DNA of 64,000 nucleotides from Mobula hypostoma. Taxonomy: Eukaryota. Both the position numbers and the translations under genes were made by a program. The stretch's first letter is position 1; every line of letters begins with the position of its first letter. Positions 1 to 64,000 of this stretch are shown here, in pieces. Under the pieces are notes generated by a model, which worked only from the letters and a program-made list of their open reading frames with translations, did not search any database and had not been told where the DNA came from. The stretch lies in assembly GCF_963921235.1 (NCBI RefSeq), contig NC_086108.1, forward strand, positions 8,556,001 to 8,620,000, given 5' to 3'.

Positions 1-1233
1 CCCAAAAGCATCAACCACCAAGGTCAATGAGCTCAGGTATCACCTTTTCTGTGCCAAAAAAGGTGAAATCAAAAGTCATCAACTCCCACCATGCAAGGAC
101 TGCTTAACAAAACATGCACAGTGAGCCAACTACCAGGCTGGTATACAGAGAAGATGTTTAGAGAAGGACCCACAAGTATCAAGCCCTGTTGGCAGAGGAT
201 GGAAGACGGAGAGAGAAGAGGAAGCTGAAAAGTTGGTGGTGCACTGGATGGAAGGCCAGCCAGCACCCGATGCCGTCCTGGATCTACTGGCCTGTAACTG
301 TCCAAAAAAATGTTCACTCCCAAGGAGTATGTGTGTTGCAAATGGCCTCAGGTGTACTGACATGTGTAGACTGGCAGACTGTGAGAAGCAGGCATCCACC
401 TCAGAGAGTGTGGAAAGTTCAGATGAAGATGTGGAAGACGTGGAAGACTTGGAAAATTATGATGATTATTAATAGGTTATTAAAGCAGTCTTTGATTAAA
501 TATATTCATTTTACAACCAAATGGGGTCTAGGTTATGGCCGTGTGGAACCCCACATTTGAACTATTGTACTGTAATTCTATATGCTACAACAAAAGCTTA
601 AGATTGTTTTGATTTGATACAACAATATGGAAAACATCATGACATTGATAAAACTCCAGAAATCTCTTCAAATGAGGTGTTTTTCACCTTTTGGGGGGTG
701 GGTAACATTTTCTGCTGCACTGATGTTAGTATGGAATATTTACAAAAAGTGATTACTTATTCGAATTCCTGAATAAATTCTCCACAAATCCATGTGATTA
801 TATGTGTCCTAGGGTTTTTATTGACTTTTCCAAAATAAACAACAGACAAATATTTTTCTAAAAATGAAATGATTCACTCTACTGAACTTGGGCACTGTAC
901 TGCGAGTGCCACCAATGACATAGTTTTCAACGTAGAATTTTTTAACAACATTTGATGAAAAGTGCTTGAACTCAGCTATCATTGTGACAAATTTCAATGT
1001 TGAGGGATCACTGATGACAAAATACCACTAGGTTGAATATATGTGCTGTACTTTATATTGGCCACTTTTCAGAAATGCTTATTTTAGGGTAGTGTTATAA
1101 AATGCATGATAGCACACATAATGCTACCACTGGTGCAATGCTATCACATATTTTCTAACTTTAGAGATGTATACCCTGCCAAAAATCACTATGAGCACTA
1201 TTCTCCGATGGTACCGACCAACACTACTGGCTA
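1..1233 (+). mobile_element. 3' part of an Academ (AcademX) DNA transposon, running off the window start
   Basis: Coding remnant at 2-472, an AT-rich trailer, and an end ...CAACACTACTGGCTA at 1233, consistent with TAG...CTA Academ termini. Confidence 0.6.
2..472 (+). pseudogene. C-terminal part of an AcademX-type DNA transposon protein (end of nuclease region plus Cys-rich CXC zinc finger), with an in-frame stop
   Basis: Frame +2 reads ...VNELRYHLFCAKK...QLPPCKDCLTKHAQ*ANYQAGI...SPVGRGWK...VHWMEGQPAPDAVLDLLACNCPKKCSLPRSMCVANGLRCTDMCRLADC. The LPP..L..H..RA.YQA / GW / PAP..L..C.C..C..C..GL.CT..C pattern fits Academ-type proteins. TGA at 122-124 replaces the expected Arg. Confidence 0.7.
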
Positions 1234-1289
1234 ACTGGCCGCATCAGAATCAGATTTAATAGCACCGGCATATGTCCTGATATTTGTCT

Positions 1290-1626
1290 GGCACCGTCTG
1301 GTACGGAGGGGGGAGGGGGCTACTTCACAGGATCGAAGCAAGCTGCAGAGAGTTGTAAACTTAGTCAGCTCCATCATGGGTACCAGCCTCCGCTCCGTAG
1401 TATCCACAGCATCTTCAAGGAGGCATCCATCATGAAGGACCCCCATCACCCAGGACATGCCCTCTTCTCATTGCTACCATCAGGGAGGAGGTACAGGAGC
1501 CTGAAGGCACACACTCGACGATTCAGGAACAGCTTCTTCCCCTCTGCCATCCGATTTCTGAACAGACACTGAACCCATGAACAGTACCTCACTACTTTTT
1601 TCAATTTCTATTTGATTTAACTATTT
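1290..1626 (+). mobile_element. Rex1/Babar-type LINE 3' fragment
   Basis: Remnant ...QDRSKLQRVV...HPGHALFSLLPSGRRYRSLKAHTRRFRNSFFPSAIRFLN, a motif that recurs many times in the window. Confidence 0.75.
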
Positions 1627-1935
1627 TTTGTATTTTTTTATTGAATTTCATCATCAAACAAACATTTCCATAAGATGTATTTCAGATACTGTCCATATAT
1701 ATCATATAGTCATATTTGTCACAAATCTCCACATACTATTTATCTGAGGTATACACTTATAGAGAGGAGAGGAAAGAACGAACAATCGAAAGAAGAAAAC
1801 TATGTACAGAGTAGGGAGTGATCTCTTTTTTACAACATATTCATTGACTTGTGAGAATAAAATGAGGCCTATGAATAAAATTGTTCTAATTTGGGATTAA
1901 CAGATGCTGTTATCTTCTCCATTTTGTAAATGCCT
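1627..1935 (-). mobile_element. L1/Tx1-like LINE 3' end inserted into the Rex1 fragment
   Basis: 12-bp TSD ATTTAACTATTT at 1615-1626 and 1936-1947. The T-rich left end is an A-tail on the minus strand. The minus strand encodes GIYKMEKITASVN, resembling an L1-clade ORF2 C-terminus. Confidence 0.65.
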
Positions 1936-2074
1936 ATTTAACTATTTAATTTTTTTAATTATTTAATAAATATACATGCTTACTGTAATTAAGGTTTTTC
2001 CCTGACGATGTGTCCCAGCGCATCTTTGGAGGATCCCCGCACAAGTCATTCTGGAGTTAAATTTGCCTGTGCCT

Positions 2075-2205
2075 TTTAGTGCGGGTTTGGGTGGAGCGCC
2101 CGGACGCGGGGCGGAGCCGGTGTTGGCCGGGCGAGGCGAGGCCAGGCGGCGCGGCGCGGCGGGCCAGAGTGGTGGCGGCAGAAAAGGAGAAGGAGGAGGA
2201 GGAGA
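2075..2205 (+). promoter_or_regulatory. GC-rich TATA-less proximal promoter / 5' UTR (CpG island) of PPP1R14A
   Basis: Abrupt shift to CpG-rich sequence; Sp1-type GC box GGGGCGGAGC at 2108-2117 and a GGGTGGAG GT box near 2089, directly upstream of the ATG at 2206. Confidence 0.65.
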
Positions 2206-2376
2206 ATGGCAGCGGAGCGGGTCGGCAGGAAGGGACACAGCCCCCGGGAGCCCGGGGTGGCTCTGCAGCGGCGACAGGCCCGGGTCACTGCGCGCTACGA
2301 TCGCAGCGAGCTGCAGAGGCGGCTGGACGTGGAGCGATGGATGGAGGATCGGGTCCGGGAGCTGTACGGGGAGCAG
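2206..2376 (+). CDS. PPP1R14A: Protein phosphatase 1 regulatory inhibitor subunit 14A (CPI-17), coding exon 1 (57 codons)
   Basis: MAAERVGRKGHSPREPGVALQRRQARVTARYDRSELQRRLDVERWMEDRVRELYGEQ aligns with CPI-17 (MAAQRLGKR...LQKRHARVTVKYDRRELQRRLDVEKWIDGRLEELY). Good Kozak context (AGAATGG) and a phase-0 donor CAG|GTGAGG at 2376/2377. ELQRRLDVE is closer to 14A than to 14B/14C (ELRKRL). Confidence 0.9.
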
Positions 2377-2499
2377 GTGAGGGGACCCGGCGCTGGATGG
2401 AGTGAGTTACCCCAGTGCGGAGTGACGCCCAGGGCTGGAGTAACTGAGATCGGAATAAGTGAGATATCCTAGGGCTGAGAGTAAGCGGGGCTGCTAAGT

Positions 2500-3020
2500 G
2501 ACGACCCTGGGACCGGGGTGACCAGGGCTGGTGAGTGACCGACCCCGGGACCGGGGTGACCGGTGATCGTCCCTGGGACCGGGGTGACCGGTGACCGACG
2601 CCGGGACCGGGGTGACCGGTGACCGACGCCGGGACCGGGGTGACCGGTGACCGACGCCGGGACCGGGGTGACCGGTGACCGACGCCGGGACCGGGGTGAC
2701 CGGTGACCGACGCCGGGACCGGGGTGACCGGTGACCGACCCCGGGACCGCGGTGACCGGTGACCGACCCCGGAACAAGGGTGACCGGGGTAGTGAGTGAC
2801 CAACCCCGGGACTGGGGTGACTGGTGACCGACCCTGGAATAGGGGTGACCTGGGTAGTGAGTGACCGAGGCTGGGACCGGGGTGACCGGTGACCGACCCT
2901 GGGACCAGGCTGGCCAGTGATCAACCCCGGCACCGGGGTGAGTGTCCGATCCTGGGACCGGAGTGAGTGACCGGGGTGACCAGTGACCGCCCCTGGGACC
3001 GGGGTGACCGGGGCAGGTGA
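2500..3020 (+). repeat. GC-rich 28-bp minisatellite at the start of intron 1
   Basis: Unit GGGGTGACCGGTGACCGACGCCGGGACC, near-perfect over about 2581-2770 and degenerate on both sides. Confidence 0.95.
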
Positions 3021-4374
3021 GTAACCAGGAACGTCTGACAATCCCGAAGCCATGAAAGACCCAAGCCCAGACTAGCTGCCCCTGTGGTGATGGAACTGTA
3101 GAAATTACGTGATATTGGTTCAGACTCTGAACAGGACCTTAAACAACATCTGATTCCCCATTCAGCACCCAAAATATCAGGAGTAAGCCAGCTAACTGCA
3201 GGAGCTGCTCGTCCTGGCGTCTCCTTTTATTGCCTCCAGTCACAGGTGGGACTTGGGACCTACCAACCTCCGATTCAGGCCAAGAGCCTGTGCCCCTCAG
3301 ACAGACCTGCAAGATCAGCTTGAGGGAGCTGTCTTTGGGTTCAGGGAGTGTGCATCTCCGGGACTGTCACAGAGAGGAGAATGCTGGGCACATTTGAATT
3401 GGAAACTTCAGGCTATAAATTTTGGGCTAGGCTGTGGGAAAGAAGTGGGTTGGAATGAGATCTTCCTGTGTTGTACGATACCAGAATTAACTGTCGGAGA
3501 TACCGAAGTGCTGGTTTGTGAACTATGGTTTAATGGACTCTGGATCAAAGTCTCTTTGGGGGCTTCTGTTGTTGCCTGCGTGGTGGGGATGCGGGGGTCA
3601 GTTCTGGTGCAGAGGGAGGGTGGCTGTTGTTTTTTGCTGCTGAATGTGTGTGGGGGGGTTAGAGTTCTGATGTTTTTATCATTCGTTCTATGGGGTTTGT
3701 TGTTCTGTGGATGTCTGTGAAGATTACGAATTCCAGGTTGTATACTATATACCTCCTCTGAATTAAAATGAACCTGTGAACGTGTTACGAACATTGTTTG
3801 TTCATCTCATTAGCTTGCGGTGTGTCTGCACTTGGGAATAGCTGTTCCCGGATCTGAGTGTTTTAAGGCAGCAGTTTCACTGTGCGCAGACCCTGGGAGA
3901 TTGGAAACCAGCGTTCTGACTGAGTTATTTCTGTGTGAGCACGTTAGGGACACTTTGCCAGGTGGCTTTAATTGCACAGGTCTTCACCAAGGCGTGCACA
4001 GCCCTTGCAGGAGTCAGAACTGAGACGTGCAGGTGTGCTGGCTGTAATGGGCATTCCGAAAGACAGCAGTTTTTTTGAAACGTTACGCTTCAGAGTCCTC
4101 TTGAGAGAGAATAACCTGTTTCTTTACCTGCGGTACCAAGTGTGAAGGAATTCAGGGTGAGAATCGGGGTTAATATCAGTGAGTGAGAGGTTGTTGTTGT
4201 GGCACCACTCAGCCAGATTTTCAATCTCCCTCCTATATGCTGATTTCATATCAGTGGTGTAGTGTACAGTGTGAAATTTGTGGCTTTGCGGCTGCAGTAC
4301 ATTGCAATACGTGAACTCTAAATTTTACAATAATATGTTTTTAAAATTTAAACTAACTAGTGTAAGATAGTAGT

Positions 4375-4511
4375 TAGTCCTGACGAAGGGTCTCGGCCTG
4401 AAACGTCGACTGCGCCTCTTCCTAGAGATGCTGCCTGGCCTGCTGCGTTCACCAGCAACTTTGATGTATGTTGCTTGAATTTCCAGCATCTGCAGAATTC
4501 CTGTTGTTTGC
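4375..4511 (+). mobile_element. Short Penelope-like element terminal fragment carrying a minimal hammerhead ribozyme
   Basis: 13-bp TSD GTAAGATAGTAGT at 4362-4374 and 4512-4524; the insert matches the tail of the GIY-YIG-coding PLE at 62478-62569. Confidence 0.85.
4376..4411 (+). ncRNA. Minimal type I hammerhead ribozyme motif (PLE-associated), intact core
   Basis: AGTC-CTGACGA-AGG(GTCTCGG)CCT-GAAAC-GTC-GACT: stem I AGTC/GACT, CUGANGA box, stem II AGG/CCT, GAAA box, palindromic ACGT in place of stem III. Predicted cleavage after C4407. Confidence 0.8.
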
Positions 4512-4539
4512 GTAAGATAGTAGTGGTTGCTTGTAGTAC

Positions 4540-4690
4540 GTGCAGATCACAAGTCTTGGTTATGTGACCACTGACGCCAGGCAGACAATCTCTGAAGAGT
4601 GTTGATAATGGCTGGGGTCACCCGTCTTGTAAAGGCACTGCCCAGAAGGCAATGGCAAACCACTTCTGTAGAAGAATCTGCCAAGAGCGC
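4540..4690 (+). mobile_element. RTE-related non-autonomous retroelement (SINE-like) fragment; related copies near 30065-30285, 37465-37740 plus 39721-39800, 40710-41070, 46300-47010, 53570-53880 (-) and 60855-61165
   Basis: Shared block GGTTATGTGACCACTGAC..GGCAGACAATCTCTGAAGAGT...GAAGGCAATGGCAAACCACTTCTGTAG, resembling the BovB/Bov-A GAAGGCAATGGCA.CCAC motif; fuller copies end in CATGATGATGA-like tails. Confidence 0.6.
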
Positions 4691-5174
4691 TGGTGCCCAT
4701 GATGGAGCTGACTGAGTTTACAACCCTCTGAAACTTTTTTCCAATCCTGTGCAGTGGCCCCACCATGCCAGATGGTAATGTAACCGGTCAGAAAGTTCTC
4801 CATGGTACATCTGTAGGAATTTATAAGAGGCTTTGTTGACATTCAGTTTGTATGCTCCTTTGTTTGTTACTTCAGAATCTGCCTTGCATCTGTAAAACTG
4901 GTTGAAATCTGAGCCATTTCCTGTCTGTTCATCATCATCTTCTCCCACTGACCAACACGGCATCTGCTTAACCAATCTCTCCATTTTAACATCTCACTCT
5001 CGTCTTCAACATTCCTTCTGCGTTTTATTTTAAACAGCTGATCAGACCAACCATTGCTCCGAGCAAGACACTTTTACACAGCCTGAAAACTGTGATGCAC
5101 TTTAAATGTTTTTTTGAAATATATGCATACTATGAATATTTAGACTGAAAATTGAAAAATTACATTATTTATTA

Positions 5175-5745
5175 AAACAGAACGTGACAGCACAGGAACA
5201 GGCCATTCGGCCCACAATGTTGTGCTGTACCAGCTAAAAAGCAAATGGAAAAACACCCAAACACTAATCCCTCCTACCTACACCATGTCCATATCCCTCC
5301 ATTTTCCTTACATCCATGTACCTATCCAAATGTCCCTTAAACCTCTAATGTATTTGCTCCTACCACCATACTAAGCCGCACATTCCAGGCATCCACCACT
5401 CTCCCAGTGGAAAAAAACTTGCCCCTCACAAACCCCCTTGAACCTACCCCCTCTCACCTTCAATGCATGCCCTCTGGTATTAGACATTTCTACTCTGGGA
5501 AACATATTCCCTGTATCCATGCCTCTCATAATCTTACAAACCTCTTATCAGTAGTCTCTCAGCCTCCGACACTCCAGAGAAAACAACCCAAGTTTATCCA
5601 GCTTCCCGTGATAGCACATGCCCTCCAAACCAGGCAGCATCCTGGTAAACCTCTTCTGCACCCTCTCCAAATCCTCAACATTCTTCCTGTAGTGGTGTAA
5701 CCAGAATGGTAGGCCAGAGGTGGCCTAACCAGAGGTTAATAACAT
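5175..5745 (-). mobile_element. CR1 LINE 3' fragment
   Basis: Minus strand carries the CR1 RT C-terminal region (LERVQKRFTRMLPGLEG...) and 3' UTR; similar to 59740-60480. Confidence 0.75.
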
Positions 5746-5749
5746 ATAG

Positions 5750-6345
5750 CAAACAAGAGAAAATCTGCAGATGCTGGAAATCCAAGCAACACACACACAA
5801 CGCTGGAGGAACTCAGCAGCCCAGGCAGCATCTATGGAAAAAAAGTACAGTCGACGTTTTGGGCTGAGACCCTTCAGCAGGACTGGAGAACAAAAGATGA
5901 ATAGATTTAAAAGGTGGGGAGAGAGGAGGGAGAAACACAAGGTGATAGGTGAAACTGGGAGGGAGAGGGATGAAGTAAAGAGCTGGGAAGTTGATTGGTG
6001 AAAAAGATACAGGGCTGGAGAAGGAGGAATCTAATAGGAGAGGACAGAAGACCATGGAAGAAAGAAGAGGAAGGAGAAGCACCTGAGGGAGAAATTGGTG
6101 GGCAAGGAGATGAGGTGAGAGCAGGAAAAAGGGATGGGGAATAGTGAAGGGTGGGGGGAGGGGCATTACTGGAAATTCAAGAAATTGATGCTTAAGCCAT
6201 CAGGTTGGGGGCTACGCAGACGGAATATAAGGTGTTGTTCCTCCAACCTGAGTGTGACCTCATCATGACTGTGAAGGAGGCCATGGACGGACGTTTTGGA
6301 ATGGGAATGGAAAGTGGAATTAAAATGGGAAGTCCCGCTATTGGC
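5750..6345 (-). mobile_element. Penelope-like element 3' fragment (GIY-YIG C-terminus plus tail with a degenerate hammerhead at 5848-5885)
   Basis: Homologous to 62000-62570; the hammerhead core is mutated to CTGCTGA...AAAAC. Confidence 0.8.
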
Positions 6346-7146
6346 GGACAGAGCATAGGTTGTATTGAAATATGGTACAGCAAAGAAAATCTTTCACATT
6401 TTGTAAACATATTCTAGCTTCGACCAATTTCAGCTGCGTGGCAACAAAGGCTATGTGCGCAGTAGCATTGCAATTACTGTTGCTGTGTACTGGGGCACCT
6501 TGGAGGGAAACAGTGCATCGTATCCGCCCATGGACTCTCCCTCTTGTCTCTGCAATCTCGGCACTCTTCCTGATTGACCATGCTTTCCTTGGCCACGGAT
6601 GAGTTCCAGAGATTGCTCCCTAAAGCTCTTTGTTCTCCTTCCCCACCCCCATACTCCTTAAAGAGGCTCCCCCTCTGAACCTTTGGATTTTTTTGGTGTA
6701 AATGTTCCTTTGATTAATCTTCATGGGGTTAAAGGTTTTACTCTGAGTGTGAAGTGATTCACTTTGGAAGGTCAAACCTTAAGGGCTAATTACAGGGTTA
6801 ATGACAGGACTCTTGACAGCGTGGAGGAGCAAAGGTATCTCGGGGTTCACATCCACAGGTCCCTCAAAGTTGCCATGCAAGTTGACAGGGAGGTTAAGAA
6901 GGCGTATGGTGTGTTAGCTTTCATTAGCTGTGGAACTGAGTTCAAGGGTCGCAAGGTGATGTTGCAGCTCTATAAAACCCTGGTTAGACCACACTTGGAG
7001 TATTGTGTTCAGTTCTGGTCACCTCTTTATAGGAAGGATGTGAATGCATTGGAGAGGGTGCTATGGAGATTTACCTGGAATAGAGAGTATCTGTCATGAA
7101 ACTTGTTGTTTTTGGCAGCAGTAGTCCAGTACAATACATAAAATTA

Positions 7147-7217
7147 CAGTACTGTACTGTGCAAAAGTCTTGGGCAACCTAGTGATATATATGTGCACAA
7201 GACTTTTGTATAGTACT
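7147..7217. mobile_element. ~70-bp Tc1/mariner-type mini-MITE; other copies at 44510-44579 and 44936-45004
   Basis: TIRs CAGTACTGTGCAAAAGTCTT.GGCA / GTGC..AAGACTTTTG.A.AGTACT with TA flanks and a tiny AT-rich interior. Confidence 0.75.
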
Positions 7218-7472
7218 CTATATGAAGATAAGAGACGTAGATCGACTGGGCAGCGAACACCCTATTCCCAGGATGGAAATGGCTTGCACTAGGGGGTATA
7301 ATTTTAAGACTGGAGGAAAGTATAGTGGGGATATCAGAGATAGGTTTTTCACACAGAGTGATTGGTGTATGGAAAACACCTCCAGGGCTGGTGGGAGAGG
7401 CAGATACATTAGGGACATTTACGAGACTCTTAGATAGACACACAGATGATAGAAAAATGCAGGGTTACGCGG

Positions 7473-7552
7473 GAGGGGTTCCCAAACTTTTCTATGCCAT
7501 GAAGCCTTATCATTAACTGAGGAGTCCATGGACCCCAGATTGGGAACCCCTG
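7473..7552. mobile_element. ~80-bp hAT/Charlie-like mini-MITE
   Basis: Inverted termini AGGGGTTCCCAA ... TTGGGAACCCCTG; no clear TSD. Confidence 0.55.
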
Positions 7553-7894
7553 GGTTAGGTTGATCTTAAAAGACCAAGGGGTCTGCACGGTTCTGTGTTC
7601 TACATCTGGAATGTTCTACTGCTACTCTGGGCAAATGGAAAGAGAGATCTGGTCATGAACCGAGGTGTGAAAGGCACCTTTACCATAGAGTCCTGTACAG
7701 ATTGGCTTCTCTTGGTAAACTAATCGGTTGCTCAGGAGATCTTCTGGTGGGCTTGCTCCTGGGCCTAGCCAACATTGCCATTCACAGGTCTGGGTGGCAG
7801 GTAGTCAAGGGTGCTACTCAAGTTGACATCAATATTGGGGTCAAATACTGCTGTCGACTCTGAGCTTCTCGTAAGCCCTCCCAAGCATTGAGCA

Positions 7895-8330
7895 CATCTA
7901 CATGAAACGCTGTCGCAGGAAAGCAGCATCCATCATTAGGGAACCCCACCACCTAGGGCATGTTTCCATCTCACTGCTGCCATCAGGAAGAAGGTACAGG
8001 AGCCTCAGGACTTGCACCATCAGGTTCAGGAACAGTTATTACTCCTCAACCATCAGGCTCCTGAACTAATGGGGATACTTGCCCCATCACTGAAATGTTC
8101 CCACAACCTATTGCCCCCCGTTCGGTGACTCTTCATCTCATGTTCTTGATATTTATCGCTTATTTATTTTCTATTTTTCATTTTTTCTTTTTCTATTTGA
8201 ACAGTTTGTTATTTTCTGCACTCTGATCATTCTGTTATAGTTGCTATTCCATAGATTTATTGAGTATGCCCACAAGAAAATGAATCTCAAGGTTGTGTAT
8301 GGTGACGTATAAAACTTACTTTGAACTTTA
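7895..8330 (+). mobile_element. Rex1/Babar-type LINE 3' end; single-copy parent of the 95-bp array unit (also at 11188-11555)
   Basis: ...SLLPSGRRYRSLRTCTIRFRNSYYSSTIRLLN followed by a 3' UTR ending in an ACTTTGAACTTT tail. Confidence 0.75.
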
Positions 8331-9164
8331 ATCTTATAAACTTCTATTTGGTTTCCCTCGGCTTCCAGCTTCCTGGGGAGGGTAACTCAAGTTGTCTTGC
8401 ACAGATAGAGCAGTGGAGGAGGTCCCTCAGCCCGTGCTCTGTGCTGCTTCAGGGTGGCACGGTCGCTAAGGAGTTGGCACTCTAGTGCAGCAGTTGGCAC
8501 AAAGCTTTCCAACACCAGCCGTCACCAGTCGGGTTCAGTTTCCACAGATGTCTGCAAGGAGTCTGTACTTTTTCCGCGCGATCATGTGTGGCGCTCCAGT
8601 TAACTCCCACATCCCGAAGACGTACGGGTTAGGGTTAGTGAGCTGTGGGCTCGGTATGTTGGAGACACTTGCGGGCTGCCCCCAGCACATCCTCGGACTG
8701 CACACGACACACTTCACTGTTCTGGTTTACGATGGCACCGGTGTGCCTCAGTGACGTCTGGCTGGCGGCCGATGAAACAACGGGAACAACTGAATACCTT
8801 GTTAATCGCTGGTAAACGGTCACCGCAAACAATAGCTGTCACTTCCCTTTGGACTTGGAGGCATTCTGATGCGACAGGAGACAGGGTAGTGGGCTTATCG
8901 CCAAGAGCAAGGAGGACCCGATCGATCAGTTTAAGCACCAGGTCCAGGCCCCAGACTACATCGAAGCAACTGAACCCGATGTTTGGATGACGATTTGAGC
9001 GCCGGGCTGAATCAGTATGGTCAGGGACAGGTCGAATCGAGGCAGCGGGATCCAGGCACCAGAGTGTGCTGAGGCAACCGAACCCGATGTTAGGAAGGCA
9101 ATCTGCCGGGCCTGATTGACAAGGTCAGGATGTCAGGTCCCGAGGTGAGCTCGCTGCTCCACGA

Positions 9165-9445
9165 CGTTTACTCGGCTCTGCATTGAACTGAAGCTGAGGT
9201 TGTGGCCTGTTGTGGCTACTCCAGGCCCCGTGTTTGAGAGTTCTGTGTTGTTTACTCGGCTCTGCGTTAAACTGAGTCTGAGGTTGTGGCCTGTTGTGGC
9301 TACTCCAGGCCCCGTGTTTGAGAGTTCTGTGACGTTTGCTCGGCTCTACATTGAACTGAGGCTGAGGTTGTGGCCTGCTCTGGCTACTCAGGCCCCGTGT
9401 CTGGGGGTTCTGCGACGTTTGCTCGGCTCTGTGCTGAACTAGAGG
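9165..9445 (+). repeat. 84-bp tandem repeat (~3.3 copies) inside a LINE-derived 3' UTR-type repeat
   Basis: TTGTGGCCTG unit starts at 9200, 9284 and 9368. Confidence 0.9.
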
Positions 9446-9749
9446 TCTGTGGACGAACTCTTTTTGTGGACCTCACTCAGAACGCTATTTGCTTGTTTTT
9501 AGTTTGCATGATTTGTTTTTTTTCCCCTCTCTGCACGTTGGGTGTTGGACGGTCTTTTTTAATGGGTTATTTTGGGCTTTCTTTATTTTATGGCTGCCTG
9601 GAAGGAGATAAATCTCAATGTGTTATAATATAAACATATTTTGATAATAAATATACTTTGAACTTTCGATGTATCTGTGACAAATCAAGCTAATCTTTAA
9701 TCTGTTTTTACCAAGAACCTATTTACACTAATTCAACATTAGTCCTGTT

Positions 9750-10400
9750 TTATTAGACCGTAAGACATGGGGGTAGAGTTGGGTCATTTGACGCATCGAG
9801 TCTGCTCTGCTATTTCATCATGGCTGATCCATTTCCTTCTCCTGCCATATCTCTTCATGCCCTGACTAATCGGGAATCTATCAATCTCTGCCTCAAATGC
9901 ACCCAGTCACCTCACCTCCACAGCTGCCCATGGCAACGAATTCCACAGATTCACCTCTCCCTGGCTAAAGAAATTCCTCCTGGTCTCTATTCTAGATGAA
10001 CATCCCTCTGTTCTGCAGCTGTGCCCTCTGGTCTTAGACTCCCCCAGCATCCACTCTATTGAGGCCTTTCAATATACCACGGGTTCGCCTCCCCTCCCGC
10101 CGCCATTCTTCTAAATTCCAGTAAGGGTTGGCCCAGAGCTGTCAAACACTCCTCATATAATAACTCTTTCATTCCAGGAATCATTCTCATGAACCTTCTC
10201 TGAACCCTCTCCAATGCTGCCACACCTTTCTTAAATAACGGGCAAAAACTGCTCATAATACTCCAGTGCCTCGTAAAGCCTCAGCATTACATCCTTGTTT
10301 TTATATTCGAGTCCTCCTGAAATGAATGCTAATGTTGCATTTGCCTTCCTCGCCACCAATTCGACCTGCAAATTAACCTTTAGGGAATCCTGCACAAAGG
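9750..10400 (-). mobile_element. CR1 LINE 3' fragment
   Basis: Minus ORFs give ...ALERVQRRFMRMIPGMKEL.YEE and ...KANATLAFISGGLEYKNKDVMLRLY. Confidence 0.8.
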
Positions 10401-10664
10401 CTCCCCATAGTTCTGTCAACTTCCCCTCACCCACACTCTGGGGGAATTTACAGTGCCCTAATGAGCCCAGTACATCTGTGGGATTTTTGGAGCAAAGTGG
10501 AGGACGTGGGGGAACCCACACAGTCACAAGGAAAACATGGAAACTCTACACAGTGCTCGAGGTGGGAATTGAACTCAGATCACTGGGCCTGTGAGGACGG
10601 TCAACAAACAACGAGTGAAATTAATCCACAAAGTGATATGAGGTCTGGAGTCCAAAACAGCCAG

Positions 10665-10985
10665 TCATCATCAAAAGCTTTTTATGTCGCTGGTGTTTAG
10701 GGCAGCAATGAATGTCTTTTGTCTCTGTTTGTCTTCGGCCATCTTCTCAGTGTTCAGGGCTCCCTTCGTCATGCCAGTAGCCTCCTCTCGGTTTTCACTA
10801 CTGTCAGTCATGCAAGTCCCGGGTGGAGACTCAGGAATACCGTCTCTACCCTCTGACCTGTTTGGCATGAGTGACCCTACCACGAGCCAAAGGATAAAGC
10901 CCTGACTCCAGCCAGCATAGCACTCCGGAACATTGAGGAATGCAAGTCTCCAAACCCTACGTCAAGGTGGTGATCCTCTTGGAGG
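10665..10985 (-). mobile_element. RTE (Rex3/Expander-like) non-autonomous element; second copy at 46381-46797
   Basis: Minus strand begins CCTCCAAGAGGA.CAC...GGGTTTGGAG...GCTATG.TGGCTGGAGTCAGGGCTTT...GGTAGGGTCAC.CATGCCAAACAGGTCA, like Expander/Rex3 5' UTRs; a short (GAT)n tail; no ORF. Confidence 0.55.
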
Positions 10986-12589
10986 AGAATCCCAATCAGA
11001 GAAACAAGTTTTAGGGAGCAACTCGGAGGAGTAAAGGGATGTCAGGTTCCAACAGTTGAAGGCATGAAAGTTGAAAGTAAATTTATTATCAAAGTACATA
11101 TTTGTCACAATATACAACCCTGAGATTTGTTTAATTGCAGGCATACCCAAATACGTAATGGAATAGTAACTATAACAGAATCAATGAAACCGGGCCATGC
11201 TCTCTTCTCACTGCTGCCATCAGGTAGAAGGTACAAGAGCCTCAGGACTCGCATCAGCAGGTTCAGGAACGGTTACTACCCCTCAACCATCAGGCTCCTG
11301 AATCAAAGGGGATAACTTCACTCAATCCTATTTCTGGTGTTCCCACAACCAATAATCTCACTTTAAGGACTCTATCTCATTATCTCATGTTCTCGTTATT
11401 TATTTATATTTGAATTTTCACAGTTTGTTGTCCATTGATCCTGTTTACAGTTACTATTCCATAGATTTGCTGAGTATGCCCACAGGAAAATGAATCTCAG
11501 GGTTGTATGTGGTGACATGTATGTACTCTGGTAATAAATTTTGCTTTGAACTTTGAAAGACTGAACCAACTAGGGTGTTCAATCAGAGTGCAGAAGACAA
11601 CAACTTGTGCAAATACAAAAAGACAGAAATAATTTCTCCAGTTATAGAGTTTAAGCTGGGTGTGAACAAGACACCAGAACAGGAAGATTTCAGAGGTCTT
11701 GTGGGTTATAGACCCGGAAGAGGTTTTGTACCAAGGAAAGGGTGAGGCATGATTTGTAAACAAAATTGTGAATTCTGTGGGAAACACTTTGTTTATTAAA
11801 GCCATAACGAGTGTAGTTATTGTTCTATGCATGCATAATCCACACCCAGAATCTGAGTTTGTATCCGAGGAAGCTTCGGGACATCACAATAGCACGGCAG
11901 TTAGTATAACTCTTTACAGCGACTCGGGTCCAATTCTGCCACTGTCTTCATTGAGCTTGTGTGTTCTCTCCATGATGGATGGCATTGTTCTCCTCTGGGT
12001 GCTCTGCTTTCCTCCCACATTCCAAAGACATACAGTGAGGGTTAATAAGTTGTGGGCATGCTATGTTGGCACGGTGACAGTTGGCAGGCTGTCCCTCAGG
12101 ACATCTCCAGACTGTGTTGATCATTGGTGCAAATGACGCATTTCACTGTATGTTTCGATGTGCATGTGACAAATAAAGCTAATTTTAATATTTTTAGCAA
12201 ATGCTGGAGGAACTCACTGCGTCAGGCAGCATCTATGGAGGGGAATAAACAGTTGACGTTTCCGGCCAAGACCCTTCAAGTATTTGCTGAATCTCTTGTG
12301 TTTATGACCTGTGCTCTGTATTGCTTTGACAGTGAGTGCACTGTGCCTTTCCCCTCTCTTTTCCTCCCTCCCATCTCCGTCCCCCCACCCCCCACTCCAT
12401 CTCTCCTCTCTTTTACCTTCCCTGAGATGTGCACAGAGCCAGGTGAAACTGTGGAAGAAGTGTCAAGTGATTTAGTCTGTCATTCAGTGATTAAATGCAG
12501 TGGTTGTCTGTCATGTCTGTTGACAGCCAGAAACTTGTGCAGGAAAGTTTTCAAAGTGGAAAAGCTTAGCACTGGGGCAGTTCCACTCT

Positions 12590-12982
12590 CTCTAGCTCGG
12601 ACGTCTGAGTCCACTGCTACGAACTGGGGTCTTCCCTGGTTGCAGTGGATGACTGTGACGTTGTCTGTGCCTCGTCGTGCCCTTCGCTCTCCACGGAGCA
12701 TTAAAGAACCAGCTTCCTGGTCATTGGATCTCGTCCACCCGGTCCGCCAGAGCTGACTTCACATGCTAGGACAGGCACGTGCTTATTTCACCAGGCTGCG
12801 AGTCCCACCAGCTACCCTCGCCTGGTTTAGCCTGCCGGTCGAGGCAGTGTACTGGGGTGCAGCCACTGTCGCAAGTGAACAGCTACTTGGAGCCATAGGT
12901 GAGAGCTGAGTGTGCTGTGGGGACCAAAAGTGAGTGTGCGGCCCAGGAATGGGCACAACGGGCCCCTTCACCAGAGGTGCTC
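12590..12982 (-). mobile_element. Probable RTE-derived non-autonomous element (5' UTR-like block plus short 3' end)
   Basis: Minus strand AGCACCTCTGGTGAAGGGG...CTCAGCTCTCACCT..GGCTCCAAGTAGCTG...GGCAGGCTAAACCAGG.GAGGGTAGC resembles RTE 5' regions; assignment is from memory of the family. Confidence 0.4.
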
Positions 12983-14885
12983 CCCGTCCCCGGACACCAA
13001 ATGTGATCATATCTGACCAGATTCTACCTCTGCCTATATTCACACCACCGCTATAGTGTACAGATCTCAAACAATGACGAGTCGGCATGCAGGAAGGAGA
13101 TCAAGAGCCTAATGTGATGTTCCCCTCAAGGGTTATTCCTTTAATGGAGAACACCTGTGTGTGACTTTGTTTAACGTTGGGAGGCTGATGCACGGTCAAC
13201 CCCCACTCAGTCCTTGACAGATCAGGGTCAGAGTCCAGTGGCCTGGAATGGAAGACGACTGGTGACCCTTCCCTGCCTCAGCCTTCTGCCCCCTTTACTG
13301 CTGCTGTGATGTGTCAACATCTTCTGCCGGCTCCACCGTTGGGATTCGCTGTTTGGAGCCACCGCCGTGGGGCTAAGATCTATAAGCATTGTTCTTGGGG
13401 TCTCAGGAAATCACAAGCCTCTGCACCACAGCAAGGTAACGATCCTGAGAGAACTGCGGTAGCCTGGTGCCCAGACAGCACCCTTCAATGACGGCCCCAG
13501 GAAGAAGCTGGCCACTTCCCTCAGGAGTGGGTCACACTACACGCACCCATCTTATCAATGGTGCTGGCGTGAAATGGGGAGAGCAAGCTCTGAGGTGCAA
13601 GAATCAGCAGAAACATGTACATGCCCTGGCCAAGCGAGGCTACCAGCACCTCCACTTCCCCAGAAAGCTAAGGGAACACTTTTTTTTTCAAAAGTGTTGC
13701 TTCCTCAGAAGTTTTTTTTTGTTTCTGGTAGATCACTTGAAGCTGAACACAAATATAGTTTCAGGCTTCAGAATTCAGGGAGTAGGTGGGTGAACACTGA
13801 GAGAGTGAAGGAAGTCAGTACAAGGTCCCCCTGTGGCCATTCCCCTCAGTAACAGCTATACCCTCTTGGCTACTGCTGAGGGAGATGACCCATCCGGGCA
13901 GGGCAGCAGCAGCCAGACCAATAGCACTGTGGTCGGCTCTGAGCCTTGGAAAGGTAGGGTGAAGTCAGGTGGAACAATAGTCATAGGGGACTCGGTAGTT
14001 AGGGGGACAGATAGGGGATTCTGCGGCAGTAAAACAGACACCAGGATAATGTGTTGCCTCCCAGGTGCTAGAGTCCAGGATGTCTCCGAGCAGTTGCAGA
14101 ATATGCTGGAAGGGGAGGGTGAGCAACCAGAGGTCGTGGGTACACGTTGGTACCAAAGACATAGGCAGGGGACGGGTAGAGGGCCTGCACGCAGTGAGTT
14201 TAGGGAGTTAGGAAGGAGACTGAAGAGTAGGACCTCCAAGGTGGTGATCTCCGGATTACGCCCAGTGCCACCAGCTAGTGAAGATCAGAGCAAGGAGATA
14301 GTGCAGATGAATGAGTGTCTGAGGAGATGGTGCAGGGGACAGGGTTTCAAGTTCCTGGATCATGGGAACCTTTCTGGGGAAGGGGTGACCTGCACAAGTG
14401 GGACGGGTTGCACCTGAACTGGAGGGGAGCCAATATCCTGGGAGATAGGTTTGCTAATGCTATTGGGGAGGGTTTAAACTAGATTTGCAGGGGGGTGAGA
14501 ACTGAAGTGAAGAGGCAGAGGATGGTGTGGTTGACTCACAAGTAGAGACAGTTTGAAGGGAGTTTGTGAGGAAGGACAGGCAGATGATAGAGCAAAGGTA
14601 CACTCAGCCAGATGGTTTGAGATGTGTCTATTTTAATGCAAGGAGTATCATAAGCAAGGTGGGTGAACTTAGAGCATCGATCAATATGTGGAACTATGAT
14701 ATGGCCATTACAGAGACTTGGAATAGCTGCTGAGTGTGTTGGGCTTTAGATGTTTCAAAAAAAGAACAGGGAGGGAGGCAAAAGAGGTGGGGGAGTAGCA
14801 TTGCTAATCAGGGATAGTATCATGGCTACAGAAAAGGAGGAAGTAATGGAGGGATTGTGAGAAACAGGAAGGATACAATAACTCT

Positions 14886-15108
14886 CGCAAATACGAGGAA
14901 TTCTGCAGATGCTGGAAATTCAAGCAACACACATCAAAGTTGCTGGTGAACGCAGCAGGCCAGGCAGCATCTCTAGGAAGAGGTACAGTCTACGTTTTGG
15001 GCCGAGGCCCTTTGTCTGATGAAGGGTCTCGGCCCGAAACGTCGACTGTACCTCTTCCTAGAGATGCTGCCTGGCCTGCTGCGTTCACCAGCAACTTTTA
15101 TGTGTGTT
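14886..15108. mobile_element. Tail-to-tail inverted PLE terminal insertion inside the CR1 endonuclease region
   Basis: 14-bp TSD GATACAATAACTCT at 14872-14885 and 15109-15122; the insert is a hairpin of two opposite PLE tails meeting near 15015. Confidence 0.9.
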
Positions 15109-16092
15109 GATACAATAACTCTACTGGGTTTTTTATAGACTCCCCCCAATAGTAACAGAGACATCGAGGAGCAGGTAGGGAGGCAGATTCTGGAAAGGTG
15201 CAATAATAATAGGGTTGTTGTGATGGGTGATTTTAACTTTCCTAATATTGACTGGGATCTCCTTAGAGCAAAGGGTTTGGATGGGGTGGAGTTTGTTAGG
15301 TGTGTTCAGGAAGATTTCCTAACGCAATATGTAGGTAAGCCAACTAGAGGAGAGGCTGTAGTTGATCTGATATTGGGAAATGAACCTGGTCAGGTGTCAG
15401 GTCTCTCAGTGGGAGAGCATTTTGGAGATAGCGATCACAACTCTATCTCCTTCACTGTAGTGCTGGAGAGGGATAGGAGCAGAAAATTTGGGAAAACATT
15501 TAATTGGGATGGGGGGAAATATGATCCTATTGGGTAGGAACTTGGGAACATAACTTGGGGGTAGATGTTCTCTGGGAAATGCATGGCAGAAAAGTAGAAA
15601 ATGTTCAGGGAATATTTGCAATGTTCCATTGAGGCAGGGGAAGGATGGTAGGGGTAAAAGAGCCAAGGTTACAAAGGATCAAGAAAATCTAATTAAGAAC
15701 AAAAGAAAAGCTTACAAAAGGTTCAAGACGCTAGGTACTGTTAGAGCTCTAGGAAATTACAAGGGTGCCAGGAAGGAGCACAAGAATGAAATTAGGGGAG
15801 CTAGACGGGGACCTGCGCAGGCCTTGGTGAGCAAGATTCAGGAAAACCCCAAGGCATTGCAGAAGTATGTGAAGGGCAGGAGGATAAGTCATGTTAGAAT
15901 AGAACCAGTCGGGAGTAAGAGTGGAAACATGCTGGAGCCGGAGGAGGTAGCGGAGGTTACTTAATGAATACTTTGCTGCAGTATTTACCAGTGAAAAGGA
16001 ATAGTGGGGATGACTTAAAGCAGACTGAAACACTTGAGTGTGTAGACATTAAGAAAGAGGATGTGCTGGAGCTTTTGAAAAGCATTAAGATG

Positions 16093-17718
16093 CAGTGGAA
16101 TGCAAAAGTTTAAGCACCCCTGGTCTAAATTTCTGTAACTGTGAATAGCTAAGCGAGCAAAAGATGAACTGATTTCCAAAAGGCATAAGGTTAAAGATGA
16201 CACATTTCTTTAATATGTTAAGCAAGAAAACTTTTTTATTTCCATCTTTTACAGTTTCAAAATAATAAAAAAGGAAAAGGGCCTGAAGCAAAAGTTTGAG
16301 CACCTTGCATGGTCAGTACTTAGCAACACCCCCTTTGGCAAGTATCACAGCTTGTAAACGCTTTCTGCAGCCAGCTAGGATTCTTTCAATTCTTGTTTGG
16401 GGGATTTTCGCCCATTCTTCCTTGCAAAAGGCTTCTAGTTCTGTGAGATTCTTGGGCTGTCTTGTATGCACTTCTCTTTTGAGGTCTATCCACAGATTCT
16501 CGATGATGTTTAGGTCAGGGGACTGTGAGGGCCATGGCAAAACCTTCAGTTTGCGTCTCTTGAGGTAGTCCATTGTGGATTTTGAGGTGTGTTTAGGTTC
16601 ATTATCCTGTTGTAGAAGCCATCCTTTTTTTATCTTCGACTTTTTTTTTACAGATGGTGTGATGTTTGCTTCCAGAATTTGCTGGTACTTAATTGAATTC
16701 ATTCTTCCCTCTACCAGTGAAATGTTCCCTGTGCCACTGGCTGCAACACAAGCCCAAAACATGATCGATCCACCCCTGTGCTTAACAGTTGGAGAGGTGT
16801 TCTTTTCATAAAATTCTGCACCCTTTTTTCTCAAAACATACCTTTGCTCATTGTGGCCAAAAAGTTCTATTCAGAAGGTTCAAAGGAACATCTAAACAAG
16901 CTTGATGCATTTTGGAAACAAGTCCTGTGGACTGATGAAGTTAAAATAGAACTTTTTGGCCACAATGAGCAAAGGTATGTTTGGAGAAAAAAGGGTGCAG
17001 AATTTCATGAAAGGAACACCTCTCCAACTGTTAAGCACGGGAGTGGATCGATCATGCTTTGGGCTTGTGTTGCAGCCTGTGGCACGGGGAACATTTCACT
17101 GGTAGAGGGAAGAATGAATTCAATTAAATACCAGCAAATTCTGGAAGTAAACATCACACCGACTGTAAATAAAAAAGCTGAAGATGAAAAGAGGATGGAT
17201 CCTACAACAGGATAATGATCCTAAACACACCTCAAAATCCACAATGGACTACCTCAAGAGGTGCAAGCTGAAGGTTTTGCCATGGCCCTCACAATCCCCT
17301 GACCTAAACATCATTGAGAATCTGTGGATAGACCTCAAAAGAGCAGTGCATGCAAGGCAGCCCAAGAATCTCACAGAACTAGAAGCCTTTTGCAAAGAAG
17401 AATGGGAGAAAATCCCCCAAACAAGAACTGAAAGACTCTTAGCTGGCTACAGAGAGCATTTACAAGCTGTGATACTTGCCCAAGGGGGTGTTACTAAGTA
17501 CTGCCATGCATTGTGCCCAAACCTTTGCTTTGGGCCCTTTTCCTTTTTTGTTATTTTGAAACTGTAAAAGATGGAAATAACAAAATTTTCTTAAAGTATT
17601 AAAGAAATGTGTCATCTTTAACTTTATGCCTTTTGGAAATCAGGTCATCTTTTACTCGCTTAGCTATTCACAGTAACAGAAATTTTGACCAGGGGTGCTC
17701 AAACTTTTGCATGCCACT
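16093..17718. mobile_element. Tc1 (DD34E, IR/DR type) foldback derivative made of two inverted 3' halves of the transposon
   Basis: Ends CAGTGGAATGCAAAAGTTT ... AAACTTTTGCATGCCACT(TA); internal DR GCAAAAGTTTGAGCACC near 16288; transposase pieces on minus (16313-16870) and plus (16880-17500) strands with WTDE, QQDND and SPDLNIIE, 34 residues between the second D and E. Confidence 0.92.
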
Positions 17719-19258
17719 TAAGTCAAATCGCCAGGACCGGATGAGATATACCCCAGGTTACTGTGGGAAGTGAGGGAGGAAATTACTGAGCCTCTGACGA
17801 TGATCTTTGCCTCATCAATATAAATGGGAGAAGTACCAGAAGGTTGGAAGTTTGCAAACGTTGTTCCCTTGTTCAAGATAGGAAGTAGAGATAACCCAGG
17901 AAATTATAGATCAGTGAGTCTTACTTCAGTAGTGGACAAGATCCTGAGAGGCAGGATTTATGAGCATTTGGAGAGAGATAACCTGATTAGGGATAGTTAG
18001 CATGGCTTTGTCAAGGGCAGGTCATGCCTTACGAGACTGATTGAATTCTTTGAGGATGTAACAAAACACATTGAATTGAATTGTATTTATTTCTTACATC
18101 CTTCACATACACGAGGAGCAAATATTTTTGTTACGTCTCCATCTAAATGTGAAATGTGTAATCATAGTGATTTATAATTATAATAAATAGAACAGTCAAT
18201 ATAACAATATAGAGACACTATGATTGGAGGCATTGTGGACAGCGAGGAAGGCTTTCAAAGCTTTGCAGAGGGATCTGGACCAACTGGAAAAATGGGCCAG
18301 AAAATAGCAGATGGAATTTAATGCAGACAAGTGCGAGGGGTTGCATTTTGGAAGTACAAATCAAGGTAGGACTTACACAATAAATAGTAGGGCACTGAAG
18401 AGCATGGAGGAACAAAGGGATCTGGGAGTTCAGATACATAATTCCCTGAAAGTGGCGTCACAGGTAGACAGGGTTGTAAAGAAGGCTTTTGGCATCCTGG
18501 CTTTCATAAATCAAAGTATTGAGTATAGGAGTTGGGATGTTATGGGGAGGTTGTATAAGACATTTGTGAGGCCAAATTTGGAGTATTGTGTACAGTTCTG
18601 GTCACCTAACTATAGGAAGGATATCAATAAGATTGAAAGAGTGCAGAGAAGATTTACTAGGATGTTGCCGGGTCTTCAGGAGTTGAGTTACAGGGAAAGA
18701 TTGAACAGGTTAGGGCTTTATTCCTTGGAGCGTAGAAGAATGAGGGGAGATTTGATAGAGGTTTACAAAATTATGAGGGATATAGACAGAGTAAATGTGA
18801 ATAGGCTCTTTCCACTTAGGAGAGATAAATACGAGAGGACATGGCTTTAGGGTGAAAGGGGAAAGGTTAGGGGGAACATTAGGGAGAACTTCACTCAGAA
18901 AGTGGTGGGAGTGTGGAACAAGCTGCCATCTGACGTGGTAAATGTGGGCTCACTCTTAAATTTCAAGAATAAATTGGGTAGATACAAAGGTGGGAGAGGT
19001 TTGGAGGCTTATGGACTGGATGCAGGTCAATGGCACTAGCGGAATAATGTTTCGGCACAGACTAGAAGGGCCAAATGGCCTGTTTTCTGTGCTGTAGTGT
19101 TCTATGGTTCTAGAGTACACTCAGATCAGTGTGAGTTCATCAGTCTGATGGCCTGGTAGAAGAAACTGTCCTGGAGCTTGTTGGTCCTGGCTTTAATGTT
19201 GCAGTACTGCTTCCCGGACGGTAGCAGCTGGAATAGATTGTGGTTATGGTGACTTAAA

Positions 19259-19800
19259 AACATAGAAACATAGAAAATAGGTGCAGGAGTAGGCCATTCG
19301 GCCCTTCGAGCCTGCACCGCCATTCAGTATGATCATGGCTGATCATCCAACTCAGAACCCTGTACCTGCCTTCTCTCCATACCCCCTGATTCCTTTAGCC
19401 ACAAGGGCCATATCTAACTCCCTCTTAAATATAGCCAATGAACTGGCCTCAAATGTTTCCTGTGGCAGAGAATTCCACAGATTCACCACTCTCTGTGTGA
19501 AGAAGTTTTTCCTCATCTCAGTCCTAAAAGGCTTCCCCTTTATCCTCAAACTGTGACCCCTCGTTTTGGGCTTCCCCAACATTGGGAACAACCTTCCTGC
19601 ATCTAGCCTGTCCAATCCCTTTAGGATTTTATACGTTTCAATCAGATCCCCCCTCAATCTTCTAAATTCCAGAGAGTACAAGCCTAGTCGATCCAGTCTT
19701 TCATCATATGAAAGTCCTGCCATCCCAGGAATTAATCTAGTGAACCTTCTTTGTACTCCCTCTATGGCAAGAATGTCTTTCCTCAGATTAGGGGATCAAA
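19259..19800 (-). mobile_element. CR1 LINE 3' end (little decayed)
   Basis: ORF 19352-19723 ...LGLYSLEFRRLRGDLIETYKILKGLD...FFTQRVVNLWNSLP; (CATAGAAA)2 tail. Confidence 0.9.
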
Positions 19801-19804
19801 TAAG

Positions 19805-21530
19805 ATTAAGATGCATGGAATCTGCGGCAAATTGACTGCTTGGACTCCGAACTGGCTTGTGCAAAGAGGACAGGGTAGTGAGTGGAGGGACTTACTCACA
19901 CTGGAGGTCTATAATTAGTGGAGTTCCGCAAAGTCTGTGTTGGGAACTCTGATGTTTGTGATGTATATAAATGACCTGGATGAAAATGTAGGTGGGTGGG
20001 TTAGTAAATTTATGGATAACAGCAAGATTGGTGCAGTTGTGGATAGCGTAGAAGACTGGCAAAGAACACAGCACAATATCGATCAGTATCTATATGGACC
20101 ACAACTCTGGCTGCTTACCCTCCCACTTAAAAATGTTGAGAGCTCTGTCTGAGATGCCTTGGATTCCAGCACCTGGGATGCCACATACCATCCCGGAATC
20201 TCGTTCTCATCCACAGAACTTCCTTTCTGTTCGCCTAACTAATGAATCCCCTTGAACCACAGCTCGCCTCTTGTCCCCCGCTTTCCTTCTGAGCCACAGA
20301 GCCTGGAGACTGGACTGCTGTGACTTTTCTCTGCCATGCCATCCCCCTCAACAGTATCCAAAGTGAATTACCTGTTGTTGAGGGGGATGGCCACAGGGGT
20401 ACTCTGCATTGGCTGTTCACCCTCCTGACTCTCACCCAGTTTCCTGTGTTGTTTTACCTTGGGTGTAACAACCTCTCCATACACCCTGTCTATCACCCCC
20501 TCAGCCTCCTGAATTATCCAGAATTCATCCAGTTCCAGCTCCAACTCCCTAACATGGAGTGTTAGAAGCTGCAGCTGGATGCACTTCTTGCAGTTATAGT
20601 TGTCAGGGACACTGGAGGTCTCCTTGCTTAACCACATACTGCAAGAAAACCATCCAAATATCCTGCCTGTTATCTTGACTGCTCTATGCTTCTGTTGGTT
20701 TTTTAAAAAGCTTCCCAATCCTCTAACTTCCCATTCATTTTTGCTATATTATATATCCTCTCTTGCTTTATGCTGTCGCTGACTTCTTTTGACAGCCATG
20801 GTTTCCTCACCCTCCCTTTAGAATATTTCTTCATCTTTAGGATGTATCGATTCTGCACATTCCCAATTACCCTGGATCACCAGCAACTGCTGTTCTGCTA
20901 TCATCTCCGCCAGTATCCCCTTCCAATCGACTTTGGCCAGCTCCTCTCTCATGCCTCTGTAATTCCCTTTACTCCACTGTAATAATGATGCATCTGACTT
21001 CATCTTCTCCTCAAACTGCAGGATGAATTGTATCATATGATGACGACGATCTCCGAAGGGTTCCTTTGCTTTCTGCTCCCGAATCAAATCTGCTTCATTA
21101 TACAACACCCAATCCAGAGTTGCTTTTCTCTTAGTGGGCCCAACGACAAGCTGCTCTAAAATGCCATCTTGTAGATATTCTACAAATTCCCTTTGGTGGG
21201 TTCCAGCAACAACTTGATTTTCCCAATGTACCTGCATATTGAAATACACCATTGCTATCGTAATATTGTCCTTATTACATGCCTTTTCTATTACCTGTTG
21301 AAATTTCTATCCCACTTCCTGTCTACTGTTTGGCAGCCTGTACATAACCCCCGACAGAGTCTTTTTACCTTGCAGGTCCTTAACTCTACCCACAAGGATT
21401 CAACATTTTCCATTCCTATGTCACCTCTCTCTCTGGCTTTGATTTCAGTTTTTTACCAACAGAGCCTCCCCTACCCCTCTGCCTACCAGCCTGTCCTTTT
21501 GATAAAATGTGTTTCCTTGATTGTTCAAAT
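19805..21530. mobile_element. Mixed CR1 fragments: plus-strand RT piece (19805-20090), minus-strand ORF1 zinc-finger/esterase and endonuclease pieces (20090-21530)
   Basis: SGVPQ..LG...MYINDLDE..SKF.D.SKIG on plus; CSMW...YNCKKCIQLQLL and ATLDWVL.NE.DLI on minus. Confidence 0.75.
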
Positions 21531-22070
21531 GCTCTAAGGTCAAATTTAACATCAGAGAAATGTATGCAATATACATTCTGAAATGCTGCTTCTTCACAAA
21601 CATCCACGAAAACTGAGAATGCCCCAAAGAATGAACAACAGTTAATCGTGAGAACCCCAAAGTCCCCCCCAGCTCCCCCCTCCCGCGCGTAAGCAGCAGC
21701 GAGCAACAATCCCCCCTCCCCCCACCAGCAAAAGAAAACGTGCATTGGTACCATCACCGAGTCCAAGCGTGTGCTAAGCAACAGGAAAGACACAGACCAA
21801 AGTTACTCCAAAGGCTTTGCATTTCATCCGACATTTGACAAACCGAAGGTTCTCTCTCTCCCTGGCAAGGGAGAGGGAAACATAACAACAACCCGCTGGT
21901 TTACGATATTAGAAGTCCGTTTTGTCACTTTTTTCGAGCTCGATGTCTGAAGATCACAAAGAACTCGGGTCTTTGGGCCCACAGCAAAAGATTTTCAGGC
22001 CTCCCTGACGACACATAAGCCTCCTGCCACGATATCGACCCCTCAATCCGCCCATCTCCAGAGCCCCGAG
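21530..22070 (-). repeat. LINE 3' UTR-like interspersed repeat; also at 3540-3780 (+), 43870-44285 (-) and 57380-57990 (-)
   Basis: Shared block CAGAGAAATGTAT.CAATATACAT.CTGA.ATGCT..TTCTTC.CAAACATCCACGAAAA...CCAAAGAATGAA. Confidence 0.7.
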
Positions 22071-22071
22071 A

Positions 22072-22507
22072 CTTGGGTCCCTAATGATCCTACGGGCCCT
22101 TTTTACGTACCTGTCCTTGTAAATGTGCTGAATCATGGAAAGTTCACAACTACAGATGTGCTGGGCTGTCCGCACCACTCTCTGTCCTGTGATTAAGGGA
22201 GGTACAGTTCCCATATCAGGCAGTGATGCAGCCAGTCAGGATGCTCTCAATTGATCCTCTGTAGAAAGTTCTCAGGATTTGGGGGCCCATACCAAACAAC
22301 TTCAACCATCTGAGGTGAAAGAGGCACTGTTGTGCCTTTTTCACCACACAGCTGGTGTGTACAGACCATTTGAGATCCTCAGTGATGTGAATGCCAAGGA
22401 ACTTAAAGCTGTTCACCCTCTCAACCCTGGATCCATTGATATCAATAGAGGTTAGCCTGTCTCCATTCCTCCTGTAGTCCACAACCAGCTCCTTTGTTTT
22501 GCGACAT
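22072..22507 (-). mobile_element. Rex1/Babar LINE RT 3' fragment
   Basis: KTKELVVDYRR...VERVNSFKFLGIHITEDLKWS...KKAQQCLFHLR...FYRGSIESILTGCIT. Confidence 0.85.
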
Positions 22508-23665
22508 TGTAGAGCAATGGGTGTAGTGTATATGGATTTCAGTAAGGTATTTGACAAAGTTCCCCATGCGAAGCTCATTCAGAAAGTAATGAGGCAGGGG
22601 GTCCAAGGAGTCCTTGCTTTGTGGATCCAGAACTGGCTTGACCACAGAAGGCAAAGGGTGGTTGTGGATAGTTCATATTTTGCATGGAGGACAGAGACCA
22701 GTGGTGTGCCTCAGGGATCTGCTCTGAGACCCCTTCTATTCGTGATTTTTAGAAATGACCTGGATGAGGAAGTAGAAGGGTGGGTTAGTAAGTTTGCTGA
22801 TGATACAAAAGTTGGGGGTGTTGTGGATAGTCTGGAGGGTTGTCAGAGGTTACAGTGGGACATCGATAGGATGCAGAACTAGGATGACAAGTGGCAAATG
22901 GAGTTCAACCGAGATAAATGTGAAGTGGTTCAGTTCGGTAGGTCAAATTTGAAGACAGAATAGAATATTAATGGTAAGACTCTTGGCAGTGTGGAGGATC
23001 AGTGAGATCTTAGTGTCTGTGTCCATAAGACACTCAAAGCTGCTGCGCAGGTTGACAGTGTTGTTACGAAGGCATATGGTGTGTTGCCCTTAATCAATTG
23101 TGGGATTGAGTTCAAGAGTCGTGTTACAGCTGTATAATACCTTGGTTAGACCCCGCTTGCAGTACTGTCTTCAGTTCTGGTCACCTCATTACAGGAAGGC
23201 TGTGGATGCTGTAGAGAGAGTGCTGAGGAGACTTAAAAGGATGCTGCCTGAATTGGGGAACATGCCTTATGAGAATAGGTTGAGTGAACTTGGCCTTTTC
23301 TCCTTGGAGCGACGGAGGATGAGAGGTGATCTGATAGAGGTGTATAAGATGACGACAGGCATTGATCATGTGGATAGTCTGAGGCTTTTTCTCAGGGCTG
23401 AAATGGCTAACATGAGGGGGCATAGTTTTAAGGTGCTGGGAAGTAGGTACAAGGGGTATGTCAGGTAAGTTTTTCCACACAGAGAGTGGTGGGAGCATGG
23501 AATGCACTGCCGGTGAGGGTTGTAGAGGCGGATACAATAGGGTCTTTTAAGAGACTCTTAGATAGGTACGTGGAGCTTAGGAAAATAGAGAGCTATGCGG
23601 TAGGGAAATTTCTAGGCAGCTTCTAGAGTAGGTTACATTGTGTTGTAGATTTTCTATGTTCTACT
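22508..23665 (+). mobile_element. CR1 LINE RT and 3' end
   Basis: VVYMDFSKVFDKVPH...SGVPQGSAL.PLLF...SKFADDTKVGG...RRRMRGDLIEVYKM; TTTCTATGTTCTA tail. Confidence 0.9.
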
Positions 23666-24756
23666 TGTATCACGCAGGAGTGTGGAAAAACAAGAAATTA
23701 ACTTTTCTTGAATATAACATGGTTAATTACATAAGTGCTGATGCTTTGCAATAGTTCAACTAAGCTAAAAATGTTTTGTCAATGATTTTCATTTGCACTC
23801 AGTGTCTGAGGCTTCTCACTTAAGTGTCCAACAATAATCAGCCAGCATTGACGGATTCCAGTTGCCCTGATACCGTTTCTCCATGACTGCAATGTCCTGG
23901 TGAAATCTTTCACCATGCTCATCACTGACAGTGCCAAGATTTGCAGGGAAGAAATCTAAATGGGAACGCAGAAAATGAATCTTTAGTGACATGTTGCACT
24001 TCATGGTTTTGTATGCCTGAAGCATGTTAACCAGCTACACGTAGTTTAGTGCTCTGTAGTTGCTAAGAAAATATTCAGCAACATCCTTGAAAGCCTTCAA
24101 GGGATTTATTTTTTCTTTTTCTCTTTCTCCTTTGGTCCCACGATAAGTTTTTCTTTTTTTTCAATTTTTTATTTTTATTTGGATAAGGAATTCACAAGTA
24201 TCATGAATTTTTTCAGATGCATAACCTTTTCCATTTTTTATATATGTATAAATCTATAATTATTTATACATTCCTAAGTACACATTAAGATGATATAAAA
24301 AGAAATTAGACACTTAAATAGATAATTATGTGCAGTTGAAATTCTACTCTATTAGGCTAAGTAATGATATTAGTTGTTAAGAAAAATAGTAATAATAGTG
24401 GATTAATAATAATTTCCATATATCTCTTCTGGACCATTTCTTTCTGGTCCAAAAAATATTGTATGTAAGCCTATGTAACTACCATTGTAGGTGTTTATAT
24501 CCTAACTTGTTCATGTTTGCTCCTGATAAGTTTTTCTAATTGCCTGAGATTGATGCCCTGTTTGATTTGTGGTCCAACAAAAATGCCTGCCTTAATCTTG
24601 GCATCAGTTATTCTTAGTTGAATTAAGAATTGAAGTAACAAATGTAGGCAATTCTTTTTAAAAAACGGCGCGTGATAGGGAAATTTCATGGTGATTTTCA
24701 TAATCCGTCACTTACACCAAAAAGTTTTCAGGAAGCAAGATCTTTGTTGTCCAGTG
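23666..24756. mobile_element. Chapaev3-type (CMC) DNA transposon derivative, rearranged and interrupted
   Basis: Minus-strand transposase pieces ITDAKIKAGIFVGPQIK and NMSLKIHFLRSHLDFFPANLGTVSDEHGERFHQDIAVMEKRYQGNWNPSMLADYCW; right terminus ...TTGTTGTCCAGTG (CACTG-type end). Confidence 0.7.
24155..24524 (-). mobile_element. L1-like 3' tail inserted in the Chapaev3 copy
   Basis: 13-bp TSD GATAAGTTTTTCT at 24142-24154 and 24525-24537; poly-T left end; AT-rich. Confidence 0.65.
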
Positions 24757-26239
24757 TTATAAAGATGAGCTTTATTTGTCATATGTACATGGAAACGTGC
24801 ACAGAAATGCATGGTTTGTGTCAACAGCCAGCATGGTCCGAGAATCGTGTTGGGGACAGCCCCCAAGTGTTGCCATGCCTCCAGTACCAAGGTAGCATGT
24901 CCACGGTTCGCTCACCCTAATGTCGTATATCCTTGGTGCACATCTAGTGGACACGATGGTCCCAGAGACCAACGAGACCAACGCAACCAACAGTGACGAA
25001 TGCAAACAGTTCACAAAACTACTCCTTCTTTTAACTACACGCCGACTATTAATCTGTGTTTTTGAGCCAACTGATCTGGCGCTTTCATTCTCTCGGAGGA
25101 AATGTGGCGCAGTTGAGTGTGTGGCCTGATGGCAGAGCACGAACTCCTGATTGGCTCCAATTCTCGACCAAACTCGCCAATTAAAGCATCGAGCAAGATT
25201 AAAATCAACGTGGACGACAGCAGAAGGCGAGCAGGTATTCTATAATCGTTACCCAGTACACCCACGTGTGCAGATACTCAACAAAACCGAACTGCTATTC
25301 CTGCACTCTCAAGGCAAGAGTCGAGCCGGTTCTGCTCCGCCACGTTTAACTCCGCTCTCCACGGCACTGAGTCTGAGACCGTGACACTGTTCCACGTTTT
25401 GTGCCTGCGAGCTTCGTGGCAGTTTGATCCGCTGCGAGATGAACTGACACCGAGACCATGGGCCTGCACCGGCTGCTCTGGGATCGCGCCTGTGGACTCA
25501 GTCTGGTTTTGAATGCTGTTGCTCATTTTTTTTTAGATTATGAGGACACTCAGTCCTCGTTTATTGTCACTTAGAAATGCATGCATTAAAAAATGATACA
25601 ACGTTCCTCCAGAATGATATCACAAGAAAACACAGGACAAACCAAGACTAAAGCTGACAAAACCACATAATTATAACATAGTTACAACAGTGCAAATCAA
25701 TACCATAATTTGATAAAGAGCAGACCATGGGCACGGTAAAAAAAAGTCTCAAAGTCCCGATCGACTCATCATCTCACGCAGACGGCGGAAGGGAGAAACT
25801 CTCCCTGCCATGAACCTCCAAGCGCCGCCAACTTGCCAATGCAGCACCATTGGAAGCACCCGACCGCAGCGGACTCTGAGTCCGTCCCAAAACTTCGAGC
25901 CTCCGACACAGCCTCTCCGAGCACCATCCTCTGCCAAGTGCTTCGAACCTGCCGCAGCCGCCAAGCAACAGGCAAAGCCGAGGACTCGGGGCCTTCTCCT
26001 GAGATTCTGGACCACACAGTAGCAGCAGCAGCGAAGCAGGCATTTCAGAAGTTTCACCATATATTCCTCCATGCTCTCATGTCGGTCTCCATCAAATCAG
26101 GATTGTGCACAGCACCCTACTTGACGGATAACAGACATCACCACCAGAGTGGCCGCTGCGAGCTGCGTCGCGCCGCCATCTTCTTCTCCCGCCTCCTTTT
26201 ACAGTTCGGAGATTGATTGATCCATCAAACACTCATCAT

Positions 26240-27020
26240 ATCAGAATCAGGATTATTATCACCGCATGTGACATGAAATTTGTTAACTTAGCAGCAGCAG
26301 TTCAATGCAATACATAATCTAGCAGAGAGAAAAAAAATAATAATAAATAAAATAAAACATAATAAATAAACAAGTAAATGAATTACATATATTGAATAGA
26401 TTATTTAAAAATGTGCAAAGACAAATACTATATATTTTAAAAAAAAATGTAGTAGTGTCCAAAGCTTCAAAGTCCATTCAGGAATCAGATGGCAGAGGGG
26501 AAGAAGCTGTTCCTGAATCGCTGAGTGTGTGCCTTCAGGCTTCTGTACCTCCTACCTGATGGTAACAGTGAGAAAAGGACATGCCCTGGGTGTTGGAGGT
26601 CTTTAATAATGGACGCTGCCTTTCTGAGACACCGCTCCCTAAAGACATCCTGGGTACTTTGTAGGCTAGTGCCCAAATGGAGCTGACTAGATTTACAACC
26701 GTCTGCAGCTTGTTTCGGTCCTGTGCAGTAGCCCCTCCATACCAGACAGTGATGCAGCCTATCAGAATGCTCTCCACGATACAACTATAGAAGTTTTTGA
26801 ATGTATTTGTTGACATGCCAAATCGCTTCAAACTCCTAATAAAGTATAGCTGCTGCCTTCACTTTGTTATAACTACATCAATATGTTGGGATCACGTTAG
26901 ATCCTCAGAGATCTTGACACCCAGGAACTTGAAGCTGCTCACTGTCTGCACTTCTGATCCCTCTGAGGATTGGTACGTGTTCCTTCGTCTTACCCTTCCT
27001 GAAGTCCACAATCAGCTCCT
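26240..27020 (-). mobile_element. Rex1/Babar LINE 3' fragment with (CTGATT)n-type tail; close plus-strand relative at 51365-52072
   Basis: KRFGMSTNTFKNFY..IVESILIGCITVWYGG...SLLPSGRRYRSLKAHTQRFRNSFFPSAI. Confidence 0.85.
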
Positions 27021-27721
27021 TAACCCTTGCGTTCCCAAAATCATTCTCATCAACCTCCTCTGAGCCCTCTCCAATGTCAGCACGTCCCTTCTATGATAAG
27101 GGGCCCAGAACTGCTCAATACTCCAAGTGAAGCCTCACCAATACCTTTTACAGGCTCAACATTACATCCTTGTTTTTATATTCTAGTCTTCTCAAAATGA
27201 ATGCTAACATTGCATTTGCCTTCCTCACCACCAACTCAACCTGCAAGTTAACCCTTAAGGAATCCTACATGAGGACTCCCCATAGTTCCATTAACTTCTC
27301 CAACATCTACCCCTCACCCACACACTGGGGGAATTTACAGCTGCCGGTAGCAACGAATTCCACAGATTCACCACCCTCTGGCTAAAGAAATTCCTCCTCA
27401 TCTCTGTAATAAAATGGACATCCCTCTATTCTGAGGCTGTGTCCTTTGGTCCTAGACTCCCCCACCATCTTCTCCACATCTGTTTTATTTAGGCCTTTCA
27501 ATATTCGATAGTTTTCAATGAGATCCACCCCCCCCCCCCACAACACACACATTCTTCAATGAGTACAGGCCCAGAGCCATAAAATGCATAAGAAAGCAAT
27601 TATGAAAAAGGGCAGTGTTAGTTCATAAATTAGCCCGATCCCCACTGAATGCTGGAACAGCTTTGAGGGTCGGGCCAGTTCTCTTCGCTGCTTTGCAATA
27701 TTTACTCCACTCTTTGCTGCA

Positions 27722-28020
27722 CTGAGGCTGTGGGCCTGCTCTGGGCCCATATCTATGGGCTCTGTGACTTTTACTCTGCTGTGTGCTGTGCTGAGCTGAG
27801 GCTGTGGGCCTGCTCTGGGCCCATATCCACGGGCTCTGTGACTTTTACTCTGCTGTGTGCTGAGCTGAGGCTGTGGGCCTGCTCTGGGCCCATACCTACG
27901 GGCTGTGTGACTTTTACTCTGCTGTGTGCTGAGCTGAGGCTGTGGGCCTGCTCTGGGCCCATACCTACGGGCTGTGTGACTTTTACTCTGCTGTGTGCTG
28001 AGCTGAGGCTGTGGGCTGTG
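27722..28020 (+). repeat. 69-bp tandem repeat (~4.3 copies) in a LINE-derived 3' UTR-type repeat
   Basis: CTGAGGCTGTGGG starts at 27722, 27796, 27865, 27934 and 28003. Confidence 0.9.
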
Positions 28021-29107
28021 CTGGCTGCTCCCAGCTTCGTGTCTGAGGACTCACTTTCAGTCTAAATGCTATCTGCTCATTTTGTTGTTTGCACGATTTG
28101 TTTTTTTTCCTCTCTGTCTCCACACATTGGGCGCTTGTCGTTTTTTTTTATGGGTTCTTTTGTGTTTCTTTGTTTTGTGGCTGCCTGTAAGGAGACAAAT
28201 CCCAAGATTGTATAGTGTATACATGAATCGATAATAAATGTACTTTGAACTTTAAGGGACTGAGTTCATTGGCTCAGGAGACCTTCACGATAAGAATAAG
28301 GTTTAATGTCACTGGCGTAGTTTGTGAAATTTGTTAACTTTGCAGCAGCTGTGCAATGCAGTTCGTAATAACAGAGAAAAAACTGAATTACAGTAAGTGT
28401 GTGTAGATATGCTTTTAAATATATAGATAGCTAGATTTTAATAAAAGTAGTGCAGAAATAATTTTTTAAAAAAAGTTGTGAGGTAGTGTTCATGGGTTCG
28501 ATGTCCATTCAGAAATCTGACGGCAGAGGGGAAGAAGTTGTTCCTGGCTCGTTGAGTGTGTGCCTTCAGGCTCCTGTACCTCCTCCCTGATGAGAAGAAG
28601 GCATGTCCTGGGTGCTGGGGGCCCTTAATGATGGATGCTGCCTTTTTGCGGCATCGCTTCTTGGGGATTGCTCTGGATACTGAATCGTGAGAATATCTGT
28701 GACCAGTATCTCAACCTAGTTCAGTGATCTTGTCAAGGGCAGGGCAGGAAGCCCTCAGAGTTGCTGCTCTTTACCCAGGTCCTGGAGGGACTAACCTTCG
28801 TACCAGGATATGTCCTGAACCTGCTCAACAGGTCCTGTACGTTACTGATTGAGAAATACTGCGTGGAAGTAGGGCTGTGCCTACCCTACCCTGCCCAACC
28901 TGTTTGGTGTGAATGGAAACACCGCGATGACGCTAGACGGCGAGATAAGGAGATGAAAGAGCCTTTTTGACCTTTCTCTCTACCCAGGAGAGCTTCTGAT
29001 TCTCTTATTTGACCAATTTCAAACCAAAGTTCGCTTGTCTTTCATGGTCTGCAATGAATGGAAGACTTGTATTTCTCTCTCTGTTGAGTACCTTCACTCA
29101 AAAAAAA

Positions 29108-29710
29108 AAACGGGATCTCCCGGTTTCCACCCATTTCAATTCTACTTCCCGTTCCCATGCCGACATGTTGGTCCGTGGCCTGCTCTACAGCCACGATGAG
29201 GCCACACTCTGGTTGGAGGAACAACACTTTATATTCTGTCTGGGTAGCCCCCAACCTTATGACATGAACATCAATTTCTCAGACTTCCAGTAATTGCACC
29301 CCCCCTTTCAGCATTCCTGATTCCCGTTTCCCCTCTCATCTTATCTCGTTACCTGCCCATCCACCTCCCTCTGGTGTTCCTCCCCCCTCCCTTTCTTCTA
29401 TGGTCTTCTGTCCTCTCCTATCAGATTCCCCTTCTCCAGCCCTTTATCTCTTTCACCAACCAACTTCCCAGTTGTTTACCCCTCTCCCAGTTTTACCTAT
29501 CACCTGGCCATCTTGGACTACTTCCTCCCCTCTCCCCCACCCCCACACCATTTTTATTCTGGCACCTTCCCCCCTTCCTTTCCAGTCCTGATGAAGGTTC
29601 CTGGCCTGAGACGTCGACTGTCTATTCATTTCCATAGATGCTGCCTGACCTGCTGATTTTGTGTGTGTGTGTCGCTCTGGATTCCCAGCATCTGCAGAAC
29701 CTCTTGTGAC
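29108..29710 (+). mobile_element. Penelope-like element 3' fragment with a degenerate hammerhead (29583-29620, GAAA changed to GAGA)
   Basis: RDLPVSTHFNSTSRSHADMLVRGLLYSHDEATLWLEEQHFIFCLGSPQPYDMNINFSDFQ*, then a pyrimidine-rich UTR and tail. Confidence 0.85.
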
Positions 29711-32700
29711 TTGTGTTTCTGTAGTGCCTTTCACAAGGATGTCTCAAAGTGCTTTGTAGCCACTGAGGCGCTACCCACCATGAATGCTGCCATTTTGTGC
29801 TTGTGTTCATTTTATTTTTTTTTTAATTCAGAGCTGCCGCCCAGTAACAGGCCCTCCCAGCCCAAAGAACCCGTGCCCGACCAACTCATGCGTCGTGGGA
29901 ATGTGGGAGGATAGTGGAGCCGCCCGGAAGAAACCCACGCAGTCATGGGGAGAACGTAAAAACTCCTTGCAGACAGTGGTTTAGTTTCAGAGTAAGGGGC
30001 TGCTTGTTTCAGCCAGCAATAGGGAGTCATTTCTTCAAAGCTTTGAAGACACAGTTTTGGGTGACAGCGTGGAGGTGCGTCTCTACCCAAAGAGGTGTAA
30101 GGTGCTTCTACCCTCCGCTGGGGGTCACCTGTCTTGTAAAGACACTGCCCAGAAGAAAGCAATGGCAAGCTACTTCTGTGGAAAAGTTTGCCAAGAGCAA
30201 TCACAGTCATGTGACCATGATCACCCACATCATATGACACGACACATGATGATGTCATATGACACAGCACATGATGATGATGAAAGATGAATTAGTTTTA
30301 TTGGTCACCTGAAGGTGGACGCGTACAGTGAAATGTGTCATTTCTGTCAGATCACGTCAGTGAGGATTTGTGCTGAGGGTAGCCCGCCACACTTCGCCAC
30401 CAACATAGCAGACCCACAACTCACTAGCACTCGCCCGTACGTCCTTAGAATGTGAAAGGACACCAAAGGAAACCCACGTGGTGGCGGGGAGAAAGTACAA
30501 ACTCCCTACAGAGTCGAACCCTAACTGGTGATTGTTGGTGCTGTAAAGTGATCGCGCAACCCTCCGCACTACCGTGCTGCCGAGGTATGGAATCGTCAGA
30601 ACTCATTACCTCGGAGCTGTGGAATCACGTGAAGGAGAGCAAGGCATAGGCAGGGTGGTTCTGAGCTGCCTGGGCGTCGAGGGGTTAACAGGAACGGGCG
30701 TGGAGGAGCAGGAACCGGGATCAGAGGGGGTCGAGATTTTATTGAACAGTAGTGCATACCCAAAGTGCCATATGGACGTCTGTCCCCCTGCCTGATGTTC
30801 CTCAATCATCAATATCCCATGAGAGCCCAGAGGAGACCATCTACAGCATCAGTGAGCAGCGGAGACATTATTGATTCTGGAGGGAAACTCCTTGGCCATT
30901 ATCCGTAATTAATGTTCCTTCTGCTTTCCGGTGTCTGTGTGGGAATTGGTGTTGCCACATCTGTGAGCTGAAGTCAGCCAAATGATGGATTCCTATTGAT
31001 AGGAATGCTGCCTGCAGGGAAGGGACCTTTAACCCTCCCCCGGAACACTTGGTGTATCGATTCCACGTCTTTCCCCTTCAGAACTGCTGGAATTGAAAGC
31101 CGTCAGGGAAGGGCCTCAGATCTCCTCCTGCAGATGCATCATGGAGAACATTCTAACTGGCGACAGAACCGTCTGGGGTGGGGGTGGGGGAAGCTACTGC
31201 ACACGATCAAAGTAAGCTGCAAAGAGTCGTAAATGCAGCCAGCTGGCTCCATCACGGGCACTGGCCTCCGTAGTGGTCCAGGACATCTTCAAGGAGCGGT
31301 GCCTCAAGAAGGCAGCGTCCATTATAAATGACGCCCGTCACCCTGGTCATGCCCTCTTCTCATTGCTACCATCAGGGAGGAGGTACAGGAGCCCGAAGAC
31401 ACACACTCAGCATTTCAGGAACAGCTTCTTCCCTTCTGCCATCCAATTTCTGAATGGACAGTGAATCCACGAACATTACCTTGCGTAGCAACAGATTTTC
31501 CGACATATGCCGGCAATATTAAGCCCGATTCTGGTTCCTGAGGCAGACGCTCGGGGAGAGGGGCAGCCTGCTTCCTCTGCGGGACCCTGGGCTCTGAGCT
31601 GGCGGTCAACGCGATGCTATTACAGATCAGGGCGTTGCAGATCGGAATTTGGAGTTCAGTTCTGACGCCGTCTAAAGAGCTTGTGGATTCTCCCCATGAA
31701 ACGTAGAAAACCTACAACACAATACAGGCCCTTCGGCCCACAAAGCTGTGCCGAACATGTCCTTACCTTAGTAGATTAATTGGTCATTAATAGTCCTGTG
31801 ATTAGGCTAGGGTTAAATAGATGGGTTGCTAAGTGAGATAGCTTGTTGGGCTGGAAAGGCTTGTTCCCCACTGTATCTCTAAATAAGGCAATGGCAATCA
31901 CTTCTGTGGAAAAATGTGCCAAGAACAGGGACCATGATCTCCCACATCATATGACTCGGCACATAATGATGTGCATTCTTTGCGTCAAATCAGCACGAAT
32001 TGTGCTGCGGGAGCCGCCAGTGTTGTCACATTGCTGGTACAAGCATAGCAAACCCACAACTCACTGACCCTAACCCGTATGCCTTTGGACTGTGGGAAGG
32101 AAAGCAGAGCACTTGGAGGAAGCCCACAGGGTCATGGGAAGAACGTACAAACCTCCTGTAGACAGCGGCGGGAATTGAACCGCCGTCGTAATAGTGTTAC
32201 ACTAACCGCCACGCTGCTGCGCCTCCCACGTCTGCTGGTGCATGGACCCAATGTCCTCAGTCCATCCCAAATGCTCCTTGGGTTGGAGTCCCCTCTGTGT
32301 GCGGGGAGAGGGGAAAGGGCCTGGCTTTGCCGCGGTTGCCTACGTCGCTCTGCTGAACATTGTGAACGTCCCACGGGTGGCGGCGCTCGCGGGCTGCCCC
32401 AGCGCACTCTTGCGTTGTGTTGGTTGTTGACGCGAGTGAGGCGTTTCGCTGGTGGTTCGACGTGCACATGGCGAATAGATCTGGGTGTGGGCTCCTGAGC
32501 TCGGGGTCCAGACACTCGAAGGCACAGTCAACAGCGGCAGAGCTGATGTGTCAGGGTGGGGTGAATTGGGAGAGCGTGGATTGGGGGGGGGGTGGTGAGG
32601 GCTGGTGGAGGTTACACAGGCAGTGAGGGCCATTACCTTGAGGAGGAGATATTAAAATCCGAGGCATTCTCGAACCAGGAAGGCAGGTAGGTGAGTGTTT

Positions 32701-32864
32701 GGTAGTAGGTGCTTGGTGGGTCATCCTGGGCGCTGTGGGACGGAGGCCCTGTTTTTGTGTTCTGTCATGACCCCAAGAGCTCAGAGAGATGTGGAGAAGG
32801 AGCCCACAGGTGACATTAGACACTGGGATTTCAGAACCCCAGCATCTTACTCTCCTATATCTGT

Positions 32865-33022
32865 CAACACACATCAAAGTTGCTGGTGAATGCAGCAGGC
32901 CAGGCAGCATCTCTAGGAAGAGGTACGGTCAACGTTTCAGGCCGAGACCCTTCATCAGGACTCTTCACCAGCAACTTTGATGTGTGTTGCTTGAATTTCC
33001 AGCATCTGCAGAATTCCTCGTG
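32865..33022. mobile_element. Inverted PLE terminal insertion with an intact-core hammerhead on the minus strand (32927-32962)
   Basis: 14-bp TSD TCTCCTATATCTGT at 32851-32864 and 33023-33036; minus strand reads AGTC CTGATGA AGG..CCT GAAAC GTT GAC. Confidence 0.85.
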
Positions 33023-33174
33023 TCTCCTATATCTGTGTTCTGTTCTGGTCACCTCCATTACAGGAAGGATGCGGAAGCTTTGGGGAGGGCGCAGAGGAGA
33101 TCTATCAGGATGCTGCCTGGATTAGAGAGCATGTCTTATCAGGGATCAACTTTATTAGATAGTAGCATAACAGA

Positions 33175-33432
33175 AATAACATAGCAGTTAGCACGACACT
33201 TTACCGTACCGGTGACCCGAGTTCAATTCCTGTCACTGACTGTCAGGAGTTTGTACGTTCTCCCCGTGACTGCATGGGTTTCCTCCGGGTACAGTCCAAA
33301 GACGTACCGGTTAGTAGGTTAATTGGTTATTGTAAACTGTCCCGTGATTTGGCTAGGATTAAATCGGGGATTATTGGGCGGCATGGCTGAAAGGGCCTGT
33401 TGTGCACTGTGTCTCAATAAATAAATAAATAG
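33175..33432 (+). mobile_element. tRNA-derived HE1/V-SINE-like SINE; relatives near 8450-8730, 11880-12190, 30290-30580 (-), 31960-32220 (-), 47370-47590 (-), 53340-53560 and 59360-59545 (-)
   Basis: B-box-like GAGTTCAATTCC, then GGAGTTTGTACGTTCTCCCCGTGACTGCATGGGTTTCCTCCGGG..CCAAAGACGT core and an (AAAT)n tail. Confidence 0.75.
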
Positions 33433-34554
33433 ATAGATAAGGTACATTTACATGTATTTGGAATTTACTGTGTGTTGGGGCAATGATGGCACATGAGGAT
33501 AGGTTGAATGAGGTAGGGCTTTTCTTGTTAGAGAGGAGGAGGATGAGAGGTGACTTGATAGAGATGAGAGGAAAAGATCGAGTGGACAACCAGAGAATTT
33601 TTTTCTCTCAGGGCAGAAATATATAAGAGGACTTAACTTTTTAAGGTGATTGGAGGAAAGTATAAGGTGGATGTTAGATTTTTTTTATATAGAGTGGTGG
33701 TTCTGTGAAACACCCTACCAGGGGTGAAGGTAGAGGCAGATACATTGGGGACACTTAAGAGGCTCTTGGATAGGCACGTGACTAAAAGAGAAATGGAGTG
33801 CTATCTGAGAGAGAGCAAAGGGTTAAATTGCTCGGGGTAGGTTAAAAGGTCAGCACAACATCGTGGGACCAAGGGCCTATGTGCTGTTCTATGTTTGATG
33901 TTCTATCCCAGAGATTGTGAGAGTAAAGGAACTCAAAACCAGAGAGACAGATCTGCCTTCAGAACTGAGACGCCAGAGGTTGCTGATGCTGGAAGCTGAA
34001 CTTGGGTCAGGCAGCACCCAATCTGCTGGAGGAACACAGCAGGTCAGGCAGCATCTGCGGGAGGAAATGGACAGTCGGTGTTTCAGGACAAGACCCTCCA
34101 CCTGGACAGCCGGGCTCTGACCCGTTGTCTCATCTGGCAGTTCCAGTCCGACCCAAATTGTCGATTGTCCTCCTCTGTCGGTAGGTGCTGCCTGACCTGC
34201 CAAGTTCCTCCATTGGCTTCGTCAAGTTCAGAATCATTTCAAACCATCTCTCATTTCCCGTCACTGAAGTGGACAGGAAAACAAGTGCAGCCAAATAGTT
34301 CATGACCTGCCTGTGTGTCCGTGAGATGCGTTGGCTGAGGGAGGACCTTTAACACAGTCACAATGGCTGCTGGGTTCCAGGGATGGAGCAAGAGCTTTGG
34401 AATGTTCTTGGCTTTTGAGGTCGCTTTGTGATTTCGACTTGCTGAGATTTTGGTGTTGAGCTGCCAACAGTTGAGTATTGTTTCAAGAAGTCTCCAGAGG
34501 GAAAGAGATGAGCCGGAAATTGATGTCTGGGCCAGTATGGTCTCCAACTGGCAT

Positions 34555-35125
34555 TGGTGCAACCTCAGTTGGAACACTGTGTGCAGTTTTGGGCCCCCTA
34601 TCTTAGAAGTGATGTTCTGATGTTGGAGAGAGCTCAGAGAAAATTTACGAGAATGATTCCTGGAATGCAAGGGCTAACATATGAGGAGTGTTTTTGTCGG
34701 CTCTTGGACTGTATTCATTAGAGTATAGAAGAATGAGGGGGGATCTCATAGAAACATTTCGAATGTTGAAAGGGTTGGACAGAGTAGATGTGGAAAGGCT
34801 GTTTCCCTTGGTGGGTGAGTCCAGGACAAGAGGCCACAGTCTTAGAATTAGAGGGTACCCATTTAAAACAGAGATGAAGAGAAATTTTTATAGCCGGAGG
34901 GTCGTGGATTTATGGAATTCGTTGCCACAAACAGTTGTGGAGGCCCGATCATTGAGGATGTTTAAGGAGGAGATTGACAGGTAACTAATTAGTCAGGGTA
35001 TCAAGGGATATGGGGAAAAAGCTGGAAATTGGAACAAGATGGGAGAATAGCTCATGGTGGAGTGGCGGAGCAGACTCGATGGGCTGAATGGCCTACTTCT
35101 GCTCCTTTGTCTTGTGATCTTGTGA
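34555..35125 (+). mobile_element. CR1 LINE 3' end
   Basis: LGLYSLEYRRMRGDLIETFRMLKGLDRVD...RVVDLWNSLP. Confidence 0.85.
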
Positions 35126-36681
35126 ACTCCTGAGTGATCTGAGGAGATGTGAGTGCCCCTCAAACTTGCAGCAAGATGGACAGCTGGAAATGCAACAGAA
35201 GTGTTTTCAAGACTGTAATACAGGGAATCAGAAGGGGAATCAGGTTTCATATCACCGGCATATATTGTGAAATTTGTTAATTTTGTGGCAGCAGTACATT
35301 GCAATACATAATAACAGGAAAAAAACTGAGAATTACAGTAAATGTGTACCTATTAGTTAAATAAGAAGAGCAAAAATAGAAATTTTAAAAAAGTAGTGAG
35401 GTAGTGTTGATGGGTTCAATGTCCATTCAGAAATCGGATGGCAGAGGGGAAGAAATTATTCCTGAATCGTTGAGTGTGTGCCTTCAGACTCCTGTAGCTC
35501 CTCCCTGATGGTAGCAGTGAGAAGAGGGCATAACCTGGGTGATAGCGGGTCCTTAATGATGGATGCCACCATTGTAGGGACTGGAAGTACCTACAAAGAA
35601 CTGTGAGAACAGCTGAGAGGATCACTGGGGTCTCCTAGCATCCACTGGGAACATTTATCAGGAGCACTACATACACAGAGCCCTTAGTATTATCAGTGGT
35701 CTCACCCGTCCATCCAGCATCCTCTTTGAATTTCTACCATCAGGCAGGAGACTCTGATACATAAAGACAAGAACGATCAGGATGGGAAACAGATTCTTCC
35801 CTCAGGCCCCTAAACTCCCTGCCGCAACAAGTTCGAAGTGTCACTGGTTAGCCTGACAATATTTAATTTGCGCACTTTAGTTTGTTTATTTATGCACAAT
35901 TAACTTGTAGATTTAATTCTTACTTTCCTGTGTTGTATGTGTGTTAAGTGTAGTACTGTGCTTTACACGCTGGTTCGGAGAAGCATTGTCTCGTTTGACA
36001 GTATACATGTATGTAGTTAAATGACAATAAACTTGACTTAAGGCATCATTCCTTGACGATATCCTGGAAACTATGGCGGCTGACTGAGTTTGCAAGACAC
36101 TTTTGATCCCGTGCAGTAGCCCTTCCTCCCCCACCCCTCATAACAGATGGTGATGCAGCCAGTTAGAATACTCTCCAAGGTACATTTATAGAAATTTGAG
36201 AGAGTCCTTGGTGACAAATCATATCTCAAACTCCTAATGAAATATAGCTGCTGTTGTGCCTTCAGGGAATCCAGTCACCAACATGTACACTGCAGGTTAC
36301 CGCAAACGACAAACTGACGACCCCCACAACCCAGGATCAACTCCTGCCTCTGCCCGTAAGGTGTTTGAACCTTCTCCTCTTGACCGCGTGGGTTCCCTCC
36401 GTGTGCTCCCGCAGTGCAAAGACGTGTGGGTTAGTAGGTGAATTGGTCACGTGGCTGTCATTGGGTGACGTGGGTTCGCTAGGCCAGAAGGGCCTGTTAG
36501 CATGTTGTATCTTTACTCAGAGGATGGTGAGAATGTGGAACAAGCTACCTGCATCTCAGTGTGTGAGAGAAATTTGGACAAATGTACTACAGTATATAGT
36601 AAATATGCTGTAATAACAATATACAAAGATGGAAGGAGAGAGAGTGAGAGGTGTAGCAGAAAAGAGCCAAGATGGTGAGGT

Positions 36682-37435
36682 AACACTCACAACACGCTGG
36701 AGGAACTCAGCAGGTCAGGCAGCATCCGTGGAAAAGATCGGTTGATGTTTCGGACTGGAACCCTTCGTCAGGACTGTAGAGGGAAGGGGCAGAGGCCCTA
36801 TAAAGAAGGTGGGGGGAGGGTGGGAAGGAGAAGGCTGGTAGGTTCCAGGTGAAAAACCAGTAGAAAAAACAAGAGATCCCACTTCAACTCTGCTTCCCAC
36901 TCCCATTTAGGTATATCCATACATGGCCTCCTCTACTGCCATGATGAGGCTAAACTCAGGTTGGAGGAGCAACACCTCATATACCGTCTAGGTAATCTCC
37001 AGCCCCTTGGTATGAACATAGAATTCTCCAACTTCCGGTAATTCCCTCCCCCTCCCTTCCCCTATCCCTATGTCACTCTGCCCCCTCCCCCAGGTGCCTA
37101 TCACCTCCCTCATGGTTTCGCCTCCTTCTACTACCCATTGTGTTTTCCCCTATTCCTTCTTCACCTTTCCTGCCTATCACCTCTCTGCTTCCCCCCCCCC
37201 ACCCCTTTATCTTTCCCCTTACTGGTTTTTCACCTGGAACCTACCAGCCTTCTCCTTCCCACCCTCCCCTCACCTTCTTTATAGGGCCTCTTCCCCCTCC
37301 CTCTACAGTCCTGACGAAGGGTTCCGGCCCGAAATGTCAACTCATCGTTTCCACGGATGCTGCCCGACCTGCTGAGTTCCTCCAGCGTGTTGTGAGTGTT
37401 GCTTTGACCCCAGCATCTGCAGATTACTTTGTGTT
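36682..37435. mobile_element. PLE insertion with a 5' inversion: minus-strand tail, then plus-strand GIY-YIG end and tail; hammerhead motifs at 36740-36776 (-) and 37306-37342 (+)
   Basis: 14-bp TSD CAAGATGG(T/A)GAGGT at 36668-36681 and 37436-37449; HGLLYCHDEAKLRLEEQHLIYRLGNLQPLGMNIEFSNFR*. Confidence 0.88.
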
Positions 37436-37740
37436 CAAGATGGAGAGGTGGTGTTCATGTGGTGCCGGGGTGGAAATGCGTCTCTACCAAAGGAGGTGTA
37501 AAGCACTCCTTCCCTCCACTGGCCTTCAGGTCTCCCTTGGGCAAGGTGTAGCACCTACACCCCCCCACCCCGATCAGGGTCACGTGAAACCACAGGAACG
37601 GGTGGTGGATGGTCGTATGAGCAGCTGGTGTATATCACAAGTCCTGGTTATGCGACCACTGATGTAAAGCAGACAATCTCTGAGAGTATTGATAATGGCT
37701 GGGGTCACCTGTCTTGTAAAGATACAGCAATGGCAAACAC

Positions 37741-39720
37741 AGTCATAGTCATACTTTATTGATCCCGGGAGAAATTGGTTTTCGTTACAATTGCCCATAA
37801 ATAAATAGTAATAGAACCATAAATAGTTAATAATATGTAAATTATGCCAGTAAATTATGAAGTAAGTCCAGGACCAGCCTATTGGCTCAGGGTGTCTGAC
37901 CCTCCAAGGGAGAAGTTGTAAAGTTTGATGGCCACAGGCAGGAATGACCTCCTATGATGCTTTGTGTTACATCTCGGTGGAATGAGTCTCTGGCTGAATG
38001 TACTCCTGTGCCCACCCAGTACATTATGTAGTGGATGGGAGACATTGTCCAAGATGGCATGCAACTTAGACAGCATCCTCTTTTCAGACACCACTGTGAG
38101 AGAGTTCAGTTCCGTCCCCACAACATCACTGGCCTTACAAATGAGTCTGTTGATTCTGTTGGTGTCTGCTATCCTCAGCCTGCTGCCCCTGCACACAACA
38201 GCAAACATGATAGTACTGGCCACCACAGACTCGTAGAACATCCTCAGTATTGTCCCGCAGATGTTAAAGGACCTCAGTCTCCTCAGGAAATAGAGACAGC
38301 TCTGACCCTTCTTGTAGACAGCCTCAGTGTTCTTTGACCAGTCCAGTTTATTGTCGCTTCGTATCCCCAGGTATTTGTAATCCTCCACCATGTCCACACT
38401 GACCCCCTGGATGGAAACAGGGGTCACCAGTACCTTAGCTCTCCTCAGGTCTACCACCAGCTCCTTAGTCTTTTTCACATTAAGCTGCAGATAATTCTGC
38501 TCACACCATGTGACAAAGTTTCCTACCGTAGCCCTGTACTCAGCCTCATCTCCCTTGCTGATGCATCCAACTATGGCAGAGTCATCCGAAAACTTCTGAA
38601 GAGGACAAGACTCTGTGCAGTAGTTGAAGTCCGAGGTGTAAATGGTGAAGAGAAAGGGAGACAAGACAGTCCCCTGTGGAGCCCCAGTGCTGCTGATCAC
38701 TCTGTCAGACACACAGTGTTGCAAGCACACGTACTGTGGTCTGCCAGTCAGGTAATCAAGAATCCATGACACCAGGGAAGCATCCACCCGCATCGCTGTC
38801 AGCTTCTCCCCCAGCAGAGCAGACCGGATGGTGTTGAATGCACTGGAGAAGTCAAAAAACATGACCCTCACAGTGCTCGCTGGCTTGTCCAGGTGGGCGT
38901 AGACAGGGTTTAGCAGGTAGACGATGGCATCCTCAACTCCTAGTCGGGGCTGGTAGGCGAACTGGAGGGGATCTAAGTGTGGTCTGACCATAGGCTGGAG
39001 CAGCTCCAGAACAAGACTCTTCAGGGTCTTCATGATGTGGGAGGTCAATGCCACCGGTCTGCAGTCATTGAGGCCGCTGGGGCGCGGCGTCTTCGGCACA
39101 GGGACGAGGCAGGATGTCTTCCACAGTACAGGAACCCTCCGGAGCCTCAGGCTCAGGTTGAAGACATGGCGAAGTACTCCACATAGCTGAGGGCACAGGC
39201 TTTGAGCACCCTGGTACTGACACCATCTGGTCCTGCAGCCTTGCTGGGGTTGAGACGTTTCAGCTGTCTTCTCACCTGTTCAGCTGTGAAGCCCACTGTG
39301 GTGGTTTCATGTGGGGAAGGAGTATAGTCATGAGAGCAGGGTGGGGGACTGTGAGGAGGGGTAGGAGGGGAGAGTGGAATATGTGTTGGTTGGTGGCCGA
39401 CAACAGATGGCTCATGCGGGGGATGGGCAGGCGCCACAATGTCAAATCTGTTAAAGAACAGGTTAAGTTCATTGGCCCTGTCCACACTGCCTTCCGCTCC
39501 TCTGTTGCCAGTTTGCCAGAACCCAGTGATGGTTCTCATCCCCCTCCAGACCTCTCTCATGTTGTTCTGCTGGAGTTTCCATTCAAGCTTCCTCCTACAC
39601 CTGTCTTTAGCCTCCCTGATCCTGGCTTTCAGGTCCCTCTGTATTGCCCTCAGCTCCTCCCTGTTTCCATCTCTAAACGCCCTCTTTTTGGCGTTCAGGA
39701 TGTCCTTAATGTCCTTTGTC
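37741..39720 (-). mobile_element. Rex1/Babar LINE, 5'-truncated (~2 kb), near-intact RT, inserted in an RTE-type SINE
   Basis: ORFs 39153-39749 and 37879-39099 (separated by a frame break): SKAAGPDGVS, RPVALTSHIMK, LDPLQFAY, FFDFSSAFNTI, TGAPQGTVLSPFLF, KFSDDS; (GACTAT)n tail; the host SINE is split as ...TGGCAAACAC | ACTTCTGTAG.... Confidence 0.92.
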
Positions 39721-42159
39721 ACTTCTGTAGTAAACTCTGCCAAGAGCAATCAGGATCACTATGATCGCCTACATCATACGACACGGCACATTAATGATGA
39801 GTGTCCTGTATGTGGGTTCATTGTCCGTTCAGCAATCTGATGACAGAGGGGCAGAAGCTGTTGCTGAATCGTTGAGTGTGTGCCTTCAGGCTCCCGTACC
39901 TCCTCCCCGAAGGCAGCAGTGAGAACAAGGTGTGACCTAAATGTTGAGGGTCCATTATGATGGACTCCATCTCTTTGAAGAACAGCACTAATGAGCAAGT
40001 ACATAATGTTCTAGGACTTTCACAATCTCTTTACTCCAGATTTTTTTTTTAATTGCTTGGATTTCCCAGTTTCCCCAGTGAGATCTGAACCGCAGCGCAA
40101 GGCTGGCCTGGCCGGGCAACATTCTTGAAGTGCCTCCAGCCCCTTATCTACGGCAAGAGTGCGTTGCAATCGACTTGCTCTCGGCCAGATCCCATGAGCT
40201 TCAGGGAGAGAGGGCTGAGTCCCAATCCAGAAGCCCGAGTAGCTGTTTGCTGTCGGTGGAGTACTGACAGAGTGCCTCACGGGTGTTGGGGTGGGGGGCC
40301 AGTGGTGGTTGAGGAGGACTCTTGGCTACCCCTGCCTGGCTCAATGTTTTACTGAAGTGCTCACCTGGCTGGGGATACTTCAATTTGCAGCTTGCTGAGT
40401 ACTTGTTGCAAAGCACTTTGGGTCGGGGGGTGGGGGGGAAAGAAAAGGCTTACAAATGGATGAGCAGGTTTGCTTTGGAAATGCAAGTCTGCCCTATATC
40501 TTGAAGCTGAGGTTCAAAATTCGAGCTACATTTATCATCAGAGAGCATATGTGTCATTGCACACTGCCCTGAGATTTATTTTCTTGTGGGCATTCACAGT
40601 AGAACAGACAAATACGATAGAATCAGTGAGAAACTACACACACACACACACAGGCTGACAAACAACCAGTGTGCACGAGAAAACAAACCGTGACAAAATA
40701 ATGTGATGGGGGTGGTGTAAAACGCTGCTTCCCTCCGCCAGCCTACAGGTCACCCTGTGGACAAGGTGTAGCACCTGCTTAACCCGCCTCCTCTGCCCCC
40801 ACCCAGAATCAGGATCACACGAAGCCATGGAAGCCGGTGCTGGACGGTCATATGAGCAGCCAGTGCATACCACAAGTCCTGGTTATGCGACCACTGACAC
40901 CAAGCAGACAATCTCTGAAGAGTATTGATAATGGCTGGGGTCACCTGGTTTGTAAAGACATTGCCCAGAAGAAGGCAATGGCAAACCACTTCTGTAGAAA
41001 AAATTTGCCAAGAGCAGTCACAATCATGGAAAGACCGTGATCACCCACGTTGTACAACACGGCACAGAATGGTGGTGAATAATCCCGAGAATAATAATGC
41101 ACTCCCAACGGGGAGGAGGCTACGTCAGGATCACCAGACTCAAAAACAGTTCCTTTTCCCCAAGCAGTAAGGCTGAACAACACCTGCACCTGCTACCCCA
41201 CCCCTCCACACCCCCAACCACCACTATTTTATCATTTCCTGTCAGCCACCTTGCGTACAGACACCCCTGTGTCTAGCATCACTTTATGGACATACAATCT
41301 ATCTGTGTATAGAAGCTATCCTATGCATTTATATTTAATTTTTATTATTATTGTGTTTTTTTTGTGCTACATCAGATCCAGAGTAACAATTATTTCGTTC
41401 TCCTTTTACACTTTGTGTACTGGAGGTGATATTAAACCACTTGGAATTTATCTTCTGCATGAGTAGCAAGTTTATTTTGATGGCTCCCACTCTTGAGTTT
41501 GAGGACTGCTTTTGATGTTACAGTGTAAACACTTGGCGCGAAGCTCCTGCAGCCCAGTTCCTACCGATCCTTTCTTCACCATAGAAGGGAAATCCATTTT
41601 TCCAGTGGTTTGCCCTTAAATAGTTTTGCCTGTGACAACATTGTTGGTGTCCACAACATCCAAGCATAACAGTGCAGGCCTAGAAACGACAGTGCATTCA
41701 CTCCCTTCTGTCAGTCTCAGCTTCTCGAAACCCCTGCTGCCTGTATCTCTGCACCAGTGATGCCCAGCTCCCCCTCACTGACCGACGCAGGCTCTCACCC
41801 AGAGGCTCCAGGGCAGCTGGACGACAGCCACGTGAGTGACTGCTCAGCTAGCACACAGTAAGCACGGATCTGTTCTGCAGACCCAGGGGTACCTGACACA
41901 CGGAACTTGAGTTCAAAATCCCCCTCCCCAGCGCTGTAACTCATCTGTCCATGATAGTCCCACCTCACTTTGCACACCATTCTCCGCACCCCCGTGATAC
42001 CGGAGGGCAGATTCTGTCTCTGTGTGCCTCCCATTGGAGAGGAGATACACAGCAAGAGGGAGGGGTGCGGAGCACAGCATGCAAAGTGAGAATGGGCAGT
42101 GAGTTGCAGAATTGTGGAGGGGACTGAGAATTTTGCACTCAAGATTTGCGTGCTAGGTA

Positions 42160-42720
42160 CCCTCTGTGTCCCCGGAACACATCCCCCCTCCCTCTCTCTA
42201 TCACCCTCCCCTCTGGGTCCCAAACCCCATCCTCTCTCTCCTTCTTTCTCTGTGACCCCATCCCTCATAGATTCCACTCTGGCTGCTGCATCCCTCCTTC
42301 TCTCTGAGACCCCCTCCTCTACTTTGACACCCCACCCCTTTTTTCTCTGTGTTTCCTCTCTGGCCTCTGCAAATGCTCCCCCTTTGACCCCCTTCCAGCC
42401 TTTTGTGATCTTCTGGCATTCCCCTCCCAGCCCCACACCCCTCCCTCTTTCTGCTAATGCCCCCCCCCCAGGTTAACATTCCCCTCTGGACTCCGCACCC
42501 CTTTGGCCCCGACGCCCATCTTTCTCTGTCACCCTCTCCTCTGGCCCTTGCCCCCTCCTCATCTGTCACACTCCCCTCTGGCACCCGCACCCCTCCCTCT
42601 CTCTGTCACCCTCCCCTCCAGCACCCACACCCTTCTCTCGTTCTGCCAGTCCCCCTTCCCTCCACGTCATGCCCCTCCAACCCCCCACACCCCTCCCTTT
42701 CACTCTGTCACCCCCTCTAG
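42160..42720 (+). repeat. C/T-rich low-complexity degenerate repeat
   Basis: Recurrent CTCT(G/A)TCACCC(T)CCCCTCTGG-like motifs with strong pyrimidine skew. Confidence 0.7.
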
Positions 42721-44509
42721 CTCCAAGGTGAAGAGCAAAAGATGCTCAGGCCAGGGTATGTGACGGAGAGAGCTCGGATCTCAAACACCTGCAGGTTCAG
42801 TCACCGGTGGAGGGAGAGGGACTGAGGAAAGAGGGTAGAGGGTAATGAGGGGTCTGCAAGTTTGCCCTAGGACCATCCAGGTTTCTTGCCTGCTCTAGAT
42901 TGCCCCAGTGTGTCGTAACCACGGTCACCCTAGCCTGGAGTGAGGCTGGAGAGGTGGCCGTTGCCTCCAGTGAGCCCGGTTTGATCGCAACCTTGGGCGT
43001 TATCTGTGTGGAGTTCGCACGTTCACCCTGGGTCACCCCAAATGCTCTCAAATCCCAACAAGGTGCAGGATGATTGTCCACTGCAGATTTTCCCCATGTG
43101 TAGCAACACACAGAATCCGGGTCAGAGCAGCGGAATAGGCTTTGGTTACTATAGGATTCATGTAAATGGAGCTTAATAATTAGCAGAGACCCGATGGGCA
43201 GAAGGGATGCTGTGTGACTGAGTCAATGTATGCAGTGAAACGTGACCTTCTAACCTCAGAGCATGGTGCTGCATTAGAATGGTGGATGGTGTGAACATTC
43301 AGTGTCCAAGGGCTAGAGTCTTTCTTGTGACATCTGATTGTAATGAGTCACAGAAAATTACAGCACAGAAACAGGCCCTTTGGCCCATCTAGTCCGTGCC
43401 AAACCATTTAAGCTGCCTACTCCCATGGACCCACACCAGGACCATAGCCCTCCAAACCCCTACCATCCATGTCCCTATCCAAACTTCTCTTAAACATTGA
43501 ACTCGAGCTCACATCCACCACTTGCACTGGCAGCTCGTTCCACACTCTCACAGCACTCACCTTTCACCCTTAACCCATGAACTCTAATTGTAGTCCCACC
43601 CAATCTCAGTGGAAAAAGCCTGCTTGCATTTACCCCAGCTATACCCCTCATAATTTTGAATACCTCTTATCGAACCTCCCCACAGTTTTCTACATTCCAG
43701 GGTATAAAGTCCTAACCTGTTCAATCCTTCCTTTAACGCAGGTCCTCCAGACCCGACAACATCCTTGTAAATTTTCTCTGTACTCCTTCAACCTTATTTA
43801 CATCTTTCTTGTGGGTAGGTGACCAAAAGTGCACACAATACCCCAAATTAGGCCTCACCAACATCAACTCAATGGTTCAATTTGATATCAGACAATGTGT
43901 ACAACCTGAAATACTTACTCTTCACAGACATCCATGAAACAAGATGATAAACCCCAAAGAATGAATGACAGAAAAACATTAGAACCACAAAGCCCCCCTC
44001 CCTCCCACTCGCAAACAACAGCAAAACATCAGCTTTCCCCCCCACTTGCTCTCGCAAAGCATCAGCCTCCCCCACTCTCAACTATAGAAGCAACAGCAAA
44101 GCCCCCAGAGGCCATGACTAGAGCCCATCAAAAAAACTACTGTCAATTCCAACACTTTAACATCTCAGACTGGCACTCTCTCTCTCTCTCTCTCACGAGC
44201 AAAGGAGAGAGATCACTCCTGCAACAACAAGAGGGAAGGCCAACAGACTGCTGTTTCAATGTTACGATCTGCTGCGTTGCTGGTCCGAGCCGTTGTCTTG
44301 TACTACTTCAACATAACGTCCCAGAGAGAATAATTTGCCTGCTTAGAATGAGATAATGTTTTGGAATTCTAATAGCTGGTTCTAATCCAACCGATTTAAT
44401 TTCCCACTAAACCTGCATCACAGTCTATAGAAAACTTACTGGCCACAGTATCGCTGGCATGCAAGATCAGCTAAGCGACATTCATGAGAAAACATTTTCC
44501 CAAGTTAAA

Positions 44510-45004
44510 CAATACTGTGCAAAAGTCTTATGCAAATATATATATTAGCTAGGGTGCCTAAGACTTTAGCACAGTACTGTAGTAATTTTATGTTTTGCAC
44601 TGTACTGCTGCAAAAAAAAATTGACATATGTGATGATGATAAACCTGATTCTGATCTGGATCTCTATTGTGGACTAAGAGTGGGAAGGGGGCAGGGAGAG
44701 GGGAGAGAGCAGGAAACACCAGAGAGACATTCTGTAATAATCAGCACACCAATTGTTTGGAATCAAATGACCTTGCCTGGTGTCTCAGGGCTGGGTGTGT
44801 CTACACCCACACCACCCCCTGCTCCTGGCACTCCTCCTCTGCCACCTGTCCCGTGGCGCTCCACCCTCACCATTTCCAACACCCTTTGCTCCCGCCAGAT
44901 TTACGAACTTGCTCTCTCGTCCACATCAACAACTGTAGTACTGTGCAAAATTCTTTGGCACACTAGTTTTATGCACTTGTGCCTAAGAAGTTTGTACAGT
45001 ACTG
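44510..45004. mobile_element. Candidate composite element: two ~70-bp Tc1-type mini-MITEs enclosing ~355 bp of cargo
   Basis: MITEs at 44510-44579 and 44936-45004; the left MITE-cargo junction recurs in reverse orientation at 7093-7217. Confidence 0.55.
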
Positions 45005-45394
45005 TAAACACACGAGATTCTACAGATGCTGGAAATCCAAAACAAACAAACACACACACACATATATGGAGAGGAATAAGCAGAAAACATTTCAGACAGA
45101 CCTTTCATCACAGGGTTTCCCTACTGTTTTTATGTCATTAAGCAAGCGGTCCATTGTCCCCAGTGTGGGAGCCCCCGTTTCACCAGGACAGCAGAGCTTA
45201 TAACATAGTTCATACACAATTATTAGAAGAAAGAATAAAAGAGGTCAGTTGCAGTGTAAAGTGGTGGTAGTGTTCCTGTACTGTGGTTGTGATTAGAGTT
45301 GTACTGACTGGTTCAGGAACCTGATGGGTGAAGGGAAGCAGCTGTACTTTAACCTGGTGGTGTGGGGCTTCAGGCTTCTTGCCACTGCTACATC

Positions 45395-45865
45395 CACCAA
45401 ATGCGGAACTCCCTGGTGGCCAGGATATTTCAATTCTCATCCCCGTTCTGACGTGTCGGTCCATGGTCTCCTCTTGTGCCAGGATGAGGCCACCCTCAGC
45501 GTGGAGGAGCAACACATTATATTCCATCTGAGTAGCCTCATGAAAAAAAAATCCCCCTCCCCTCCTCTTCTATTCCCCACTCTGGTCTCTTAGCTCTTCT
45601 CATCTGCCTATCACCTCCAATGGGTCCCCTCCTTCCTTTTCTCCTATGGTCCGCACTCCTATCATTCCTTCCTCTCCAGCTGTTGACCTTTTCCAATCAC
45701 CTTTTAGCTCACCCCTCCTTTTTATTCTGGTATCTCCCCCCCCCCGCCTTCTTTTCCAGTCCTGATGAAGGGCCTCGGCCCGAGATGTCAACTGTTGATT
45801 TGTTTCCATCGGTGCTGCCTGGCCTGCTGAGTTTCTCCAGCATTTTGTGTGCGTTGCTCTGGCTG
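45395..45865 (+). mobile_element. Penelope-like element 3' fragment with a degenerate hammerhead at 45757-45794
   Basis: FNSHPRSDVSVHGLLLCQDEATLSVEEQHIIFHL; CAGTCCTGATGAAGGGCCTCGGCCCGAGATGTCAACTG. Confidence 0.8.
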
Positions 45866-46380
45866 TAATGTTCCTCATGTGTTTTGTGAGTGAAGCTTCT
45901 GTGCCTCCTGCGTGATGGGAACTACAAGAGGTCGATTGAAAAGTTCCAGCTCCTTTGGGAGGGCAGATAAAGGTTGGCTTTAACAGGGCTCTTTGGGCAC
46001 ATCTGTTTTGAAGGCGACCCAGTTTATACTGGTTGTTTGCAGAACTGTGGAGCATTTGGAAGCCTTGGTCTTCTCTCCCGGGTCAGCACGCTGGACTGGG
46101 CCCCTCCCCAGCTAGCACTGAAGGTGGACATTGATTGCGTGTTTTACCAGAGGGGGTGCCACATGCACAGGATATCGATGACCTCAGTCTGTTCTGAAAC
46201 TTTCAGTTTGTTGTGAAATTTATTGTTTTCTGACAGCAGTACAGTGCAAGACATAAAAGTTGCTATCAGCTCATAAATAATCGGGTGTCGGAATGGAGAT
46301 GCATCTCTGCCGGAGGAGGTGTAAGGTGGTGCATGTCGCAAGTCCCAGGTATGTGACCACTGACACCAGGCAGACAATCT

Positions 46381-46797
46381 GTGAATTACTTGCTGCACGT
46401 TACGCTGCTGGCGTTTGGGACAGCAACGAAGGTCCTCCATTTCTGACGGTATTCATCGTGTCAGTAGTTTCCTCTCAGTTTTCACTACAGCTGGCCATGC
46501 CAGTCCTGGGGGAAGACTCGGGAATACCATTGCACTCAGATGTAGAAGCATTTTTCATTGCTGCTTCTATAATAGTTTTGTTTGACCAGTCAGGGTTGTT
46601 AGCCCTGAGATGAACCCCTGAACCTGGAGAATTAGCGGAGCACTCTTAGTCTGTCCTCTACCCTTTGACCTGTTTGGCAAAGGTGACCCTACCAAGACCC
46701 AAAGCATAAAGCCCTGACTCCAGCCAACAAAGCTCTCCAGACCATTGAGGCACAAAAGCCTCCAAACCCTACGACAGCATTGTGGTCCTCTTGGAGG
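46381..46797 (-). mobile_element. RTE/Expander-like non-autonomous element nested in the RTE-type SINE
   Basis: 9-bp TSD AGACAATCT at 46372-46380 and 46798-46806; homologous to 10665-10985. Confidence 0.7.
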
Positions 46798-49254
46798 AGA
46801 CAATCTCTGAAGAGTATTGATTAATGGCTGGGGATCACCCTTCTGGTAAAGTTACTGCCCAGAGAAGGCAATAGCAAACTACTTCTGTAGAAAAATTTTG
46901 CCAAGAGCAATCATGGTCCTGGAAAGATCATGACCGCCCACGTCATAAGACATGGGACATACCAATGATGTCATGACGTTGCATATGTCATACAACATGG
47001 TACATAATGAACAATAATTAGTATATTAAAAAAAGTAGTGCATTAAGAGAGCAAAATAGCCAGGTCCAGCGGCAGAGGGGAAGAAGCTGTTCCTGAGTCA
47101 CTGAGTGTGTGTCTTCAGGCTCCTGTACCTCCTCCCTGATGATAGCAATGAGAAAAGGGCATGGCCTGAGTGATGGGGAGCCCTAATGATATATACCCCT
47201 TCTTGAGGAATCGTCTTTTGAAAATGTCCGCGATGCTGAGAAGCCAAGTACCCATGATGGAGCTGGCCAAACTTAGAGCTTTCTGAAGCGACTTCTGGTC
47301 CCATGCAGTGGTCCCCCCATATCAGATGGTGATGGAGCCAGTCAGGAGGTTATCCACCATACAAACATTTGTTTATTTATTGAGATACAGCATGGAATAG
47401 GCCCTTCCAGCCCCCTGAGCAGCGCCGCCCAGTAATTCCCCGATTTAATGCCAGCCCAATCACGGGACAATTTATAAAGACCAATTAACCTAATGACCAG
47501 TACGTCTTTGGACAGTGGGAGGAAACCAAAGCGCCCGGAGGAAACCCACACAGTTCCTGGGAGAACGTACAGACTCCTCATAGGCAGCAGTGGGATTGTA
47601 GACTTCCTCGTAGATCACAACCTTGCTCTGCTGAAGGGACTTGTGAGTTCCTATTATATGGAGAATGAAGCCGTCTGGACTTTTACCATCCGGCCCTTAG
47701 CTCCTGTAAGGGTCACCCATAGTGGTAAGGTCAAGACAAAGAGCGATCCAGCTGAGACCTCAGCGGTGGAGCTGACAGCAGATGATGACGCATCACAATG
47801 GCCGTGAAGGCAGAGGAAGCCTGCAGCTGCGAAGGGTCCCCAGTCGTCTTGTACTCTGTGCCACTGGACCCTGACCCCGATCTGTCGAGGACCTTGCGGT
47901 GGCCGTCCGTGCATCAGCCTCCCCACATTAAACAGAGTCGCGCACAGGCATTGTCCACGAAGGGAACCAACTCATCATCCCAGATGATGTAGACACCGGA
48001 TCAGCCTCTACAGTTACCTCAACACCCAACAATAAACAACCCCTTCGGGGAACATCAGATTCAGCCTGAGTGAATGCACCACTGCCACTGTATCTGTAGG
48101 AAAGTTCTTTATGACTGTGGTGTCACAGGGTAACATACTTACTGTTTCACTTGCACCTGTCCCCCAACAAACCCATTCTGCTCACCCCACATTCCCATCA
48201 AATCCCCCCCCCTTCACCCGCTCACCAGGGGCAACTTGGTGACTGATTGACCCATAACACCGTAATGCACACCGTACTGTGCAGAAGTCTCCGGTTCCCA
48301 TAGACAGCCAAGGTGCCAGAGACTCTCGCACAGGACTGTATTTGTCAGCGTGGGGCGGAGAGCGAGTTTGTAAACCTGCTGAGAGCCAAGGATGTTGGGA
48401 GCGGTGAGGGCGGGGTGCCGTGGGAGGGGTGGCAGAGAGAGAGTGCCGGGGCTGGACACACTCAGCCCTCAGCTTCACCACCCTCTGGCCAAAGAAATTC
48501 CTCCTCTTCTCTGTTGTAAAGGGACAGAGGCTGAACCCGCACCTCTTAGGGGTGTGTGGGGGTGGGGGGGACTGGTGGGCTAGAAGAAACCCACTTGATG
48601 AGGGGGAGATCATGCAAACTCCACACGGACAGCAACGGGGGTCAGGATTGGACCGGGTCTCTGAGTCCGTGAGGCGATCCCTTTGGCCATTGTGGTGTCT
48701 AATCCCCACACCCAACGCGGAACTTGAATCACTAATCACCAGATGCCAGGCCACCTGCTTCCGCCAGGTCCCAGCGCTGGAAATTACAGTCAGCCTGTCT
48801 GCGCAGTGACGTCGTGACCTCGGAATCAGAATTTTAAACTATTCTGTCCTCAGTGCCAGTTTGTTGTACCTTCCCCCGTGGTTGCTAATCTGCACTGGAC
48901 TTTGTCTCTGTGTCTCTGTCCGTCTCTGTCTCCCCCCCCCCCCCGATTAATGGTGTACTCTCTCTCCTGATTCATTGCGATGATTTGGGCAGGAAGTTGG
49001 AATGAAAGTGGACTCTGCTCTTGACCAGTGGCGATGCGGAGGGAGGGGATGATGTGAGCTCTGGTCTGCTGCGACAATTCATGTCTAGTGTCAGCTGAGT
49101 CAGACTGTGAATGGGTAACTCCCAGTGCAGGAGCACACTGTCCAGTGTGGGGAGGGCTCTGAATTGGTGGGGGTTCAGTGTTCGGTGTGCAGGTCAGGCG
49201 TGGATGCATGTAGACGGGAGTCTCAGGGTAATATAGCACAGAGGCCAATTGGTC

Positions 49255-49805
49255 CATGTCCACAACAGCATCCTCCCTGAAAGTCTCGTTAGGCCTATCG
49301 TCCCTCATCTCCTGCCTTCTCCCCGTATCCCTTCGTGCCCTGACTAATCAAGAGTCCGTCAACCTCAGCCTTAAATATACCCACTGACTTGCCCTCCACA
49401 TCCACCTGTGGCAACAAATCCCACAGATTCACCGCTCCCTGCTTAAAGAAGATCCTCCTCACCTCCGTTCTACAAGGATGCCACTCTATTCTGAGGCTGT
49501 GACCTCTGGTCTTAAACTCCCTCACCACAGGAAATGCCTTCTCCACAGCCACCCAACCAGGCCTTTCAACATTCAACGAGCTCTCACCTCATTCTTCTGA
49601 ATTCCAGTGAGTAGAGGCCCAGAGCCATCAAATGCACTTCATAAAACAAGTCGTTTAATCCTGGAATTATGTTCATGAACCTCCTGTGAACTCTTTTCAA
49701 TGTCAGCACATTCTTTCTTAGAAAAGGGGCCCGAAACTGCTCACTGTACTCCGAGTGAGGCCTCATTAATGCTTTATAAAAGCCTCAAGAATACATCTTT
49801 GCTTT
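49255..49805 (-). mobile_element. CR1 LINE 3' fragment
   Basis: RPHSEYSEQF.APFLRK.VLTL.RV.RRF...LGLYSLEFRRMR; KTRGHSLRI...VNLWDLLP. Confidence 0.8.
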
Positions 49806-50570
49806 AATTAACTCTGGCCCACCCCTGGCTCTCACTTAGACTAAACCGAACTAACTGAGACAAGGCGAGAATGTGCAACTCTACCCCCTCACATCTACCA
49901 CGCGAGCGCCCCAACCCACGTGTCTAACTGCCCTTAATAAACGCACAACGCAAAATGCAATTCAATCAGAAAGTGGCCCCCCACCAAGGAGCAAAGAGAT
50001 CCGTGTGGCGGGAGAGCAGAACCTCGGCGCGTCATGGGCCATGGCTTCACCACTCCAGACGGATGCCCCTGAGGGAGCGCTGCGCCGTCAGGGGTGCCTT
50101 CACCGCGCTAGTCAAAGGTTGCTCAGGTGGGTGAATCTAAGTCAAAGACAAAATTAGTTTATTATTAAAGTACATTTAATACCCTGAGATTCACTTTCTT
50201 GTGGGCATTCACAGTAAATACGAAGAAACACAATAGAATCAATGATTTTTTATTTCTATTTTTGCACTGCTTATTTAATTTAACAACTTATATATAAATA
50301 TTTACTGTAATTCAGTTTTTTCTATTATATATTGCATTGTACCGATGCCACATAACAACAAATTTCACGATATATGCTGGTGATATTAAATCTGATTCTG
50401 AAAATCCACCCACAACAAAAGCAGACAATCAACAAATATACAAAAGACAACAAACTGTGCAAATACAAAAATAACCGTTAATAAATATCAAGTACCTGAC
50501 TTCAGTTCTTAGAAATGAGCCCATAGTTTGTGAAATCCGTTCAGTGTTGAAGTGAGTGAGGTTGTCCATG

Positions 50571-51300
50571 CTGGTTCAGGAGCCTGATGGTTGTGGGGTA
50601 ATAACTGTTCCTGAACCTGGTGGTGTGGGACCTGAGGCTCATTGTGGTGAGTGAAGTTATCCACACTGGTTCAGGAGCCTGATGGTTGTGGGGTAATAAC
50701 TGTTCCTGAACCTGGTGGTGTAGGACCTGAGGCTCATTGTGGGGAGTGAAGTTATCCACACTGGTTCAGGAGCCTGATGTTTGTGGGGTAATAACTGTTC
50801 CTGAACCTGGTGGTGTGGGACCTGAGGCTCATTGTGGTGAGTGAAGTTATCCACACTGGTTCAGGAGCCTGACGGTTGTGGGGTAATAACTGTTCCTGAA
50901 CCTGGTGGTGTGGGACCTGAGGCTCATTGTGGTGAGTGAAGTTATCCACACTGGTTCAGGACCCTGATGGTTGTGGGGTAATAACTGTTCCTGAACCTGG
51001 TGGTGTGGGACCTGAGGCTCATTGTGGTGAGTGAAGTTATCCACACTGGTTCAGGAGCCTGATGGTTGAGGGGGTAATAACTGTTCCTGAACCTGGTGGT
51101 GTGGGACCTGAGGCTCATTGTGGTGAGTGAAGTTATCCACACTGGTTCAGGAGCCTGACGGTTGTGGGGTAATAACTGTTCCTGAACCTGGTGGTGTGGG
51201 ACCTGAGGCTCATTGTGGTGAGTGAAGTTATCCACACTGGTTCAGGACCCTGATGGTTGTGGGGTAATAACTGTTCCTGAACCTGGTGGTGTGGGACCTA
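50571..51300 (-). repeat. 95-bp tandem array (~7.7 copies) derived from a Rex1/Babar-type LINE 3' end
   Basis: CTGGTTCAGGA unit starts at 50571, 50666, 50761, 50856, 50951, 51046, 51142 and 51237; unit encodes SLRSHTTRFRNSYYPTTIRLLNQ. Confidence 0.95.
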
Positions 51301-54300
51301 GGGCTCCTGTACCTCCTGCTCAATGGCAACAGCGAGAAGAGAATATGGCCTACGGGTGGGATCCCTCACAGAGGGATCAGAAGTGGAGAGAGTGAACAGC
51401 TTCAAATTTCTGGGTGTCAAGATCTCTGAGGATCTAACCTGGTCCCAACATATTGATATAGTTGTAAAGAAGGCAGGACAGTGACTATACTTTATTAGGA
51501 GTTTGAAGAGATTTGGCATGTCAACAAATACACTCAAAAACTAATATAGATGTACTGTGGAAAGCATTCTGACTGGCTGTGTCACTATCTGATATGGGGG
51601 GAGGGCTACTCCACAGGACCGAAAGAAGCTGCAGAGGGTTGTAAATTTAGTCAGCTCCATCTTGGGTACTCGCCTACAAAGTACCCAGGACATCTTTAGG
51701 GAGCAGTGTCTCAGAAAGGCAGCGTCCATTATTAAAGACCTCCAATGCCCAGGGCATGTCCTTTTCTCACTGTTACCATCAGGTAGGAGATACAGAAGCC
51801 TGAAGGCACACACTCAGCGATTCAGGAACAACTTCTTCCCCTCTGCCATCCGATTCCTAAATGGACATTGAACTCATGAACACTACCTCACCTTTTTTAA
51901 TATATAGTATTTATGTCTTTGCACAATTTTTATTCTATTTAATATGCATATACTGAAATTGATTTAATTATTTTATTTTACTTTTTTCTTCTCTATTATG
52001 TATTTCATTGAACCGCTGCTGTTAAGTTAACAAATTTCACAACACGTGCCAGTGATAATAAGCCTGATTCTGATGGATGCTGCTTTCCTGTGACAGCTCT
52101 CCATGTAGATGTGTTCAGTAGATGTGTGGAGGGCTTTACCCGTGATGGTTTATCAGGGGCATAAAAAATATTGTTAGCCTACTAAGGAAGCAGAGGTCCG
52201 TTCATTATCATGGTGTAAGGCATAACGGCAGGGCTCTTAAACTAAATGAGGATTCCAAATTGAGTCATAAAGTTCAAACTACATTTATTATCAAAGTGTG
52301 TGTGTGTGTGTGTGTGAATATATAAACAACCTTGAGATTTGTCTTCTTGCAGACAGCCACAAAACAAAGAAACACCATAGAATCCATTTGAAGAAAAGCC
52401 CCACAGAACAAGATCATCAGACAAGCGACTTTAAAAGAAAAGAACAAATCGCACACACAGCAAAGGCAAACGAATACCACACAAAACATTAAACCTCAAA
52501 CTTCCCCAAGTGTGAGTCCAAAGCTGTGAGCCGCTGAGGCTGTAAAGCCAGTCAGTTCAGCACTATGTCGATAGCTTCACAGCCGTAGGTCCAGTTTCGC
52601 GCTGAAGCGCCTTGATCAAATTGTGCAAATTGTAAAGAACATTCAGCACTGAACACATAAAACATTAAAGCAGAGATGAAAATGAGTCCACAGCCATGAG
52701 TCTCTGAGACAATCAGATCTTGCAGTGCGAGGCCCAAGAGTCCTGCACCTTCCGCCAGCAGCAGCGAGGGAGACCGGTCAAACATGGGCAGACGGTGCTG
52801 AGCACTCGTTCATTTCCCACTCTCGTGCTCGTCGATTTTAACCTTGCTCGACACTTTAATTGGCGGGGGACAACGGTGCCAACCACAGGCTCGTATTCCG
52901 CCATTAGGAATCAACGCAGCATGCACCCCCATCAAAGGCCAGAGCTGCACTCCCCGCCGAATCCCCCAGGAGATCACAAAAGCGTCAGATCGTTCCGTTG
53001 GCCAAAAATACACTCTTAAAAGGGAAATTACAGGTTGTAATTAATCTCAGCTCAGAAATATACCTAGAGGAAGAAGAGTATCCGGTAGTTTTGTAAGCTG
53101 TCTGCAAGATGTCGCAGCAGTCACTCGTGCCATCCTACCAGAAGCATTTGAAAGATGACTGTGATTAAACAGTTGGACAGGAAGCTTCCCCCTGGGGCTG
53201 AGCAGTGACAGAGGTCCCAGAACGGAATGGCATGAAACGTAACTCTCCATGAGCCAGGGATCATTTGCCTGAGTTTTCCCATAATCCATGTCCCGTGTAC
53301 CGCCGGAGCCTGATGATTGTAGAGTGATCGCTGTGGCCATTCCTGCCACTGTTTGAAAGGTGTCGTGCTCTGGTTTGCTGCCACATCCTAAAGACGTGCA
53401 GGGTTAGGCCTAGTCAGTTGTGGGCCTGCTCCGTTGGCACTGGAAACGTGGTGACACTTGTAGGCTGCCCAGCACATCCTCGCACTGTGTTGGTCATCGA
53501 TGCAAAACGATGCGTTTCACTTTGTTTCAATGTGCGTGGGACAAATAAAACTAATCTTGAAGTTTGCTCATTGTATGACGTGGGCGATCATAGTCTTACC
53601 CATGACCACGGTTGGTCTTGGCAAGTTTTTCTACAGAAGTGGTTTGCCATGGCCTTCTGGGCAGTGTCCTTACAAGACCGGTGACCCCAGCCATTAGCAA
53701 TACTCTTCAGAGTTTGTCTGCCTAAAGGACTTGTGATCTGCACCATCCCCCACCTGCTCCCAAGGCTTCACGTTACCTGCTCGGGGGGGGGAGGGGAGGG
53801 GGGGGCTAAGCAGGTGCTACACCTGCCCATGGGTGACCTGCAGGCTAGCGGTCAGTGGTAGTGCTGTATCTCCACTCCACCACCCTAGTCTTGAAGGGAG
53901 AAGGATTGAAGATTAAACCAAGGCTATTGAAGGGTGCTGAGAGGAACCAGTCAGTGCAACAGAGTGTGGAGACAGGGAGGTGAGAGACGGGTGTAAGGGG
54001 CTTTCCCTGAGGTGGGTGGAGTCCCTCTTAATGTTATGGATAATTTTGTCAAAGGCAGGTGAATGGTGTTAGGATAGGTCTGATGGGCTGAATGGTATCC
54101 ACATGTACTAGTATGAAGGACCGCAACCATCATGTGGCCTCTCCCAGTAAGGAAAGGCATTTGGAATTCTCCCTCCATCTGCCTCATTTATTCTTTTCTT
54201 TGAAAGCGTTGCCTGACTGTAATCAGAATCAGGTTTAACATCACCGGGTTATGTAGTGAAATTTGGTGTCTTTGTGGCAGCTGTACATGATAAAAGAGAA

Positions 54301-54774
54301 ACATCACTCCTTGAAGATGTCCTGGGTACTACGGAGGCCAGTGTCCATGATGGAGCTGGCTGAGTTTACAATCCTCTGCAGCCTGATTTGATCCGGTGCA
54401 GTCGCCCCCTCCCCTCCCTCCATACCAGCCATTAGAATGTGTTCACGTTACAGCTGTAGAAATTTCCGAGTGCCTTTGACATAGGAAATCTCCTCCAGTG
54501 CTGTTCAGCGTGAGTCCCTGGAACCTCTTGGCTTTTTAGGTTTGACTCGCTCTGTAACAAAGGACACTGTAACAACCATCTGTGACAATAGCCCACTGTG
54601 TATTTGTACAGCTCTCTGGTTGTCACAGCAAGCACAGTAGTCCTCGTTGTTCAGTAAGAATCATTACCCCTTCATCTGTTGCTACGGAATCAGATTTGTA
54701 ATCACAGACTTACAGGAGATGATGTAGGATTTATTATTTTGCTGCAAGCAAGTACCTATAGACCTGAGCAGCGA

Positions 54775-55275
54775 GCACAAAATGCAGGGGAAACTCAGAC
54801 CAGGGAACACAGACACGATGCTGGGGGAAACTCAGACCAGAGAACACACACAAAATGCAGGGGAGACTCAGACCAGAGAACACACACAAAATGCAGGGGA
54901 GACTCAGACCAGAGAACACACACAAAATGCAGGGGAGACTCAGACCAGAGAACACACACAAAATGCAGGGGAGACTCAGACCAGAGAACACACACATAAT
55001 GCTGGGGGAAACTCAGGTCAGAAGACACACACACAGTGCTGGGGGAGACAGACCAGAGAACGCACACAAAATGCTGGGGGAAACTCAGATCAGAAAACAC
55101 ACACAAAATGCAGGAGAGACTCAGACCAGAAAACGCACCCAAAGTGCAGGAGGAACACAGAGCAGGGAACACACACAAAACGCAGGGGAGACTCAGAGCA
55201 GAGAACACACACAAAATGCAGGAGAGACTCAGACCGGAGAAGACACACAAAATGCAGGAGAGACTCAGCAGGCCA
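54775..55275 (+). repeat. ~34-bp tandem array derived from the PLE terminus
   Basis: Unit ACACACAAAATGCAGGGGAGACTCAGACCAGAGA runs directly into ACTCAGCAGGCCAGGCATCATCTATGGA, the reverse-oriented PLE tail. Confidence 0.9.
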
Positions 55276-56310
55276 GGCATCATCTATGGATATGAATAGC
55301 CAGTCGACATTTCAGGCAGAGACTCAATCAGGACTGGAAAGGTGCCAGAGTAAAACGGCTGGAGGAGAGGGGTAGAAGTCTAGCTAGATTGGGGGAGATT
55401 CTGCGGAGGCTGGAGTTTTAGAGTAATGTACACACAGTGCTGGAGGAACTCAGCAGCTCAGGCAGCATCTATGGAGGGGAATAAGTTGTCGACATTTCAG
55501 GCCAAGTCCCTTCAGCGGGACTGGAAAGGAAGGGGAAGACACCAGAACAATTTGTTAGGGAGAGGGAAGGAGAACAAGCTGGCAGGTGATAGATGTGAAG
55601 CAAGGTGAGCGAGAAGGTGGGGGGGGGGTGGAGGATGAAGTAAGAAGCTGCAAGTGGAAAAGGTAAAGGACTGTTAGGAGAGGACAGTAGACGTGGGAGA
55701 AAGGGAAGGAGGCCTGGCACCAGAGGGAGTGATGGGCAGGTGGGAAGAGAAAGAGCGAGAGTGGAGATGGAATTGAGAAGGAGAGAAGGGAGAAAGGTTG
55801 GGGAAATCGATGTTCATGCTATCAAATTAGCGTCTACTCAGATTGTGAAGTATTACTCCTCCAACCTGAGTGTGGCCTCATTGTGGCAGTAGAGGAGATC
55901 GTGGACTGATGTGTCACAATGGGAATGGGGAATGGATTGGCCATCAGGAAATTCTCCCTGGTGTGGTGGACAGAGAAAAGATGCTGGTAAAGCGATTCCC
56001 CCCAATCTACGCAACCCAGACAGGCTCACAAGTGAAGTGCCGCCTCAGCTGGAAGGACTGTTTGAAGCCCTGAATGGTGGTGAGGGAAGAGTTGTAGGGG
56101 TAGCTTTAGCACTTGTCCCACTTGCAGGGATAAGTGCCAGGAGGGAGATCAGTGGGGCTGGGACGTGAGAACAAGGGAGTCACGTAGAGTTAGATCCCTG
56201 CACAAAGCAGGCCCCTTCCATTCCAGTCCTGTTGAAAGTTATCGGCCCACAGTATTGACCCACTTATCTGCCTGGCCTGCTGAGTTCCTCTTGCACTTTG
56301 TGTGTATGTG
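55250..56310 (-). mobile_element. Decayed Penelope-like element pieces (mostly minus strand; short plus-strand tail at the right end)
   Basis: Two PLE tails with degenerate hammerhead motifs near 55300-55337 and 55485-55524, followed by GIY-YIG-region homology to 61780-62190. Confidence 0.7.
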
Positions 56311-58197
56311 TATATTGCTCTGGGTTGCAGTGGCGGAATCTCTTGCATTTACAAATAGATCTGATCCAAATTTCTGTCAGTGTTGACTGTAGCTCTGTGG
56401 GTTGCACAGCAAATTGTGGGTTCAAATCCCGCTCCAGAAACAGGATCTGCAATACTGAGGGAGTGCCGTGTGTGGGTAAAGAGTTGGATCTGGGGAGTCG
56501 AGGGGAACATAGGCAGAATTAAATGGGATTAATGTAGTTTAAATGGGTGGCTGATGGTCAGCACAGACTCAGTGGGCCAAAAGGCCTGATTTTGCGCTGT
56601 GTAAAGAACCAGGAGGATTCTCATGCAGATGGGCCAAATTGTCTAATAATGTCTCAAGCTGGACATCCGTCCCACACAAGCGGGGAAGGACAACCCTTTA
56701 GAATGGAGATGAGGAGGAATTTCTTTAGCCAGAAATCGGTGAATCTGTGGAATTCATTGCCACAGGCCAAGTTATTGGGTATATTTAAAGCGGAGGCTGA
56801 TGGGTTCTTGATTAGTCAGGTTGTCAAAGGTTACAGGGAGAAGGCAAGAGAATGGGGTTGAGAGGGATAATAAATCAGCCATGATGGAATAGCAGAGCCG
56901 ACTCGATGGCTGAATGGCCTAATTCTGCTCCTATATCTTATGAAGTTAAATGGGAATTTTGATCAGCAGGGACCATATGGGGCAAAAGGCCTGTTTCTTT
57001 GCTATGTGTCTCTGTGATTGACAAGTGTGATTGATGAAGCCCTCACACACATTTGCTTAATTCTGTTCTGATGTTTTTCTGGAAACATCTTTGGTTGTGT
57101 ACATTGGGATGGCTCAGCAGTGTGGCTCAAGTTGCCCTTCAGTCAGTTCTGTTCCGTTGGCATAAGTGAGCTTGAGGACGCAGATAGCAGGGCGAAATTC
57201 TTTGCAGTGTCTCTCTTCCCTGACTGTTCCATTCCTATTCTAACTTTGATTCAACCCAAGTCGAAGGCTCATCCGTCAGTTTGCGATCCACGACTCTGCC
57301 CTACTTCAGTCTGCCTGTAGCTGAGACCCCCATCAGTCCCACCCCTCTCCAGCTCAATATCCCTTTCAAAATGGTCGTAATTCAAGGTTTCAAAGGTACA
57401 TTTAAAGTCAGAGAAATGTATACAATATACATCCTGAGATGCTTTTTCTTCGCAAACATCCACGAAAAACAGAGGAGCGCCCCCTCCAAAGAATGAATGA
57501 CAGTTGGACCCCCAAAGTACCCCCCCAGCTCCCCTCCCTCCCGCACTTAAGCGGCAGTGATCCACCCTCCTCCCACTAGCAAAAAAAAACATCAGCACCC
57601 ACCATCGAGCACTCAAGCATGCAGCAAAGCAACAGCAAAGACACAGACTTGCAGTACCCCAAAAACTACTCATTCACCCGGTATTCGACATACCACAGGC
57701 TCTCTCTCTCCCTAATAAGGGAGAAAGAGATGTCTCTGTTTCACCGCAAGAGGGGAGACATAACAAACAACTCGCTGGTTTACAATGTTAAGAGTCCGTT
57801 ACGTCGCTTTTTCCGAGCTCTGTGCCCAAAGATCTTAGGTCTCCGGGCACACAGCCTTATATCTTCTGACTCCCACAACACACCGATCTCCTGCCCAGAC
57901 ATTGACTTCCGATTCCCCTGTCTACAGGCCTCCGAAGTCAAGCGAGGCTCTTAGGCCGTGCCCTTGGTGTGCTGAATATTGGCCAGTCGTGAAACCCCAT
58001 TAGGCGCCATCCAGGTTTAAAGTAATTGGTGCAATCAAGAGGAGGAGATGACTGTTTTGTCCCACAGTTGGTTGGAAGGTGCAGGACTTGTCTGAAACCG
58101 TGGCAAAAGCAATATCCATTGAACATATCTATAAGAAAGCAGCATCCATCATCAAGGACCTCACCACCCAGGCCATGCTCCCTTCTCGCTGCTGCCA

Positions 58198-58663
58198 TCA
58201 GGATGTTGCCGGGACTTGAGAAACTCAGTTACAGAGAAAGGTTGAATAGGTTAGGACTTTATTCCCTGGAGCGTAGAAGAATGAGGGGAGAATTGATAGA
58301 GGTATATAAAATTATGATGGGTATAGATAGAGTGAATGCAAGCAGGCTTTTTCCTCTCAGGCTAGGGGAGGAAAAAAACAGAGGACATGGGTTAAGGGTG
58401 AGGGGGGAAAAGTTTAAAGGGAATATTGGGGGGGGCTTCTTCACACAGAGAGTGGTGGGAGTATGGAATAAGCTGCCAGATAAAGTGGTAAATGTGGGCT
58501 CACCTTTAACATTTAAGAATAACTTGGACAGGTACATGGATGAGAGGTGTATGGAGGGATATGGTCCAGGTGCAGGTAGGTGGGACTAGGCAGAAAAATG
58601 GTTCGGCACACCCAAGAAGGGCATAAAGGCCTGTTTCTGTGCTGTAATGTTTCTATGGTTTCT
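58198..58663 (+). mobile_element. CR1 3' end inserted in a Rex1-type LINE just upstream of the second 95-bp array
   Basis: RMLPGLEKLSYRERLNRLGLYSLERRRMRGELIEVYKIM...; TTTCTATGGTTTCTA tail; the host reads ...CTGCCATCAGG | AGAGATACAGG.... Confidence 0.88.
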
Positions 58664-58677
58664 AAGAGATACAGGGG

Positions 58678-59238
58678 CTCAGGTCCCACACCACCAGGTT
58701 CAGGAACAGTTATTACCCCTCAACCATCAGGCTCCTGAACCAGTGTGGATAACTTCACTCACCACAATGAGCCTCAGGTCCCACACCACCAGGTTCAGGA
58801 ACAGTTATCACCCCACAACCATCAGGCTCCTGAACCAGTGTGGATAACTTCACTCAGCACAATGAGCCTCAGGTCCCACACCACCAGGTTCAGGAACAGT
58901 TATCACCCCACAACCATCAGGCTCCTGAACCAGTGTGGATAACTTCACTCCCCACAATGAGCCTCAGGTCCCACACCACCAGGTTCAGGAAAAGTTATTA
59001 TCCCTCAACCATCAGGCTCCTGAACCAGTGTGGATAACTTCACTCCCCACAATGAGCCTCAGGTCCCACACCACCAGGTTCAGGAACAGTTATCACCCCA
59101 CAACCATCAGGCTCCTGAACCAGTGTGGATAACTTCACTCCCCACAATGAGCCTCAGGTCCCACACCACCAGGTTCAGGAACAATTATTACCCCACAACC
59201 ATCAGCCTCCTGAACCAGTGTGGATAACTTCACTCACC
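58678..59238 (+). repeat. 95-bp tandem array (~5.9 copies), same unit as 50571-51300 in the opposite orientation
   Basis: CTCAGGTCCCACACCACC at 58678, 58773, 58868, 58963, 59058 and 59153. Confidence 0.95.
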
Positions 59239-59739
59239 TCAACTCTGAACTGATTCCACAACCTATGGACTCACTTCCAAGCACTCTGCACCTCTTGTTC
59301 TCAGTATTATTTATATTTTATTTGCTCAGTTTTCATACATACTCTTGCTTTTCTTAGAAATACAGCACAGTAACCGCCGAATTATACTCGTGACCAATTC
59401 ACGAAATAACCGGTATGTGTCTGGACTGTGGGAGGAAACCAGAGCACCCAGAGGAAACCCTTGTGGTCACGGGGAAAACGTAAAAAATCCTTGCCACTGC
59501 GGCAAGAATTGAACCTGGGTGGCTGGTGCTGTCATAACATTGAGCTGACTGCTGTGCTTTTTTTTTCTGTAAATGCCTGCAAAAAGAATTGAATCTCCGG
59601 GTCATACATGGTAACGCCAATGTACGTTAATAATTGATTTACTTTGACTTTGGATGGAACTGGAAGGGCCATGAGGTGCGGGACCAAGGACCTAGTGCTG
59701 GTAGAAGGTGATTAGGCTGGGCAAATCCATTGCCCCAAA

Positions 59740-60480
59740 ACAGAACGTAGAACATTACACCATAGGACAGGCCACTGGCCCCACAGTGTTGTGCTGAATC
59801 AGCTAAAAAGCAAATCAAAAATCCCCAAACACTAATCCCTCCTACATACACCATGTCCATATCCCTCCATCCTCCACAGGCCTATCCAAACATCTCTTAA
59901 AAAGACTCTGATATATTTACCTCTACTGCCATACCAGCCAGTGCATTCCAGGCACCTACTACCTCTGAGTAAAAAACTTACCCCTCACATCCCTCTTGAA
60001 CCTACCCCTCTCACCTTCAATGCATGCCCTCTGGTATTAGACATTTCAACCCTGGGAAACAGATACTCCCTGTCCACTCTATCTATGCCTCTCATAATCT
60101 TATAAATCTCTGTCAGATCTTCCCTCAGCCCAGCCGCTCCAGAGAAAGCACCCCACAGTATGTCCAGCCTCTCGTGATAACACATGCCCTCTAAACCAGG
60201 CAGCATCCTGGTAAACCTCTCCTGCACCCTCTCCAAAGCCTCAACATCCTTGCTATAGTGGGGCAACTAGAATTGTAATATAAGACTCCAGATGTGGCCT
60301 AACCAGAGTTTTATAAAGTTGCAACATAACCTCTTGAGTTTTGAACTCAATGCCTTGACTAGTAAGAGCAAGTATTCCATGAGCCTCCTTAACCATTTTG
60401 AGCCATGCAGCCATATTCAAGGAGCTATGAGCTTGGACCCCAAGATCTCTCTGCTCAGCAACACTGTTAAGGGTCTTGCC
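59740..60480 (-). mobile_element. CR1 LINE 3' fragment
   Basis: EQRDLGVQAHSSL...LYKTLVRPHLE...PHYSKDVEALERVQERFTRMLPGLEG...TRGHALKV. Confidence 0.85.
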
Positions 60481-61174
60481 CAAATGGCCTTGATTGCCTC
60501 CAGGCTCAAGAACAGTTTCTGTCCCGCTGGTGTCAGACCCCTGATTGGACCTTTTGTACAATAATATTGATGCTTGGCCTGACAATCTCCCTCATTATGA
60601 TCTTGCACTTTATCGTTTACCTGCATTGCACTCAGCCTGAAATGTCGACTGCTTATCATTTCCATCAATGCTGCCTGACCTGCTGAGTTCCTCCAGTGTT
60701 TTGTGTGTGTTGCTCAAGATTTACGACATCTGCCACATCTCTATTGTGTGCGATGCTGTTGATTGACCTTATTGTCTACCAACACTGTACTTTCTCTCCA
60801 GCTGTAGTACTTTATTCTGATTTCTGATGTTGTTTCTCCTTGTACTGATTCTGAGTGGTGGGGTGGAGTACCAAAGGAAGTGTAAGGTGCTCCTTCCCTC
60901 TGCTAACCTGCCCGTCACCCTTGGGCAAGATGTAGCACCTGCTTAGCCTTAGCCCCACCCCGATCTGGGTCACGTGATGCCATAGGAGCAAGTGGTGGAT
61001 GGTCGTATGAGCAGCCGGTGCATATCACAAATCCTGGTTATGTGACCACTGCCACCAGGCAGACAATCTCAGAAGAGTATTGATAATGGCTGGGGTCACC
61101 CGTCTTGCAAAGACACTGCCCAGAAGAAGGCAGTGGCAAGCCACTTCCTCAGAAAAGTGTTGCCAACAAGACCC

Positions 61175-62569
61175 TTCAGGCCGAGACCCTTCGTCAGGAC
61201 TAACTGAAGGAAGAGTGAGTAAGGGATTTGAAAGTTGGAGGGGGAGGGGGAGATCCAAAATGATAGGAGAAGACAGGAGGGGGAGGGATAGAGCCGAGAG
61301 CTGGACAGGTTATAGGCAAAAGGGAATACGAGAGGATCATGGGACAGGAGGTCCGGGAAGAAAGACAGGGGGAGGTGACTCAGAGGATGGGCAAGAGGTA
61401 TATTCAGAGGAAGAAAAAGGAGAGTGAGAGAAAGAATGTGTGCATAAAAATGAGTAACAGATGGGGTACGAGGGGGAGGTGGGGCCTTAGCAGAAGTTAG
61501 AGAAGTCGATGTTCATGCCATCAGGTTGGAGGCTACCCAGACGGAATATAAGGTGTTGTTCCTCCAACCTGAGTGTGGCTTCATCTCCACAGTAGAGGAG
61601 GCCGTGGACAGACATGTCAGAATGGGAATGGGATGTGGAATTAAAATGTGTGGCCACTGGGAGATCCTGCTGTCAGAATGGGAACGGGATGTGGAATTAA
61701 AATGTGTGGCCACTGGGAGATCCTGCTACACAACTCCCTTGTCCATTCGTCCCCCCCATCCCTCCCCACTGATCTTCCTCCTGGCACTTATCCGTGTAAG
61801 CGGAACAAGTGCTACACATGCCCTTACACTTCCTCCCTTACCACCATTCAGGGCCCCAAACAGTCGAGGCATCACTTCACCTGTGAGTCGACTGGGGTGA
61901 TATACTGCGTCCGGTGCTCCCGATGTGGCCTTTTATATATTGGTGAGACCCGACGCAGACTGGGAGACCGCTTTGCTGAACATCTACGCTCTGTCCGCCA
62001 GAGAAAGCAGGATCTCCCAGTGGCCACACATTTTAATTCCACATCCCATTCCCATTCTGACATGTCTGTCCACGGCCTCCTCTACTGTGGAGATGAAGCC
62101 ACACTCAGGTTGGAGGAACAACACCTTATATTGCGTCTGGGTAGCCTCCAACCTGATGGCATGAACATCGACTTCTCTAACTTCCGCTAAGGCCCCACCT
62201 CCCCCTCGTACCCCATCTGTTACTCATTTTTATGCACACATTCTTTCTCTCACTCTCCTTTTTCTCCCTCTGAATATACCTCTTGCCCATCCTCTGGGTC
62301 ACCCCCCCCCTTGTCTTTCTTCCCGGACCTCCTGTCCCATGATCCTCTCATATCCCCTTTTGCCTATCACCTGTCCAGCTCTTGGCTCTATCCCTCCCCC
62401 TCCTGTCTTCTCCTATCATTTTGGATCTCCCCCTCCCCCTCCAACTTTCAAATCCCTTACTCACTCTTCCTTCAGTTAGTCCTGACGAAGGGTCTCGGCC
62501 TGAAACGTCGACTGCACCTCTTTCTATAGATGCTGCTTGGCCTGCTGCGTTCACCAGCAACTTTGATGT
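61175..62569. mobile_element. Young Penelope-like element with a long 5' inversion; GIY-YIG endonuclease remnant at about 61730-62190 (+)
   Basis: GTYPCKRNKCYTC...FTCESTGVIYCVRCSRCGLLYIGETRRRLGDRFAEH...PVATHFN...LEEQHLILRLGSLQPDGMN; 61175-61670 is the reverse complement of about 62007-62505. Confidence 0.92.
62478..62513 (+). ncRNA. Minimal type I hammerhead ribozyme motif, intact core
   Basis: AGTC-CTGACGA-AGG(GTCTCGG)CCT-GAAAC-GTC-GACT, identical to 4376-4411. Predicted cleavage after C62509. Confidence 0.8.
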
Positions 62570-62944
62570 ATAATACTTAGACAATGCTTCCTTTTGAAAC
62601 TACGTACAAACATCACACCTTTGGATTTCATCCTTCTGACGCCAACATGTCTGGGTTGGTATCCACAGTCTTTAGGAATGTAAGTTAAGTCTACGATACA
62701 TTTATTTGGCATTTCCCGTGCTAACATAGAAGACAATTAATATTTATAATGTATAAGTGATACTGCCTTCGAAACTACAGCATCAGGCACCAGAAGCATC
62801 TGGTATTTACACCTTTTAGGTAGCCCATTGTGGTGGACTCAATCCACAGTCCTTTGTCAAACAGTTAAAATAGAAGTCTGGTGGCCAAAGTCATTTAAAT
62901 GTAAACAAATCATCTACCCAAAAAGAAATCCTCTCTAACAGCAG

Positions 62945-63590
62945 CATTGGAGAGGGTCCAGAAGAGGTTCATAAGAATGATCCTAGGTTAATGTATGAGG
63001 AGCATTTGATGGCTCTCAGCTGGTCCTCGCTGGAGTTCAGAAGATTAAGGAGGTATCTCATTGAAACTTATTAAATATTGGAAGTCCTAGATAAAGTGGA
63101 TGTGGAGAGGACATCTGCTACAGTGGGTTCTAGGACCAGAGGGCACAGCCTCAGAATAGAGGGATATCCATTTAGAACAGAGATGAGGAGGAATTTCTTT
63201 AGCCAGAGGGTGGAGAATCTGTGAAATTCATTGCTACAGGCAGCTGTGGAGGCCAGGTCATTATGTATATTTAAGGCAGAGGTTGACAGATTCTTGATTA
63301 GTCAGGGCATGAAAGGGTACAGGGAGAGGGCAGGAGATTGGGGCTAAGAGGGAAAATGGATCAGCCATGATGAAATGGCGGAGCAGCCTCGTTAACTTGA
63401 AGGCCAAATTATTGAGTATATTTAAAGAGGAGGTTGATAGGTTCTTGATTGGTAAGAGTGTCAAATGTTACAGGGAGAAGGCAGGAGAATAGCGTTGAGA
63501 GGAATAATAAATCAGCCTTGATGGAATTACAGAGCAGACTCGATAGGGTGAATGGCCTAATTCTGCTCCTGTGTCTTTCAGTCTATAAGG
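62945..63590 (+). mobile_element. CR1 LINE 3' fragments with a duplicated 3' UTR segment
   Basis: LERVQKRF.RM...RTRGHSLRI...FFSQRV; the TATTTAA...GAGGTTGA...TCAGCC.TGATG block appears twice (about 63265-63390 and 63415-63580). Confidence 0.75.
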
Positions 63591-64000
63591 CTTGTGGGTA
63601 GAACTGAATCCACAGTCAGAAATGGCCAACTCCCGCTCCAAGTTGATATGCCCACTTAGCAACCCTAGTTTGTCGCCAGTTTCACCACGGGAGACTAAGA
63701 CTTTGGGCCAGCAGGCAGTGTGCGCTGCTGTCGGAAGAAGGCCGCTGCATTCCAGCGTTATCTCACTCTCTCTCCTTGACGGAGAGTGGGAGCCTGTCAG
63801 GCCTCAAGTTTCAGGCTCAGGCAAGCGCTGCAGAAGATTGTAACATCGGAAGAGCGAGCTGCTGGTCTCCCGCTCTCGTCGTTGCAGGAGCGGTATCTTT
63901 CTCCCTCGCTGGAGAGAGAGAGAGAGAGATAGCGAGAGCCTATTTGAGATACTGAAGTGTTGGGATGGACTGTGATTTCTGATGGTCTCTAGATCAATGA

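Follow-up and report, generated by a model that had tools for sequence, protein, structure and literature searches.

The window analysed here (64,000 nt of myliobatiform ray DNA) holds the start of a gene followed by dispersed hammerhead motifs, and the question it raises is whether these motifs cut the pre-mRNA of that gene. An earlier note on this DNA had proposed that two identical intact copies, both in the sense orientation, could self-cleave or pair through their palindromes and so cut intron 1. We assign a probability of about 0.88 to a different reading, namely that the motifs are minimal hammerheads in truncated 3′ ends of Penelope-like elements (PLEs) inserted after exon 1 of ppp1r14ab, and that they are inert passengers which do not cut the host pre-mRNA.

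The host gene and the motif copies

The peptide encoded by exon 1 of ppp1r14ab matches Pfam PF05361 (E = 2.4e-15), and its residues are the same as those of a ray protein (P0001) over 57 of 57 amino acids, and likewise as the start of a Mobula protein (P0009). Residues 58–124 have no match in the window, and no later exon lies inside it. We infer that the window sequence 3′ of exon 1 is intron 1 of ppp1r14ab, an intron status that, beyond the window, presupposes a correct assembly. Every hammerhead motif lies 3′ of this exon and, as the earlier note had it, both intact copies are sense to the PPP1R14A-family gene.

BLAST and alignment identified 16 hammerhead-bearing segments, whole or partial, at 12 insertion loci of the window (Table 1). 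The motif was found at every place named previously, while two segments, 14985–15022(−) and 34071–34108(−), had been overlooked. A degenerate 36-nt family pattern gave six matches at ≤3 mismatches versus 0.00 expected (100 dinucleotide shuffles), and a 38-mer scan gave 14 matches at ≤14 mismatches versus 0–1 per shuffle (20 mononucleotide shuffles). Chance matches are thereby ruled out, as the shuffles give nothing comparable. The search for known hammerhead families that had been suggested yielded nothing of the kind: of the six matches that Rfam 15 gave in the window at E ≤ 1, none is to a hammerhead family and all are to miRNA models. The mir-2 matches at 32865–32989 reflect the inverted insertion present there.

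Table 1. Exon 1, PLE fragments and hammerhead motifs in the window
Positions	Strand	Feature	Details
2206–2376	+	Coding exon 1 of ppp1r14ab (PPP1R14A/CPI-17 family)	GT donor next, at 2377
4362–4524	+	Solo PLE 3′ end, ~4375–4511	13-bp target-site duplications 4362–4374, 4512–4524
4375–4412	+	Complete minimal hammerhead	C17 at 4407
5749–6333	−	PLE 3′ fragment: endonuclease remnant, 3′ UTR, degenerate hammerhead, long tail	Hammerhead 5848–5885(−): A6>C, G12>A
12203–12278	−	5′-truncated PLE end without CUGANGA box	
14872–15122	.	Head-to-head inverted PLE pair 14887–15109	14-bp duplication 14872–14885, 15109–15122; long end on minus arm, short end on plus arm
29099–29707	+	PLE 3′ fragment with endonuclease remnant	Hammerhead 29583–29620: A14>G, stem II broken
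32851–33036	.	Inverted PLE insertion 32865–33023	14-bp duplication 32851–32864, 33023–33036; hammerhead 32926–32963(−)
34024–34108	−	Degenerate hammerhead and tail	
36682–37425	.	Inverted PLE pair, second subfamily	Hammerheads 36739–36776(−), 37306–37343(+), both palindromes broken; endonuclease remnant 36877–37038(+)
45006–45861	.	PLE fragment	Inverted tail piece 45006–45058(−); endonuclease remnant 45426–45542(+); hammerhead 45757–45794(+) with A14>G
55240–56157	−	Partial tandem, two degenerate hammerheads (55486–55523, ~55300–55335)	Endonuclease remnant 55856–56156
60631–60751	+	5′-truncated PLE end	Only substrate half of hammerhead left
61175–61674	−	Inverted arm of 61175–62571 insertion	Hammerhead ends after GAA; 97.6% complementary to sense arm over 502 nt
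61720–62187	+	PF01541 match	E 3e-4, 21.4 bits, under 22.6 cut-off
62477–62514	+	Second complete minimal hammerhead	C17 at 62509; element end near 62571

A position-by-position audit covered 15 of the 16 segments; the copy at 55300–55335, which carries a 2-nt deletion, was read by eye. Most window copies are decayed. All 11 audited core positions (CUGANGA ... GAAA ... UH) are intact in 6 of the 15 audited segments, the ACGU palindrome is present in 8, both complete copies among them, and only 2 of the 16, those at 4376 and 62478, retain core, palindrome and stem I together. The copy at 32927–32962(−), described before as having an intact core, indeed keeps the 11 core positions; with U17 and a stem I of only 3 bp, it nevertheless departs from the motif given earlier. 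Likewise, the motif is present at 36775(−) and 37307(+), but "near-intact" was too generous for copies that have lost the palindrome (ACAU and AUGU, respectively) and the first stem I pair, whereas the copy at 15016(+), called degenerate or truncated, has its core but is missing the 5′ side of stem I. Seven segments are sense and nine antisense to the gene, without orientation bias (p = 0.80).

In the alignment of the window copies (A1), 80.8% of stem cells are paired versus 15–47% when the alignment is slid, and the extra nucleotide A13 is invariant. Of the 11 distinct rows, 6 have G-C at the 10.1–11.1 pair and 5 have G-U. Stem covariation among the copies had been raised as a test; double-sided (compensatory) changes occur at 0 of 9 pairs among these 11 closely related rows, and covariation appears only across distant metagenome groups.

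The copies at 4376–4411 and 62478–62513 are both complete and have the same sequence, and their C17 falls at 4407 and 62509, as claimed. The first consists of a stem I of four Watson-Crick pairs and one G-U, the core CUGACGA (4380–4386) followed by the extra A, a 4-bp stem II closed by G-U, GAAA (4400–4403) and the palindrome ACGU (4403–4406). In both, stem I has 5 bp, all audited core positions are kept and stem II is closed by G10.1-U11.1, possibly a product of CpG decay. They differ at 4 of 98 shared nucleotides, none of them in the 40-nt motif, an identity that is weak evidence of selection as judged from the sequences, since it would arise by chance with P ~0.12. That the host has domesticated one intact copy as a conserved regulatory element is extremely improbable: domesticated intronic hammerheads are known in amniotes (PMC6155905) and the two copies are identical over the motif, but this identity fits chance and both lie inside recognisable insertions of a high-copy subfamily. 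Amniote hammerheads such as that of RECK are also type I and intronic, but they are canonical and conserved, whereas the ray motifs have no monomer helix III and sit in decaying high-copy insertions (PMC6155905).

The element that carries the motifs

The earlier assignment to minimal type I hammerheads at PLE termini holds, as the motifs have no loop III and 6 of the 12 loci retain an endonuclease remnant upstream in the same orientation. The GIY-YIG endonuclease of the window is C-terminal and has a CxxC between GIY and YIG, and the linker before it carries CX4CxxC in the window peptide and in relatives. Judged from these endonuclease and linker features, which do not separate the two clades, the endonuclease appears to be of the Neptune/Nematis type. 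Neptune and Nematis EN+ elements (Craig et al., 2021, PMC8557442) share the C-terminal GIY-YIG domain, the CX2-5CxxC linker and the CxxC between GIY and YIG, as well as 5′ truncation, inverted arms and a one-sided tail of 30–40 bp; unlike them, the ray window has 3′ fragments only, and no intact PLE open reading frame was seen in it. A reverse transcriptase (RT) precedes the endonuclease in three of six scanned relatives (P0016, P0026 and P0031), where the RVT_1 matches are weak and below cut-off and the motif RYIDD is visible in the alignment (A2). The link to a PLE-type RT comes from these relatives.

Target-site duplications of 13–14 bp flank three of nine loci examined, the other six having matches of 6–8 nt at most, or none. 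The inverted pairs at 14887–15109, 32865–33023 and 36682–37425 have one long and one short end, which agrees with the 30–40 bp tail of Neptune and Nematis (PMC8557442) and with the two RT start sites of PAc, a Poseidon element of Anolis (Frangieh et al., 2024, PMC11167929). Loci of this kind, where the target site is duplicated and one inverted end is long and the other short, are clean genomic records of PLE integration. PAc also has its hammerhead slightly 5′ of the genomic ends and two end points; its start sites lie 85–92 nt past the cut site, compared with ray ends at ~66 and 104 nt, and the Poseidon clade has no linker zinc finger, unlike the ray element (PMC11167929). Copies of the subfamily that includes the complete motifs differ by 1–6 of 58 tail bases.

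The class has been known since 2014, and the ray copies are ordinary members of it. The minimal hammerheads (min-HHR) that Cervera and de la Pena (2014, PMC4209133) described in metazoan PLEs are type I without loop III, with palindromic 15.1–16.1, an extra nucleotide between A9 and 10.1 and a helix I of 4–5 bp, and they occur mostly as dispersed singles with some close opposite-strand pairs, as in the ray. The differences are the ray host, the 4-bp stem II (7–8 in Schistosoma) and the G-U at 10.1–11.1 of the two complete copies; the first half of the text and two supplementary files contain no shark, skate or ray terms. Non-LTR retrozymes (Li et al., 2026, bioRxiv 10.64898/2026.07.22.740005) likewise carry type I hammerheads, associated with the terminal repeats of PLEs, and are reported from one chondrichthyan genome. 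They are tandem arrays with a hammerhead per unit, whereas the ray copies are dispersed or inverted and half of the loci have endonuclease sequence. A retrozyme array was rejected, as none of 21 TRF rows is a hammerhead-bearing tandem array and the sole partial tandem (55240–55523), which holds the only close same-strand hammerhead pair, is antisense to the gene and has both cores broken.

Relatives in metagenomes and sequencing runs

Metagenome contigs carry the same architecture (132 matches in 41 stem II groups), with 2.12 of 4 Watson-Crick pairs in stem I versus 1.11 when shuffled (0 of 5000 shuffles as high). A related RT-endonuclease match lies in the fetched flank of 11 of the 132, for example L017.

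Contigs from 4 of 23 listed runs (two DNA, two probable RNA) were compared over a 601-nt stretch; the run search listed none that is recorded as RNA. The comparison gave no site at which molecules start or stop in numbers, although contigs are unable to reveal such ends. At least ~1e5 and at least ~9e4 contigs fall on it in the two DNA runs, and ~7,000 in each of the probable RNA runs, with summed depth highest over the PLE part. Summed motif depth is 4e5–2e6 times that of the unique flank, or 1e4–5e4 times allowing ≤31-fold contig overlap, which is not a copy number. The probable-RNA/DNA depth ratio rises ~1.5–2 fold 3′ of C4407 (0.052 to 0.07–0.10 and 0.032 to 0.04–0.05); contig depth cannot rank the parts, and we count this neither for nor against cleavage. 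In the DNA runs, CpG decay affects 7–11% of contig depth at C15.2, G16.2 and G1.1, 7–10% at C17 and 7–16% at a tail CpG, values that are contig-based and weak. Core CpG changes reach 2–5% in the probable RNA runs versus 7–11% in DNA, which is also counted neither way. Positions 4376–4403 have no listed differences even where window copies vary, probably through an edge rule, and there is no empty-site joint among the 15 joints listed of 107.

Cleavage of the element and of the host pre-mRNA

By analogy with relatives, the motif of an active element would cleave that element's tandem RNA after C17, which would require two copies paired through ACGU and stem I, probably aided by the protein of the element. 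Reverse transcription may begin ~66 or 104 nt beyond the cut site on its 3′ side, with RNA that is uncut or has been re-joined as template. With such a start, the hammerhead would be copied early and outlast 5′ truncation, and this would explain how common the motif is.

In the host pre-mRNA, the sense copies are instead predicted to fold as closed hairpins or to pair with nearby antisense arms. Since C15.2 adjoins G16.2, helix III cannot form within one copy, and monomer cleavage is ruled out by this geometry. The proposal that the copies at 4376 and 62478 self-cleave or pair via ACGU, cutting intron 1 enough to affect ppp1r14ab expression, is very improbable. In its favour, both copies are sense and keep core, palindrome and a stem I of 5 bp, amniotes have conserved canonical hammerheads in introns, and a fast hammerhead engineered into a zebrafish intron lowers mRNA up to 20-fold (PMC11856399); in the same study, however, the fast ribozymes N79, N107 and N117 gave <3-fold knockdown from an intron. 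A distance of 58.1 kb separates the two copies. Predicted nearest-neighbour energies, which leave out Mg2+, tertiary core contacts and proteins, put the active homodimer 11.5 kcal/mol higher than two monomers and 18.8 kcal/mol higher than the best inactive dimer. The two copies also carry G-U instead of the G10.1-C11.1 pair, which is termed highly conserved in the min-HHR paper (PMC4209133); 120 of the 132 metagenome matches have C at 11.1. Moreover, folding predictions pair both intact copies with antisense PLE arms in their vicinity, and stems I and II each have a predicted probability of 0.00 in the four sense copies folded with antisense neighbours. Transcription passes the antisense arm of 62478 before it reaches that copy (predicted pairing at P ~1), while the 4376 copy is transcribed ~1.4 kb ahead of its predicted partner, the 5749–6333(−) fragment, leaving a brief free interval.

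Relatives described in the literature show no activity as monomers, act slowly as dimers or depend on the element's protein; the Anolis PLE hammerhead cleaves only with its own protein, and no reads end at its site (PMC11167929). Where present, PLE protein together with abundant PLE RNAs might use stem I and ACGU to pair with intronic copies, slowly cutting pre-mRNAs at many sites, C4407 included; in favour of this, the family is very abundant in the run contigs. We regard this as quite unlikely. The nearest enzyme/substrate pair in the window (62478 with 60631, 1.9 kb apart) is predicted at +6.2 kcal/mol, the copies have no strand bias, the window lacks a visible intact PLE reading frame, and CpG decay in the core is not below that of the tolerated C17 and overlaps that of the tail. 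A broader version, in which ray and shark introns hold very many dimer-dependent hammerheads, a Penelope protein, where expressed, could chaperone abundant element RNA onto intronic copies and cut pre-mRNAs in trans genome-wide, again including C4407, and inverted arms would be a host shield, is quite unlikely.

The reading of the copies as inert passengers has observations against it: both complete copies are sense (n = 2), and the family must cut somehow if the core is retained across subfamilies. In Xenopus, introns contain fewer related retrozymes than expected, a hint that some of these are harmful. Cutting of host pre-mRNA, if true, would be a new cost of PLEs to their hosts, and the abundance of the motifs in long ray introns would allow a well-powered in vivo cleavage test of sense versus antisense and intact versus broken copies.

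Hammerhead motifs and the element that carries them

By combining BLAST, a Hamming scan and alignment, we located 12 loci with 16 hammerhead-bearing segments in the window, with a motif at each position named in the earlier note. A degenerate 36-nt pattern gave six matches with at most three mismatches in the window and none in 100 dinucleotide shuffles; no hammerhead family match was obtained in the window with Rfam 15. Hammerhead positions are numbered by the standard scheme. The motif consists, in order, of the 5′ strand of stem I, CUGAYGA, one extra A, a 4-bp stem II, GAA, ACGU, the cut-site base C17 and the 3′ strand of stem I; because C15.2 adjoins G16.2, helix III is possible only between two molecules. 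A position-by-position audit covered 15 of the 16 segments, and the copy at 55300-55335, which has a 2-nt deletion, was read by eye. All 11 audited core positions are intact in six of the 15 segments, and only 4376(+) and 62478(+), named by their start positions and sense to ppp1r14ab, combine the full core with the ACGU palindrome and a 5-bp stem I. The motif observation of the earlier note is thereby confirmed with small corrections: the 32962(-) copy, described as having an intact core, carries U17 and a 3-bp stem I, and the 36775(-) and 37307(+) copies, described as near-intact, have both lost the palindrome.

This motif is the min-HHR, a minimal type I hammerhead without loop III, as defined in the available text of Cervera and de la Pena (PMC4209133). 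Unlike the G10.1-C11.1 pair highly conserved in min-HHRs according to the same text, both complete window copies carry G-U there; among 11 distinct window rows the pair is G-C in six and G-U in five. Double-sided (compensatory) changes were found in none of nine pairs among the window copies, as expected of recent copies decaying after insertion.

A GIY-YIG reading frame stops about 290 nt upstream of the 62478 motif (E 3e-4, just under the Pfam cut-off), and same-strand endonuclease remnants lie 5′ of the hammerhead at 6/12 loci. The closest relatives of the endonuclease peptide are ray proteins (78-91% identity), followed by whale shark and invertebrate proteins (31 matches), and a weak RVT_1 match precedes the endonuclease in three of the six relatives scanned. 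These remnants and relatives support the earlier assignment of the carriers to Penelope-like elements (PLEs). A C-terminal endonuclease with a CX4CxxC linker and a CxxC separating GIY from YIG fits the Neptune/Nematis definition in the accessible sections of PMC8557442; judged from these peptide features, the carrier would be a PLE of this type. PLE endonuclease sequence is also included in five ray or shark gene models that bear host gene names (mucin-2, DIPK1C, RTP3-like, CHID1; P0013, P0014, P0020, P0022 and P0036), probably as annotation carry-over.

Relatives and abundance of the family

Scanning two of 64 parts of the metagenome contigs with the core pattern yielded 123 loci and 132 matches. 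Over 41 stem II groups, stem I showed 2.12 of 4 Watson-Crick pairs (1.11 when shuffled) and stem II positions 3-4 showed 1.12 of 2 (0.52 when shuffled), with 0/5000 shuffles as high in either case; in this test the core is fixed by the pattern, the groups are non-independent and chance matches are possible among the 132. C11.1 is present in 120/132 matches, and a related RT-endonuclease match lies in the fetched flank of 11/132; at one contig locus, L017, an open 456-aa frame stops about 130 nt ahead of the motif. Since the metagenome matches pair in stems more than shuffled ones and some lie near RT-endonuclease sequence, the hammerhead-PLE architecture is a conserved feature of these elements. 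In the literature searched, which lacked Repbase, the majority of subscription papers and the supplements of bioRxiv preprints, where the family may be listed, we found no description of this PLE hammerhead family in rays. The combination of hammerhead ribozymes, shark and Penelope retrieved only PMC6155905, where "shark" is a fold name in the text available; the accessible part of a ray genome preprint (10.1101/2025.06.08.657570) makes no mention of PLEs, and that of a retrozyme preprint covers one chondrichthyan (10.64898/2026.07.22.740005).

Four contig sets, from a list of runs among which none is recorded as RNA, were aligned to 4100-4700. About 1e5 and 9e4 DNA contigs cover this region and are deepest where the PLE lies, evidence of a very abundant PLE family though no measure of copy number. 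CpG sites decay by mutation. In DNA runs, CpG changes at C15.2, G16.2, C17 and G1.1 reach 7-11% of depth, overlapping the 7-16% of a tail CpG; by these weak contig data, damaging changes show no sign of being rarer.

Sense copies in the ppp1r14ab transcript

Exon 1 (2206-2376) matches PF05361, and its 57-aa peptide has identical counterparts in ppp1r14ab from Hypanus sabinus and Hemitrygon akajei; the Mobula protein begins with it too. These identities make a myliobatiform ray the likely host. The host gene (PPP1R14A family) and motif orientation given previously were right. Residues 58-124 were not found in the window, and 2377-64000 is therefore inferred to be intron 1.

In favour of the proposal that the complete copies would cut this intron are the sense orientation of both and, according to the available text of 10.64898/2026.07.22.740005, the depletion of related retrozymes in Xenopus introns. 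However, ViennaRNA predictions, which leave out Mg2+, tertiary contacts and proteins, make such cutting of the pre-mRNA unlikely. The isolated 38-mer is predicted as a closed hairpin with a mispaired core, the active homodimer is disfavoured by 11.5 kcal/mol relative to two monomers and by 18.8 kcal/mol relative to the best dimer, P(stem I) is ≤0.01 with 30-150 nt of flank added, and the nearest enzyme/substrate pair, 62478 with segment 60631, is predicted at +6.2 kcal/mol. The sense copies are instead predicted to pair with antisense arms: 62478 with its own inverted arm (61175-61205), transcribed earlier, 4376 with the antisense copy 5849-5884, although 4376 has a short free interval before this partner is transcribed, and 37307 and 15012 with their arms. 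Folded with their neighbours, all four have predicted stem I and stem II probabilities of 0.00. In the accessible parts of the sources, single min-HHRs are uncleaved while dimers and trimers cleave at low level (PMC4209133), one of nine retrozyme dimers tested cleaved (10.64898/2026.07.22.740005), and the Anolis motif requires its protein, with zero reads ending at the site (PMC11167929). For zebrafish introns, the available text reports a 20-fold knockdown by an engineered fast ribozyme and <3-fold by three others (PMC11856399). Seven segments are sense and nine antisense (p=0.80; inverted arms are non-independent).

At 4424, A>G changes amount to 15% in both probable-RNA runs and 2% in DNA runs, and at 4426 to about 5% and 1-2%; for both sites RNA status is guessed and individuals differ. 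ADAR prefers the UAG context, which is that of 4424, and the excess at the two positions could reflect A-to-I editing of fold-back PLE RNA.

Insertion structure and neighbouring repeats

Target-site duplications of 13-14 bp were found at three of nine loci examined. Three inverted pairs combine an arm with a short end point and an arm with a long one, and in both first-subfamily pairs 33-38 nt separate the two points. In the accessible sections of the respective papers, these ends match the one-sided 30-40 bp tail of PLEs (PMC8557442) and the two RT start sites of the Anolis element (PMC11167929). Both nicked DNA strands would prime reverse transcription, from different start sites, giving inverted insertions with long and short ends. 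PLE copies reach 5′ of C17, so the templates would have been uncut or re-joined, which agrees with unprocessed RNA being the main substrate of the Anolis PLE in the text available (PMC11167929).

PLE insertions with 13-14 bp duplications (two of the three are inverted and have a long and a short end) and other repeats in the window
Position	Feature	Remarks
4362-4524	PLE insertion	13-14 bp duplication
14872-15122	PLE insertion	13-14 bp duplication
32851-33036	PLE insertion	13-14 bp duplication
2488-2973	GC-rich 28-nt minisatellite	just 3′ of exon 1
4525-4688, 40808-41011, 60963-61166	high-copy repeat	adjoins both insertions bearing a complete hammerhead; end presumably resembles an RTE-type 3′ end
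16314-17503	near-perfect 1.2-kb palindrome	reading frames, which we take to resemble the C-terminal part of Tc1-type transposase
37879-39279(-)	466-aa open frame, RVT_1 domain (E 1.7e-23)	probable non-LTR retrotransposon with no relation to PLEs
50552-51306, 58678-59242	95-nt tandem arrays	one unit in opposite orientations, separated by about 7.6 kb; 570 nt with 95% complementarity
54776-55268	36-nt tandem array, about 13.6 copies	immediately continues the tail of PLE copy 55240-55342(-), which it resembles
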